DNA from: Betaproteobacteria bacterium
Lineage (GTDB): Bacteria > Pseudomonadota > Gammaproteobacteria > Burkholderiales > SG8-39
Assembly: GCA_005883675.1 (NCBI GenBank)
Contig: VBCM01000106.1
Location: 358 to 52,600, forward strand
Length of the DNA stretch: 52,243 nucleotides
Direction: 5' to 3'
Shown here: one piece after another, positions 1 to 52,243 of the stretch
Layout: the number at the start of each line of letters is the position of its first letter
Numbering within the stretch: the first letter of the stretch is position 1
The notes under the pieces: generated by a model
The model's input: the letters and a program-made list of their open reading frames with translations, nothing else
Told to the model about the DNA's origin: nothing
Database searches by the model: none
Position numbers and translations under genes: made by a program

Positions 1-1
1 G

Positions 2-568
2 GGCATCGAGATCACGGCGATCCACAACCATCTGCTGCGCGCGACTCCGGCGGTGATGTACATGCACTACCAGGGTCATGGCGACGCCGCGAAGCTCGCG
101 GCCGCGGTGCACAGCGCACTCGAAGAGAGCAAGACGCCTCTCGCCGCGCCGCCGAAGGGCGCCGCGCAGCCCTCCATCGACCTCGACACGGCGGCGATCG
201 AGGGCACGCTCGGCGCGAAAGGCACCGCCAACGGCGGCGTCTACCAGTTCAACATCGCGCGCGCCGGCGCTATCAAGGAGCACGGCACGGACATCCCGAT
301 CGGCATGGGATCGGGAATCGTCATCAACTTCCAGCCTACCGGCAACGGAAAAGCGGCCATCACCGGTGACTTTGTGCTTACGGCGCAAGAGGTGAACCCG
401 GTGCTCAAGGCGCTGCGCGACAACGGCATTGAGGTCACCGCCCTGCACAGCCACATGCTCGACGAGCAGCCGCGGCTCTTCTTCATGCACTTCTGGGCGA
501 ACGACGACGCGCAGAAGCTGACCGATGGACTGAAGGCCGCGCTCGACAAGACAAAGCGCGCAAAGTAG
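2..568 (+). CDS. DUF1259 (LpqO/LppY-like) domain protein, 5' end outside window
   Basis: The frame is open from the window edge (GIEITAIHNHLLRATPAVMYMH...). A second copy of the motif (GIEVTALHSHMLDEQPRLFFMHFW) gives the duplicated I-x-[IV]-T-A-[IL]-H-x-H pattern of DUF1259. Family assignment is from memory. Confidence 0.6.
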   Translation, partial: GIEITAIHNHLLRATPAVMYMHYQGHGDAAKLAAAVHSALEESKTPLAAPPKGAAQPSIDLDTAAIEGTLGAKGTANGGVYQFNIARAGAIKEHGTDIPIGMGSGIVINFQPTGNGKAAITGDFVLTAQEVNPVLKALRDNGIEVTALHSHMLDEQPRLFFMHFWANDDAQKLTDGLKAALDKTKRAK

Positions 569-649
569 GCGGTATGCAATAAACGCGAAGCGCGCGAATC
601 AGCCGTCTTCATCGCGCTATAGCGCCTCGCATGGCGCGAGCTTCGCGGC

Positions 650-669
650 GCGCGGCGCTAACGCCGCGC
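650..669. terminator. GC hairpin between convergent genes (8-bp stem GCGCGGCG / CGCCGCGC, loop CTAA)
   Basis: Perfect inverted repeat read directly from the sequence. There is no U-tract, so the terminator role is only inferred. Confidence 0.3.
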
Positions 670-692
670 CAGGCGGCGCGGCACCCGAGCAG

Positions 693-1190
693 CTAGCGGC
701 AGCGCACCGGGATGCCTTGCTGCTGGCGCTTGCCGTCCCGCTCGCAGCTCACCCGCCGTGCGTAGCGCTCCTCGCCGCGCCACAAGACCTGCTCGGTGCC
801 CGCCTGCGGGCAGCGTGTCTCGAGCGTGCAGAAAAGCGCATCGGCTTGATCGAGTACGCACGAGTGGCTCGTGGCGCAGCCCGAGAGTCGGTTGGTGCGG
901 ACGAAGTCGATGCCCCCATCGCCGGCGTGCACGACCTTGATCTGCTCCTCGTCGTCGTAAAGCAGATCCACGAGCTCATAGCCCCTGCCGGAGCGGCGAA
1001 TCTGCTTGGCCGCCGGATAGGTCTGCTGCTGGTCGACCTCGGTCCAACCCCCATAAACATAGCCGGGCGGCGCGTCCGGCGAATAGAGGATGCGGCGTTC
1101 GGTGTCCTGCCAATAGCCTTCGATCGTGTCAGCCGCGTGCGCGGTGGCCAAGCCGCCGCCTAGCCAGAGCAGCAGAGCAAGACGTCGCAT
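693..1190 (-). CDS. secreted hypothetical protein
   Basis: 165-aa ORF with an N-terminal signal peptide (MRRLALLLWLGGGLATAHA/AD). I recognise no family. Confidence 0.6.
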   Translation of the reverse strand: MRRLALLLWLGGGLATAHAADTIEGYWQDTERRILYSPDAPPGYVYGGWTEVDQQQTYPAAKQIRRSGRGYELVDLLYDDEEQIKVVHAGDGGIDFVRTNRLSGCATSHSCVLDQADALFCTLETRCPQAGTEQVLWRGEERYARRVSCERDGKRQQQGIPVRCR

Positions 1191-1240
1191 CGGCGCCTCC
1201 TTACGACGGTTTACAGCGCCGGCGCACGTTTATTCAGTCG

Positions 1241-2500
1241 TCATTTACCGATACGGACCAGCGTGACCTCGTTGGTGAGGCTGTTCGCCAGCACGAAGTT
1301 GCCGTCGCGCGTGACATCGGTGTTGCGCACGATGTTGCCGCCGCCCGGAATGGTCCAGGTCTGGAATTTCTCCGTCTTCGGATCGAAACGCACCACCGTA
1401 TTCGGGCTCGCTTCGGACTCGCTGTACCAGAGCACGCCTTTGATGTCGGAGATGCCATAGGGCGCGGACTTCGGGCCGCTCGGCGATTGCCACTCCTTCA
1501 CTTCGCCGGTCTTGGGATCGAGCCGGCCGAGGAAGCCCCGCGCATAGTCGGTGTACCAGACGATGTCGTCGGACGTGATGGCGATGCGCCGCGGCCGTGC
1601 GCCCGGATCAGGCAGCTTGTATTCCTTGATCTGCAGCGACTTCGGATCGACGCGCGCCACGCTGTTCACGCCGAACTGCACGACGAACACGTTGCCCTTC
1701 GAGTCGACCGCCATGCCATACGGGCGCGACTTCGCCGTCGGCGGCGTGAGGAGCTTGATGTTCCCGGTCTTCGGGTCGAGCCGGCCGATGCGGTTCGCGT
1801 TCTGCACGGTGAACCACAGGATTCCCGCCTTATCGAAGATCAGCGTGTGCGGGTCCTTGGCCTCGGGATCGGGCATCTTGTACTCGGTCACCTCGCCCGT
1901 CTTCGGGTTGAGCTTGCCGATGAGCGCGCCGGTGTTGCCCGTGTACCAGATGTTGCCCGCCCGATCCTCTTTCAGGCCGTGCGGCCCGGAGTGCGCCGTC
2001 TTCAGCGGATACTCCCTGACCGTGCGCATCTTGGGATCGATGCGGCCGAGCACGTTCGCCATCTGGCCCGTGTACCAGAGCGAGCCGTCTCGCGCGGCGA
2101 GCGGATCGTGCGGCCGCGAGCCGGGCGTCGGTGCTTCCCATGCGCGCATGGTCACCTTCATCGGCCCGGGAACCACCACGGCCTCGGGCCGGCCGCGAAC
2201 GGGATAGGTCTTCTCGAGGTAGGCGACGAGCGCCGGCATCTTCTCGGGCGGCACTCCGACGCCGTGGTTAATCATCATGCGCAGCACCGTGCTCCATCCC
2301 TCTTCGGTGTAGCCGGTGCCGACGCGTGCGCCGAGCGGATGGCAGCTATTGCATGTCGCATCGATGAAGGCCTTGGCGTCATTCGGTGCGTCCTGCTGTG
2401 CCGTGGCCGGCACTGTTGCCGCCGCGAGCGCGACGGCGATGATCGCTTTCCTGGGGCTCAATTGCGGCTCCTCTTCCGGTGAAATGAGCGGGGTGCTCAT
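1241..2500 (-). CDS. cytochrome c domain fused to a Vgb/streptogramin-lyase-like beta-propeller
   Basis: Signal peptide followed by the haem motif CNSCH. After that come six or seven repeats of the type G..W[YF]T....IGR[LI]DPKTG. Confidence 0.7.
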   Translation of the reverse strand: MSTPLISPEEEPQLSPRKAIIAVALAAATVPATAQQDAPNDAKAFIDATCNSCHPLGARVGTGYTEEGWSTVLRMMINHGVGVPPEKMPALVAYLEKTYPVRGRPEAVVVPGPMKVTMRAWEAPTPGSRPHDPLAARDGSLWYTGQMANVLGRIDPKMRTVREYPLKTAHSGPHGLKEDRAGNIWYTGNTGALIGKLNPKTGEVTEYKMPDPEAKDPHTLIFDKAGILWFTVQNANRIGRLDPKTGNIKLLTPPTAKSRPYGMAVDSKGNVFVVQFGVNSVARVDPKSLQIKEYKLPDPGARPRRIAITSDDIVWYTDYARGFLGRLDPKTGEVKEWQSPSGPKSAPYGISDIKGVLWYSESEASPNTVVRFDPKTEKFQTWTIPGGGNIVRNTDVTRDGNFVLANSLTNEVTLVRIGK

Positions 2501-2534
2501 CGTATGCCGCGCCTTCGAATAGGTAAACTGCGCG

Positions 2535-3476
2535 TTGCAACAACCGACGACGCTGGTCGCATGCTTCGCCTACGGGCAAGGATTTCCGGATCGGCCGATG
2601 CGCATCGTCGTGCCGCTGCCGCCGGGCGGCTCGCCGGATACCATCGCGCGCACCCTGGCGCAGCACCTGCAGGCGACCTGGGGCCAGCCGATCGTGGTGG
2701 AGAACCGCACCGGCGGCAGCCAGAACATCGGCGCCGAGGCGGTTGCGAAGAGCGCGCCCGACGGCTACACCTGGTTGCTTGCGCCGGATAACGTGTTCGT
2801 TATCAACCCGTACATCGCCAAGGCGACGTCGTTCGATCCGCTCACCGACCTCATGCCGGTGACCGAAGTCGCGCGCATCCATTTCCTGCTCGCCGTGCCT
2901 TCATCGCTGCCGGTGAGTTCGGTGCCGGAGCTGATCGCATACGCGAAGGCGCATCCGGGCGAGCTCAACTTCGGCTCGTCGGGCAACGGCAGTCCACAGC
3001 GTCTCATGACGGAACTCTTCCAGCTCACGACGGGTATCAAAATGAATCACGTGCCCTACAAGGGCGCGGCGCCCGCCGTGGCGGACCTGCTCGCGGGCCG
3101 CATCCAGGTCTGGATCGGCGCGCCGAACAGCCTGCTGCCGCATGTCAAGGAAGGCAGGCTTAAGCCGCTCGGCACGACGGCGCCAGAACGCTTGGCCTAT
3201 CTTGGTGACGTGCCGGCGATCGCGGAGACGTTGCCGGGCTTCTCCGTCGATACCTGGCTCGGCATCTTTGTGCCGGCGAAGACGCCCACCGACATCGTGA
3301 GGAAAGTTAACGGTGAGGTGGCGCGTGTACTCGGCAGTTCCGACGTGAAGTCGAAGCTTGAGCCGCAAGGTATCGAGCTAGTAACCAGTTCGCCCACGGA
3401 GTTCGCGAAACTGATTCACGCCGACTACGTGAAGTGGGGCAAGGTGATCAAGGAGGCCAATATCCGTGGCGAGTGA
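2535..3476 (+). CDS. Bug family (TctC-like) tripartite tricarboxylate transporter substrate-binding protein, N-terminus apparently truncated
   Basis: Bug signature RPMRIVVPLPPGGSPD plus family-like sequence throughout. An in-frame stop at 2520-2522 leaves only about 14 residues (TTLVACFAYGQGF) before the mature part. Confidence 0.8.
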   Translation: MQQPTTLVACFAYGQGFPDRPMRIVVPLPPGGSPDTIARTLAQHLQATWGQPIVVENRTGGSQNIGAEAVAKSAPDGYTWLLAPDNVFVINPYIAKATSFDPLTDLMPVTEVARIHFLLAVPSSLPVSSVPELIAYAKAHPGELNFGSSGNGSPQRLMTELFQLTTGIKMNHVPYKGAAPAVADLLAGRIQVWIGAPNSLLPHVKEGRLKPLGTTAPERLAYLGDVPAIAETLPGFSVDTWLGIFVPAKTPTDIVRKVNGEVARVLGSSDVKSKLEPQGIELVTSSPTEFAKLIHADYVKWGKVIKEANIRGE

Positions 3477-5223
3477 AATCGTGCGTGACATTCCCGCGTC
3501 TGTCCCCGAGACGCGCGAGCACTGGGGCAGCGACGCGCTCGCGGCGATGCTGCGCGCAATCGAGCTGCCGTATCTCGCGCTCAATCCCGGCGCGAGCTAC
3601 CGGGGACTGCACGACAGCATCGTCAACTATCTCGGCAACGAGCGGCCGCAGATGCTGCTCTGCCTGCACGAGGAATCGGCGGTTGCTATCGCACACGGAT
3701 ATGCAAAGGCGACCGGCCGCATGATGGGCGTCGTGCTCCATTCCAACGTGGGGCTGATGCACGGCACGATGGCGATCTTCAACGCCTGGTGCGATCGCAT
3801 GCCGATGCTGATCCTCGGCGCGACGGGGCCGTGGGACGCGGCGAAGCGCCGGCCATGGATCGACTGGATCCACACCGCGTCCGACCAGGGCGCGCTGGTG
3901 CGCGACTACACCAAGTGGGACAACCAGCCGGCCTCCGTGCCGGCGGCGTACGAGGCGCTGCTGCGCGCGGCGCAGATGGCGAACACGCCGCCGCGCGGCC
4001 CGACGTACATCAACCTCGACGCCGCGCTCCAGGAATCGAAGATCGCAGCGCTGCCGCCGCTGCCCGATGTCTCGCGCTTCGCGCCTCCCGCCGCGGTCCA
4101 GCCGGAAGCCGCCGCCGTGGCAAAGGCGGCGGAATTACTGTCGGGTGCGAAAAACCCGGCGCTGCTCATCGGCCGCGTAAGCCGCAGCGTGGCAGGCTGG
4201 AAGGCGCGCGTCGCCTTCGCCGAGAAGATCCAGGCGAAGGTCTTCACCGACATCAAGGCGGCGTGCGCCTTTCCTACCGATCACCCGCTGCATGCGGCGC
4301 CGCCGGCAACGTTCCCGGACGGCGCGCTGCTGCGCGAGTGCGACGTGATCGCGTCGCTCGACTGGATCGATACCGCCGGGACGCTCAAGGCGGCGTGGGG
4401 CGATGGGCCGGTGAGCGCAAAGGTGATCCGCATCTCGTCGGACGCGCACATCCATCGAGGCTGGAGCGCCGACTACCAGGGCCTGCCGCCCGCGGATGTG
4501 TACTTGATGTGCGAGCCGGACGTGGCTGTGCCGCTGCTATTGGATGCCGTACGGTCACGCCCTGCGGCGGTGCAGCCGCGCGCCGAGCCGAAGATGGAGG
4601 CGGACACGGCGGTTTCCATCCGGGCGCTCGCGCGAGTGTTCAATGAGCTCACGATGGGCATGGATGTGTGCCTCTCGAAGCTCCCGCTCGGCTGGAACGG
4701 CGCGTATCGCCACTTCCGGCATCCGCTCGACTATCTCGGCGCCGATGGCGGCGGCGGCGTAGGCGCGGGGCCCGGCTGCACCGTAGGTGCGGCGCTCGCG
4801 CTGAACGGCACGGGCCGCATAGTGGTCGGGATCATGGGCGATGGCGATTTCCTCATGGGCAATACGGCGCTCTGGACGGCGACGCATTACAAGCTGCCGT
4901 GCCTCTTCCTCGTGGCGAACAATCGCTCGTTCTATAACGACGAGATGCATCAGGAGCGCGTGGCCAAGGAACGCGGCCGGCCGGTCGAGAACAAGTGGAT
5001 CGGCCAGCGCATCGACGAACCCGACATCGACCTCGCGATGATGGCGCGTTCGCAAGGCGCGATCGGCATCGGCCCGGTAAAGGAGCTCGCGGAGCTGAAG
5101 CCCGCGATCGAGCGCGCCATCCGCGAAGTGAAGGGCGGCGCGGTGTGCGTCGTCGACGTGCGCGTGAAACCGGGCTACGACGCGCCGGTGGCCGGCACCG
5201 GCGCCAGCGCGCGCCGCGGCTGA
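3466..5223 (+). CDS. thiamine pyrophosphate-dependent enzyme (acetolactate synthase / benzoylformate decarboxylase superfamily)
   Basis: 585 aa with the TPP-binding motif GDGDFLMGNTALWTA...NN. GTG start with AAGGAGG 9-10 nt upstream. Confidence 0.85.
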   Translation: MASEIVRDIPASVPETREHWGSDALAAMLRAIELPYLALNPGASYRGLHDSIVNYLGNERPQMLLCLHEESAVAIAHGYAKATGRMMGVVLHSNVGLMHGTMAIFNAWCDRMPMLILGATGPWDAAKRRPWIDWIHTASDQGALVRDYTKWDNQPASVPAAYEALLRAAQMANTPPRGPTYINLDAALQESKIAALPPLPDVSRFAPPAAVQPEAAAVAKAAELLSGAKNPALLIGRVSRSVAGWKARVAFAEKIQAKVFTDIKAACAFPTDHPLHAAPPATFPDGALLRECDVIASLDWIDTAGTLKAAWGDGPVSAKVIRISSDAHIHRGWSADYQGLPPADVYLMCEPDVAVPLLLDAVRSRPAAVQPRAEPKMEADTAVSIRALARVFNELTMGMDVCLSKLPLGWNGAYRHFRHPLDYLGADGGGGVGAGPGCTVGAALALNGTGRIVVGIMGDGDFLMGNTALWTATHYKLPCLFLVANNRSFYNDEMHQERVAKERGRPVENKWIGQRIDEPDIDLAMMARSQGAIGIGPVKELAELKPAIERAIREVKGGAVCVVDVRVKPGYDAPVAGTGASARRG

Positions 5224-5879
5224 TGCCGAAGCTCGCGGCGAGCAAGGCGCTCGTCGAGGACTTGGTCGCCGGGAGCCGCATCCTCGCCGAGCACGAGGTG
5301 CTCGATGCGTATGGGCACCTGAGTGCGCGGAGCGACAAGCGGCCGGAGCACTTCATCATGTCGCGCTCGCGCGCGCCGGCGCTCGTCACCGCCGCCGATC
5401 TCATCGAATGGGGCGCGGACAGCGAGGCCGTAACGGGTGACAAGCGCAAGGGCTTCATCGAGCGCTATATCCACGGCGAGATCTATCGCGCGCGGCCCGA
5501 AGTGATGGCCGTGGTGCATAGCCACTCGCCCTCGGTGATCCCATACGGGGTCACGCAGACGAAGCTGCGGCCGATCTACCACATGGGCTCGTTCCTCTGG
5601 TCCGGCGCGCCGGTGTGGGACATCCGCAAGGTGCGCGAGGAGAACGATCTCCTGGTGCGCGACCGGCCGCTCGGCGCGGCGCTCGCCGGCGCGCTCGGCA
5701 AATGCAACTGCGTGCTGATGCGCGGCCACGGCATGACCGTGGTGGGCGAGATCGAAGGGCCCGTCGCGTTCTTGTCCGATGAGGAGGGTCGCCGGTCCAC
5801 GGCTGCTAACCGCGGAACGCTGGAGCGGCCCTGGGAGCTGTGGAAAACGCGCGCCGCACGAGCCACGCGGCGATCGTGA
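5223..5879 (+). CDS. class II aldolase/adducin-family protein, about 25 aa shorter than the family after the GHG motif
   Basis: Contains HSHSPSVIPYG and LMRGHGMTVVG motifs. TGATG overlap with the upstream stop. See finding on the missing helix. Confidence 0.7.
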   Translation: MPKLAASKALVEDLVAGSRILAEHEVLDAYGHLSARSDKRPEHFIMSRSRAPALVTAADLIEWGADSEAVTGDKRKGFIERYIHGEIYRARPEVMAVVHSHSPSVIPYGVTQTKLRPIYHMGSFLWSGAPVWDIRKVREENDLLVRDRPLGAALAGALGKCNCVLMRGHGMTVVGEIEGPVAFLSDEEGRRSTAANRGTLERPWELWKTRAARATRRS

Positions 5880-7047
5880 GGTTGAGCAGGTTCCAGCCGA
5901 TGCCGTTCACGAAGGCGGCGCGGTACGAACCCGTGGAATCGAAGATGGCGCCGGAGACCCAGCCGCCGAACGCCATGCCGAAGAGCGTAGCCATCAGGAT
6001 GATCGCCACTCGAGTGCCCGCTTCGCGCGGCGGGAAGTACTCGCGCACGATGAGCGCGTAGGCGGGCACCAGCCCGCCCTGGAACAGCCCGAAGAGCGCC
6101 GACACCACATAGAGCGATATCAGCCCATCGAACGGTAGAAATAGGGCCAGCGCAATTCCCTGCAGCACCGAGCCGAGGAGCAGCGTGCGCAGGCCGCCGA
6201 TGCGATCGGAGATCCAGCCGGAGGCGAGCCGGCTGACGATGCCGCAGCCGAGCATCAGCGAGAGCATCTCCGCGCCGCGCTGCCTGCCGTAGCCGAGGTC
6301 GCCGCAGTAGGCGACGATGTGGACCTGCGGCATCGACATGGCGACGCAACAGGCGACGCCGGCGATGCTCAGCAGCACGGTGAGCGCATTCGGCGACAGG
6401 CCAAGCGGCCGCTCCGGCTTCGCCGCTACCGTGGCTGAGCTTGCCGTGCTGAGCGCGGGCGGCCGTTTGCGCAGCACGAGAGCGAGCCCGAGCATCACCA
6501 CGATGCAGAAGATGCCGACGCCGATGTAGGTCGCGCGCCAGCCGGCGCGGTCGAAAAGCTGCTGCAGCACCGGCGGCCACACCGCGCCGGCGAGATAGTT
6601 GCCGCTGATGACGATCGCCACCGCGATGCCGCGGCGCTTGGTGAACCAGAGCGATGTGTCCGCCACGAGCGGCGCAAAGGTCGCCGAGCAGCCGAGGAGA
6701 CCCGCCAGGAAGCCGTGCGCGAGCGCGAATTGCAGGACGCTCGCCGACATGCCGGCGAGGATCAGGCCGGTGCCAAGGCCGAGCGCGCCGAGCACCACGG
6801 GAACGATCACGCCGTAGCGATCGGCAAGCGCGCCCATCAGGATGCCGCCGATGCCGAAGCCGATCATGGTGAGCGTGTAGGGAAGCGACGCGTCGGCGCG
6901 CGCGACGCCAAACTCGGCCTGCACTGCCGGCAGCGCCACCACCACGCCGTACATCGCCACGCCACCGAGCGTCATCAGCGCGAGCGACGCGCCGAGCCGC
7001 ACCCAGGCGTACGGCGATTCGGGGAGCGCGGTGCTCATGCGCTGCAT
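5806..7047 (-). CDS. MFS transporter (oxalate/formate antiporter-like)
   Basis: Twelve-TM-like hydrophobic profile. Start set at MQRMSTALPES, because the longer ORF upstream of it is antisense to the CMD gene. Confidence 0.8.
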   Translation of the reverse strand: MQRMSTALPESPYAWVRLGASLALMTLGGVAMYGVVVALPAVQAEFGVARADASLPYTLTMIGFGIGGILMGALADRYGVIVPVVLGALGLGTGLILAGMSASVLQFALAHGFLAGLLGCSATFAPLVADTSLWFTKRRGIAVAIVISGNYLAGAVWPPVLQQLFDRAGWRATYIGVGIFCIVVMLGLALVLRKRPPALSTASSATVAAKPERPLGLSPNALTVLLSIAGVACCVAMSMPQVHIVAYCGDLGYGRQRGAEMLSLMLGCGIVSRLASGWISDRIGGLRTLLLGSVLQGIALALFLPFDGLISLYVVSALFGLFQGGLVPAYALIVREYFPPREAGTRVAIILMATLFGMAFGGWVSGAIFDSTGSYRAAFVNGIGWNLLNLTIAAWLVRRAFSTAPRAAPAFRG

Positions 7048-7086
7048 GATAGAGTCGATCGCGTCATTACCCCGGAGGAGGTTCGC

Positions 7087-7419
7087 ATGGCTGCACGCAC
7101 GCCACCGCCGTCCACCATCGGAAGAGTGCGCGATGTTTTTCCGAAGCTGGGCGAGCTCACCGACAAGGTCGTGTTCGGCGATGTCTGGGAGCGCCCCGGG
7201 CTGGCGAAGCGCGACCGCAGCCTCATCACCGTGGCGGCGCTCGTGGCGCTCGCGCAGCCCGACCAGCTCCGCGGGCATCTGTGGCGCGCGCTCGACAACG
7301 GCGTGAAGCGCGAGGAGATCGTCGAGCTCATCACCCACCTCGCGTTCTATTGCGGCTGGCCGAGCGCCGGCAGCGCCGCGCTGATCGCCAAAGAGGTGCT
7401 CGCCGAGCACAAGCCATGA
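7087..7419 (+). CDS. carboxymuconolactone decarboxylase (CMD) family protein
   Basis: 110 aa with the CMD-like core RDRSLITVAALVALAQ...EEIVELITHLAFYCGWP. Confidence 0.75.
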   Translation: MAARTPPPSTIGRVRDVFPKLGELTDKVVFGDVWERPGLAKRDRSLITVAALVALAQPDQLRGHLWRALDNGVKREEIVELITHLAFYCGWPSAGSAALIAKEVLAEHKP

Positions 7420-8309
7420 GGCTCGCGTTCATTGGCTTGGGCACCATGGGCGGCCCGATGGCCGCCAATCTGCAGCGCGCGGGTCACGAGGTGCGCGCGC
7501 ATGATCTGCGGCGCGTCGAAGGCTTTAACTGGTTCGCCGCCGCGCCGGACGCGGTGCAGGACTGCGAGCTGCTGTTTACCTCGGTGCCGGGGCCGGACGA
7601 CGTCGATGCGGTGGCAGCGAAGCTGAAGCCGGTGCTGCGGCCCGGCACCGCATGGTTCGATCTTTCCACCAATTCGCCGAGCCGCGTGCGGCGGTTGCAT
7701 GGCGACCTGGCGAGAGAGGGCGTGCAATTCCTCGATGCGCCGGTGAGCGGCGGCCCGAGCGGCGCGAAAAGCGGCAAGCTCGCGATCTGGGTCGGTGGCG
7801 AGCGCGCGACGTACGAGCGCTACGAGAGCGTGCTGCGCGCGATCGGCGACCAGCCGCTCTACATCGGCGCGATCGGCGCGGGTACGGTAGCGAAGCTCGC
7901 GCACAACTGCGGGAGCTTCGCCATCCATGCGGCGATGGCGGAAATCTTTACGCTCGGCGTGAAGGCGGGCGTCGAGCCGCTCGCGCTCTTCCGCGCGCTG
8001 CGCCAGGGCGCCACCGGGCGCAAGCGCACTTTCGACCGGCTGGCGGAGCATTTCCTGCCGGGGAAATACGACCCGGCGGCATTCAGCCTGCGGCTTGCGC
8101 ACAAGGACGCGACGCTCGCGCTCGAGCTCGCGCGAGAAGCGGGCGTGCCGATGAAGATCGGCCAGATCGCGCTCGATGAGCTCTCGCGCGCGATCGAGCG
8201 CGGCTGGATCGACCGCGACTTCCGTGCCGCCATGACGCTCCAAGAGGAGCGCGCCGGGGTAGACGTGCGCATTACCCCGGAGAAGCTGCGCGCGGCGCTC
8301 GAGGAGTGA
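7416..8309 (+). CDS. NAD(P)-dependent oxidoreductase, 3-hydroxyisobutyrate dehydrogenase family
   Basis: Rossmann N-terminus MRLAFIGLGTMGGPMAANL and the downstream DAPVSGG motif. ATGA overlap with the CMD gene. Confidence 0.85.
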   Translation: MRLAFIGLGTMGGPMAANLQRAGHEVRAHDLRRVEGFNWFAAAPDAVQDCELLFTSVPGPDDVDAVAAKLKPVLRPGTAWFDLSTNSPSRVRRLHGDLAREGVQFLDAPVSGGPSGAKSGKLAIWVGGERATYERYESVLRAIGDQPLYIGAIGAGTVAKLAHNCGSFAIHAAMAEIFTLGVKAGVEPLALFRALRQGATGRKRTFDRLAEHFLPGKYDPAAFSLRLAHKDATLALELAREAGVPMKIGQIALDELSRAIERGWIDRDFRAAMTLQEERAGVDVRITPEKLRAALEE

Positions 8310-8310
8310 A

Positions 8311-8796
8311 TCAGGACGGCGCGCCTGGCCCGTTGCGCCGGGCAACTTCGTTGAGGATGTTGGAGATCTCGCGCGGGTCGGCCGGCTTCTCCAAGAAATG
8401 GTCGAAGCCGCACTTCAGCGCGACGAGCCGGTCCGCGGTGCTGAAGAACTTGCCGGAGATGGCGATCAAGAACGGGCGCGCCGCGCCATAGGTCTCTACC
8501 AGCTCGCGGCCGATCACGAAGCCGTTGGCTCCGGGCATCTGGATGTCGAGGATGCACACGTCCGGCTCGAACTCGCTGACCGCCTCGATGGCCCGCGTCC
8601 CGTTTGCCAGCGTCCGAATCACATGGCCGTTCGCCTTCAGCCACGCGCCCAGCGTCAAGAGCGTGTCCTGGTTGTCGTCGACGATCAATATCCGCAGCGA
8701 ACGGACGTCGTCCATGGCCATTGCAACGCTAGCAAAAAAGGCGATGCCCGCCGAGGTCGGAATACGTCGATGTTGCTGTAGCTCTTTTTTCGACAT
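8311..8796 (-). CDS. single-domain response regulator (CheY-like receiver)
   Basis: Receiver motifs ILIVDDNQD, ILDIQMPGANG, LIAISG and LEKP. No output domain and no kinase gene nearby. Confidence 0.8.
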   Translation of the reverse strand: MSKKELQQHRRIPTSAGIAFFASVAMAMDDVRSLRILIVDDNQDTLLTLGAWLKANGHVIRTLANGTRAIEAVSEFEPDVCILDIQMPGANGFVIGRELVETYGAARPFLIAISGKFFSTADRLVALKCGFDHFLEKPADPREISNILNEVARRNGPGAPS

Positions 8797-8818
8797 GGCG
8801 TCACGTTAAACTGCGCGC

Positions 8819-9985
8819 GTGCACCGGCCGCTACCGCTTGCGTTCCTGCTGGTTTCGCTCGTTGCCTCGGCGCAGCCGTATTACCCGGACGCCGTCTGGC
8901 AGCGCAAGAACCCGGCGGAAGGCGGCGTCGACGCTCAGCGGCTGAAGGAAGCGGTGGACTTTGCCGTCGCGGCCGAGTCGAAGAATCCGCGCGATCTCAC
9001 GCTCAATCATTACCAGACCTTCGGCCGCGAGCCGCACGGCAACCCGATCGGCCCGATCAAGGACCGCGGCGAGCCAACCGGCGTGATCGTGCGCCGCGGC
9101 TACGTGGTCGCCGAATGGGGCGAGCCGCGGCGCGTGGACATGACGCACAGCGTGACGAAGAGCTTCCTCTCGAGCGTGGCCGGCGTCGCCTACGACCGCG
9201 GCCTCATCCGCAGCATCGACGACCTCGTGCGCGACTATGTGCCGCCCATCCAGGAGCAGGGCAAGCGCGAGCTCCGGTACTTGTTCGATACGCCGCACAA
9301 CCGCCAGATCACGTGGAACCACTTGCTGCGCCAGACGAGCGACTGGGAGGGCACGCTCTGGGGCAAGCCCGACTGGGCCGATCGGCCGAGCGACAAGCCG
9401 CAGGAGTGGCTGTCGCGGCCGCGCAATGCGCCGGGCACGGCGTACAAGTACAACGACGTGCGGGTCAACGTATTCGCGCTTGCGCTGCTCAATGTATGGC
9501 GCCGCCCGCTTCCCGCCGTGCTGAAGGAAGCGATTATGGATCCGATCGGCGCCTCGACCACGTGGCGTTGGTACGGGTACGAGAACTCCTGGGTCGTGCT
9601 CGACGGCGAGCTCGTGCAGTCGGTCTCGGGCGGCGGGCACTGGGGCGGCGGCATGTTCATCGACGCCTACGACATGGCGCGCTTCGGCGTGCTCACGCTG
9701 CGGCGAGGAAAATGGAAGGACCGCCAGCTCATCTCCGAGCAATGGGTGCAATGGGCGCTCACGCCCACGCCGGTGCAGCCGAGCTACGGCTTCATGAACT
9801 GGTACAACAATCGCGACCGCAAGCTCCTGCCGAGCGCGCCGGCGAGCGCCTTTGCGCATCTCGGCAACGGCACCAACATGATCTACGTCGATCCGGAGCA
9901 CGACCTCGTCGCGGTGGTGCGCTGGATCGAGCGCGGCGCGCTCGACGAGTTCGTCAAGCGCCTGCTTGCGGCAATGAAACAGTAG
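8819..9985 (+). CDS. serine hydrolase, beta-lactamase/transpeptidase-like family
   Basis: Signal peptide and the SxxK motif (HSVTKSF), 388 aa. GTG start. Confidence 0.75.
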   Translation: MHRPLPLAFLLVSLVASAQPYYPDAVWQRKNPAEGGVDAQRLKEAVDFAVAAESKNPRDLTLNHYQTFGREPHGNPIGPIKDRGEPTGVIVRRGYVVAEWGEPRRVDMTHSVTKSFLSSVAGVAYDRGLIRSIDDLVRDYVPPIQEQGKRELRYLFDTPHNRQITWNHLLRQTSDWEGTLWGKPDWADRPSDKPQEWLSRPRNAPGTAYKYNDVRVNVFALALLNVWRRPLPAVLKEAIMDPIGASTTWRWYGYENSWVVLDGELVQSVSGGGHWGGGMFIDAYDMARFGVLTLRRGKWKDRQLISEQWVQWALTPTPVQPSYGFMNWYNNRDRKLLPSAPASAFAHLGNGTNMIYVDPEHDLVAVVRWIERGALDEFVKRLLAAMKQ

Positions 9986-9990
9986 TGCGT

Positions 9991-10242
9991 CTAGCGCTTG
10001 TGCCGGGTAGACCGGCTGAATAGCTCGAGGATCGGCCGGCAGCGCTCCTTCACCTCGTCGGCGCTGTAATGCACATCGGGTCCTTCGATGAGCCACACGT
10101 GCTGGCCGCCGCGCAGGACGAGCGCGGCAGCGTGGAGCGCGTCCTGCTCGGTGGAGAAGTGCACGGGCACGAGGCTGCCGAGCCGCTGCGGCGTGAGCTC
10201 CGGCGGCGCGGCCGCGATCGCGTAATAGAGCGCGTAAGGCAT
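9991..10242 (-). CDS. small hypothetical protein
   Basis: 83-aa ORF with protein-like (non-shadow) composition. No family recognised. Confidence 0.4.
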   Translation of the reverse strand: MPYALYYAIAAAPPELTPQRLGSLVPVHFSTEQDALHAAALVLRGGQHVWLIEGPDVHYSADEVKERCRPILELFSRSTRHKR

Positions 10243-10318
10243 GCGCCAAAACTTATCGCCGCCGGTCCGCCGCGGCGATGACGTTTTGCTCGGCGCGTGG
10301 AAAAGACATCCGTCCGGC

Positions 10319-10678
10319 TCATGCCGGCGGTTTTCCGCGTCGCAACTCCCGTACCGACCGTAAAAGTCGGACCAACGCGCGGGCGCCCTCGGGGGTCGCG
10401 TCCCACGTGCGAAGCGCGGCCTTGATCACCGCCGCCTTGGCCGCCGGCGCCGGTCCTTGCGGCCGGCGCGCCTTTGCCTGCGCGGCATAGGCGACCAGCA
10501 CCCGGACGTTCGGGGAGATGCGCTGGAATTGCCCGCGCAGGAGCCGCGACACCTGGCTCTGGTGGATTCCCGTGTCGGTGGCAATGCGCACCGTGGAGGC
10601 GCGCTCGCGCAAGCGCTGCAGGGCGCGCCTCGCGGCCGCCAGGTCGGCGCTGCCGTTTTTGACATCTCCTTGCATCAT
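10319..10678 (-). CDS. XRE/Cro-like helix-turn-helix protein
   Basis: 119 aa from the MMQGDV start, with the HTH segment VRIATDTGIHQSQVSRLLRGQ. It is divergent from the FHA gene. Confidence 0.6.
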   Translation of the reverse strand: MMQGDVKNGSADLAAARRALQRLRERASTVRIATDTGIHQSQVSRLLRGQFQRISPNVRVLVAYAAQAKARRPQGPAPAAKAAVIKAALRTWDATPEGARALVRLLRSVRELRRGKPPA

Positions 10679-10698
10679 GCATATCGTATCGCATATGC
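10679..10698. promoter_or_regulatory. inverted repeat GCATAT-N8-ATATGC in an AT-rich divergent promoter region (candidate operator)
   Basis: Read directly from the sequence. It lies in the 51-bp spacer between the HTH gene and the FHA gene. Confidence 0.35.
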
Positions 10699-10729
10699 AA
10701 ATTGAATAACCACAAAAAAGGGGTAGGCC

Positions 10730-11623
10730 ATGGGGGTAGTCGAACGCGCATTGAAGAAAGAGATCGAGGCCACGGCGCCTCGCCGCACCACGGTGCTTTA
10801 TGCGCGCGTGGACGGTGGAGAACGCCTGCGCGCGCAGGCGGCGCGGCGGCGCGTGCGCTGCGTCGCCGGGCTGAGCCAGGCGGCCGAACTGAGCGGGGGC
10901 CGGGTGCTGGAGAAGCAGGCGCACGCGGTAATGGCGCTCTTTGCGAGCCCCGACGCGGCGACCGCGGCGGCGGCGCGCATGCAGGCCTACGCCGAGGCGG
11001 GCGGCCACAAGCCGGCCGACATGCAGGTGCGCATCGGATACCAGACCGGCACGGTGACACAGCAGGGAACCCGGGTGCGCGGCCAGACAGTCGACCTGGC
11101 GCTCGAATTTTCCAGGCACGCCCGCGATGGCCAGATCGTCACGTCCGCCGACACGGCGTCCACGCTCAGCCCGAGCGTGCGCACCGCGCTGCGGCCGTTG
11201 GCTTCGGTGGCCGTAATCGACGGCCAGGTGCTGCGCGAAGTCGCGTGGCGCGACGCCGGGAGCCGCATCCTCGCCGCACAGAAAAGCGCCGCCGCGCCAC
11301 AGCCGGGGGCGCTGCGGCTTTCTTATCGCGGCAAGATCGTGCTGCGGCGCCGCGACAACGACTTCGTTACCTTGGGCCGGGATCCGGGGATGGACATCGT
11401 GATCGGCGAGTCGACCGCGTCACGGCGCCACTGCGACATCGTGCGGCGGGAGGGCAAGTTCGTGCTGCGCGACCACAGCACGAACGGCACCTTCGTGACG
11501 ATCGAGGGCGAGGGCGAGGTCCATCTGCATGTAGCGACGCTCATACTGCGGGGGGCCGGATGGATCGCGCTCGGCCTGTCCGGGGATCTGACCGAGGAAG
11601 TGGTGCGCTACGCCTGCGAATGA
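10730..11623 (+). CDS. FHA domain protein with an N-terminal degenerate class III nucleotide-cyclase-like domain
   Basis: The C-terminal FHA core is VTLGRDPGMDIVIGESTASRRHCDIVRREGKFVLRDHSTNGTFV. The N-terminal half has a cyclase-like layout (TVLYARVDG...AVMALF...VRIGYQTG) but lacks the metal-binding Asp pair. Confidence 0.7.
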   Translation: MGVVERALKKEIEATAPRRTTVLYARVDGGERLRAQAARRRVRCVAGLSQAAELSGGRVLEKQAHAVMALFASPDAATAAAARMQAYAEAGGHKPADMQVRIGYQTGTVTQQGTRVRGQTVDLALEFSRHARDGQIVTSADTASTLSPSVRTALRPLASVAVIDGQVLREVAWRDAGSRILAAQKSAAAPQPGALRLSYRGKIVLRRRDNDFVTLGRDPGMDIVIGESTASRRHCDIVRREGKFVLRDHSTNGTFVTIEGEGEVHLHVATLILRGAGWIALGLSGDLTEEVVRYACE

Positions 11624-11703
11624 GGCGGCGCGGGGCGCTATTGCGGTAGGAAGGCCTCCGGGCCATCCGTGCGACGGACAGCCCGGAAGCGAAACAGCGT
11701 CGC

Positions 11704-12144
11704 CTAGTCGCGCCGCTCGGTCGAGCTGCTGCTCGGGGACGAGGTGCTTGGGCTGGAGCTGCTCGGAGACGAGCTGCTGCCGCTCGAGGCCGAGCCGCTG
11801 CCTGACGCGCTGCTGTCACTCGAGGCGGAGCCGGTGCCCGAGCTACTCGGGGTCGCGCTGCTGCCACTCGATGCGCTGCCCTTCGGGCAATCGGGGCCCG
11901 TGCAGCTCGGCGAGCTAGAGCCGGCCGAGGTGCTGTCTGTCGCCGTCGCGGAGCTGCTCGTGCTGCCCGAGGCGGAGCTGCTCGAGCTCGGCGTGGAGGG
12001 CGTGGTCGTCGTCGTGCCGGTGGTGGCGCCGGCCGAGGTACCTGTCCCCGCGCTGCTGCCGCTGCCTGCACTGCTACCGCTCTGTGCGCACGCCGCGCAC
12101 ACCAAAGCCGCCGCGACCGCGGCGCTGATACCTTTCAGGACCAT
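11704..12144 (-). CDS. Ser/Gly/Thr-rich low-complexity putative lipoprotein
   Basis: AAGGAGA sits 7 nt upstream of the ATG. The signal peptide ends in ...LVCAAC, and I count 57 Ser in the mature part of about 125 residues. Confidence 0.65.
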   Translation of the reverse strand: MVLKGISAAVAAALVCAACAQSGSSAGSGSSAGTGTSAGATTGTTTTTPSTPSSSSSASGSTSSSATATDSTSAGSSSPSCTGPDCPKGSASSGSSATPSSSGTGSASSDSSASGSGSASSGSSSSPSSSSPSTSSPSSSSTERRD

Positions 12145-12224
12145 ATGGCTTTCTCCTTTGCGTTGATCAAGGCACTACGAGTCTGACCCCCGAGCAAGCG
12201 AAGTGCCCGTGTCATGGAAAACGC

Positions 12225-13568
12225 TTAGTGAGCTAGGCCGTTCTTGGCGTCCTGGAGGAGCCGGTTCCGCACGAAATGAATGTGCTGGCGCAGGACATAG
12301 AGCTGCTCGGCCGCGGAGGCCGGCAATTTGCCAGTGACGATGCGCCGATCGATCTCGTCGAGGCGCTTGAGCAGATCGGCGCGCTGCTCGCGCGTCGTAT
12401 CGCCAAACGCCATCCGCTCGAGCGCCATCAGCTCGCCGTAGCGCTGGTAGATGCGCGCGTTGATGCGCCACTTGTAAAGCATGGGCACGAGCTTGAGGCC
12501 GGGGATCAGGATGACGGCGAGCGGCACCAGCACGATCGCGATGCGATCGACGAGGCTCGCGAGCCAGAACGGCAGGTGCCGGTAGACGAAGCTCTTGCCG
12601 GACTTGTAGTAGCGATTGGCGTCGTCGCTCACGCGGTACTCATGCTCGAGCGGCGCCGGAAATTCGCCCGCCTTCTGCAGCAGCGTGGCGCGACCGTGCA
12701 CCTCTTGCGCCGCCTGGATCAGCATGTCGGAGAGCGCCGGATGCAGGCCCGGCCGCGCGATGATCTCCACCGTCGGCGCCACCATCGTCAGCGTTTGCGG
12801 CGGCGTGTTCTTCCCAAGGTCGAGCGAGCCCGGCGGCAGCGCGAGCTTCGTGAGATAGCGAAAGCGCCCCACGTACGCATCGCCCTGCACGAAATCGAAG
12901 AGCCGGATGCCGCTCGTATGGATGAGATCGCGCATCGTGGCCGGCGTGGCCGAGTCGCCCATGACGAACGCGGCGTCGACCTGTCCTTTTACGAGGGCGT
13001 CCTGCGCAGCCTTGCCCTCGAGGTCGACGAGCTTCGATTTACCGCCCGCTTCGATGCCATTGGCTTTGAGGAGCGTCTCCGCCAGCACGCGCGCGCCGCT
13101 TCCTTCGCGCCCGATGGCGATTCGCTTGCCGTCGAGTTCCGAGAGCAGCTTGATCGGCTGCGGTGCGCGATAGAAGACGAGCACCGGCACGTAGAACACG
13201 CTGCCGAGCGACACGAGCTCATTCGCATCGCCAAGGCTCGCGATACCGCCCTGCACGAAGCCCACGTCCACCGTGAACTGTTCATCGCTTAGGCGCTTGA
13301 GGTTTTCCAGCGAGCCCTGCGACGGCAGGATTTTCAGCTTTACTCCTTGCCGGGCAAGGATCTTCGCGTAGCGCCCCGCGTAGACCTGGAACATGCTGCC
13401 GTCGGCGCCGCTCGTCATCACGATCGTGTCGGGCGGCGCCGGCTGCATGAAATGCAGTCCGAGCCACACCACCGCGATCAGCAGCAGCACGAACGGCCCG
13501 TACGTCAGCGCCGCGTCGCGCCACGAGACTTGCGAGATCTTGAGGCGAGGGAAGAGGCGGTTGCGCAC
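12225..13568 (-). CDS. TAXI-family TRAP-type solute-binding protein with N- and C-terminal membrane segments
   Basis: 447 aa. NMT1/TAXI-like core (IVMTSGADGSMFQVYAGRYAKIL...GSLENLKRL...VDVGFVQGG). GTG start with GAGG upstream. Confidence 0.7.
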   Translation of the reverse strand: MRNRLFPRLKISQVSWRDAALTYGPFVLLLIAVVWLGLHFMQPAPPDTIVMTSGADGSMFQVYAGRYAKILARQGVKLKILPSQGSLENLKRLSDEQFTVDVGFVQGGIASLGDANELVSLGSVFYVPVLVFYRAPQPIKLLSELDGKRIAIGREGSGARVLAETLLKANGIEAGGKSKLVDLEGKAAQDALVKGQVDAAFVMGDSATPATMRDLIHTSGIRLFDFVQGDAYVGRFRYLTKLALPPGSLDLGKNTPPQTLTMVAPTVEIIARPGLHPALSDMLIQAAQEVHGRATLLQKAGEFPAPLEHEYRVSDDANRYYKSGKSFVYRHLPFWLASLVDRIAIVLVPLAVILIPGLKLVPMLYKWRINARIYQRYGELMALERMAFGDTTREQRADLLKRLDEIDRRIVTGKLPASAAEQLYVLRQHIHFVRNRLLQDAKNGLAH

Positions 13569-13576
13569 GTTAATCC

Positions 13577-14455
13577 TCAGCCTTCGCGCTGGCGCTCCTC
13601 AAGTAACCAATCTCGGACAAGTATTGCGTTCGCCGACAATCTATCCTTTGGCCAGACCAGATAGGTAGCACCGTGGGCGGGCACGGCGAGTTTGAACAGC
13701 CTCACCAGCTTGCCTGCGCGAAGATCCGCCGCCGCGATGCTGCTTCTCGCGAGCGCGATGCCCCGGCCATCGACCGCTGCCTGCAGCAGCAGGTTGGAGT
13801 CGGTGAAGATGACGCTGTGCGGTTCCTTCAACCGCACGCCCGCGGCGCGAAACCAGGGCGTCCACGGCTCGTCATTGGAGCGCATCAGCTGGAACTTGCC
13901 GAGCTCCGCAGGATGCGCAGGCAGCCGTCCACGGTTGAAGCGCGGGCTGGCGACGGGGAAGTACTCCTCATCCATGAATTTGTGAGCTTCCAAGTCCGGC
14001 CAGCGGCCGCTGCCGATGCGGATCGCCAGGTCGACGTCGTCACGCTGGAAATCTACCAGCGTGTTCGAGGTGTGGATGTTCACGGCGATGGCCGGATGGC
14101 GCTGCATGAAACGTCCGAGCCGCGGCATCAGCCAGCGTGCCGCGAAGGACGGCAGCATGCTCACCGAGACGGCACGGTCGTGCTCGGAGCGCCGGACAAA
14201 CTGGGCGGCCTCGGCGAGGTCCTGCAGCGCGGCGCGCACGCGCTCGGCGAAGTGCCGGCCCGCTGTGGTCAGCACCACGCGCCGGCCGTTACGCAGAAAG
14301 AGTGCCGCCCCAAGGGCACGCTCGAGCGAACGGACCTGATGGCTGACGGCGCCATGCGTGACCGAGATCTCGTCTGCCGCACGCGAGAAGCTTTGCAGGC
14401 GCGCTGCCGCCTCGAACGAGCGCAGCGCGCTGAGCGGCGGAAGGTTGCGGGTCAC
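13577..14455 (-). CDS. LysR-family transcriptional regulator (GcvA-like)
   Basis: The N-terminal HTH LPPLSALRSFEAAARLQSFSRAADEISVTHGAVSHQVRSLE is typical of the GcvA subgroup. Confidence 0.9.
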   Translation of the reverse strand: MTRNLPPLSALRSFEAAARLQSFSRAADEISVTHGAVSHQVRSLERALGAALFLRNGRRVVLTTAGRHFAERVRAALQDLAEAAQFVRRSEHDRAVSVSMLPSFAARWLMPRLGRFMQRHPAIAVNIHTSNTLVDFQRDDVDLAIRIGSGRWPDLEAHKFMDEEYFPVASPRFNRGRLPAHPAELGKFQLMRSNDEPWTPWFRAAGVRLKEPHSVIFTDSNLLLQAAVDGRGIALARSSIAAADLRAGKLVRLFKLAVPAHGATYLVWPKDRLSANAILVRDWLLEERQREG

Positions 14456-14462
14456 GATCGCT

Positions 14463-14479
14463 TGTGAATATAGCTCACA
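14463..14479. promoter_or_regulatory. LysR-type box TGTGA-N7-TCACA (contains T-N11-A)
   Basis: Perfect dyad 8 bp upstream of the LysR start codon, in the divergent spacer. Confidence 0.5.
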
Positions 14480-14572
14480 TAGAAGGAAAAAACATATCGC
14501 TTTTCGCCCTGCTCAGGCGCGCCTACCATGCGGGCGCGACGCTTGAACACAATTCACAAAAGGGAGTGCGCC

Positions 14573-14737
14573 ATGAAACGGGTCGATGCCAAGCAGCAGC
14601 TCGGTGCCTTGATGGTGGCGATGGGCATTACCGTTTCGATTGTCTGGGCCCTCTCCAGCTACGCCTACGGCGAGAAGCCGTCAGGCGGTTTTTCTCCCAC
14701 GGCGAACCGGATCGTTCAGGCGCGAGCTTGCTCATGA
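14573..14737 (+). CDS. small membrane protein (54 aa), translationally coupled to the GST gene
   Basis: AAGGGAG upstream of the ATG and one TM segment (LGALMVAMGITVSIVWAL). Its TGA overlaps the GST ATG (ATGA). Confidence 0.45.
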   Translation: MKRVDAKQQLGALMVAMGITVSIVWALSSYAYGEKPSGGFSPTANRIVQARACS

Positions 14738-15408
14738 ATGTATCGCTGACCCTGATCATCGCCAACAAGAACTACTCATCCTGGTCGATGCGCTCCTGGG
14801 TGCTGATGCATGCCCGTGGCATCCCCTTCGCCGAGCGCATGCTCAAGTTCGAATCGACAGAATGGGACGAGCAGATCGGCACGCTGTCACCCTCCGGACT
14901 CGTGCCGGCTCTATGGGAGGGCGAGCCGGGCGCGGGCTTCGTCACCTACGACACGCTCGCCATCGCGGAGCGGCTGCACGAGCTTTTCCCCGAACACGGG
15001 ATCTGGCCGCGAGAGGCCAGCGCGCGCGCCCGCGCACGCTCGCTCGCCGCGGAAATGCACTCGGGGTTCGGGGCAATGCGGGACGCGATGCCCATGAACA
15101 TTCGCGGTCGCTACCCGGGTAAGGGCATGAACGACTCGGTAGCAAGGAACATCGCACGCATCAGCGCGATCTGGGCGGAGGCGAAACGGCCCTTTCTTTT
15201 CGGAGACTTCTGCGCGGCGGACGCCTTTTATGCGCCGGTCGCGACGCGCTTCATCACCTACGGAGTGGAGTTGCGCGGACCCGCCAAGGCATACCAACGG
15301 GCGCTGCTCGATTCCCCGCCCGTGCAGGCGTGGAGCGCGGCGGCGTCGAAAGAGACCGAATTCGTCGCCGCGGACGAACCCTATGCTTCTGAGCGAAAGA
15401 GAGCATAG
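14734..15408 (+). CDS. glutathione S-transferase family protein
   Basis: 224 aa with a GST-like N-terminal thioredoxin-fold segment (NKNYSSWSMRSW...GLVPAL). Confidence 0.8.
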   Translation: MNVSLTLIIANKNYSSWSMRSWVLMHARGIPFAERMLKFESTEWDEQIGTLSPSGLVPALWEGEPGAGFVTYDTLAIAERLHELFPEHGIWPREASARARARSLAAEMHSGFGAMRDAMPMNIRGRYPGKGMNDSVARNIARISAIWAEAKRPFLFGDFCAADAFYAPVATRFITYGVELRGPAKAYQRALLDSPPVQAWSAAASKETEFVAADEPYASERKRA

Positions 15409-15531
15409 AACCTAATCGGCGAATTCGTACTCCTTCCGGTAGTACTCGTATCAGCTGCGGGTCGGTCTGTCGCGCGGCAGGTGCTCGGATAGGAACTTGA
15501 GCTCGCGAGCATTTCCTCGGCGCGCGAGGCG

Positions 15532-16701
15532 TTAAGGTAAAGGTCCATCAGGCGCCAACGGTATACAACCGCGAGTCCCGGCCAGGGGACTCTGCGTGTC
15601 GCGGCTGAGAAAGCGCCGCAGCAGTTGATGGCTGCGGTGACAGTGACTAGCCGCATAACGGGGGCGATAGCTATGACTCAAGGTCCGGCGGCGATCACTG
15701 GTCACTGCAATAAAGCTGCAACACAGGCATTTTGAAGCGGCCGGCGCGAGAACCCATTGCGCGCGCAGCTCCGGCGACGCGAGCACGCCGGCGGCGAGCT
15801 GGCTGCCGTGCGTTGGCGGATTGGAGTAATTGGTGCGCACGATGCGCTTGAGCTGCGAGAGCACGCGGGCCGCTTCCTCAGGGCTCGCGGTGACGAGGCT
15901 GAACGCGCCTACGCGTTCGCCATATAGCGAGAGCGACTTCGAGAAAGAGGTGGACAGGAACACCGGGCTCATCGCGCCGCCGAAGAGCCGCGCCGCGAGC
16001 GCATCGGCGTCCAGTCCGTCGCCGAAGCCCTGGTAGGCGAGGTCGAGGAACGGAATCAATCCCCGCCGCTGCACGATGGCGAGGATCTCGGACCAGTGCT
16101 CCGGCGAGAGATCGACGCCGGTCGGGTTGTGGCAGCAGGCATGCAGCACCACGATCGCGCCGGCGGGCAGCCGGTCCAGGGCGCTGCGCATGCCGGCGAA
16201 GTCGAGGCCATGCGTCTTCGGCTCGTAGTACGGGTAGCTGCGCACCGTGAACCCGGCGGCTTCGAAGAGCTGGCGATGGTTTTCCCAGCTCGGGTCGCTG
16301 ATCCAGACCTCCGAGAGCGGCGTGATCTGCCGCAGGAAGTCGGCGCCGATCTTGAGCCCGCCCGTGCCGCCGATCGCCTGGACGGTGACGATGCGCTTCT
16401 CCCTGACCGCGGCGAACTCTTTGCCAAAGACGAGCTCCTGCACTGCCCGGTCGTAGGCGGCGAGACCGTCGATCGGCAGGTAATTGCGCGGCGGCGCGGC
16501 TTTCAGGCGCTCGCTTTCCGCGCGCCGCACGCATTCCAGCAGCGGCACCTTGCCCGCGTCGTCGTAGTAGACGCCGACGCCGAGGTTGACCTTCTTCGGA
16601 TTCGGGTCGGCAACGTACGCCTCCGTGATGCCGAGGATCGGATCGCTCGGTGCCATCGGCACCTGGGCAAGGAGCGACGGCGAATGAGGTGCGTTCATCA
16701 A
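15532..16701 (-). pseudogene. tyrB: aromatic-amino-acid/aspartate aminotransferase (TyrB/AspC class), C-terminal ~80 aa replaced by unrelated sequence
   Basis: Homology is clear from [13 protein letters not shown] through the PLP lysine (SFSKSLSLYGERVG) to ELRAQW at about 15754. After that the ORF reads junk (VLAPAASKCLCCSF...). Confidence 0.75.
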
Positions 16702-16706
16702 TTAGA

Positions 16707-18704
16707 ATGATGGGTTTCGCGCTGCACCATTCTACCGTGGCGACTACGTTTCCAAATAGTCCTTTCCGGCTTGCGGAGCTCTACAAGACTGCGGGCGACC
16801 AGCCCGAGGCCGTGGCGAAGCTCGTCGAGGGCATCGAGGACGGGCTCGCGTTCCAGACGCTGCTCGGCGTCACCGGCTCGGGCAAGACCTACACCATGGC
16901 GAACGTGATCGCGCGCCTTGGCCGGCCGGCGCTGGTGCTCGCCCCGAACAAGACGCTGGCAGCGCAGCTCTATTCGGAGTTCCGCGAGTTCTTTCCCGAG
17001 AACGCGGTCGAGTACTTCGTCTCCTACTACGACTATTACCAGCCCGAGGCCTATGTCCCGGCGCGCGACCTCTATATCGAGAAGGACTCCTCGATCAACG
17101 AGCACATCGAGCAGATGCGGCTCTCGGCGACGAAGTCGCTGCTCGAGCGGCGCGACGTGGTGATCGTCGGCACGGTTTCGGCGATCTACGGTATCGGCGA
17201 CCCGTCGGAGTACCACGGCATGATCCTGCACCTGCGCCATGGCGAGAAGCTGTCGCAGCGCGATGTGCTGGCTCGCCTAGTCGCCATGCAATACACGAGG
17301 AAGCACGCCGAGCACGCGATCCGCATCTCACTCTTCGACGATGAGGTGGAGAAGCTGGAAGTCTTCGACCCGCTGACCGGGCGGGTCCTCCATCCCATGG
17401 CGCGGTTCACGGTGTACCCGTCGAGCCATTACGTGACGCCGCGCGACACGACGCTGCGCGCCGTCGAAGCGATCAAGGCGGAACTGCGCGAGCGCATCCA
17501 GTTCTTCCAGGACGCCGGGCGCCTGGTGGAGGCGCAGCGCATCGAGCAGCGCACGCGCTTCGACCTGGAGATGCTCGCGGAGCTCGGCTTCTGCAAGGGC
17601 ATCGAAAACTACTCGCGCCATCTTTCCGGCCGGGAGGCCGGCGAGCCGCCGCCGACGCTCATCGATTACCTGCCGCCCGACGCGCTGATGATCATCGACG
17701 AGAGCCACGTCACCATCCCGCAGCTCGGCGGCATGTACCGCGGCGACCGGTCGCGCAAGGAAAATCTGGTGGAGTACGGTTTCCGCCTGCCCTCGGCGCT
17801 CGACAATCGTCCCTTGCGGTTCGATGAGTTCGAGAAGGTGGTGCGCCAGACAACCTTCGTCTCGGCGACGCCGGCCGACTACGAGCGCGAGAAGTCGGGC
17901 GACGCCATCGTCGAGCAGGTGGTGCGCCCCACCGGACTCGTCGATCCGCAGGTGATCGTGCGGCCTGCGTCCACGCAGGTGGATGATCTGCTCTCAGAGA
18001 TCAGCTTGAGGGTGAAGAAGAACGAGCGGGTCCTCGTTACCACGCTCACCAAGCGCATGGCCGAGGAGCTGACCGACTATCTGTCGGAGCACGGCGTGAA
18101 GGTACGCTATCTGCACTCGGAGGTGGAGACGGTGGAGCGGGTGGAGATCATCCGCGACCTGCGCCTCGGCGAATTCGACGTGCTGGTGGGCATCAACCTG
18201 CTGCGCGAGGGTCTCGATCTGCCGGAAGTGTCGCTGGTGGCGATTCTCGACGCGGACAAGGAGGGGTTCCTGCGCTCCGAGCGCTCGCTCATCCAGACGA
18301 TCGGGCGTGCCGCGCGGCACATCAACGGCACCGCGATCCTCTACGCCGACCGGGTCACCGACTCGATCAAGCGCGCGCTGGACGAGACGGAGCGCCGGCG
18401 CAACAAGCAGCTCGACTACAACGAGCACCATGGCATCACACCGAAGGGCGTGATGAAGCGCATCAAGGATCTTATCGACGGCGTGTACGAGGCGGAGGAC
18501 GCGGAGGCGGTGCGCGTCGCGGCGCGGCAGGAGGCGCGCTACGAGGCGATGAGCGAGAAGCAGCTCGCGCGCGAGATCAAGGCGCTCGAGAAGAAGATGG
18601 TGCAGCACGCCAAGAACCTCGAGTTCGAGGAGGCGGCCCGGGCGCGCGATGAGCTCGCCGAGCTGAAAAAACGCGTCTTCGGCGTGGCGCTCGCGTCCGA
18701 ATGA
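16707..18704 (+). CDS. uvrB: excinuclease ABC subunit B, with an apparent 22-aa in-frame gap in domain 2
   Basis: Contains [22 protein letters not shown], helicase motifs and the C-terminal UVR domain. The start choice (16707) is uncertain. Confidence 0.93.
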
Positions 18705-18711
18705 GGAGCGC

Positions 18712-19701
18712 CTACTGATCGATCCGAATGCCGGCTTCCCGAATGATTTTTCCCCACTTGGCATAGTCGGCACGGATCATCGCGGCAAACACGTCTGGCG
18801 GATCGGCTCGCGGGTCCGCACCGGCAGCGCCGAACCATTCACGGGCTTCGTCGCTGGCCAGAACCTTACTGATCTCGCCGTAGATGCGCTCGATGATGCG
18901 CTTAGGCGTCTTGGCCGGCGCGGCGATGCCGGTCCAGGCCAGATACTCGGCGTTTGGGTAACCCGCTTCGGCCATGGTCGGTACGTCGGGCAGCAGCGCG
19001 AGACGCTTGGGCCCAGTAATGGCCAGGGGCCGGACACGGCCAGCCAGCGCCTGCGGAACCTGCGTAGCGGTGCCTTCGATCGAGAATGTGATCACGCCCG
19101 CGATTAGCGCGGCCATTGCTGGGCCGCCGCCGTTGTACGGCACATGAACGACGTCGATGCCAGCAGCACGCTTGAACAATTCGCTCGCCATATGTGGTGG
19201 GGTGCCGACGCCGGGCGAGCCAAAGTTGAGTTCACCAGGCTTGGCCTTGGCGAGCTTCACCAATTCGGCGACGCTTGTCGCCGGCACGGTTGGCGCGACG
19301 GCGAGCAACAGCGGATTGACGCCCAAGTCGGTAATCGGGGCGAAGTCCGTCAGCGGGTCGAAAGCGAGTTTGCTGTACAGGTGCGGATTGAAAGCCATCG
19401 TGCCTTGATGCACGATCGTCAGAGTGTAGCCGTCAGGCGCACTGTGGACGCCAAGCGTCGTGCCAATGTTGCCCCCCGCGCCGGGATGGTTGTCGACGAT
19501 GACAGCTTGGCCGAGTAGCGGCATCAGTCGAGCGGACAGCCAGCGGGCCTGAGCGTCGCTTACGCTGCCTGGTCCACTGGGTACGACGATGCGTACGGGC
19601 TTTGTCGGCCACGCTGGGTCCTGAGCAAGGGCGACCCCAGTAAGCGTGGCCACCGCGGACAAGACCAGCGCAGTCATGAGTGATGAGATCGTTCGGCTCA
19701 T
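18712..19701 (-). CDS. Bug family (TctC-like) substrate-binding protein
   Basis: Signal peptide MSRTISSLMTALVLSAVATLTGVALA followed by KPVRIVVPSGPGSVSD. Confidence 0.85.
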   Translation of the reverse strand: MSRTISSLMTALVLSAVATLTGVALAQDPAWPTKPVRIVVPSGPGSVSDAQARWLSARLMPLLGQAVIVDNHPGAGGNIGTTLGVHSAPDGYTLTIVHQGTMAFNPHLYSKLAFDPLTDFAPITDLGVNPLLLAVAPTVPATSVAELVKLAKAKPGELNFGSPGVGTPPHMASELFKRAAGIDVVHVPYNGGGPAMAALIAGVITFSIEGTATQVPQALAGRVRPLAITGPKRLALLPDVPTMAEAGYPNAEYLAWTGIAAPAKTPKRIIERIYGEISKVLASDEAREWFGAAGADPRADPPDVFAAMIRADYAKWGKIIREAGIRIDQ

Positions 19702-19782
19702 GGGTTTCTCCTGATCAGTGCCCGCAAAATCGACTCTAGCGTCCGCCTGCCGACGATGGAATACTCCTAGGCACGCGAACGG

Positions 19783-19801
19783 CTTGAACCATTGGTTTAA
19801 G
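19783..19801. promoter_or_regulatory. near-palindromic LysR-type box CTTGAACCATTGGTTTAAG
   Basis: AACCA-T-TGGTT dyad 25 bp upstream of the LysR start, in the divergent spacer with the Bug gene. Confidence 0.4.
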
Positions 19802-19825
19802 CACGAGCCGCTAAAGGAGAGCCCG

Positions 19826-20833
19826 ATGGACAAGCTTCGCGCCTTGCATTACCTAGGATTGGCGGCAGCCGAAAGGAGTTTCTCGGGTGCGGCCCGTGTC
19901 CTCGGCGTCAGCGTGCCTGCGGTGGCCAAGATGGTCACTGCGCTCGAGAAGGATCTGGGGATAAAAATATTCCACCGCACCACTCACGGACTTGCGCTGA
20001 CAGCTGCTGGTGCAAACTATCTTGAAGCCTGTGGTCCGGCGCTAGCGCGGCTGGACGATGCCGACGAGCAGGCTCGATCAGTCTCGGTGCGCCTGAAGGG
20101 AACCCTCGTCGTCGGCGTGCAGCATGTCATCGCACGAGGCTGCCTGACTGCAGCATTGCCACGGTTTCATGCTCGCTATCCGGAGGTCGACCTCGACATT
20201 CGCAGCGTCGAGCACGAAGCCAGAGGCGCCGTCGATGGCGTCGACGTGACGCTCGTGCTCGGATGGCCAAAGGCCGAAGACCTTGTATGCCGTCGTTTGG
20301 GTGCCGGGCGCTACATGGTCGTCGCGTCACCTGCTTACTGGGCCGCGCACGGCGTTCCCGGGCGCCCAAAGTACTTGGAGCAGCACGTGTGCCTGCCGAT
20401 CCGCGGCATTGACGGCGCTGTGATGGACGTGTGGACCTTTTCGCGGGGTGAAGAACGCGAGTCGGCCATTGTGCGTGGCTGGCTTACCACTAGCCACGCA
20501 CACCGCGACCTGTTCATCGAGCTGGCGCTCGCGGGCCACGGTGTTTTGCGCGTGCTTGATTGGTTCAACCGACCGGAGGTCATGTCCGGCTGTCTGGTCC
20601 AGGTCCTAACGGATTGGGAATCGACCGAGGCGGTGCCGGTGAACGTGCTCTATGCCCCGGGTGTGCGCCGCGTCCCACGCGCCAGAGCCTTCATTGACTT
20701 TGTGGGCGAAGTATTCGCCGATCTCGAGCGCGATCGCGGGCGTCCAGTCATCGGCACCGAGCGGCCGGCATGGATGCGACGGCCACATGGCCGTGCTTCC
20801 GACTTCGAATCGCGCGCGCCGCACTCCAACTAG
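19826..20833 (+). CDS. LysR-family transcriptional regulator
   Basis: AAGGAGA ribosome-binding site and the HTH segment FSGAARVLGVSVPAVAKMVTALEKDLG. Confidence 0.9.
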   Translation: MDKLRALHYLGLAAAERSFSGAARVLGVSVPAVAKMVTALEKDLGIKIFHRTTHGLALTAAGANYLEACGPALARLDDADEQARSVSVRLKGTLVVGVQHVIARGCLTAALPRFHARYPEVDLDIRSVEHEARGAVDGVDVTLVLGWPKAEDLVCRRLGAGRYMVVASPAYWAAHGVPGRPKYLEQHVCLPIRGIDGAVMDVWTFSRGEERESAIVRGWLTTSHAHRDLFIELALAGHGVLRVLDWFNRPEVMSGCLVQVLTDWESTEAVPVNVLYAPGVRRVPRARAFIDFVGEVFADLERDRGRPVIGTERPAWMRRPHGRASDFESRAPHSN

Positions 20834-20846
20834 CAGAAGGCGCGTC

Positions 20847-21833
20847 ATGCTTACCGTATTCTGGCGATCAGGCTACGCCCTCCAGCTGGCAATGTTGCTG
20901 GCAAGCACGTTCGCTTGGGCCGCGCCCGATCAGCCCGACGCGGTTGTGATCAGAGCGCTCCGCCACCCCGTCGACAAGTCCTATCGCAAGATGGTGCAGG
21001 GCATGGATCTCTTCACCGCGATGCATGCGCTCGCGCCCAAGGCGGAGCTACGCTATCGGGTCCTGCCGCGCGAGCGCGACGCGGATCTGCAGGGTGTGGC
21101 GCTGGCCGTGCTGGGCGATACGGTGAAGCAGCCGGTTGCGCTCGCGGCCGACGGCACGTTCACGCTGGCGCGGGATGCAAAGGCGCTCGCGGAGGACGCG
21201 GTGGTGAGCGCGAACCGGCCCGCGCAGACCATGACCTGGCGCGCCGACATCCGCACGCCGGGCCTGCCGCCCAACGTTCGGCGGCTCGGTGACCTGCGCC
21301 TGGAGTGCCAGGTCGGCATGCGCGCCGGGCTGGTGTCTCAATATCCGAGCGTGCTCGATCTTTTCTTCGGCGCGGTGCAAAGCCCGGCGGGCTATTGCAA
21401 CGAGCGCGAGGTCCGCTATCTCTTCTTCGCCGAGCAGCCGATTTTCGGCGTCGCGCTGCACTACGGTAAGCGCCGGCAGGAGATGACGGCGGCGCGGCTC
21501 TACGCGGGCGTGCTGCGCGGTCAAACGCCGCAGTCGGAGCGGCGCTATTGCGATTGCCAGGCGCTGCTCGATCGCGCGTACACGCTCCCGCTCGGCGATG
21601 CGAGCTGGCCTGATGACACGCTCATCGAGCTCGAGCCGATGGCACCGAGCGCGAACGACGATGATCCGCTGCGCGGCTATACCAAGGCCGAGGCGCGCGG
21701 CGCGCTCGGCGAGGCGAAAGTCCTGCGCTTCGACAGCGGCTACGAAGTCTGGGCCTATGAATGGTCGGCTAGCGACTTCATCGTGCTTTTCGCGCCCGAC
21801 GGCCGCGCGGCGAAGAGCCGGCTGCGTCTTTAG
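20847..21833 (+). CDS. secreted hypothetical protein
   Basis: 328 aa with the signal peptide MLTVFWRSGYALQLAMLLASTFAWA. No family recognised. Confidence 0.55.
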   Translation: MLTVFWRSGYALQLAMLLASTFAWAAPDQPDAVVIRALRHPVDKSYRKMVQGMDLFTAMHALAPKAELRYRVLPRERDADLQGVALAVLGDTVKQPVALAADGTFTLARDAKALAEDAVVSANRPAQTMTWRADIRTPGLPPNVRRLGDLRLECQVGMRAGLVSQYPSVLDLFFGAVQSPAGYCNEREVRYLFFAEQPIFGVALHYGKRRQEMTAARLYAGVLRGQTPQSERRYCDCQALLDRAYTLPLGDASWPDDTLIELEPMAPSANDDDPLRGYTKAEARGALGEAKVLRFDSGYEVWAYEWSASDFIVLFAPDGRAAKSRLRL

Positions 21834-22299
21834 GCTGGTAGAAGCGCACGCCGGGCTTGAGCTGCTCAAAAACGGCGTAGCGCGTCTCCTTCATGCCGAG
21901 CGAGCGGTAGACGCGGCGGGCACGCGCGTTGTCATGATCGACGTAGAGGCGAAAGCCCACCACCGAGCGCCGGCGCGCGGCAAGGCGCTGGATATGGCGG
22001 TAGAGGCGGCGATAGACGCCGCGCCCGCGGTGCGCGGGCAGGACGTACACGCTCTGCACCCACCAGAAGTCGCCGTTTCGCCAGTCGCTCCATTCCTTCG
22101 TGATGAGCAGAGCGCCGATGACTTCACCGTTTCGCTCGGCGAGCACATAAAAGCCGGACGCCGGCCGCGCGAGCAAGCCGCGTACGCCAGCGCTTATGAC
22201 CTCAGGTAAAAGCGCCTTCGCCTCGGTCTCGAGCGCCATCGCGCGGTTGAAGGCGGTGAGGGCCGGCGCGTCGCGCCGCCGCGCTAGCCGGATGCGCAT
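21778..22299 (-). CDS. GNAT family N-acetyltransferase
   Basis: Acetyl-CoA-binding motif VLPAHRGRGVYRRLY. The 3' end overlaps the convergent gene by 56 nt. Confidence 0.8.
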   Translation of the reverse strand: MRIRLARRRDAPALTAFNRAMALETEAKALLPEVISAGVRGLLARPASGFYVLAERNGEVIGALLITKEWSDWRNGDFWWVQSVYVLPAHRGRGVYRRLYRHIQRLAARRRSVVGFRLYVDHDNARARRVYRSLGMKETRYAVFEQLKPGVRFYQPKDAAGSSPRGRRARKAR

Positions 22300-22311
22300 A
22301 ATGGACAGGGC

Positions 22312-22682
22312 ATGAAGGAAAGGCGCGCGATTCTATTCGTTTGCACGGGGAACATCTGCCGCTCGCCGACGGCGGAAGCGGTGCTGCGGCACCTGGCGGC
22401 GGAGGAGGGTTTGGAGCTTCGCATCGCCTCCGCCGGCATCGGTGACTGGCATGTGGGCTCGGCGCCCGATGAGCGCGCGCAACATCATGCGAAGAGCCGG
22501 GGCTACGATCTCAGCACGCTGCGCGCACGCCAGGTGACGAAGCGCGACTTTGCCGAGTTCGATCTGATTGCGACGTGCCCGATCCGTACTACGGCGGGCC
22601 GGAAGGCTTCGAGCGCGTGCTCGACCTCGTCGAGGCCGCCTGCCGCCAGCTGCTCGCGGAGCTGAAGAAGCCTACTTCCTAG
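22312..22682 (+). pseudogene. low-molecular-weight protein-tyrosine phosphatase, internal deletion plus frameshift
   Basis: The P-loop CTGNICRS and the N-terminal half run to ...FDLIA. The C-terminal [33 protein letters not shown] is present only in the +2 frame from 22572. Confidence 0.8.
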
Positions 22683-25254
22683 TCGTTTCCACCTGGACGA
22701 GCTCCTCGTCCTCTGGCAGCCCCTTGGACCGCTCGCGTCGCGGCCGGCCGAGCGGCTGCTGCGGCTCATCGACCACGGGCGGCTGCACCTGGGCCTTGCT
22801 GCGATCGGTCTCGATCATGACCAGGCCAGAGTCGCTCAGCAGCTGCTGTGCGTCGATGCGCGGCTCTTGCACACGCGGTTCTTCCACCCGCGGCTCTTCG
22901 GCGCGCGGCGCGGCCGGTGCTGCAGGGGGCGGCTCAACCGCGCGCGGTTCCTGTACCGGTTCGGGCGCTGCCGGGCGCGGCTCGGTGGCGTGCGCGGACT
23001 CCAGCTCGTGGATGCGCCGCTGCTGCTCGGCGATCGATTGCGTTTGCGCGTCCACCTCGCGACGCTCGCCGCGGCTTCGATCGCGATCGCGCCGGTGACG
23101 GCGGCCGCCGCGGCCGCGCTCGGCGTCGCCTTCGCGCTCGGGCCGCGGCGCTTGCGGTTCCGGATGCTGCTGCTGTTGCGCCTGCTGCGGTTGCGCGTGC
23201 TGCTGCTGCGGCCGTGGCTGTTGCGGCGGGCGCTGCTGCTGTTGTTGCTGCTGCTGCGGGCGCTGTTCCTGCCGCCCACCCGCGCGATCCCCGCCGCGCT
23301 GCTCACCGCGCTGTTGCCCGTTGCGGCGCTGCTCGAGGCGACCCTGCTGCTGCCGGTCGCCGCCGCCGCGGCCTTCCCGGCGCTCATCGCGCCGCCCGTC
23401 GCGCCGCTGCTGATCGCGGCGATGGGACTCGCGGCGCGGCTCGCGGTGCGGCTGCGCCGCCTGGATCGCGGACGCAGGCGCCTGCGGTGCCGTTTGCATG
23501 GGCGCCGTTGTTGCCGGCGGCTTGAAGAGCGAGAGGAAGCGCGAGACGAGGCCGACGCCGGCGCTCGCGGCTGCCGCTACCGGCTGCACCAGCGGCACAG
23601 GCTCGGGTGCTTTTTCACGCCGCGGCTCGCTCGGTAATGGCGCCGGCTGTGCCGGAGTGATGGTCTTCACCACCGGCTGCTGACGCTCTATCTTCGCCTC
23701 CGGCTCGGCACCCGGCGCCTTCGGCTCCTCGGGCTGCTCGACCATCTCGTAGCTCGAAGGGACGTGCTCCATCTCGTTCAGCTCGTCGTGGCGCAGGCGC
23801 TGCACTTTGTAGTGCGGCGTCTCGAGGTGCGGATTGGGCACCATCACGATGTTCACTTTGAGGCGGCCTTCGAGCTTCTGGATCTCGGCGCGCTTCTCGT
23901 TCAGCAGGAACGACGCGACATCGACCGGCACCTGGGCGTGCACCGCGCCGGTGTTTTCCTTCATCGCCTCCTCCTGCATGATGCGCAGGACGTGCAGCGC
24001 GGTGGATTCGGTGCCACGGATAAAGCCGGTGCCCGAGCAACGCGGGCAGTTGATGTGCGCAGTTTCCTCGAGGGAGGGCTGCAGCCGCTGGCGCGAGAGC
24101 TCCATCAGGCCGAAGCGCGAGATCTTGCCGATCTGCACGCGCGCCCGGTCGAACTTCAGCGCCTCGCGCAGCCGGTTCTCGACTTCGCGCTGGTTTTTCT
24201 GCGACTCCATGTCGATGAAGTCGATGACGATCAGACCGCCCAGGTCACGCAGCCTGAGCTGCCGCGCCACTTCGTCGGCCGCTTCCAGGTTGGTGCGCAG
24301 CGCCGTCTCCTCGATATCTCCGCCCTTGGTGGCGCGCGCCGAGTTGACATCGATGGCGACCAGCGCCTCGGTATGGTCGATGACGATCGCGCCGCCGGAG
24401 GGTAGGGCGACCTGGCGCGAATAGGCGCTTTCGATCTGGTGCTCGATCTGGAAGCGCGAAAAGAGCGGGACGTCGTCCCGGTAGAGCTTCACCTTGTTCA
24501 CGTTCCCCGGCATCACGGTCTGCATGAATGCCCTGGCCTGCTCGTAGATCTCCTCGGTATCGATCAGGATTTCCCCGATGTCGGGCTGGAAGTAATCCCG
24601 GATCGCCCGAATGACCAGGCTCGATTCGAGGTAGATGAGGAACGGTTTCTTGGACTGGTCCTGAGCGGCGCCCTCGACCGCGCGCCAGAGCTGCAGCAGG
24701 TAGTTCAGGTCCCAGTTCAGCTCCTCGGGGGTTCGCCCGATAGCCGCCGTCCGGGCAATTACGCTCATGCCCTCGGGGAGTTGGAGCTGATCCAGGGTGT
24801 CGCGTAGTTCATTCCTGTCTTCACCCTCGACCCGGCGCGACACGCCGCCGCCGCGCGGGTTGTTCGGCATCAGCACCAGGTAGCGTCCCGCCAGGCTGAT
24901 GAAGGTGGTGAGCGCCGCGCCCTTGGTGCCGCGCTCGTCCTTCTCGATCTGGACGATGACCTCCTGGCCTTCGCGCAGCGCGTCCTGGATGCGCGCGCGC
25001 CCGACATCGATGTCCGGCTTGAAGTAGCTGCGGGAAACTTCCTTGAACGGCAGGAACCCGTGCCGCTCCTCGCCGTAGTCGACGAATGCGGCCTCGAGAC
25101 TGGGCTCGATGCGGGTGATGAGGCCTTTATAAATGTTGCTTTTGCGCTGCTCCCTTGATGCTGACTCGATGTCGAGGTCGACGAGCTTCTGTCCGTCTAC
25201 GATCGCGACGCGCAGCTCTTCCTGCTGCGTGGCGTTGAATAACATCCTCTTCAC
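22672..25254 (-). CDS. rne: ribonuclease E
   Basis: N-terminus (M)[31 protein letters not shown]1 and catalytic domains, Zn-link CPRCSGTG, and an Arg/Gln/Pro-rich C-terminal scaffold. GTG start. Confidence 0.95.
23160..23262 (-). repeat. imperfect CAG/CAA (Gln) trinucleotide tract inside the rne scaffold region
   Basis: The plus strand reads ...ctgctgctgttgttgctgctgctg..., encoding Q8 and further QQ/PQQ runs. Confidence 0.7.
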
Positions 25255-25509
25255 TTGTTGTTCTCCTGCGCGCGCAGGAGACCGCTCGGCTTTGCTCTCC
25301 TAGATTCAAGGACGCCCGGATTTGGACGCTGAGCTCCGTTGGAAACTGACCCTACGCGCGCTACTAGTAGTATCGCTACTTCCGGTGAGCGAAATTAACC
25401 AGCGCTTCAGGCCCGGCTGCGGCCGGACAGGAGGCGGGTTGCAGGTGCCGGCACCGCCGGCGGGTCCTGTGCCTCGCAACTCAAAGCGACTCGCAGATCA
25501 TACTGGAAA
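25255..25509 (-). promoter_or_regulatory. long rne 5' leader / divergent rne-rluC control region
   Basis: 255-bp non-coding spacer of lower GC with several hairpins, including one that covers the rne Shine-Dalgarno sequence. Confidence 0.55.
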
Positions 25510-26430
25510 ATGAACGACTTAAACAAGCTGCGGGCGACGACGCTCGAAGTGGGCGAAGAAAGCGCCGCACAGCGGATCGATAACTTCCTGCTCAAGCGCC
25601 TGCGCGGCGTGCCGAAAAGCCACGTCTATCGCGTGCTCCGCAGCGGCGAGGTGCGGGTGAATAGCGGCCGTGTCGGGCCGGCTTACCGGCTGCAAATCGG
25701 CGACCGCGTGCGCGTGCCGCCGGTGCGCGTCTCGGCGGCTGTAAAAACGGCCAGGCCGGCCGAGTTTCCGGTCGTGTACGAGGACGCGGCGCTGCTCGTC
25801 ATCGACAAGCCGGCCGGCGTCGCGGTCCACGGGGGGAGCGGCGTCAGCTACGGCGTCATCGAATCGCTGCGCGCCGCGCGCCCGCAGGCGAAGCTGCTCG
25901 AGCTGGCTCACCGGCTCGACCGGGATACGTCGGGCCTGCTTATCGTGTGCAAGAAGCGCAGCGCCCTGACCGAGATGCACCGCCAGCTCCGCGAAGGCCA
26001 GGTGGAAAAGGTCTATACGACAATTGTCAAAGGCACGCCGGCCGCGGGGTTGTTCGAGCTTTCCGAGCCGCTGCACAAATATGTAACCGCCAGCGGCGAA
26101 CGGCGCGTGAGCGTGCAGGAAGGGGGCATGACGGCGCGCACGGGGGTCCGGGTGCGCAAGCGGGGCGCCGAGCTCAGCCTGTTGGAAGTACGGCTGCTGA
26201 CCGGGCGCACGCACCAGATTCGGGTCCACCTGGCGCATGCCGGGCATCCCGTGCTCGGCGATGACAAGTACGGCGACTTCGCGCTCAACCGGGAGCTCGC
26301 CAAGCAGGGCGCGAAGCGCCTGTTCCTGCATGCGGGGCGCCTCGCCTTCGCGCATCCGTTGACCGGCGAGCGGCTGCGGCTCGATTCGCCGCTGCCCGCC
26401 GACATGGCGGCGTTCGCCGCGCGACTGTGA
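25510..26430 (+). CDS. rluC: 23S rRNA pseudouridine synthase RluC (RluA family)
   Basis: S4 domain and the catalytic motif HRLDRDTSGLL. Divergent from rne, as in E. coli. Confidence 0.85.
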   Translation: MNDLNKLRATTLEVGEESAAQRIDNFLLKRLRGVPKSHVYRVLRSGEVRVNSGRVGPAYRLQIGDRVRVPPVRVSAAVKTARPAEFPVVYEDAALLVIDKPAGVAVHGGSGVSYGVIESLRAARPQAKLLELAHRLDRDTSGLLIVCKKRSALTEMHRQLREGQVEKVYTTIVKGTPAAGLFELSEPLHKYVTASGERRVSVQEGGMTARTGVRVRKRGAELSLLEVRLLTGRTHQIRVHLAHAGHPVLGDDKYGDFALNRELAKQGAKRLFLHAGRLAFAHPLTGERLRLDSPLPADMAAFAARL

Positions 26431-27014
26431 GGTACCGGCTGCTGGTGTTCGACTGGGACGGCACGATCATCGATTCGGCCGCGACCATCGCAAGCTGCAT
26501 CCGGCTCGCCGCAGCAGAGCTCGCGCTCGAGGTGCCGACGATGGAGCAGGCGCGCCATGTCATTGGCCTCGGGCTGCACGACGCCCTGCGCGCGGCGGTG
26601 CCGCAGCTCGCCGCCGAGCGTACGGCTGAATTCGTCGCGCGCTACCGCGAGCACTTCCGCGCGCGCGAGGACGAGATGGCGGCGACCGGCAAGAGCCGGC
26701 GCGGCCTGGAGCGCGCGCTCGAGGCGACGCGACTGCGGCCGTACTTCCGGGCGTCGCGCTGCGCCGATGAGACGAATCCGAAGCCCGATCCGGCGATGCT
26801 GCGCGAGCTGATGGAAGAGCTCGAGGTCCCGGCGCAGAATGCGCTCATGATCGGCGATACCTCGCACGACCTCGAGATGGCACGGGCCGCGCGCGTGGAT
26901 GCGCTCGCGGTGACCTACGGCGCGCACCCGGAGCAGGGCTTGCGCGCCTGCGGCCCGCGCGGCTGCGTGGCAAGCGTGGCGGAGCTCGGCCAATGGCTGG
27001 CGACGCACGGCTGA
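26427..27014 (+). CDS. HAD-IA family hydrolase (phosphoglycolate phosphatase-like), about 21 aa shorter than the family before motif II
   Basis: Contains FDWDGT, ATGKSR, KPDP and GDTSHD motifs. GTGA overlap with rluC. Confidence 0.8.
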   Translation: MRYRLLVFDWDGTIIDSAATIASCIRLAAAELALEVPTMEQARHVIGLGLHDALRAAVPQLAAERTAEFVARYREHFRAREDEMAATGKSRRGLERALEATRLRPYFRASRCADETNPKPDPAMLRELMEELEVPAQNALMIGDTSHDLEMARAARVDALAVTYGAHPEQGLRACGPRGCVASVAELGQWLATHG

Positions 27015-27349
27015 TCTGCGCCTCGCGCGAGCTCGCCGACTCCGGGCGCGGCGTGCGCTTCGAGATCGAGTATTTCGGCGAGCCGGCGGGCGCTTTTGCG
27101 ATCCGCTACAAGGGCGAGGTGCATGCCTATCTCAACCGGTGCGCGCACGTCGCGATGGAACTCGACTGGCAGGAAGGAGTATTTTTCGATGCCGACGGAC
27201 GCGATCTGCTTTGCTCGACGCACGGCGCGACCTATCACGCCGCCACCGGCCGCTGCGTCGGCGGCCCCTGCATCGGCGGGCGGCTCCTGAAGCTCAATGT
27301 GGAAGAGCGCGATGGCATGGTTTATTTCACGGGGTTCGAAGATGACTGA
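26993..27349 (+). CDS. Rieske (2Fe-2S) domain protein
   Basis: CAH...CSTHG ligand motifs, 118 aa. Overlaps the HAD gene by 22 nt. Confidence 0.8.
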   Translation: MAGDARLICASRELADSGRGVRFEIEYFGEPAGAFAIRYKGEVHAYLNRCAHVAMELDWQEGVFFDADGRDLLCSTHGATYHAATGRCVGGPCIGGRLLKLNVEERDGMVYFTGFEDD

Positions 27350-28295
27350 AAACGATCCGGGCTGGGAACGCAGCCTCATTACCAAGCTCGCGCAGGACGC
27401 GCTCGTCGAGCAGCGGCGCCGGCGCCGCTGGGGCATCTTCTTCAAGCTGCTGACCTTCGCCTACATCACTTTGCTGCTGCTCGTCATGGTGGACTGGAGC
27501 GGCCGTGCGGACTTCACCGGCGGCAAGAAGCACACCGCGATGGTCGAGCTGAACGGCATCATCGCGCCGGGCACCGACGCGAGCGCCGAGAAGATCACCC
27601 TGTCGCTACAGGCGGCGTTCAAGGACAAGAACACGCAGGGCGTGATTCTGCGCATCAATTCGCCGGGCGGCAGCCCCGTGCAGGCACAGACCATCTACGA
27701 CGAGATGCGGCGGCTGCGCAAGAAGTATCCGGACATTCCGCTCTACGCAGTAGTGGAGGACATCTGCGCCTCCGGGGGCTACTACGTTGCCGCGGCCGCC
27801 GACCGCATCTACGTCGGAAGAGCGAGCATCGTCGGCTCGATCGGCGTGCTGATGAACGGCTTCGGCTTTACCGGCCTGATGGACAAGCTTGGCGTCGAGC
27901 GCAGGCTCATCACCGCCGGTGACAACAAGGGCATGCTGGATCCCTTTTCGCCGCTGCGCGAAAAGGATAAGGATTACATCAACGTCCTGATGAAGGACAT
28001 CCATGAGCAGTTCATCGGCGCGGTGCGCGAGGGCCGCGGCAAGCGCCTGAAGGAAACGCCCGACATGTTCAGCGGCCTCATCTGGACGGGCGAGAAGAGC
28101 GTCGACCTCGGCCTGGCGGACGGCTACGGCAGCCTTGACTCGGTAGCGCGCGATGTGGTCAAGGCCGAAGACATCGTCGACTACACGCAGAAGGAAGGCT
28201 TCGCCGAGAAGGTGGCGCGACGCTTCGGCGCGGCGGCGGCGAGCTCGCTCGCCGAGTTCGCGCTGCGAAACTATTTCATATCTCCGATCCGGTGA
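27342..28295 (+). CDS. sppA: S49 family signal peptide peptidase (SppA, 36K type)
   Basis: N-terminal TM segment and INSPGGS...ASGGYY motifs. Confidence 0.85.
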   Translation: MTENDPGWERSLITKLAQDALVEQRRRRRWGIFFKLLTFAYITLLLLVMVDWSGRADFTGGKKHTAMVELNGIIAPGTDASAEKITLSLQAAFKDKNTQGVILRINSPGGSPVQAQTIYDEMRRLRKKYPDIPLYAVVEDICASGGYYVAAAADRIYVGRASIVGSIGVLMNGFGFTGLMDKLGVERRLITAGDNKGMLDPFSPLREKDKDYINVLMKDIHEQFIGAVREGRGKRLKETPDMFSGLIWTGEKSVDLGLADGYGSLDSVARDVVKAEDIVDYTQKEGFAEKVARRFGAAAASSLAEFALRNYFISPIR

Positions 28296-28388
28296 GGTGA
28301 ATACCGCACTGGCCGCCGGCGACCTGCGTCGCTGAGCGGGCGCCGGCGCCGGCCTAAGCTGCTGCCATACCACTAAGGGAGGCAGCAC

Positions 28389-28580
28389 ATGAAAACGCAT
28401 CTCGTAGCACTTGCGGTCGCCGTGACGGTGACGGGGCTCGCAGCCTTGGCAGTCGATGTCGGCATGCGCGAGGGCGCCGAGCGCGCCCGCCTCGCGAACA
28501 GCGAACCTGAGCGCGTGGTGATCACGGCGAGCCGCGAGGACCAGAAGCTTGCGGCAGCGACGACAGCGTTTACGTTCTAG
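28389..28580 (+). CDS. small secreted/membrane-anchored hypothetical protein (63 aa)
   Basis: Strong ribosome-binding site AAGGGAGG and the signal-like N-terminus MKTHLVALAVAVTVTGLAALA. Confidence 0.5.
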   Translation: MKTHLVALAVAVTVTGLAALAVDVGMREGAERARLANSEPERVVITASREDQKLAAATTAFTF

Positions 28581-29265
28581 CGAGAAGCAGAAACACCGCC
28601 GGCCGCTTGCCCAGGCTCGGGGGCGAACGCCGCCACTCGGCGATCGCCTGCGTGCGGATCGACTCGCTGGGCAGCGTGAGGCCGGCGGCGATGCAAAGGC
28701 GCGTGCCGCTCGCGCAGCTCGCGAGGAGCGCGGCGAGCAGCGCGTCGTTGCGGTAGGGCGTCTCGATGAAGATTTCGGTCTCATGCTCGCGCCGCGAGCG
28801 TTGCTCCAGCTGCTTTATCCGCTGTGCGCGCTGCGCGGCGTCCCTAGGGAGGTAGCCACAGAACGCGAAGCGCTGGCCTTCGAGGCCGGAAGCCATCAGC
28901 GCAAGCGTGATCGCCGAGGGTCCGACAAGCGGCACGACGCGAAAGCCGGCTACGTGCGCTGCCTCGACGAGCGCCGCCCCCGGATCCGCGATCGCCGGGC
29001 AGCCCGCTTCCGACAGGAGGCCGAGGGCGCGGCCGTCGCGCAGCGGCTGCAGCAGGCCGGGGAGCTCCTCAGGCGCCGTGTGCTCATTGAGCTCCGCGAG
29101 GGCGAGCTCACGCGGTTGGCAGCCGGCGGCGGCGAGAAAGGCGCGAGCCGACTTTGCGTTCTCGACGACGAAGTCGCGCAGCGTGCGAATGGTGGCGAGC
29201 GCAGGCGCCGGCAGCGCCTCCTGCGGCGTGCCGCCGAGTGGTGTCGGAATCGCGTAGAGGATCAA
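28570..29265 (-). CDS. SAM-dependent methyltransferase, tetrapyrrole-methylase superfamily (RsmI/YraL-like)
   Basis: ILYAIPTPLG...SEAGCPAIADPG...VPLVGPSAITLALMASG. The TTG start overlaps the maf stop (TTGA). Confidence 0.7.
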   Translation of the reverse strand: MILYAIPTPLGGTPQEALPAPALATIRTLRDFVVENAKSARAFLAAAGCQPRELALAELNEHTAPEELPGLLQPLRDGRALGLLSEAGCPAIADPGAALVEAAHVAGFRVVPLVGPSAITLALMASGLEGQRFAFCGYLPRDAAQRAQRIKQLEQRSRREHETEIFIETPYRNDALLAALLASCASGTRLCIAAGLTLPSESIRTQAIAEWRRSPPSLGKRPAVFLLLART

Positions 29266-29852
29266 ATGACCGGCACGCCGGCGCGCTCCAGCATCGCAGT
29301 TAGGGCGATGAGCGGCAGGCCGATGAGCGAGGTCGGATCGTCGGTTTCGATGCGCGCGATGAGCACGATGCCGAGCCCCTCGGCCTTGGCGCTGCCGGCG
29401 CAGTCGAAGGGCTGCTCGCGCCGCAGATAGCTCTCGATGCGCGCGTCGTCGAAGGTGCGGAAATGGACGCGGCACGGCACGACCTCGGTCTGCATGCGCC
29501 CATTGGCGGCGTCGAGCAACGCCACGGCGGTGTGGAAATCGGCGCTCTTGCCGCTGAGCGACCGAAGCTGCCGCGCGGCGTTCAGGTGGTCACCGGGCTT
29601 GCCGAGAACGCGGCCGGCGCGGGTCGCGACCTGATCGGAGCCGATGATCAGCGCATCGCGATACGCCGCGCGCACCGATTGCGCCTTGAGCGCGGCGAGC
29701 CTAAGCGCCGTATCGGCCGGTGCTTCGCCCGCGAGCGGCCGCTCGTCGACCTGCGGCCGGGCGAGCTCGAATGCGAGCGCAAGGCGCTCGAGGAGCGCCT
29801 TGCGATAGGCGGAGGTGGAGGCGAGAACGAGCCGCCGCGGCTGAGCCATCAC
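29262..29852 (-). CDS. maf: Maf-like nucleoside triphosphate pyrophosphatase (YceF type)
   Basis: LVLASTSAYRKALL...IGSDQV...GAYGIQ-like AKAEGLG. Position next to yceD as in E. coli. Confidence 0.85.
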   Translation of the reverse strand: MMAQPRRLVLASTSAYRKALLERLALAFELARPQVDERPLAGEAPADTALRLAALKAQSVRAAYRDALIIGSDQVATRAGRVLGKPGDHLNAARQLRSLSGKSADFHTAVALLDAANGRMQTEVVPCRVHFRTFDDARIESYLRREQPFDCAGSAKAEGLGIVLIARIETDDPTSLIGLPLIALTAMLERAGVPVI

Positions 29853-29893
29853 ATTGTTTTAGCGGGGGAAACGATGATATCATCCGCTGCTTC

Positions 29894-30388
29894 ATGTCGC
29901 ACCAGCCGGTCATTGACGGTTTTGAGTTCGCGACGGCCGGCGCGACACAGGAAGGAACGCTGCCCCTCAGCAGCTTCCCGCGACTCCAGGATCTGCTCGT
30001 GTCCGACGCCGGCGACGTGCGCTACGCCGTGCATGGCGTGCGCGACGAGCGCGGGCGCTCGAGCCTCGAGCTCCGCGTGCGCGCGACGTTGCAGCTGCGC
30101 TGCCAGCGCTGCCTCGCGCCGCTCCCCTACGAGGTGAGCGAGCAGGCGCTGCTCGTGCTGGCGGGCTCGCAGGCGGAAATCGACGCCGAGCCGCTCGACG
30201 TCGAGAGTCCGGATCGCGTGGTCGCCGCCAAGGACATGGACCTGCGCGCGCTGGTCGAGGACGAGCTGATCCTCGCGCTTCCGTACGCGCCGCGCCACGA
30301 TGGCTGCGAGGCGCGGCCCGAGGGCAGCGATCGGGGAGCGAGTTCGCCATTCGCCGGCCTGCGCGGCATGATGCAGCGCAAGCACTGA
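29894..30388 (+). CDS. yceD: YceD/DUF177 family protein
   Basis: CQRCL motif and an acidic C-terminal half. Lies immediately upstream of rpmF. Confidence 0.8.
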
Positions 30389-30407
30389 TTACAAAAGGAG
30401 CTACAAC

Positions 30408-30587
30408 ATGGCAGTCCAGCAGAACAAGAAATCGCCGTCGCGACGCGGCATGCACCGCTCGCATGACCACTTGAGCGCACCCGCGGTGGCGATCGAGCCC
30501 ACCACCGGCGAGACGCACCTGCGCCATCACGTGAGCCCGACCGGCTTTTACCGCGGCAAGAAGGTCGTCCGCGCGAAAGGCGAGTAA
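30408..30587 (+). CDS. rpmF: 50S ribosomal protein L32
   Basis: My own translation is [22 protein letters not shown]...[14 protein letters not shown] (59 aa, below the ORF-track cutoff). AAAGGAG upstream. Confidence 0.95.
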
Positions 30588-30592
30588 GCCCG

Positions 30593-31609
30593 CTGGTCAC
30601 CCTCGCGGTCGACTGCATGGGCGGCGATCACGGCCCCCATGTCACGGTGCCCGCGGCGCTCGAGTTCCAGGCCCGTGTTTCCGATGCCGACATCGTGCTG
30701 GTCGGCGCGCGCGATGCGATCGAGGCCGAGCTCGCGGCGCACGCCGCGGCGGCCGGCGCGCGCCTGCGCGTGCACGCGGCGAGCGAGCTGGTCGGCATGG
30801 ACGAGCCGCCCGCGTTCGCGCTGCGCTACAAGAAGGACTCGTCGATGCGCGTCGCGGTCAATCTGGTGAAAAGCGGCGAGGCGCACGCCTGTGTCAGTGC
30901 CGGTAATACGGGAGCGCTGATGGCCATTTCGCGCTTCGTGCTGAAGACGATTGCGGGCATCGATCGCCCGGCGATCGCGACGGTGCTGCCGAACATGAAG
31001 GCGGGCTTCACCTATGTGCTCGATCTCGGTGCCAACGTCGATTGCACGCCCGAGCAGCTGATGCAGTTCGGCGTGATGGGCGCGATGCTGGTGGCGGCGC
31101 TCGAGCATCGCGAGCGCCCGACGGTGGGCCTGCTCAACATCGGCGTCGAAGACATCAAGGGCAACGAGACGGTAAAGCGCGCGGCGGAGCTCCTGCGCGC
31201 AAGCGGTCTCAACTTTTACGGCAATGTGGAAGGCGACGATATCTACAAGGGCACGACGGACGTGGTGGTGTGCGACGGCTTCGTCGGCAATGCGCTCCTC
31301 AAGGCTTCCGAGGGCGTGGCGCGCATGATCGTCGGCTATCTGCGCGAGGAGTTCAGGCGCAACGCCTGGAACAAATTCAGCGCGCTGCTCGCCACACCCG
31401 TGCTCAAGGCGCTGCGCGTGCGCATGGATCCCGCCAAGTACAACGGCGCGAGCCTGCTCGGCCTGCGCGGCATCGTCATCAAGAGCCACGGCGCGGCCGA
31501 TGCGCGCGCCTTCGGCTACGCGCTCGAACGCGCGCTCGACGAGGTGAGGAACAACGTGCCGCAGCGCATTGCCGAGCGCATGGCGCAGGTCCTGGCGCCG
31601 GCGGCATGA
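30593..31609 (+). CDS. plsX: phosphate acyltransferase PlsX (no canonical start upstream of the conserved N-terminus; first ATG at 30617)
   Basis: The conserved [15 protein letters not shown] begins 5 nt after the rpmF stop. The rest of the protein looks full length. Confidence 0.9.
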
Positions 31610-32565
31610 TCTACTCGCGCATCGTCGGCACGGGGAGCTTTCTGCCGCCGCGCGTCATGACGAACCAGGAGTTCGCCGCGCGCCTGAACACGAGCGACGA
31701 GTGGATCCGCACGCGCACCGGCATCGTGCAGCGGCACATTGCCGATAAAAGCCAGGCTTCGAGCGACCTCGCGCTGGAAGCGAGCCGCCGCGCGCTGCAG
31801 GCGGCCGACACGCGCGCGGGCGACCTCGACCTGATTGTGCTCGCGACTTCGACGCCGGACTACGTCTTTCCCAGCACCGCGTGCCTGCTGCAGGCGAAGC
31901 TCGGCATCAAGGGCTGCGCCGCCTTCGACGTGCAGGCGGTGTGCAGCGGCTTCGTCTACGCGCTCGCCACCGCGGATGCGTTCATCAAGAGCGGCACGCA
32001 TAAGCGAGCGCTGGTCATTGGGGCCGAAGTGTTCTCGCGCATCCTCGACTGGAACGACCGTGGAACCTGCGTGCTCTTCGGCGACGGCGCGGGCGCGGCA
32101 GTGCTCGCCGCCGGCTCGAAGCCCGGCGTGCACGCGAGCGTGCTGCGCGCCGATGGCAGCCACGCCGAGATCCTCTCGGTGCCCGGCAACGTGTGCGGCG
32201 GCGCCATCGTCGGCACGCCGTTCCTGCGCATGGACGGCCAGGCGGTGTTCAAGTTCGCCGTGCGCGTGCTGGAGGAATCGGCGCGCGAGACGGTGGCGGC
32301 GGCGCAGATGGCGCTCGAGGACGTCGATTGGCTGATTCCACACCAGGCGAACGTGCGCATCCTCGAGGCGACCGCGCGCAAGCTGGGTCTTGCGCACGAC
32401 AAGCTCGTGGTCACAGTGGATCATCACGGCAACACGTCCGCCGCCTCGGTGCCGCTCGCGCTGGATGAATACGTCCGGGCGGGAAAGATCCGCAGCGGCC
32501 ATCGCGTGCTGATGCAGGGCGTTGGCGGCGGCTTCACCTGGGGCTCGTCACTCGTCACGCTATGA
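31606..32565 (+). CDS. fabH: 3-oxoacyl-ACP synthase III
   Basis: Active-site AVCSGF, with HQAN and GNTSAAS motifs. ATGA overlap with plsX. Confidence 0.95.
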
Positions 32566-33491
32566 AGCTCGCCATGGTTTTCCCGGGCCAGGGGTCGCAA
32601 GCAGTCGGCATGCTGAAGAGCTACGCCGGCCTGCCGGAAGTCGACGCCGTGCGCGCCGAGGCGGCCGAGGTGCTCGGCGCGCGTTTCCTACCGTTGCTCG
32701 ACGACGGACCGGCGGAAGCGTTGAGCCAGACGGTCAACACGCAGCCCGCGATGGTGACCGCCGGTTATGCGGCCTATCGTGCCTGGCGCGCGCTTGGCGG
32801 GCCGGCGCCGGAGCTCGCCGCCGGGCACAGCCTCGGCGAGTACACCGCGCTCACCGCCGCGGGCGCACTGCGTTTCGCCGATGCGCTGCCGCTCGTGCAT
32901 TTTCGCGCGCAGGCGATGCAGGAAGCGGTGCCCGCCGGCAAGGGCGCCATGGCGGCGATCCTGAATCTCGACGACGAGCACGTCGTCGCCGCGTGCGCCG
33001 AAGCCGGTGGCACGGTTCAGGCGGTGAATTTCAACGCGCCCGGCCAGGTCGTCATCGCCGGCGAGAAGGCGGCGGTAGAGCGCGCCATCGAGAAATGCAA
33101 GGCGCGCGGCGCGACGCGCGCGCTGCCGCTGCCGGTGAGCGCGCCGTTTCACTCGACGCTGATGCAGCCCGCGGCGGAGCGCCTCAAGGGACACATCCGC
33201 GGGCTGCACCTGGCGAAGCCGCAATTCGCGGTACTGAACAACGTCGACGTGGCGATCGAGCACGAGCCCGCGCGCATCAAGGAAGCGCTGGTGCGCCAGG
33301 CGGCCTCGCCGGTGCGCTGGGTCGAGACGATCCGCAGGATGGTCGAGCTCGGCGCGACGCACATCCTCGAATGCGGGCCGGGCCGCGTGCTCGGCGGCAT
33401 GACCAAGCGCATCGCGCCGCAGGTGCAGTCGCTCACGCTGCACGACCGCGCATCGCTCGAGGCGGCGCTGCAGGCGCTGCGGGCCGCGTGA
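32562..33491 (+). CDS. fabD: malonyl-CoA:ACP transacylase
   Basis: FPGQGSQ and GHSLGEY motifs. Confidence 0.95.
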
Positions 33492-34207
33492 GCGTGCTCG
33501 AGGGCAAGCTCGCGCTCGTCACGGGCGCTTCGCGCGGCATCGGGCACGCGATCGCCGCCGAGCTCGGCCGGCAAGGCGCCAAGGTGCTCGGCACGGCGAC
33601 GAGCGCCGAAGGCGCGGCAAGAGTGCCCGGCATCGGCAAAGTACTGAACGTGCGCCACACAGCGCAGATGGACGCGCTCGTCGCCGAGATCGAGAAAGGG
33701 GAGGGCGCCATCGCCATCCTCGTGAACAATGCGGGCATCACCAAGGACAATCTGGCGCTGCGCATGAAGGACGCCGATTGGGACGAGGTGATGGAGACCA
33801 ACCTGCGCGCCGTGTTCCGCCTGTCGCGCGCGGTGATGCGCGGCATGATGAAGGCGCGCTGGGGCCGCATCATCAACATCACTTCGGTGGTCGGCGAGGC
33901 GGGCAATGCCGGCCAGGCCAATTACGCCGCCGCCAAGGCGGGCGTGGTCGGGATGACGAAGTCGCTCGCGCGCGAGCTCGGCAGCCGCAACATCACGGTG
34001 AACTGCGTGGCGCCCGGATTCATCGACACCGACATGACGCGCGCGCTCGGCGAGGAGCAAAGAAGCGCGCTGCTCGCGCAGATTCCGCTCGGGCGCCTGG
34101 GCGCAGCCGCCGATGTCGCCGCCGCGGTCGCCTATCTCGCCTCGCCCGCTGCGGGCTATGTCACGGGCTGCGTGCTGCACGTCAACGGCGGCATGTACAT
34201 GGCGTAA
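33488..34207 (+). CDS. fabG: 3-oxoacyl-ACP reductase
   Basis: [12 protein letters not shown] and YAAAKAG motifs, ending in [13 protein letters not shown] overlap with fabD. Confidence 0.93.
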
Positions 34208-34239
34208 AATACGCCCCCTTTTTGGGAAGGAGAGAGTCG

Positions 34240-34482
34240 ATGGCGGAGAGCATCGAGCAAGCGGTCAAGAAGATCATCGCCGAGCAGCTCGGCGTGAACG
34301 AGGCGGAGATCAAGAACGATTCCTCGTTCGTCGATGATCTGGGCGCCGATTCTCTTGATACGGTGGAGCTCGTCATGGCGCTGGAAGAGGAGTTCGAGAC
34401 CGAGATTCCCGACGAGGAGGCAGAGAAGATCACCACCGTGCAGCAGGCCATCGATTACATCAAGGCGCACGCCAAGTCCTGA
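34240..34482 (+). CDS. acpP: acyl carrier protein
   Basis: The phosphopantetheine site is within [19 protein letters not shown]. Confidence 0.95.
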
Positions 34483-34498
34483 CGCCGCCTCCCTTGAA

Positions 34499-35737
34499 GT
34501 GAGCCGTCGCAGAGTCGTCCTTACCGGTCTCGGCATCGTCAGTCCCATCGGCAACAGCGTGGCGCAGGCGTGGGCAGCCGCGCGCGCGGGCAGGGGCGGC
34601 ATCACGCGCATCACGCGCTTCGATCCGTCGCGCCTCGCGAGCCAGATCGCGGGCGAGGTGAAGAACTTCGACGTCGCGCCGTACATGTCGCCGAAGGAAG
34701 CGCGGCGCATGGACCTCTTCATCCATTACGGCATGGCGGCGGGCCTGCAGGCCTGGCGCGACTGCGCCCTCGAGGTCACCCCGGGCAACGCCGAGCGCAT
34801 CGGCATCAACTACGGCTCGGGCATCGGCGGCCTGCCGATGATCGAGACGATGCACGACGAGCTGCAGAAAAGCGGGCCGCGGCGCATCTCGCCGTTCTTC
34901 ATCCCGGGCAGCATCATCAACATGGTGGCGGGGCTCCTCTCGATCGAGATCGGTGCCAAGGGGCCGAATCTCGCGATCGTCACGGCCTGCACCACCTCGA
35001 CGCACTGCATCGGGGAGGCGACGAAATCGATCCGCTACGGCGAAGCCGACGTCATGATCGCCGGTGGCGCCGAGGCGGTGATCACCGAGCTCTCGATCGG
35101 CGGCTTCGCCGCGGCGCGCGCGCTCTCGACGCGAAACGACGATCCCGCCACCGCCAGCCGCCCCTGGGACAAGGACCGCGACGGCTTCGTGCTCGGCGAA
35201 GGCGCGGGCGCGGTAGTGCTCGAGGACTACGAGCACGCCAAGGCGCGCGGTGCGCGCATCTACGCGGAGGTCCTCGGCTACGGCGTCTCCGCCGACGCCC
35301 ACCACATGACTGCGCCGCCCGAAGACGGCGACGGCGGCTATCGGGCGATGCGCAACGCGCTGAAAGACGCGCAGCTCGGCGCGGATAGCGTGGACTACAT
35401 CAACGCCCATGGCACCTCCACGCCGCTCGGCGACCTCGCGGAGACGGTCGCCATCAAGCGGCTGCTCGGCAGCCGTGCGCACAAGGTGGCGGTGAACTCG
35501 ACGAAATCGATGACCGGCCACCTGCTCGGCGCCGCGGGCGCGGTCGAGGCGGTGTTCACGGCGCTCGCGCTGCGCGACCAGATCTCGCCGCCGACCATCA
35601 ACCTGCGTACGCCCGATCCGGCGTGCGACCTCGATTACGTGCCGAACAGCGCCCGCAAGATGCCGATGCGGGTGGCGCTGTCGAACTCGTTCGGCTTCGG
35701 CGGCACGAACGGCACCCTCGTCCTCGGGCACGCTTGA
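34499..35737 (+). CDS. fabF: 3-oxoacyl-ACP synthase II
   Basis: [17 protein letters not shown] and the GFGGTNG tail. GTG start. Confidence 0.93.
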
Positions 35738-36177
35738 GCGGCGCGCTGCGCTTGCAGCTCGCACCCTCGCGGCCGCTGGCGGCGCTCATCGTGATGGCGC
35801 ACGCCTCGGCGGCGGCTGCGGTTTATGGGCTCCTCGGCGGGACGATGGGAGCTCTCGCCGCAGCGGCATTCGTTGCGCTCGGCGCAGCCGCCGCCCGCAG
35901 CCGCGCGCTGCTTGCCGCCGGCAGCTCAGTGCGGGCGATCGAAATCGGCGGCCCTGAGCCGGTCTTCGAGCTTGCCAACGGCGCGCGCCTTGCCGCCCCG
36001 GTGGCGGCGCGCCGCTACGTCACGCGCCACGTCGTCGCCTTGCCGCTCGGCGGCGAGCTGCGGCGCACGCTGCTCGTCACCGGCGACATGCTCGGCCGGG
36101 AAGAGTTCCGGCGGCTGCGCCTGTGGGCGCTTTGGAACCGGCTGCCCGGCGTGGCGCCGAAACAACTCGCCGCCTAG
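35734..36177 (+). CDS. YgfX/CptA-like small inner-membrane protein
   Basis: Two TM segments followed by ...[21 protein letters not shown], which resembles E. coli YgfX ...LWLAADSMDEAEWRDLRRILL (recalled from memory). TTGA overlap with fabF. Confidence 0.45.
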
Positions 36178-36198
36178 GCGCGAGCCGTGCCGCGCCTC

Positions 36199-36225
36199 GA
36201 ACTATTTCACGCGAGCCGCGTCTAT
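36199..36225 (+). promoter_or_regulatory. candidate sigma-E (AlgU/RpoE)-type autoregulated promoter GAACTA-N16-TCTAT
   Basis: Matches the GAACTT-N16/17-TCtgA consensus and lies 45 bp upstream of the rpoE ATG. Confidence 0.45.
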
Positions 36226-36269
36226 GGCACATAGGCGTTGCAGACGGGGTGGGGAGCCCTCGCCGCGCG

Positions 36270-36869
36270 ATGGCTGAGCGCGACGTTGACCGGCAGCTGG
36301 TCGCGCGGGCGCAGCGTGGCGACAAGCGGGCGTTTGAGCTGCTTGTCGAGAAGTACCAGCGCAAGCTAGGCCGTTTGCTCTCGCGGTTCATCCGCGATCC
36401 GGCCGAGGTCGAAGATGTGACGCAGGAAGCGTTCATCAAGGCCTACCGCGCACTCCCTGCTTTCCGTGGCGACAGCGCTTTTTATACGTGGCTGTACAGG
36501 ATTGGAATTAATACGGCCAAGAACTATCTCATGGCCATGGGGCGGCGGGCGCCGACCTCGACCGAGGTAGAGGCCGAAGAGGCGGAAGGGTTCGAAGAAG
36601 GCGAGCAGCTGCGCGACATCAACACGCCGGAGAGCGTGCTGCTGTCCAACGAGATCGCGGAGACGGTGAACCGCACGATCGAGGCGCTGCCCGAGGAGCT
36701 GCGAAGAGCGATACAGATGCGCGAGATTGAAGGGATGAGTTACGAGGATATCGCGCAAGCCATGGACTGCCCGATCGGCACCGTGCGCTCGCGCATCTTC
36801 CGCGCGCGTGAGGCGATCGCCGAGCAGCTGAGGCCGCTGCTCGGCACGCGCAAGGACAAAAGGTGGTAG
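36270..36869 (+). CDS. rpoE: RNA polymerase sigma factor RpoE (ECF sigma-24)
   Basis: Region 2 is DVTQEAFIKAYRAL and region 4 is MSYEDIAQAMDCPIGTVRSRIFRAREA. Confidence 0.93.
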   Translation: MAERDVDRQLVARAQRGDKRAFELLVEKYQRKLGRLLSRFIRDPAEVEDVTQEAFIKAYRALPAFRGDSAFYTWLYRIGINTAKNYLMAMGRRAPTSTEVEAEEAEGFEEGEQLRDINTPESVLLSNEIAETVNRTIEALPEELRRAIQMREIEGMSYEDIAQAMDCPIGTVRSRIFRAREAIAEQLRPLLGTRKDKRW

Positions 36870-36899
36870 TGCACAAAGGCAGCTGGTAACGGGGGCGGT

Positions 36900-37397
36900 A
36901 TGAAGGAAAACATCTCTGCACTGATGGATGGCGAGCTCGAGGGCCGCGCCGCGGACGAAACGTTCGACCTCCTGCGGCGCGACGGCGAGGCCGCGGACAA
37001 CTGGCGCCTCTATCACCTGATGAGCGACGCGATACGCGGCCAGCGGCGGCTCGTCTCGGCCGGCTTCGTCGAGCGCGTCGCCGCGCGGCTTGCCACCGAG
37101 CCGGCCGTGCTCGCCCCGGGCGCGCTGCCCGGGCGCACGCCGCTGCAGCGCTTCGCGCTCGCCGCCGCCGCGAGCCTCGCCGCCGTGGCGCTGGTCGGCT
37201 GGCTCGCGTTCGCGCCCCCGCCGAAATCGCAGCCGCCCCTGGCGCAGGCGCAGCCGCCGGCCGCGGGCGCCCCGCTGCCCGATGCCGCGAACGACTATCT
37301 GCTCGCCCACCAGGGCTTCTCGCCGCGTGTATCGCTGCAGGGCATGGCGCCGTACGTGCGCACCGTAGCCGAGCGTCCCGACGAGTCGTCCAAGTGA
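36900..37397 (+). CDS. rseA: anti-sigma-E factor (RseA/MucA family)
   Basis: N-terminus MKENISALMDGELE...WRLYHLMSDAIRG, with a central TM segment. Confidence 0.8.
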   Translation: MKENISALMDGELEGRAADETFDLLRRDGEAADNWRLYHLMSDAIRGQRRLVSAGFVERVAARLATEPAVLAPGALPGRTPLQRFALAAAASLAAVALVGWLAFAPPPKSQPPLAQAQPPAAGAPLPDAANDYLLAHQGFSPRVSLQGMAPYVRTVAERPDESSK

Positions 37398-38344
37398 CCG
37401 CGTGGCGCTCGGCGGCACTGCTGTGCATGCCGCTGTTGTCCTTTGTCGGGACGGTGCAGGCACAGACCGACGCGCTCGGCTGGCTGCGCAAGATGCAGGA
37501 CGCCACGCGCAGCCTTTCGTATAGCGGGACGTTCGTCTACCAGCACGGCGGCCGCAGCGAGACTTCGCGCATCACGCGCCTGGCGAGCGCGGATACCGAG
37601 CGGCTCGAAGTGCTCGACGGCATGCCGCGCGAGCTCGTGCGTACGCGCGACACCGTGCGCTGCTATCTGCCGGAGAGCCACGTGGTGAAGGTCGAGCGGC
37701 GCACTCCCGACCGCAACTTCCCCGCGCTGCTGCCCGGCGAGCTCAATACGCTCGCTCGCAACTACGACATCTCGCTCGGCGAGCTGCGCCGCATCGGCGG
37801 CTTCGAATGCCAGGCTGTGGTGCTCGCGCCGAAGGATAACCTGCGCTACGGCTACCGCCTCTACGCCGACACCGGCAGCGGCATGCTGGTCCGCGCGGTA
37901 ACCGTGGACGCCGCCGGCAACGCGGTAGAGCAGTTCACGTTCACCCAGCTCGACATCGGGCGCGTCACCCCGGACATGGTGAAGCCGCGCCATGCCGCCA
38001 CCGGCTGGCGGGTGGAGGACGCCGCCGCGGCGCCCGCGCGACTTGCGGGCTGGAGCGTCAATGCCGAGCTGCCGGGCTTCCACAAGGTGGTCGAGCTCAC
38101 GCGCCGCATGGGCGAATCGAAGCCCGTGGGACAGCTCGTCTTTTCCGACGGGCTTGCCGCCGTGTCGGTGTTCATCGAGCCGCTCGCGCCGCACCGCGAG
38201 CCGGCGCGCACCGGGCTTGCGAGCCTCGGTGCCATCCATATCTATACCCGCGAGGTCGCGAACCACATGGTGACCGTCGTGGGCGAAGCACCCGCTGCAA
38301 GCGTGCAGCGCATCGCTGATGCGGTGCAGTACCGGCGTCCCTAA
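37394..38344 (+). CDS. rseB: sigma-E regulatory protein RseB/MucB
   Basis: Signal peptide, WLRKMQDATRSLSYSGTFVYQ, and its position in the operon. Confidence 0.85.
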   Translation: MTAWRSAALLCMPLLSFVGTVQAQTDALGWLRKMQDATRSLSYSGTFVYQHGGRSETSRITRLASADTERLEVLDGMPRELVRTRDTVRCYLPESHVVKVERRTPDRNFPALLPGELNTLARNYDISLGELRRIGGFECQAVVLAPKDNLRYGYRLYADTGSGMLVRAVTVDAAGNAVEQFTFTQLDIGRVTPDMVKPRHAATGWRVEDAAAAPARLAGWSVNAELPGFHKVVELTRRMGESKPVGQLVFSDGLAAVSVFIEPLAPHREPARTGLASLGAIHIYTREVANHMVTVVGEAPAASVQRIADAVQYRRP

Positions 38345-38360
38345 GAATCAGGAGAGGAAC

Positions 38361-39794
38361 ATGACAACTATTAGAGCCATGGCCGCGCTGTGGCTGACGG
38401 TGTTCTGCCTCGCGGCGCAGGCGCAGCTGCCCGATTTCACGCGCCTTGTGGAGGACCAGGGCAACGCGGTCGTCAACATCAGCACCACGCAGGCGGTGCG
38501 CCGGCCGACCGCGCTGCCGCAGGTACCCGGCATCGAGGACGAGGAGGTACTCGAATTCTTCCGCCGCTTCATCCCGCGCCAGCCCGGCCCCGGGCCCGCG
38601 CCCGGCCCGGGCCCGCGCTCCGAGAGCCGCTCGCTCGGCTCGGGCTTCATCATCAGCACGGACGGCTACGTGCTCACCAATGCGCACGTGGTGGAAGCCG
38701 CCGACGAGATCACGGTCAAGTTCACCGACAAGCGCGAGTTCAAGGCGAAGCTGATCGGCGCCGACAAGCGCACCGACATCGCGCTCCTCAAGATCGACAC
38801 CAGCACGCCGCTGCCTGCAGTGCGCTTCGGCGATCCGGCGAAGCTCAAGGTGGGCGAATGGGTGGTGGCGATCGGCTCGCCCTTCGGCTTCGAGAACACC
38901 GTCACCGCCGGCATCGTCAGCGCGAAGGGGCGCTCGCTGCCCCAGGAAAACTTCGTGCCGTTCATCCAGACCGACGTTGCCATCAACCCGGGCAACTCCG
39001 GCGGTCCGCTCTTCAACCTGCGCGGCGAAGTCGTCGGCATCAATTCGCAGATCTACAGCCGCACCGGCGGCTTCATGGGCCTTTCGTTCGCCATCCCCGC
39101 CGACGTCGCGCTCGACGTGCAGAAGCAGCTGAAGGAGAAGGGCCGCGTGGCGCGCGGGCGTATCGGCGTCGTGATCCAGGAGGTAACGCGCGATCTCGCC
39201 ACGTCCTTCGGCCTCGACCGTGCGCGCGGCGCGCTCGTCAACCAGGTCGAGAAGGGCAGCCCCGCGGAAAAGGCCGGCATTGAACCCACGGACATCATTA
39301 CTGCGTTCGACGGCAAGCCGGTGGAGAGCTCGAGCGACCTGCCGCGCATCGTCGGCTCGACGCGCCCGGGCGCCAACGCCACCGTTGAGCTCTGGCGCAA
39401 AGGTGCCACGAAGAAGCTCACGCTGACGGTAGGCGAGCTGCAGGAGGAGCGTGTCGCCGCCGTCGACAAGCCGCGCCCGCAGAAGTCCGCCGAAGCGCAG
39501 GCGAACCGCCTCGGCATCGTGGTGGCCGAGCTCAGCGCCGAGCAGAAAAAGGAAAGACAGCTCTCGAGCGGCCTCGTGGTCACCGACGTGCGGCCCGACG
39601 CGCGCGCCGACGTGCGCAAAGGCGACATCCTGCTCACGCTCGTGCACAAGGGGCAGCAAACGGAGCTGAAATCCGTCGAGCAGTTCAACAAGCTCCTCGC
39701 CTCGCTCGACAAGAACGCCGTCATCACGCTTCAGGTAAAGCGCGGCGAGAGCACCGCGTTCGTTACCGTCGCGGGTCTTACCGATAAGGGCTAA
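38361..39794 (+). CDS. degP: Do-family serine endoprotease (DegP/DegQ/MucD)
   Basis: Catalytic triad context TNAHV, DIALLK and GNSGGPL, followed by two PDZ domains. Confidence 0.92.
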   Translation: MTTIRAMAALWLTVFCLAAQAQLPDFTRLVEDQGNAVVNISTTQAVRRPTALPQVPGIEDEEVLEFFRRFIPRQPGPGPAPGPGPRSESRSLGSGFIISTDGYVLTNAHVVEAADEITVKFTDKREFKAKLIGADKRTDIALLKIDTSTPLPAVRFGDPAKLKVGEWVVAIGSPFGFENTVTAGIVSAKGRSLPQENFVPFIQTDVAINPGNSGGPLFNLRGEVVGINSQIYSRTGGFMGLSFAIPADVALDVQKQLKEKGRVARGRIGVVIQEVTRDLATSFGLDRARGALVNQVEKGSPAEKAGIEPTDIITAFDGKPVESSSDLPRIVGSTRPGANATVELWRKGATKKLTLTVGELQEERVAAVDKPRPQKSAEAQANRLGIVVAELSAEQKKERQLSSGLVVTDVRPDARADVRKGDILLTLVHKGQQTELKSVEQFNKLLASLDKNAVITLQVKRGESTAFVTVAGLTDKG

Positions 39795-39801
39795 GCGGCC
39801 A

Positions 39802-40014
39802 CTGCGCCTCTACGGGCGCGCGGGCTGCCATCTGTGCGAGCAGATGGCGCGCACGCTCGCCGCCTTCGGCGTCCCGTTCGACGAGCTCGACGTCGACGCC
39901 GATCCCGCGCTTGCGCGCCGGTATGGCGAGCGGGTGCCCGTGCTCATGGACGCTTCCGGCGCCGAGCTCTGCCACGGCCGGCTCGAGCCCGCAGTACTCG
40001 CGCAAATCCAATAA
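39802..40014 (+). CDS. glutaredoxin-like (DUF836) small protein, no canonical start before the CxxC motif
   Basis: My translation is LRLYGRAGCHLCEQMARTL...VPVLMDASGAELCHGRLEPAVLAQIQ*. The first ATG (39844) lies after the CHLC motif. Confidence 0.6.
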   Translation: MRLYGRAGCHLCEQMARTLAAFGVPFDELDVDADPALARRYGERVPVLMDASGAELCHGRLEPAVLAQIQ

Positions 40015-40076
40015 AATAGCGCTTCTGAGGAGGGTGCCGCGGCACCCTCTTTTCTTATGCCGCAGAGCCTGCTTTG

Positions 40077-41876
40077 ATGCCTTCATCCCATATCCGCAAC
40101 TTTTCCATCATCGCGCACATCGACCATGGCAAGTCGACGCTCGCCGATCGCTTCATCGAGATGTGCGGCGGGCTTGCCGGGCGCGAGATGGCCGAGCAGG
40201 TGCTCGACTCGATGGAGCTCGAGCGCGAGCGTGGCATCACCATCAAGGCGCAGACCGCGGCGCTCGAGTATCGCGCTAAGAATGGCGAGCAGTACCTCCT
40301 CAACCTGATCGATACACCGGGCCACGTCGACTTCTCCTACGAGGTCAGCCGCTCGCTCGCCGCGTGCGAAGGCGCCGTGCTGGTGGTGGACGCCTCGCAG
40401 GGCGTCGAGGCGCAGACGGTGGCGAACTGCTACACGGCCATCGAGCAGGGCGTGGAAGTGATTCCGGTGCTGAACAAGATCGACCTCCCCTCCGCCGACC
40501 CGGCGAAGGCGATCCAGGAGATCGAGGACGTGATCGGTATCGCCGCGGGCGATGCGATCCGCGCGAGCGCGAAGACCGGCGAGAACGTCGCCGACATCCT
40601 GGAAGCGGTCATCGCCCGCGTGCCCGCGCCGAAGGGCGATCCTGCCGCGCCGCTGCGGGCGCTGATCATCGATTCCTGGTTCGATAACTATGTGGGCGTC
40701 GTCATGCTGGTGCGGGTGATGGAAGGCACGCTCAAGCCAAAGGACCGCGTCCTGCTGATGAGCACCGAGGCCACGCATCTTTGCGAGCAGGTCGGGGTGT
40801 TCACGCCCAAGGCGAAGCAGAAGGACCAGCTGGCGGCTGGCGAAGTCGGCTACGTCACCGCCGGCGTCAAGGGACTGCGCGAGGCGAAGGTCGGCGACAC
40901 CATCACGCACGCTGACAAGCCCGCGGCGCAGCCGCTGCCCGGCTTCAAGGAAGTGAAGCCCCAGGTGTTCGCCGGCCTCTACCCGGTGGAGGCGAACGAG
41001 TACGAGGCGCTGCGCGAGGCGCTGGAGAAGCTGCACCTCAACGATGCGTCGTTTCACTACGAGCCGGAAACCTCGCAAGCGCTCGGCTTCGGCTTCCGCT
41101 GCGGCTTCTTGGGCCTGCTGCACATGGACATCGTGCAGGAGCGGCTCGAGCGCGAGTACGGCATGCACCTCATCACCACCGCGCCGTCGGTCGTCTACGA
41201 GGTCGTGATGCGCGACGGAGCCGTCGAGCAGGTATCGAACCCCGCCCGCCTGCCCGCGGCGGAAACCATCGCCGAAATCCGCGAGCCGGTGATCGCCACC
41301 AAGGTCTTCGTTCCCCAGGAATACGTGGGACCGGTGATCACGCTGTGCACCGAGCGCCGCGGCACGCAGACCAACATTCATTACTCCGCGCGCCACGTGG
41401 TGATCTCGTACGACCTGCCGCTCAACGAGGTGGTGCTCGATTTCTTCGATCGCCTGAAGTCGCTGACGCGCGGCTACGGCTCGCTCGACTACGAGTTCAA
41501 GGAGTACCGCGCGGCGGACATGGTGCGCCTCGACATCCTGGTCAACGGCGAGCGCGTGGACGCGCTCTCCACCATGGTGCACCGCTCGAACGCCCAGTAC
41601 CGCGGGCGCGACCTCGTCAGCCGGCTGCGCGGGCTCATCCCGCGCCAGATGTTCGACGTCGCCGTGCAGGCCGCCATCGGCGGCCACATCATCGCGCGGG
41701 AGAACGTCAAGGCGCTGCGCAAGAACGTGCTGGCGAAGTGCTACGGCGGCGACGTGACGCGCAAGAGGAAGCTGCTCGAAAAACAGAAAGAAGGGAAAAA
41801 GCGCATGAAGCAAGTGGGCTCGGTCGAGATTCCGCAGGAGGCGTTCCTCGCCGTGCTGCAGCGGAGCGACGCGTGA
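40077..41876 (+). CDS. lepA: translation elongation factor 4 (LepA)
   Basis: [28 protein letters not shown] and NKID motifs, with the full-length C-terminal domain. Confidence 0.96.
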
Positions 41877-42748
41877 ACTTCGCGCTGTTCCTGTTGATTC
41901 TGCTGGTCGTCACGGGCCTGGTGTGGGCGATGGAGGGCGTGACGCTGCGCCGGCGGCGCGAGGCGGCCGCCGCCGAAGCGCTTGCGCGCCTGGACACGGA
42001 GCTGCGCCAGGAGGTCGACGAGAAGCGCGCGCGCATGCGCGAAGAGCAGCGCGCGCGGCTGCTGAAGCAGCCCTGGTGGGTCGAGTATTCCGTCTCGTTC
42101 TTCCCGGTGATCCTGATCGTGTTCCTGCTGCGCTCGTTCCTGGTGGAGCCGTTCAAGATCCCGTCCTCCTCGATGGTGCCGACGCTGCTGGTGGGCGACT
42201 TCATCCTCGTGAACAAGTACGCCTACGGCATCCGGCTGCCGGTGGTGAACAGGAAGATCGTCGAGATCGGCGAGCCGCATCGCGGCGACGTGATGGTGTT
42301 CCGCTACCCCGAGGATCCATCGCTCGACTACATCAAGCGCGTGGTCGGGCTGCCCGGCGATCGCATCGAGTACCGCAACAAGCGCCTGATCATCAACGGC
42401 CGCCTGGTGCCGGAGCGGCAGGTCGACGACTATCTCTCGCGCGAGCGCATGCAGTTCTCGCGCCGCTACATCGAGGCGCTCGACGGCAGTGAGCATGAAA
42501 TACTTCTCGAAGACGACGCGCCCGCCGCCGTGCTGCCGTCACGGGCGGCCGCGGGCAATTGCAACTACAATATGAACGGCCTCGCGTGCACGGTGCCGCC
42601 GGGCCATTACTTCGTGATGGGTGACAACCGCGACAACTCGAGCGACAGCCGGGTCTGGGGATTCGTCCCGGACCAGAACATCGTCGGCAAGGCCTTCTTC
42701 ATCTGGCTGAACCTGAACGAGCTCGGCCGCTTCGGGTCGTTCCGCTAA
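41873..42748 (+). CDS. lepB: signal peptidase I
   Basis: [20 protein letters not shown] and [11 protein letters not shown] motifs. GTGA overlap with lepA. Confidence 0.93.
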
Positions 42749-42765
42749 AAAGGCAGGGAGGGCAA

Positions 42766-43122
42766 ATGCGCTGCAAACAACAAGGCTTGAGCCTGATCGC
42801 GCTGATCATCGGCCTCATCGTTCTCGCGTTCGTCGCGCTCTTTGCGATGAAGGTGATTCCGTCGTATCTCGAGTTCCGCTCGGCAAAGAACGCGATCGAC
42901 GCGATCGCGCGCGAGCGGCCCGGCGCCACCGTGGCCGACATCCGGCGCGCGTTCGACAACCGCTCGGCGATCGACGACATCAACACGGTGAAGGCTTCCG
43001 ACCTCGAGATCGGCAAGGAAGGCAACGCCATCGTCATCAGCTTCTCGTACCGCAAGGAAGTGCCGCTCTTGGACAACGTCGGTCTCTACATCGACTACGC
43101 GGCACGCGCCGGAGGGCAGTAG
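42766..43122 (+). CDS. DUF4845 domain protein
   Basis: An N-terminal TM segment followed by VIPSYLEFRSAKNAI. Conserved lepB-rnc position in Betaproteobacteria (from memory). Confidence 0.7.
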   Translation: MRCKQQGLSLIALIIGLIVLAFVALFAMKVIPSYLEFRSAKNAIDAIARERPGATVADIRRAFDNRSAIDDINTVKASDLEIGKEGNAIVISFSYRKEVPLLDNVGLYIDYAARAGGQ

Positions 43123-43791
43123 ATCGGCCCGCGGGCCGCGGACCTCGAAAGCGCGCTCGGCCACCGCTTCGCCCAGCCGGCGCTGCTCGAGCAGGCGCTC
43201 ACGCATCGCAGCCACGGCCCGCTGCACAACGAACGGCTCGAATTCCTCGGCGACGGCGTGCTCGGCTGCGCCATCGCCGAGGAGCTCTACCGCCGCTACG
43301 CCGCGCTGCCCGAGGGAAAGCTCACGCGGCTGCGCGCGAGCCTGGTGCGCGCCGAGGCGCTCGCCGAGCTGGCGCGCGAGCTCGGCCTGCCGGCGCTGCT
43401 GCGCCTGGGCGAAGGCGAGCTGGTGGCGGCCCCGGAGCCGCGCGCCTCGATCCTCGCCGACGCGCTGGAGGCGCTGTTCGGCGCGGTATTCCTCGACGGC
43501 GGCTACGCTGCGGCGCGCGCCGCCGTGCTGCGCGTCTTCGGCGAGCGGCTCGCGCAGCTCGATCCCGAGCGGCCGGCGAAGGACTCCAAGACCGAGCTGC
43601 AGGAGCTGCTGCAGGCCGCCCACCGTCCGCTGCCGGAGTACCGGCTCGTCTCGGTACGCGGTGCGGCGCACCGCCAGTCGTTCGAGGTGCAATGCGTCGT
43701 CGACGAGCTGAGCGCGCGCGGCACCGGCAGCTCGCGCCAGCGCGCTGAGCAGGATGCCGCCCGGGCAATGCTCGACAAGTTGAGCGCTTGA
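43123..43791 (+). CDS. rnc: ribonuclease III (open frame starts directly after the upstream TAG; no ATG/GTG/TTG before the conserved N-terminus)
   Basis: LESALGHRF..ALTHRS...NERLEFLGDGVL, with a C-terminal dsRBD. The first canonical start codon is at 43258, inside the catalytic domain. Confidence 0.9.
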   Translation: MGPRAADLESALGHRFAQPALLEQALTHRSHGPLHNERLEFLGDGVLGCAIAEELYRRYAALPEGKLTRLRASLVRAEALAELARELGLPALLRLGEGELVAAPEPRASILADALEALFGAVFLDGGYAAARAAVLRVFGERLAQLDPERPAKDSKTELQELLQAAHRPLPEYRLVSVRGAAHRQSFEVQCVVDELSARGTGSSRQRAEQDAARAMLDKLSA

Positions 43792-44669
43792 CCCATCGCT
43801 GCGGTACCGTCTCGCTCGTCGGCCGGCCGAACACCGGCAAGTCGAGCCTGCTCAACCGCCTGGTGGGCGAGAAGCTGTCGATCGTCTCGGCGCGGCCGCA
43901 GACCACGCGGCACCTCATCCGCGGCATCCTGTCGCTGCCGCATTGCCAGTACATCTTCCTCGACGCGCCCGGCAATCCGCCGCGGTTGAAGAGCGTGCTG
44001 CACAAGGCGCTCAATCGCCGCGTCGGCGAAGCGGCGACGCAGGCGGACGTCGTGCTTTTCGTACTCGAGGCCCTGCGCTACGGTCCCGAGGACCAGGCCG
44101 CGCTCGAGCGCATTCCGGCCGGGCAGCGGGTCATCGCGGTCGTGAACAAGGTGGACACGGTGAAGCGCAGCGCCGAGCTCATCGCGTTTCTCGACCGCCT
44201 GGCGAAGAGCCACGACTTCGCCGCCATCGTCCCGGTGAGCGCGCGCACCGGAAAAAACCTGCCGGAGCTCTTGCGCGTTGTCGCCGAGGCGTTGCCCGCG
44301 GCGCCGGCAGCCTATCCCGAGGACCAGCTCACCGATCGCGACGAGCGCTTTTTCGCCGCGGAGCGCCTGCGCGAGAAGCTCTTCGAGACGCTTGGCGAGG
44401 AGCTCCCTTACCGCTGCGAGGTGGTGATCGACAGTTTTAAGGAGGAGGGTGCCTTGCGGCGCATCGAGGCCACCATCCTCGTCGAGCGCGGGAGCCAGAA
44501 GGCCATCATCCTCGGCAAGGGCGGCGAGCGCCTGAAGGCCATGGCCACGGCGGCGCGCCGGGACCTCGAGCGTCTCTTCCAGGGCAAGGTCTACCTCGGC
44601 GTGTGGGTGAAAGTGCGCCGTGCCTGGACGGATGACGCTCGCGTCCTGCGACAATTGGGCTATGAGTGA
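43788..44669 (+). CDS. era: GTPase Era
   Basis: GRPNTGKSSL, DAPG, NKVD and a KH domain. TTGA overlap with rnc. Confidence 0.92.
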   Translation: MTHRCGTVSLVGRPNTGKSSLLNRLVGEKLSIVSARPQTTRHLIRGILSLPHCQYIFLDAPGNPPRLKSVLHKALNRRVGEAATQADVVLFVLEALRYGPEDQAALERIPAGQRVIAVVNKVDTVKRSAELIAFLDRLAKSHDFAAIVPVSARTGKNLPELLRVVAEALPAAPAAYPEDQLTDRDERFFAAERLREKLFETLGEELPYRCEVVIDSFKEEGALRRIEATILVERGSQKAIILGKGGERLKAMATAARRDLERLFQGKVYLGVWVKVRRAWTDDARVLRQLGYE

Positions 44670-44687
44670 TAAGCGCGCAACGGCAGA

Positions 44688-45407
44688 ATGAAAAAGCGCG
44701 CCGACCATGAGGCCGGGTACGTGCTCCACACCTACCCGTACAAGGAAACGAGCCTCATCGTCGAGGCCTTTACGCGCCGGCATGGGCGCGTGGCGCTCCT
44801 TGCGCGCGGTGCGCGCCGGCCGCGCTCGGCGATGCGCGGCGTGCTGCTCGCGTTCCATCCGTTGCGGCTGGGCTGGAGCGGCTCCGCCGAGCTCGCGACC
44901 CTGATCAGCGCCGAATGGGGCGGTGGCCTGCAAGTCGCATTTCGTCCCTTATCGGGACGAGGGCTGATGTGCGGCTTCTACCTGAGCGAGCTCATCCTGC
45001 GCCTGCTGCCGCGCGAAGATCCGCACGAGGCGCTGTTCGACGCCTATGCGCAGGCGCTTGCGCGCCTGTCGGCGCAGGACCCGTTCCCCGCCGTGTTGCG
45101 CAGCTTCGAGAAGCGCCTTCTCGCCGAGCTCGGCTACGCCCCGGTCTTCGACCGCGACGCGAGCACCGGCGCGCCGATCGAGCCCGCCGGCTCCTATATC
45201 TATGAGCCCGACCGTGGACCGGTGCGTGCGTCGCACGGCGATCTGGTGATCAGCGGCCGCACGCTGCTCGATCTCGCCGCCGACGACTACAGCCGCAGCG
45301 AAACGCGCGACGAGGCGCGCTACCTGATGCGCGCGCTCATCGGCCAGCGGCTGCATGGCCAGGTGCTGCATACGCGCAGCGTCCTCATGGAGCTGAACGA
45401 GCTGTGA
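44688..45407 (+). CDS. recO: DNA repair protein RecO
   Basis: GYVLHTYPYKETSLIVEAFTRRHGRV and its operon position. Confidence 0.88.
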   Translation: MKKRADHEAGYVLHTYPYKETSLIVEAFTRRHGRVALLARGARRPRSAMRGVLLAFHPLRLGWSGSAELATLISAEWGGGLQVAFRPLSGRGLMCGFYLSELILRLLPREDPHEALFDAYAQALARLSAQDPFPAVLRSFEKRLLAELGYAPVFDRDASTGAPIEPAGSYIYEPDRGPVRASHGDLVISGRTLLDLAADDYSRSETRDEARYLMRALIGQRLHGQVLHTRSVLMELNEL

Positions 45408-46150
45408 TCGAGCTTGGCGTCAACGTCGACCACGTGGCGACCGTGCGCCAGGCGCGGCGCACCTACGAGCCCGACCCGGTCTGGGCGGCGGTCGAGGCCC
45501 ATCTCGGCGGCGCCGACGGCATCACCTGCCACCTGCGCGAAGACCGCCGCCACATCCAGGACGAGGACGTGCGGCGGCTACGCGAGCTCACCCACATCCG
45601 CCTCAACCTCGAGATGGCCGCGACCGAGGAGATGGTTGGCATCGCCTGCCGCATCAAGCCGGAGATGGCGATGCTCGTGCCGGAGGGACGCGCCGAGATC
45701 ACGACCGAGGGCGGGCTCAACATCACGGCGCAGGAAGCGAGTCTGAAGGCCGCCGTCGCCAAGCTGGCGGGCGCAGGTATCATGGTCTCGGTCTTCATCG
45801 ACGCCGAACTGCGCCAGGTGGAGGCCGCGGCGCGCATCGGCGCCGCCGTATGCGAAATCCACACCGGGCCTTATGCGCACGCGTTTCACTCGCGCGGCCG
45901 CGACGCGGAGAGCCCGGCCGTGGTAGCCGAGCTCAAGAAGATCCAGGCGGCGGGCGAGGCGATCCGCGCCGCCGGCATGCGCTTCAACGCCGGACACGCG
46001 CTCAACTACTTCAACGTCGAGCCTGTTGCCGCCCTTCCCGGCGTGCGCGAGCTGCACATCGGCCACGCGATCGTCAGCCGCGCGGTGTTCGTCGGCATGC
46101 GTGAAGCCGTGCGCGAGATGAAGAGCCTCATGGTGCGCGCCGCCCGGTGA
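45404..46150 (+). CDS. pdxJ: pyridoxine 5'-phosphate synthase
   Basis: LGVNVDHVATVRQAR and HLREDRRHI motifs. Confidence 0.93.
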   Translation: MIELGVNVDHVATVRQARRTYEPDPVWAAVEAHLGGADGITCHLREDRRHIQDEDVRRLRELTHIRLNLEMAATEEMVGIACRIKPEMAMLVPEGRAEITTEGGLNITAQEASLKAAVAKLAGAGIMVSVFIDAELRQVEAAARIGAAVCEIHTGPYAHAFHSRGRDAESPAVVAELKKIQAAGEAIRAAGMRFNAGHALNYFNVEPVAALPGVRELHIGHAIVSRAVFVGMREAVREMKSLMVRAAR

Positions 46151-46530
46151 TCTACGGCGTCGGCACCGACGTGGTGGAAATCGGGCGCATCGCAGCGGCG
46201 CTCAAGCGCTACGGCGAGCGCTTCGCGCAGCGCGTCCTGTGCCTGAGCGAGCTCGAGCGCTTCCACAAGCACCGGCTGCCGGCCAATTACCTCGCCAAGC
46301 GCTTCGCCGCCAAGGAAGCCTTCAGCAAGGCGCTCGGCACCGGCATCAAGGCGCCGGCGAACTGGCACGGCGTCTGGGTGCGCAACCTCGCCTCCGGCCA
46401 GCCGGTGCTCGAGTTCTCGGAGGCGCTCGACGCCCTGCTTAAGAAGCGCGGCATTACCTCTGCGCACGTCTCGCTCTCGGACGAAAAAGGGCTGGCCTTC
46501 GCCACCGTCATTCTCGAATGCGAAAAGTAA
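46147..46530 (+). CDS. acpS: holo-ACP synthase
   Basis: IYGVGTDVVEI and AKEAFSKALGTG motifs. Confidence 0.9.
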   Translation: MIYGVGTDVVEIGRIAAALKRYGERFAQRVLCLSELERFHKHRLPANYLAKRFAAKEAFSKALGTGIKAPANWHGVWVRNLASGQPVLEFSEALDALLKKRGITSAHVSLSDEKGLAFATVILECEK

Positions 46531-47540
46531 GGCTGCCGCCGGGGCCGGTCGTGGTGGACGTGCTCGGCGCCACGCTTACCGACGAAGACCGCAGCCGCAT
46601 CCGGCACCCGGCGGCGGGCGCGGTGATCCTCTTCGCGCGCAACTACGAAAATCCCGAGCAGCTCGCGCAGCTCACCGCCGAGATCGAGCGGCAGCGCGAG
46701 CCGGCGCTGCCAATTTGCGTGGACCACGAAGGTGGGCGCGTGCAGCGCTTCCGCGAGGGCTTTACGGCCATTCCGCCGATGCGCCTGCTCGGCAAGCTCT
46801 GGGACCGCGACCGCGATGCGGGGAAAGAGGCCGCGGCGTCGGTCGGCTACATCATCGCCGCCGAGCTCGGCGCCCACGGCGTGGACTTCAGCTTTGCGCC
46901 GGTGCTCGATCTCGACTACGGCGGGAGCTCAGTGATCGGCGATCGCGCGCTGCACTTCGATCCCACCGCGGTGGGCGCGCTCGGCGCCTGCCTCGTGCGG
47001 GGCCTGGCGCAGGGCGGCGTGGCCGCCGTCGCGAAGCACTTTCCCGGGCATGGATACGCCGAGGCCGATTCGCACGTCGCGGTGCCGCGCGACGGGCGCA
47101 CGTTCAAGGAGATCGCGCGCAAGGACATCGCGCCTTACAAGCAGGTGATCGAAGCCGGACTCGCGGCAGTCATGCCGGCGCACGTGATCTACAGCGAAGT
47201 GGATTCCCAGCCGGCCGGCTACTCGCGCCGCTGGCTCGAGGAGGTACTGCGCAAGCAGCTCGGCTTTCAGGGCCTCGTATTCAGCGACGACCTGTCGATG
47301 GAGGGCGCCGCGGTTGCCGGCGGGCCGCCCGAGCGCTCGCGCGCCGCGCTCGCCGCGGGCTGCGACCTGGTCCTGCTATGCAATAACCCGGCAGGGCTCG
47401 ACGAGCTGCTCGAGTCGCTCAAGGACCTGCAGCTGGCAAAGCCGGAGCGGCTCGAGCGGATGAAGAAGCAGGGCGGTCGCGATCTGCGGAAGAGCGTCGC
47501 CTATCGCGAGGCGCAGGAGACGCTGCGGATAGTTGCATAA
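46518..47540 (+). CDS. nagZ: beta-N-acetylhexosaminidase NagZ
   Basis: VDHEGGRVQRF and KHFPGHG motifs. Confidence 0.9.
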   Translation: MRKVRLPPGPVVVDVLGATLTDEDRSRIRHPAAGAVILFARNYENPEQLAQLTAEIERQREPALPICVDHEGGRVQRFREGFTAIPPMRLLGKLWDRDRDAGKEAAASVGYIIAAELGAHGVDFSFAPVLDLDYGGSSVIGDRALHFDPTAVGALGACLVRGLAQGGVAAVAKHFPGHGYAEADSHVAVPRDGRTFKEIARKDIAPYKQVIEAGLAAVMPAHVIYSEVDSQPAGYSRRWLEEVLRKQLGFQGLVFSDDLSMEGAAVAGGPPERSRAALAAGCDLVLLCNNPAGLDELLESLKDLQLAKPERLERMKKQGGRDLRKSVAYREAQETLRIVA

Positions 47541-47545
47541 AAGAT

Positions 47546-48427
47546 CTACGCGCGCTCCGTCCTCAGAATGAGCACGTTGCCGGCGACGGAGACGCCGATG
47601 CCGAGCCATGTCAGCGCGTGGAAACGAAAGCCTTCGAACGCCGCAGACAGGAGCAGGGCGACGATCGGCACCATGACGCCGATATAGCCCGCCCGCGCGG
47701 CGCCGATGCGCTTGAGTAGCGTCAGATAGCTCGCAAACGCGGCAATCGAGCCGAGCATTGCCAGATAGCCGAGCGAGAGCATATAGGCCGGCGTGGTCTC
47801 GAACGCGAGCGCCTTGCCAGTCGCCAGGCCGATTGCCAGCACGCTCAGGGCGCCGTAGAGCATGCCCCAGGCCATGCCTTGCCACAGCGGCACGCCGGAG
47901 CGCTGGTTGCGGTACGCGACCATGGTGCCAAGCGCCGCGATCAGCACGCTGATCGCGGTGAAGAGCGCGCCCTTTGCGGTCGCCGCGCTGCCCTGTAGCC
48001 GTGCGAGCTCGGGGTAGAAGACGATAACGATGCCGGCGACCCCGAGGATAGACGCCACCGCGACGCGGCGTGTCATCGGCGTTCTGAAGAAGAGCCGCAT
48101 GCCGAGCATGCCTAGGAGCGGGCTCGCCGAATAGCCGACCGCGACCAGCCCCGAGACCACGTGCTGCTCGGCGTAGTAGACGAAGACATAGCCGACACCG
48201 AAGCTGCCAGCGCCGAATAGGGCGAGCCAGACGTGCTCGCGCGGGCTGAAGCGAAGCGGCAGCCGGCGTACAGCGCACCAGGCGAAGAGGAGGACGGAGG
48301 CGAGCAGGAAGCGGTACGAGACGCTCAGTTCGGGCGCCACCGCGCCGAGCTGGAACGTGATCGCGATCCAGGTGGTGCTCCAGATCGCGACGCAGGCCGC
48401 GAAATACTGGAGTTCCGCTACGCGTGG
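47546..48427 (-). CDS. EamA/DMT-family transporter, start codon missing (conserved TM1 abuts the efp stop)
   Basis: Ten-TM-like profile beginning ...PRVAELQYFAACVAIWSTTWIAITFQLG. The 467-aa track ORF is this gene fused to antisense efp. Confidence 0.7.
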   Translation of the reverse strand, partial: PRVAELQYFAACVAIWSTTWIAITFQLGAVAPELSVSYRFLLASVLLFAWCAVRRLPLRFSPREHVWLALFGAGSFGVGYVFVYYAEQHVVSGLVAVGYSASPLLGMLGMRLFFRTPMTRRVAVASILGVAGIVIVFYPELARLQGSAATAKGALFTAISVLIAALGTMVAYRNQRSGVPLWQGMAWGMLYGALSVLAIGLATGKALAFETTPAYMLSLGYLAMLGSIAAFASYLTLLKRIGAARAGYIGVMVPIVALLLSAAFEGFRFHALTWLGIGVSVAGNVLILRTERA

Positions 48428-48429
48428 AG

Positions 48430-48996
48430 CTACGCGCGCTCCATGTAGGTGCCTTCGGCGGTGTCGATCTTGATCTTCTCGCCGGTGGTGACGAACGGCG
48501 GTACTTGCACTGTGATCCCGGTCTCCAGCTTCGCCGGCTTGAAGGAAGTGGTGGCGGTGGAGTGCTTGATGCCCGGCTCGGTGTCGACGACGGTGAGCAC
48601 GACGGAGGGCGGCAGCTCCACGCCGATCGGGCGGCCGTTGTAAAAATTGATCTGCACATCCGTGTTGGGCAGGAGATAGCCGGCCTGGCCTTCGAGGAAC
48701 TCGGCGGGCAGCGAGAGCTGCTCGTAGTTCTCCTTGTCCATGAAGACGTACATGTCGCCGTCCTGGTAGAGATACTGCATGTCGCGCGGGTCGACGAAGG
48801 CGCGCTCGATCTTGTCCTCGGTGCGGAAGCGCTGGTTGGTCTTGGTGCCGGCCTCGATGTCCTTCATCTCGACCTGCATGAACGCGCCGCCGCGCCCGCC
48901 GACGTGCACGTGATAGCTCTTCAGCACGCGCCAGACGCGCTTGTCCCACTCGAGGAGATTGCCGGGACGGATCTCGACTGCTTCTACCTTGGCCAT
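48430..48996 (-). CDS. efp: elongation factor P family protein with an Arg-tipped extended loop (EF-P/EfpL-like)
   Basis: 188 aa with YVFMDKENYEQL, GIKHSTATTSFKPAKLETG and GEKIKIDTAEGTYMERA. The loop reads HVGGRGGAF. Confidence 0.88.
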   Translation of the reverse strand: MAKVEAVEIRPGNLLEWDKRVWRVLKSYHVHVGGRGGAFMQVEMKDIEAGTKTNQRFRTEDKIERAFVDPRDMQYLYQDGDMYVFMDKENYEQLSLPAEFLEGQAGYLLPNTDVQINFYNGRPIGVELPPSVVLTVVDTEPGIKHSTATTSFKPAKLETGITVQVPPFVTTGEKIKIDTAEGTYMERA

Positions 48997-49055
48997 GGTT
49001 GCTTTTGCCGCTCGGAAAAAGGGCGAAATTCTACACGTTTTATAATGGATTCATC

Positions 49056-50834
49056 GTGTTCGAAGCAAAGTCCTTCGTCGCCGGGCTGCCGAACCTGCCC
49101 GGCGTCTACCGCATGCTGGGCAAAGACGGCGAGGCGCTTTACGTCGGCAAGGCGCGCGATCTCAAGAAGCGCGTGGCATCCTACTTCACGAAGCAGGCGC
49201 AGAGCCCGCGCATCGAGATGATGCTCTCGCAGGTCGCCTTGATGGAGGTCACCGCGACGCGCTCCGAAGGCGAGGCGCTGCTCTTGGAAAACAATCTGAT
49301 CAAGAGCCTGGCGCCGCGCTACAACATCCTCTTTCGCGACGACAAGTCCTACCCGTACCTGATGATCACCGGACACGAGTACCCGCGCCTCGGATTTCAT
49401 CGCGGTGCGCGAGACCGCAAGCATCGCTACTTCGGTCCGTTTCCGCACGCTTACGCGGTGCGCGAAAGCATCCAGCTACTGCAACGCGTGTTCCGGCTGC
49501 GGACCTGCGAGGACACGGTGTTCGAGAACCGCTCGCGACCCTGCCTGCTGCACCAGATCCACCGCTGCACCGCGCCGTGCGTGGGAAAGATCGCGCCGCA
49601 GGTCTATGCCGAGGATGTGGCGAACGCGGTGCTATTCCTGGAAGGGCGGGAGGACGACGTCATCAGGGGACTCACCGAGCGCATGCAGCGCGCGGCCGAC
49701 GAGCGCCATTACGAGCAGGCGGCGATCTACCGCGACCAGGTCCGCGCGCTCGCGCGCGTGCAGGCGCGCCAGTACGTCGAGTCGCATCGCGGCGTCGATG
49801 CCGACGTGGTGGCCTGCGTCATCGAGGGCGGCATCGCCTGCGTCAACCTGGTGATGATCAGGGCAGGGCGCCATGTGGGCGATCGCAGCTTCTTCCCCGC
49901 CAATGCGGAGGGCGCGGAGCCGGCCGAGGTGGTCGCCGCGTTCCTCGAGCAGCACTACCTCGAGCAACCGCTGCCGGGGCTCGTGATCGCGAGCGAGCCC
50001 GTCGAGCTGGAAAACGCGCACGTCGTCACACCGGCCCACGGTGAGCGCAAGGTGTGGCTCGACATGGCGCGCAAGAACGCCGAGCTCGCGATCGCGCAGC
50101 GCGTGCGCGACCGCACGACGCAGGAGACGCGCCTGCAGGCGCTGCGCGAAGCGCTGGGATTGCCCGAAGGCGCCGGGCGCATTGAATGCTTCGACATCAG
50201 CCATACGATGGGCGAGGCGACGGTCGCCTCGTGCGTGGTGTACGACCGTCAGCAGATGCAGAAGTCCGAATACCGGCGCTTCAACATCCGCGGCGTCACG
50301 CCGGGCGACGACTATGGCGCGATGCGCCAGGTCCTCGAGCGCCGCTACGAGCGCGTCACCGCGGAAAGCGGCAAGGTGCCGGATCTCGTGCTGATCGACG
50401 GCGGCAAAGGGCAGGTGAGCGTGGCGCGCAGCGTGCTCGCCGATCTCGGCCTGCACCAGCTTTGCGTGGTGGGCGTGGCCAAGGGACCCGAACGTAAGCC
50501 GGGAATGGAGGAGCTGATCATCGAGTCGGAATCGCGCAGCCTGCAGCTCGCGCCATCGCATCCCGGCTTGCACCTCATCCAGGCGATCCGCGACGAGGCG
50601 CATCGCTTCGCCGTGGTGGGACACCGCGCGCGCCGCGGCAAGAGCCGCACCACGTCGATGCTCAACGAGATCCCGGGCATCGGCGCGAAGCGCCGCCAGG
50701 CGCTGATCGAGCACTTCGGCGGACTGCGCGGTGTGCAGGCCGCGGCGATCGACGACATCGCCAAGGTCGAAGGCATTAGCCGGCCGCTCGCCGAGCGCAT
50801 CTACCGCCACCTGCACGATAGCGCCGCCGCATGA
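49056..50834 (+). CDS. uvrC: excinuclease ABC subunit C
   Basis: GIY-YIG domain (PGVYRMLGKDGEALYVGKA...), UVR domain, ECFDISHTMGE, and a C-terminal HhH (IPGIGAKRRQALIEHFG). The GTG start was chosen by N-terminal conservation. Confidence 0.92.
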   Translation: MFEAKSFVAGLPNLPGVYRMLGKDGEALYVGKARDLKKRVASYFTKQAQSPRIEMMLSQVALMEVTATRSEGEALLLENNLIKSLAPRYNILFRDDKSYPYLMITGHEYPRLGFHRGARDRKHRYFGPFPHAYAVRESIQLLQRVFRLRTCEDTVFENRSRPCLLHQIHRCTAPCVGKIAPQVYAEDVANAVLFLEGREDDVIRGLTERMQRAADERHYEQAAIYRDQVRALARVQARQYVESHRGVDADVVACVIEGGIACVNLVMIRAGRHVGDRSFFPANAEGAEPAEVVAAFLEQHYLEQPLPGLVIASEPVELENAHVVTPAHGERKVWLDMARKNAELAIAQRVRDRTTQETRLQALREALGLPEGAGRIECFDISHTMGEATVASCVVYDRQQMQKSEYRRFNIRGVTPGDDYGAMRQVLERRYERVTAESGKVPDLVLIDGGKGQVSVARSVLADLGLHQLCVVGVAKGPERKPGMEELIIESESRSLQLAPSHPGLHLIQAIRDEAHRFAVVGHRARRGKSRTTSMLNEIPGIGAKRRQALIEHFGGLRGVQAAAIDDIAKVEGISRPLAERIYRHLHDSAAA

Positions 50835-51436
50835 TCGTGCTCAACATCCCCAACCTGATCACGCTGTCGCGCATCGTGCTGATCCCGCTCCTCATCGGCA
50901 TCTACTATCTGCCGGCCGAATGGCTCACAGACGGCGAGAAAGACGTGATCGCGACGGGCATCTTCATCCTGGCGGGCATCACCGACTGGCTCGACGGCTA
51001 CCTGGCGCGGCGCCTGAACCAGATGTCGGCGTTCGGCGCCTTCCTCGACCCGGTCGCCGACAAACTGATGATCGCCGCGGCGCTGATCGTGCTGGTCTGG
51101 CTTCAGCGCGTGGATGCGATCATCGCCGTGGTCATCATCGGACGCGAGATCGCCGTTTCAGCGATGCGCGAATGGATGGCGAAGATCGGCCAGTCGAAAA
51201 GCGTCGCGGTAAACTTCCTCGGCAAGATAAAAACGATTTCGCAGATGATCGCCGTGCCGCTGCTGCTCTACAACGAGCGGATCGGCGTGCTCAGTCCCCA
51301 GCGCGTCGGCACCTGGCTCATCTACCTTGCCGCGATACTGACCCTGGTTTCGATGTTCTACTATCTGAAACTCGCCGCGGCGCCGCGTGCAGAAGGAGAT
51401 CGCCGCCGGCTTGACCGCAGGGGGATCGGTCCGTAG
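50831..51436 (+). CDS. pgsA: CDP-diacylglycerol--glycerol-3-phosphate 3-phosphatidyltransferase
   Basis: DWLDGYLAR...GAFLDPVADK motif. ATGA overlap with uvrC. Confidence 0.92.
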   Translation: MIVLNIPNLITLSRIVLIPLLIGIYYLPAEWLTDGEKDVIATGIFILAGITDWLDGYLARRLNQMSAFGAFLDPVADKLMIAAALIVLVWLQRVDAIIAVVIIGREIAVSAMREWMAKIGQSKSVAVNFLGKIKTISQMIAVPLLLYNERIGVLSPQRVGTWLIYLAAILTLVSMFYYLKLAAAPRAEGDRRRLDRRGIGP

Positions 51437-51453
51437 AATTTCCGCCTGCTCTC

Positions 51454-51529
51454 GCGGGAGTAGCTCAGTTGGTAGAGCGTAACCTTGCCAAGGTTAAGGT
51501 CGCGAGTTCGAGACTCGTCTCCCGCTCCA
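51454..51529 (+). tRNA. tRNA-Gly (GCC)
   Basis: Folded by hand: acceptor stem GCGGGAG/CTCCCGC, anticodon loop TTGCCAA, T-loop TTCGAGA, and an encoded CCA. Confidence 0.93.
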
Positions 51530-51586
51530 GAATTCCGAGGAACAGCCCGTTTCGATATCCTTCGCTGTTCCTGGCCTCAGGCATAC

Positions 51587-51657
51587 GGCGGGGTGGCAGA
51601 GTGGTCATGCAGCGGCCTGCAAAGCCGTGGACGCCGGTTCGATTCCGACCCCCGCCT
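51587..51657 (+). tRNA. tRNA-Cys (GCA)
   Basis: Acceptor stem GGCGGGG/CCCCGCC, anticodon loop CTGCAAA, T-loop TTCGATT and discriminator U. CCA is not encoded, and there is one C-A mismatch in the T stem. Confidence 0.85.
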
Positions 51658-51868
51658 CGGCTTTTCAACTTGGTTTTCTTTCGGGCGGAGCATGGAAGTC
51701 CACGAAAGTCCAAGATATCACCCTTCCACGGCGGTAACACCGGTTCGCATCCCCTTTGGGGACGCAAGTTTAATCAACAGGTTAGCAACGAACAACGACT
51801 CCGTTGCATCCGCCGTGTCGCGGCCGGCGCCGCACGTTCTGAAGTGCAATTCTGTCACCCGGAACGGC

Positions 51869-52243
51869 TCAGAAGGCGTTCTGCTTTTTGAGCAAGACAA
51901 AGATCGTCTTCACCACTATCTGCAAATCGAGCTGCAGAGACCAATTTCTCAGGTAATCGAGATCATGCTCGATGCGCGACCTTGTGCCGGATCATGTAGC
52001 CCTTGATCAACCGGCGGTACATCTCGTTGTGCGCCACCGCGTGGGGGCGCGGGCCGACGACGCTCATGCGGCCCTGCAGCACGTTGAAAAACTGCGGCAG
52101 CTCGTCGAGCGAGTACTGCCGCAGAAGTGCGCCGAGACGGGTTACGCGCCGGTCGTTGCGCGTGGCCTGCTTGATTACATTTCCGTCGTCGAGCACGGTC
52201 ATCGTGCGGAACTTGTAGATGACTATCTCCTTGCCGTCGAGTC
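51869..52243 (-). pseudogene. polyprenyl-phosphate sugar phosphotransferase (Bac_transf / WbaP-like), internal deletion plus frameshift; 5' end outside window
   Basis: ...[18 protein letters not shown]...[32 protein letters not shown]...RHKV runs into a stop. The conserved tail (R)[34 protein letters not shown] is in the next frame. Confidence 0.8.

Follow-up and report, generated by a model that had tools for sequence, protein, structure and literature searches.

Seven sequence losses in a 52-kb Burkholderiales metagenome window are private to one record and very probably mark contigs joined without gap placeholders

A 52,243-nt stretch of Burkholderiales metagenome DNA (the whole of it referred to here as the window) had been suspected, in a sequence-only reading, of lacking sequence at eleven or more loci. 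We confirmed losses, sharp to the base, at seven of the eleven flagged loci (Bug, aldolase, tyrB, uvrB, LMW-PTP, HAD and sugar transferase), six of the seven by comparison with near-identical same-population contigs; the other four (plsX, glutaredoxin-like, rnc and DMT) proved gapless in same-population contigs. The losses occur in this record only, intact sequence is present in the population, and the junctions match contig ends of other assemblies. Because other assemblies of the same population have the missing sequence, the losses are almost certainly assembly flaws, and the window is very probably a scaffold or consensus built from eight or more contigs butted together with no gap placeholders, the N runs most likely having been dropped.

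Seven junctions and their intact counterparts

As a reference we used about 40 metagenome contigs of the same population, mostly at 99-100% nucleotide identity, which cover 47,604 of the 52,243 nt at 98.9% identity or more. At every junction spanned by a gap-free contig of this population the missing sequence is present, and the intact sequence was found in up to ten independent assemblies. The junctions, and the segment standing in for the end of tyrB, are as follows.

Junction 1, 2547..2548, + strand: TctC/Bug-family receptor gene; start codon, signal-peptide N-terminus and upstream region gone (at least 32 nt)
Junction 2, 5751..5752, + strand: class II aldolase/adducin-family gene; 72 nt (24 codons) gone, in frame
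Junction 3, 15752..15753, - strand: tyrB (aromatic aminotransferase), cut after about residue 317; 3' end gone
Replacement segment, 15410..15752, unstranded: 343 nt in place of the L161 spacer, tRNA-Asn(GTT) and the last ~89 tyrB codons
Junction 4, 17301..17302, + strand: uvrB, UvrA-interaction domain; 66 nt (22 aa) gone, in frame
Junction 5, 22568..22569, + strand: low-molecular-weight protein tyrosine phosphatase (LMW-PTP) gene; 88 nt gone, frame shifted
Junction 6, 26681..26682, + strand: HAD-family phosphatase gene; 60 nt (20 aa) gone, in frame
Junction 7 (probable), 51977..51978, - strand: Bac_transf sugar transferase; ~74 nt gone, frame shifted

The in-frame gaps that had been read in the aldolase, uvrB and HAD genes are real, and each of these genes is intact elsewhere. 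Apart from its 22-residue gap, the window UvrB is identical to P0001 at 653 of 655 positions; the 66-nt segment is present in L161, L162, L163, L164, L165, L271 and L274, and Pfam UvrB_inter is matched over 50-91 of 91 positions in the window versus 1-91 in the intact same-population allele. The HAD segment is present in L257/L263, L258, L259 and L261, where the product has 215 residues versus 195 in the window, and the left flank of this junction matches L258 at 1317 of 1317 nt. The frameshift in LMW-PTP was likewise borne out: all ten same-population contigs covering the site (L162/L273, L163/L275, L271, L274 and L276-L280) carry the 88-nt segment, and Pfam LMWPc runs over 1-144 of 144 positions in the intact allele versus 1-84 in the window. 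The short alleles of uvrB, LMW-PTP and HAD occur in no other same-population contig, and none of these contigs has any of the losses in common with the window.

Junctions 1 and 2 are covered by a single scaffold, L166, which is itself interrupted by an N gap next to each break (2547 and 5751), so that the evidence there is partial. Across junction 1, L166 reads ...CAACAACCGA, 10 N, AAGAGTGAAACGCTGGATCGTCGCCGCACTGG and CGACGCTGG..., and in the window ...CAACAACCGA is followed directly by CGACGCTGG; between 2547 and 2548, L166 thus holds 10 N plus 32 nt that include the GTG start and signal peptide of TctC. In the window, Pfam TctC (1-273 of 274) begins at residue 37 of a spurious TTG ORF. Among the genes said to begin without a start codon, Bug suffered a real loss, and L166 has the GTG; plsX, the glutaredoxin-like gene, rnc and DMT share their layout with the population. 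For the aldolase, a MAFFT alignment to L001 places the missing 72 nt after 5748, and in L166 the bases absent from the window sit to the right of a 61-N gap, the right-hand contig beginning ~6 nt from the window breakpoint.

The 3' end of tyrB was correctly read as replaced. NCBIfam PRK09257 matches the window tyrB over only 2-308 of 397 positions, and Pfam Aminotran_1_2 over 2-272 of 361, versus 2-361 in the intact L161 allele, which at this junction continues with a further 285 nt of tyrB and tRNA-Asn. The 343-nt replacement looks non-coding, is not coding in the tyrB frame, and has a GC3 of 0.56 versus 0.88 in the homologous part of tyrB; its counterpart in L161 measures 435 nt, including tRNA-Asn at L161 3900-3975. 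Scaffold L166 ends in these 343 nt at 100% identity; the segment has no other match. The interval from junction 3 to junction 4 is identical to L161 at 1549 of 1549 nt.

Junction 7 was defined from homologues of 85-91% identity only, no same-population contig covering the site, and the frameshifting gap claimed there is probable. Pfam Bac_transf (45-128 of 179) lies in one frame and the C-terminal part in another, and in P0136, P0130 and P0151 the two parts are separated by ~26 additional residues (KPGITG...R).

Missing stretches measure 60-88 nt at five joins and are larger at two. Of the measurable losses (60, 66, 72, ~74 and 88 nt), three of five are in frame, which is not significant (p ~0.2), and all lesions in the window are at least 42 nt. 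Half of the UvrB UvrA-interaction domain is lost, as are the tyrB C-terminus and the C-terminal half of the PTP, yet the remainders of the genes are identical to functional alleles. Housekeeping genes had been listed among the damaged; this holds for uvrB, and plsX and rnc are intact. A density of about one event per 5 kb had also been proposed; the true figure is seven in 52 kb, six of them within the first 26.7 kb and none between 26.7 and 51.9 kb, a stretch of 25 kb.

Contig ends and scaffold gaps at the junctions

Three junctions coincide to the base with a contig end or the start of an N gap in another assembly: 15752, where scaffold L166 terminates; 2547, where the left edge of the L166 N gap is the left breakpoint of junction 1 (the right edges differ); and 26681, where MEGAHIT contig L260 terminates. 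By a rough estimate (~60 contig ends, 7 junctions, 47.6 kb), ~0.01 such exact coincidences are expected by chance. Near-coincident ends are those of the L166 right-hand contig at junction 2 and of contig L164, which begins at ~15751.

Sister scaffolds (sample series CRIT18-1_SAMN089028xx) have N gaps at a density similar to that of the window losses. The unfilled N runs of these paired-end metagenome scaffolds (L166, L247, L261 and L278) occur once per ~7-17 kb, and the real sequence beneath them measures 60 nt (L247), ~73 nt (L166) and 82 nt (L278), i.e., the size class of the window losses. They fall at the same or adjoining bases as window junctions, with flanks otherwise identical to gap-free assemblies. 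The window differs in having no placeholder (0 N), so that a gap reads as a clean deletion and reading frames are shifted.

On this reading the window would not be one continuously sequenced molecule, its contigs coming from a low-coverage soil Burkholderiales population. Its approximate pieces would be 1-2547, 2548-5751, 5752-15752, 15753-17301, 17302-22568, 22569-26681, 26682-51977 and 51978 to the end. As to the exact technical step that removed sequence, we infer that the N runs for unfilled scaffold gaps were most likely lost somewhere between assembly and the window. The unsequenced stretch at each join would then mimic a clean deletion, and its effect on the gene there would depend solely on the position of the gap: in frame, frameshifted, or with a start or end lost. 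The option of an artefact (collapsed scaffold gaps, dropped positions or misassembly), raised in the sequence-only reading, is upheld for the seven losses, which are private, intact in other assemblies, and located at contig ends or N gaps.

A different technical artefact, in which a few reads or the assembly graph contained the short junctions and dropped N runs played no part, is unlikely. Library chimeras, wrongly fused read pairs that lose their inner part, mis-polishing, or omission of uncovered positions from a reference-guided consensus could act in this way, the assembler taking the short junctions where true coverage was thin. The narrow sizes (56-88 nt) suggest a characteristic length, e.g., an inner mate distance, and the end of L260 at the point where the short allele of the window and the intact HAD allele diverge is what a graph branch from junction-bearing reads would give. 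Moreover, L271, a JGI contig without N, has a private 56-nt loss in uvrB, with contig L276 beginning exactly at its right edge, which indicates that such losses can arise without N stripping. Yet no comparable loss was found in ~68 kb of same-population MEGAHIT contigs, which were never scaffolded; dropping of zero-coverage positions should yield many gaps below 40 nt, and none were seen; and on inspection no junction showed even an approximate 6-10 nt overlap that could explain false read merging or gap joining. The sister N gaps, in contrast, agree in size class and density with no additional assumption. The junctions themselves bear no signature of biological deletion: they showed only 0-3 nt of microhomology, no common motif, no tandem duplications, no unusual hairpins (z-scores -1.9 to +1.0) and no polymorphism within the missing segments.

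Real deletions and genome decay as alternatives

Away from the junctions, the window follows its relatives closely. Alignments to L262 (12,219 nt), L263 (9,789 nt) and L251 (5,648 nt) contain no gaps, and that to L249 (8,207 nt) has just two 1-nt gaps near 50,46x. Beyond a few such paired 1-nt alignment gaps, small indels were absent outside the junctions except for variation in the length of the RNase E repeat region between the window and its nearest contigs, and two indel polymorphisms, each common to several contigs.

It is very unlikely that the losses are real deletions private to one clone, i.e., several recent 60-90-nt events (e.g., end-joining scars after double-strand breaks) that inactivated or shortened dispensable genes in a clone dominating the sample behind the window. 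Ku/LigD-type end joining is compatible with 0-3 nt of microhomology, as seen here, and the exact-base ends of L260 and L166 could alternatively arise if those samples contained both a real deletion allele and the intact one, so that the assembly graph divided at that point. Every one of the seven events affects a non-essential gene, with none in the essential-gene-rich 26.7-51.9 kb (plsX, fabHDGF, acpP, lepA/B, rnc, era, acpS, efp and pgsA). Under uniform placement, the post hoc chance that all seven avoid this stretch is (27/52)^7, or ~0.01. Selection on real deletions would give this skew, but a technical cause would account for it equally well, namely that conserved core genes are effectively better covered. 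Against private deletions, no other contig has the short alleles of uvrB, LMW-PTP or HAD, and the L166 gap at junction 1 shares its left edge and not its right with the window, a pattern that a shared deletion allele leaves unexplained. Seven deletions on a 99.8-100% identical background with zero small indels would form a mutational spectrum for which we know of no precedent; one event per 7.5 kb, if genome-wide, would amount to ~600 per genome; and the sizes match scaffold gaps of sister assemblies.

That all seven losses hit dispensable genes is an observation that counts against an artefact. The lack of any N in the window also counts against dropped N runs; a 30-mer search of genome_contigs gave 0 hits to the window, and its own proteins were found in no record.

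Strong deletional decay or genome reduction across the lineage had been offered as the biological option, and we give it next to no credence. Pseudogene-rich reductive genomes include those of Mycobacterium leprae, Burkholderia mallei and recent endosymbionts, and the window resembles them in the raw impression that many conserved genes, at high density, have truncations, frameshifts or internal deletions; nothing else speaks for decay. In reductive genomes, however, lesions are lineage-shared and accompanied by many 1-10-nt indels and stop codons, and by IS expansion or AT drift, whereas the window lesions are private to one record, at least 42 nt long, and set in genes otherwise identical to intact alleles. 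The damage occurs in no other member of the population nor in related species, and the same-population contigs carrying intact sequence refute this reading. Window GC is 63-70%, coding density and GC3 are normal (GC3 0.8-0.9 on either side of every junction, with the coding signal intact on both flanks), and neither internal stop codons nor small frameshifts were found in the window. The four lineage-wide 'lesions' are no damage at all, three of the four having domain models complete from CTG or ATC.

Four genes without a canonical start codon

The plsX, glutaredoxin-like, rnc and DMT loci align without gaps to independent same-population contigs.

plsX, 30593..31609, + strand: complete from a CTG codon, 7 nt past the rpmF stop; not a loss
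Glutaredoxin-like gene (DUF836), 39802..40014, + strand: complete from a CTG codon, 8 nt past the upstream stop; not a loss
rnc (RNase III), 43123..43791, + strand: full length from an ATC adjoining the TAG of the DUF4845 gene, GGAGG 10 nt upstream; not a loss
EamA/DMT transporter gene, 47546..48430, - strand: directly after efp; no canonical start before TM1

When orthologues were compared, none of the seven losses recurred as a shared architecture; the layout of these four genes did, in all same-population contigs and, for plsX and the glutaredoxin-like gene, also in related species. The plsX DNA is the same, with no gaps, in L257/L263, L261, L262 and L264-L268, and the CCG CTG layout recurs in L001, which is a different species; FA_synthesis matches 1-324 of 324 from residue 2, and an SD-like AAAGGCGAG lies upstream of the CTG. 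The glutaredoxin-like gene is identical in L261 and L262, with the Glrx-like domain matched over 2-73 of 77 from residue 1; among relatives, L169 and L081 have no canonical start, and L083 and L086 have ATG. For rnc, L248 and L249 have identical DNA, TIGR02191 covers 2-219 of 219, the Pfam domains are complete, and L168-L170 have TTG at the position equivalent to the ATC.

We thus read all four as lineage traits and not losses, which for plsX, the glutaredoxin-like gene and rnc follows from Pfam models complete from CTG or ATC and from the same architecture in all same-population contigs. Translation of these three most likely starts at a non-canonical codon (CTG, CTG and ATC, respectively). 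Bacterial initiation outside AUG, GUG and UUG is known for CUG and AUC/AUU (e.g., the infC AUU), and translation table 11 lists alternative starts; similarly, the three family models begin exactly at these codons, just past the upstream stop. Unlike in the established cases, initiation at these codons is putative here.

The DMT start lacks a canonical codon population-wide and is not a window-specific loss: L248-L255 are collinear and gapless across 48430. The EamA match begins at residue 10 of the product, and L169 and L170 do not have the gene at the equivalent position. With no obvious candidate start codon, the gene may be truly truncated.

In plsX, the glutaredoxin-like gene and rnc, gene callers pick downstream ATG or GTG codons and so yield shortened proteins.

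Sequence absent from the window at seven junctions

The window (52,243 nt, GC 63-70%, zero N) is three times as long as any other contig from the same population and carries ordinary Burkholderiales chromosomal genes, listed here in four groups:

TPP enzyme, class II aldolase, MFS transporter, beta-lactamase-fold protein, tyrB, uvrB
TctC receptors, LysR regulators, LMW phosphatase (LMW-PTP), RNase E, rluC, HAD phosphatase
rpmF-plsX-fabHDG-acpP-fabF; rpoE-rseAB-degP; lepA-lepB-rnc-era-recO-pdxJ-acpS
nagZ, efp, uvrC, pgsA, tRNA-Gly, tRNA-Cys, sugar transferase

Its nearest species-level genomes are soil MAGs with 82-86% protein identity to the window. Closer comparison material was obtained through exact-protein look-ups, which brought up ~40 same-population contigs, most of them 99-100% identical in nucleotide sequence. 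Their sources were JGI assemblies, MEGAHIT assemblies by third parties and the N-containing scaffolds CRIT18-1_SAMN089028xx; jointly, these contigs span 47,604 of the 52,243 nt. For the window record itself, exact look-ups of its own proteins mostly gave no hit, a 30-mer next to the uvrB junction was without a match in genome_contigs, a LepA-based scan of metagenome_contigs yielded relatives at 90% identity or less only, and the sample identifiers had no hit in the literature.

When the window was aligned with contigs of other species (L001-L006 and L081), sharp breaks appeared, with 72 nt absent after ~5748, 66 nt at ~17295, ~88 nt at ~22570 and 60 nt at ~26680, and with tyrB homology beginning abruptly at 15753. 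A protein search with the window's UvrB returned an intact protein (P0001) that shared 653 of 655 aligned residues with it and had 22 extra residues at the junction. Against the same-population contigs, the window showed exactly six private discontinuities. A seventh, probable junction, in the sugar transferase at 51977, was deduced from homologues; a same-population contig was sought there and none was found.

Junctions in the window and the sequence absent at each
2547/2548: TctC start, at least 32 nt absent
5751/5752: class II aldolase, 72 nt absent
15752/15753: tyrB, its 3' end and a tRNA-Asn absent
17301/17302: uvrB, 66 nt absent
22568/22569: LMW-PTP, 88 nt absent
26681/26682: HAD phosphatase, 60 nt absent
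51977/51978: sugar transferase, ~74 nt absent (inferred from homologues)

The missing bases exist elsewhere in the population. The 66 nt of uvrB are carried by L161-L165, L271 and L274, the 88 nt of the PTP gene by 10 of the 10 contigs covering it, and the 60 nt of the HAD gene by L257/L263, L258, L259 and L261, in each case between identical flanks, and those of the aldolase and TctC genes were found in L166, an N-containing scaffold. None of the seven losses recurred among the ~40 same-population contigs, nor in the other-species contigs L001-L006 and L081. As measured by the Pfam coverage of the window proteins versus their intact alleles, the losses take away half of the UvrA-interaction domain of UvrB, the C-terminal quarter of tyrB and half of the phosphatase, while the surviving codons of all three genes are identical to those of the functional alleles.

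The tyrB junction is more complex. The 343 nt at 15410-15752, non-coding in the tyrB frame and a 100% match to the end of L166, replace the spacer, tRNA-Asn and tyrB 3' end present in L161, L165 and L271. Two haplotypes can be distinguished 3' of the GST gene: haplotype A, with the spacer, tRNA-Asn(GTT) and an intact tyrB 3' end (L161 3851-4285, L165 and L271), and haplotype B, with an unrelated, non-coding-looking 343-nt segment of 60% GC (the window and the L166 end). Judging from these alignments, the 15752/15753 join also involves a population polymorphism, and the 343-nt segment may mark the border of an element that inserted beside the tRNA. Rfam detected no RNA family in 15410-15752, its sole matches in the window being two tRNAs at 51.4-51.7 kb.

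Origin of the losses

The sequence-only reading had offered two accounts of the losses, namely sequence lost in assembly or deletional decay of the lineage. The flanks of the losses are 99.8-100% identical to the intact contigs, and over 47.6 kb no small indels were found except a few paired 1-nt alignment gaps. Seven deletions of at least 42 nt without any 1-10-nt indel are not credible in a natural lineage. Neither a broad lesion spectrum, with small indels together with stop codons, nor an eroded coding signal was seen over the same 47.6 kb, and GC3 in the affected genes is 0.8-0.9. The lesions are not common to the close relatives compared, which speaks against lineage-wide pseudogenisation or decay. 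The decay account is thus not supported: the losses are private, lack a small-indel spectrum and lie in genes of normal GC3.

The junctions were compared with the points at which other assemblies break. At 2547, a 10-N gap in L166 starts after the very same base; 15752 matches the end of L166 exactly and the start of L164 within 2 nt; 26681 is the exact end of the MEGAHIT contig L260; and another L166 gap ends 6 nt from the junction at 5751. No contig end or N gap of the other assemblies coincides with 17301 or 22568. By a rough estimate, ~0.01 such exact coincidences would be expected by chance. The N gaps in the sister scaffolds, which occur about once per 17 kb, conceal 60, ~73 and 82 nt, with one being a 55-nt overlap, and the window losses of 60, 66, 72, ~74 and 88 nt match them in size. 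MEGAHIT contigs of the same population, which are non-scaffolded, showed no comparable losses. About 1 Mb of JGI metagenome contigs contained no N runs, but scaffolds split at their gaps would look the same, so that this says nothing on N stripping.

Given the clean background, the coincidence with assembly breaks, the size and density of the losses, the lack of a biological signature and the functional implausibility of the short alleles, a technical origin is the best reading of the seven losses on sequence grounds. The artefact account is therefore upheld, with the missing sequence present in independent same-population assemblies and several of the junctions lying at or near contig ends or N gaps. 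The window is best read as at least eight contigs put together in one scaffold with the gaps between them closed, which is the probable step at which the sequence vanished. The losses are accordingly read as a flaw of the record, and carry no biological novelty.

Several specific mechanisms were considered and rejected. Slippage or microhomology-mediated deletion was discarded because direct repeats at the borders were not found: the uvrB, PTP, HAD and aldolase junctions had no microhomology, and the junction at 2547 had at most 3 nt (CGA). A hairpin or polymerase jump was dismissed, with DNA folding z-scores of -1.9 to +1.0 versus shuffles. Losses spanning clusters of strain SNPs, i.e., a complex assembly bubble, were rejected since the same-population contigs do not vary within the missing segments or at their borders, with the exception of a single cluster of SNPs on the left side of the uvrB junction; no strain switch was seen at the junctions, and neither polymorphism within the missing segments nor a motif at the losses was found. 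The idea that contig ends or read pairs had been merged through a false overlap was likewise rejected, as no junction had 6-10-nt approximate homology. Tandem duplications from negative gaps, the complementary artefact, were looked for and none was found.

Two observations bear on whether the short alleles are real DNA. All seven losses (7/7) lie in dispensable genes, and none in the essential-gene-rich right 25 kb (post hoc p ~0.01). Moreover, L271, an N-free contig (JGI Ga0209805_1001556), has a private 56-nt loss in uvrB at 8763-8765 (window-equivalent 17440-17495), with 3-nt CGC microhomology and a broken ORF, and the right border of this loss is the exact start of the MEGAHIT contig L276. 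Because of them, alleles that are real or exist at the read level keep a small probability. In the scenario of real alleles, a single clone would have undergone a burst of 60-90-nt homology-independent deletions in dispensable genes, for example as end-joining scars after desiccation-induced breaks, and its co-occurrence with intact strains would cause assembly graphs to break at the deletion borders. We consider this scenario very improbable. Higher effective coverage of conserved core genes, and coverage gaps that recur in different assemblies of the same reads, explain both the dispensable-gene bias and the L271 loss without biology. The L271 loss thus shows that other public assemblies of the population have defects of this type.

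Genes with unusual starts

Eleven loci had been claimed as losses from the sequence alone; seven did lose sequence, but the other four, plsX, the glutaredoxin-like (grx-like) gene, rnc and the DMT gene, have the same architecture in every assembly. Over 26,682-40,948 and 41,989-51,093, contigs of the same population align collinearly with the window (L262, 12,219 nt with 0 gaps; further examples are L263, 9,789 nt, and L251, 5,648 nt). Alignment of plsX with the other-species contig L001 revealed no gap comparable to the losses, and the more distant L081 differed by just 12-38 nt near the plsX, grx-like and rnc starts.

Putative starts and domain coverage of the four genes
30593-30595: plsX, CTG; FA_synthesis 1-324 of 324
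39802-39804: glutaredoxin-like DUF836 gene, CTG; Glrx-like 2-73 of 77
43123-43125: rnc, ATC directly past a TAG, GGAGG 10 nt upstream; RNaseIII 2-219 of 219, full length
47546-48430 (minus strand): EamA/DMT transporter, between nagZ and efp

The putative CTG, CTG and ATC starts each lie 0-8 nt from the upstream stop, and gene callers on all public contigs truncate plsX, grx-like and rnc to 330, 56 and 177 aa, respectively. Conservation of these starts extends through the population and, in part, to related species: for plsX, the CCG-CTG layout past the rpmF stop recurs in L001, with ATG in L081; for the grx-like gene, L169 and L081 are without a canonical start and L083 and L086 have ATG; and for rnc, relatives have TTG at the equivalent codon. 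In this clade, plsX, the DUF836 gene and rnc appear to initiate at CTG, CTG and ATC. In the DMT gene (48427), the first transmembrane helix follows right past the efp stop with no obvious start codon, and L169 and L170 have only ~22 nt at this position. The gene could be genuinely truncated at its N-terminus or be what is left of a fusion, in either case common to the species; it is not a window-specific loss.

Use of the record and other variation along the window

The value of these results lies mainly in quality control, with the likely CTG, CTG and ATC starts as a minor biological by-product. A record that is silently short by 60-90 nt per contig join makes genes look like pseudogenes, frameshifted or 'novel short variants' of conserved proteins when they are not, as here with a UvrB that lacks half of the UvrA-binding domain and a tyrB that ends in foreign sequence, and passes such errors to protein databases and to any model trained on the record. 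Other findings touching 2547, 5751, 15410-15753, 17301, 22568, 26681 or 51977 should be read with these joins in mind.

The same-population contigs also vary at other positions. Two intergenic indels, +43 nt at 21834-21840 (L163/L275, L278 and L280) and +32 nt at 47541 (L248, L253 and L254), look like genuine polymorphisms, each being common to several independent contigs. In the RNase E C-terminal region, at 23044-23270, there are imperfect 15-33-nt repeats where L162/L273 are 98 nt shorter and L278 has an N gap; the difference could reflect repeat-length variation or assembly collapse. Around 26.7 kb, L258 matches the window at 100% identity to the left and at 92.5% to the right (L258 1378-3416 vs window 26682-28725), and L257 is 97.0% identical on the left (L257 1-1433 vs window 25254-26681) and 99.95% on the right, a switch that suggests recombination blocks or a chimeric strain consensus. 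Finally, directly left of the uvrB junction, 6-8 synonymous-looking SNPs fall within 30 nt (17270-17300) and separate L163, L274, L275 and L280 from L161, L162 and the window, and many contigs of other assemblies start or stop within 17190-17630.
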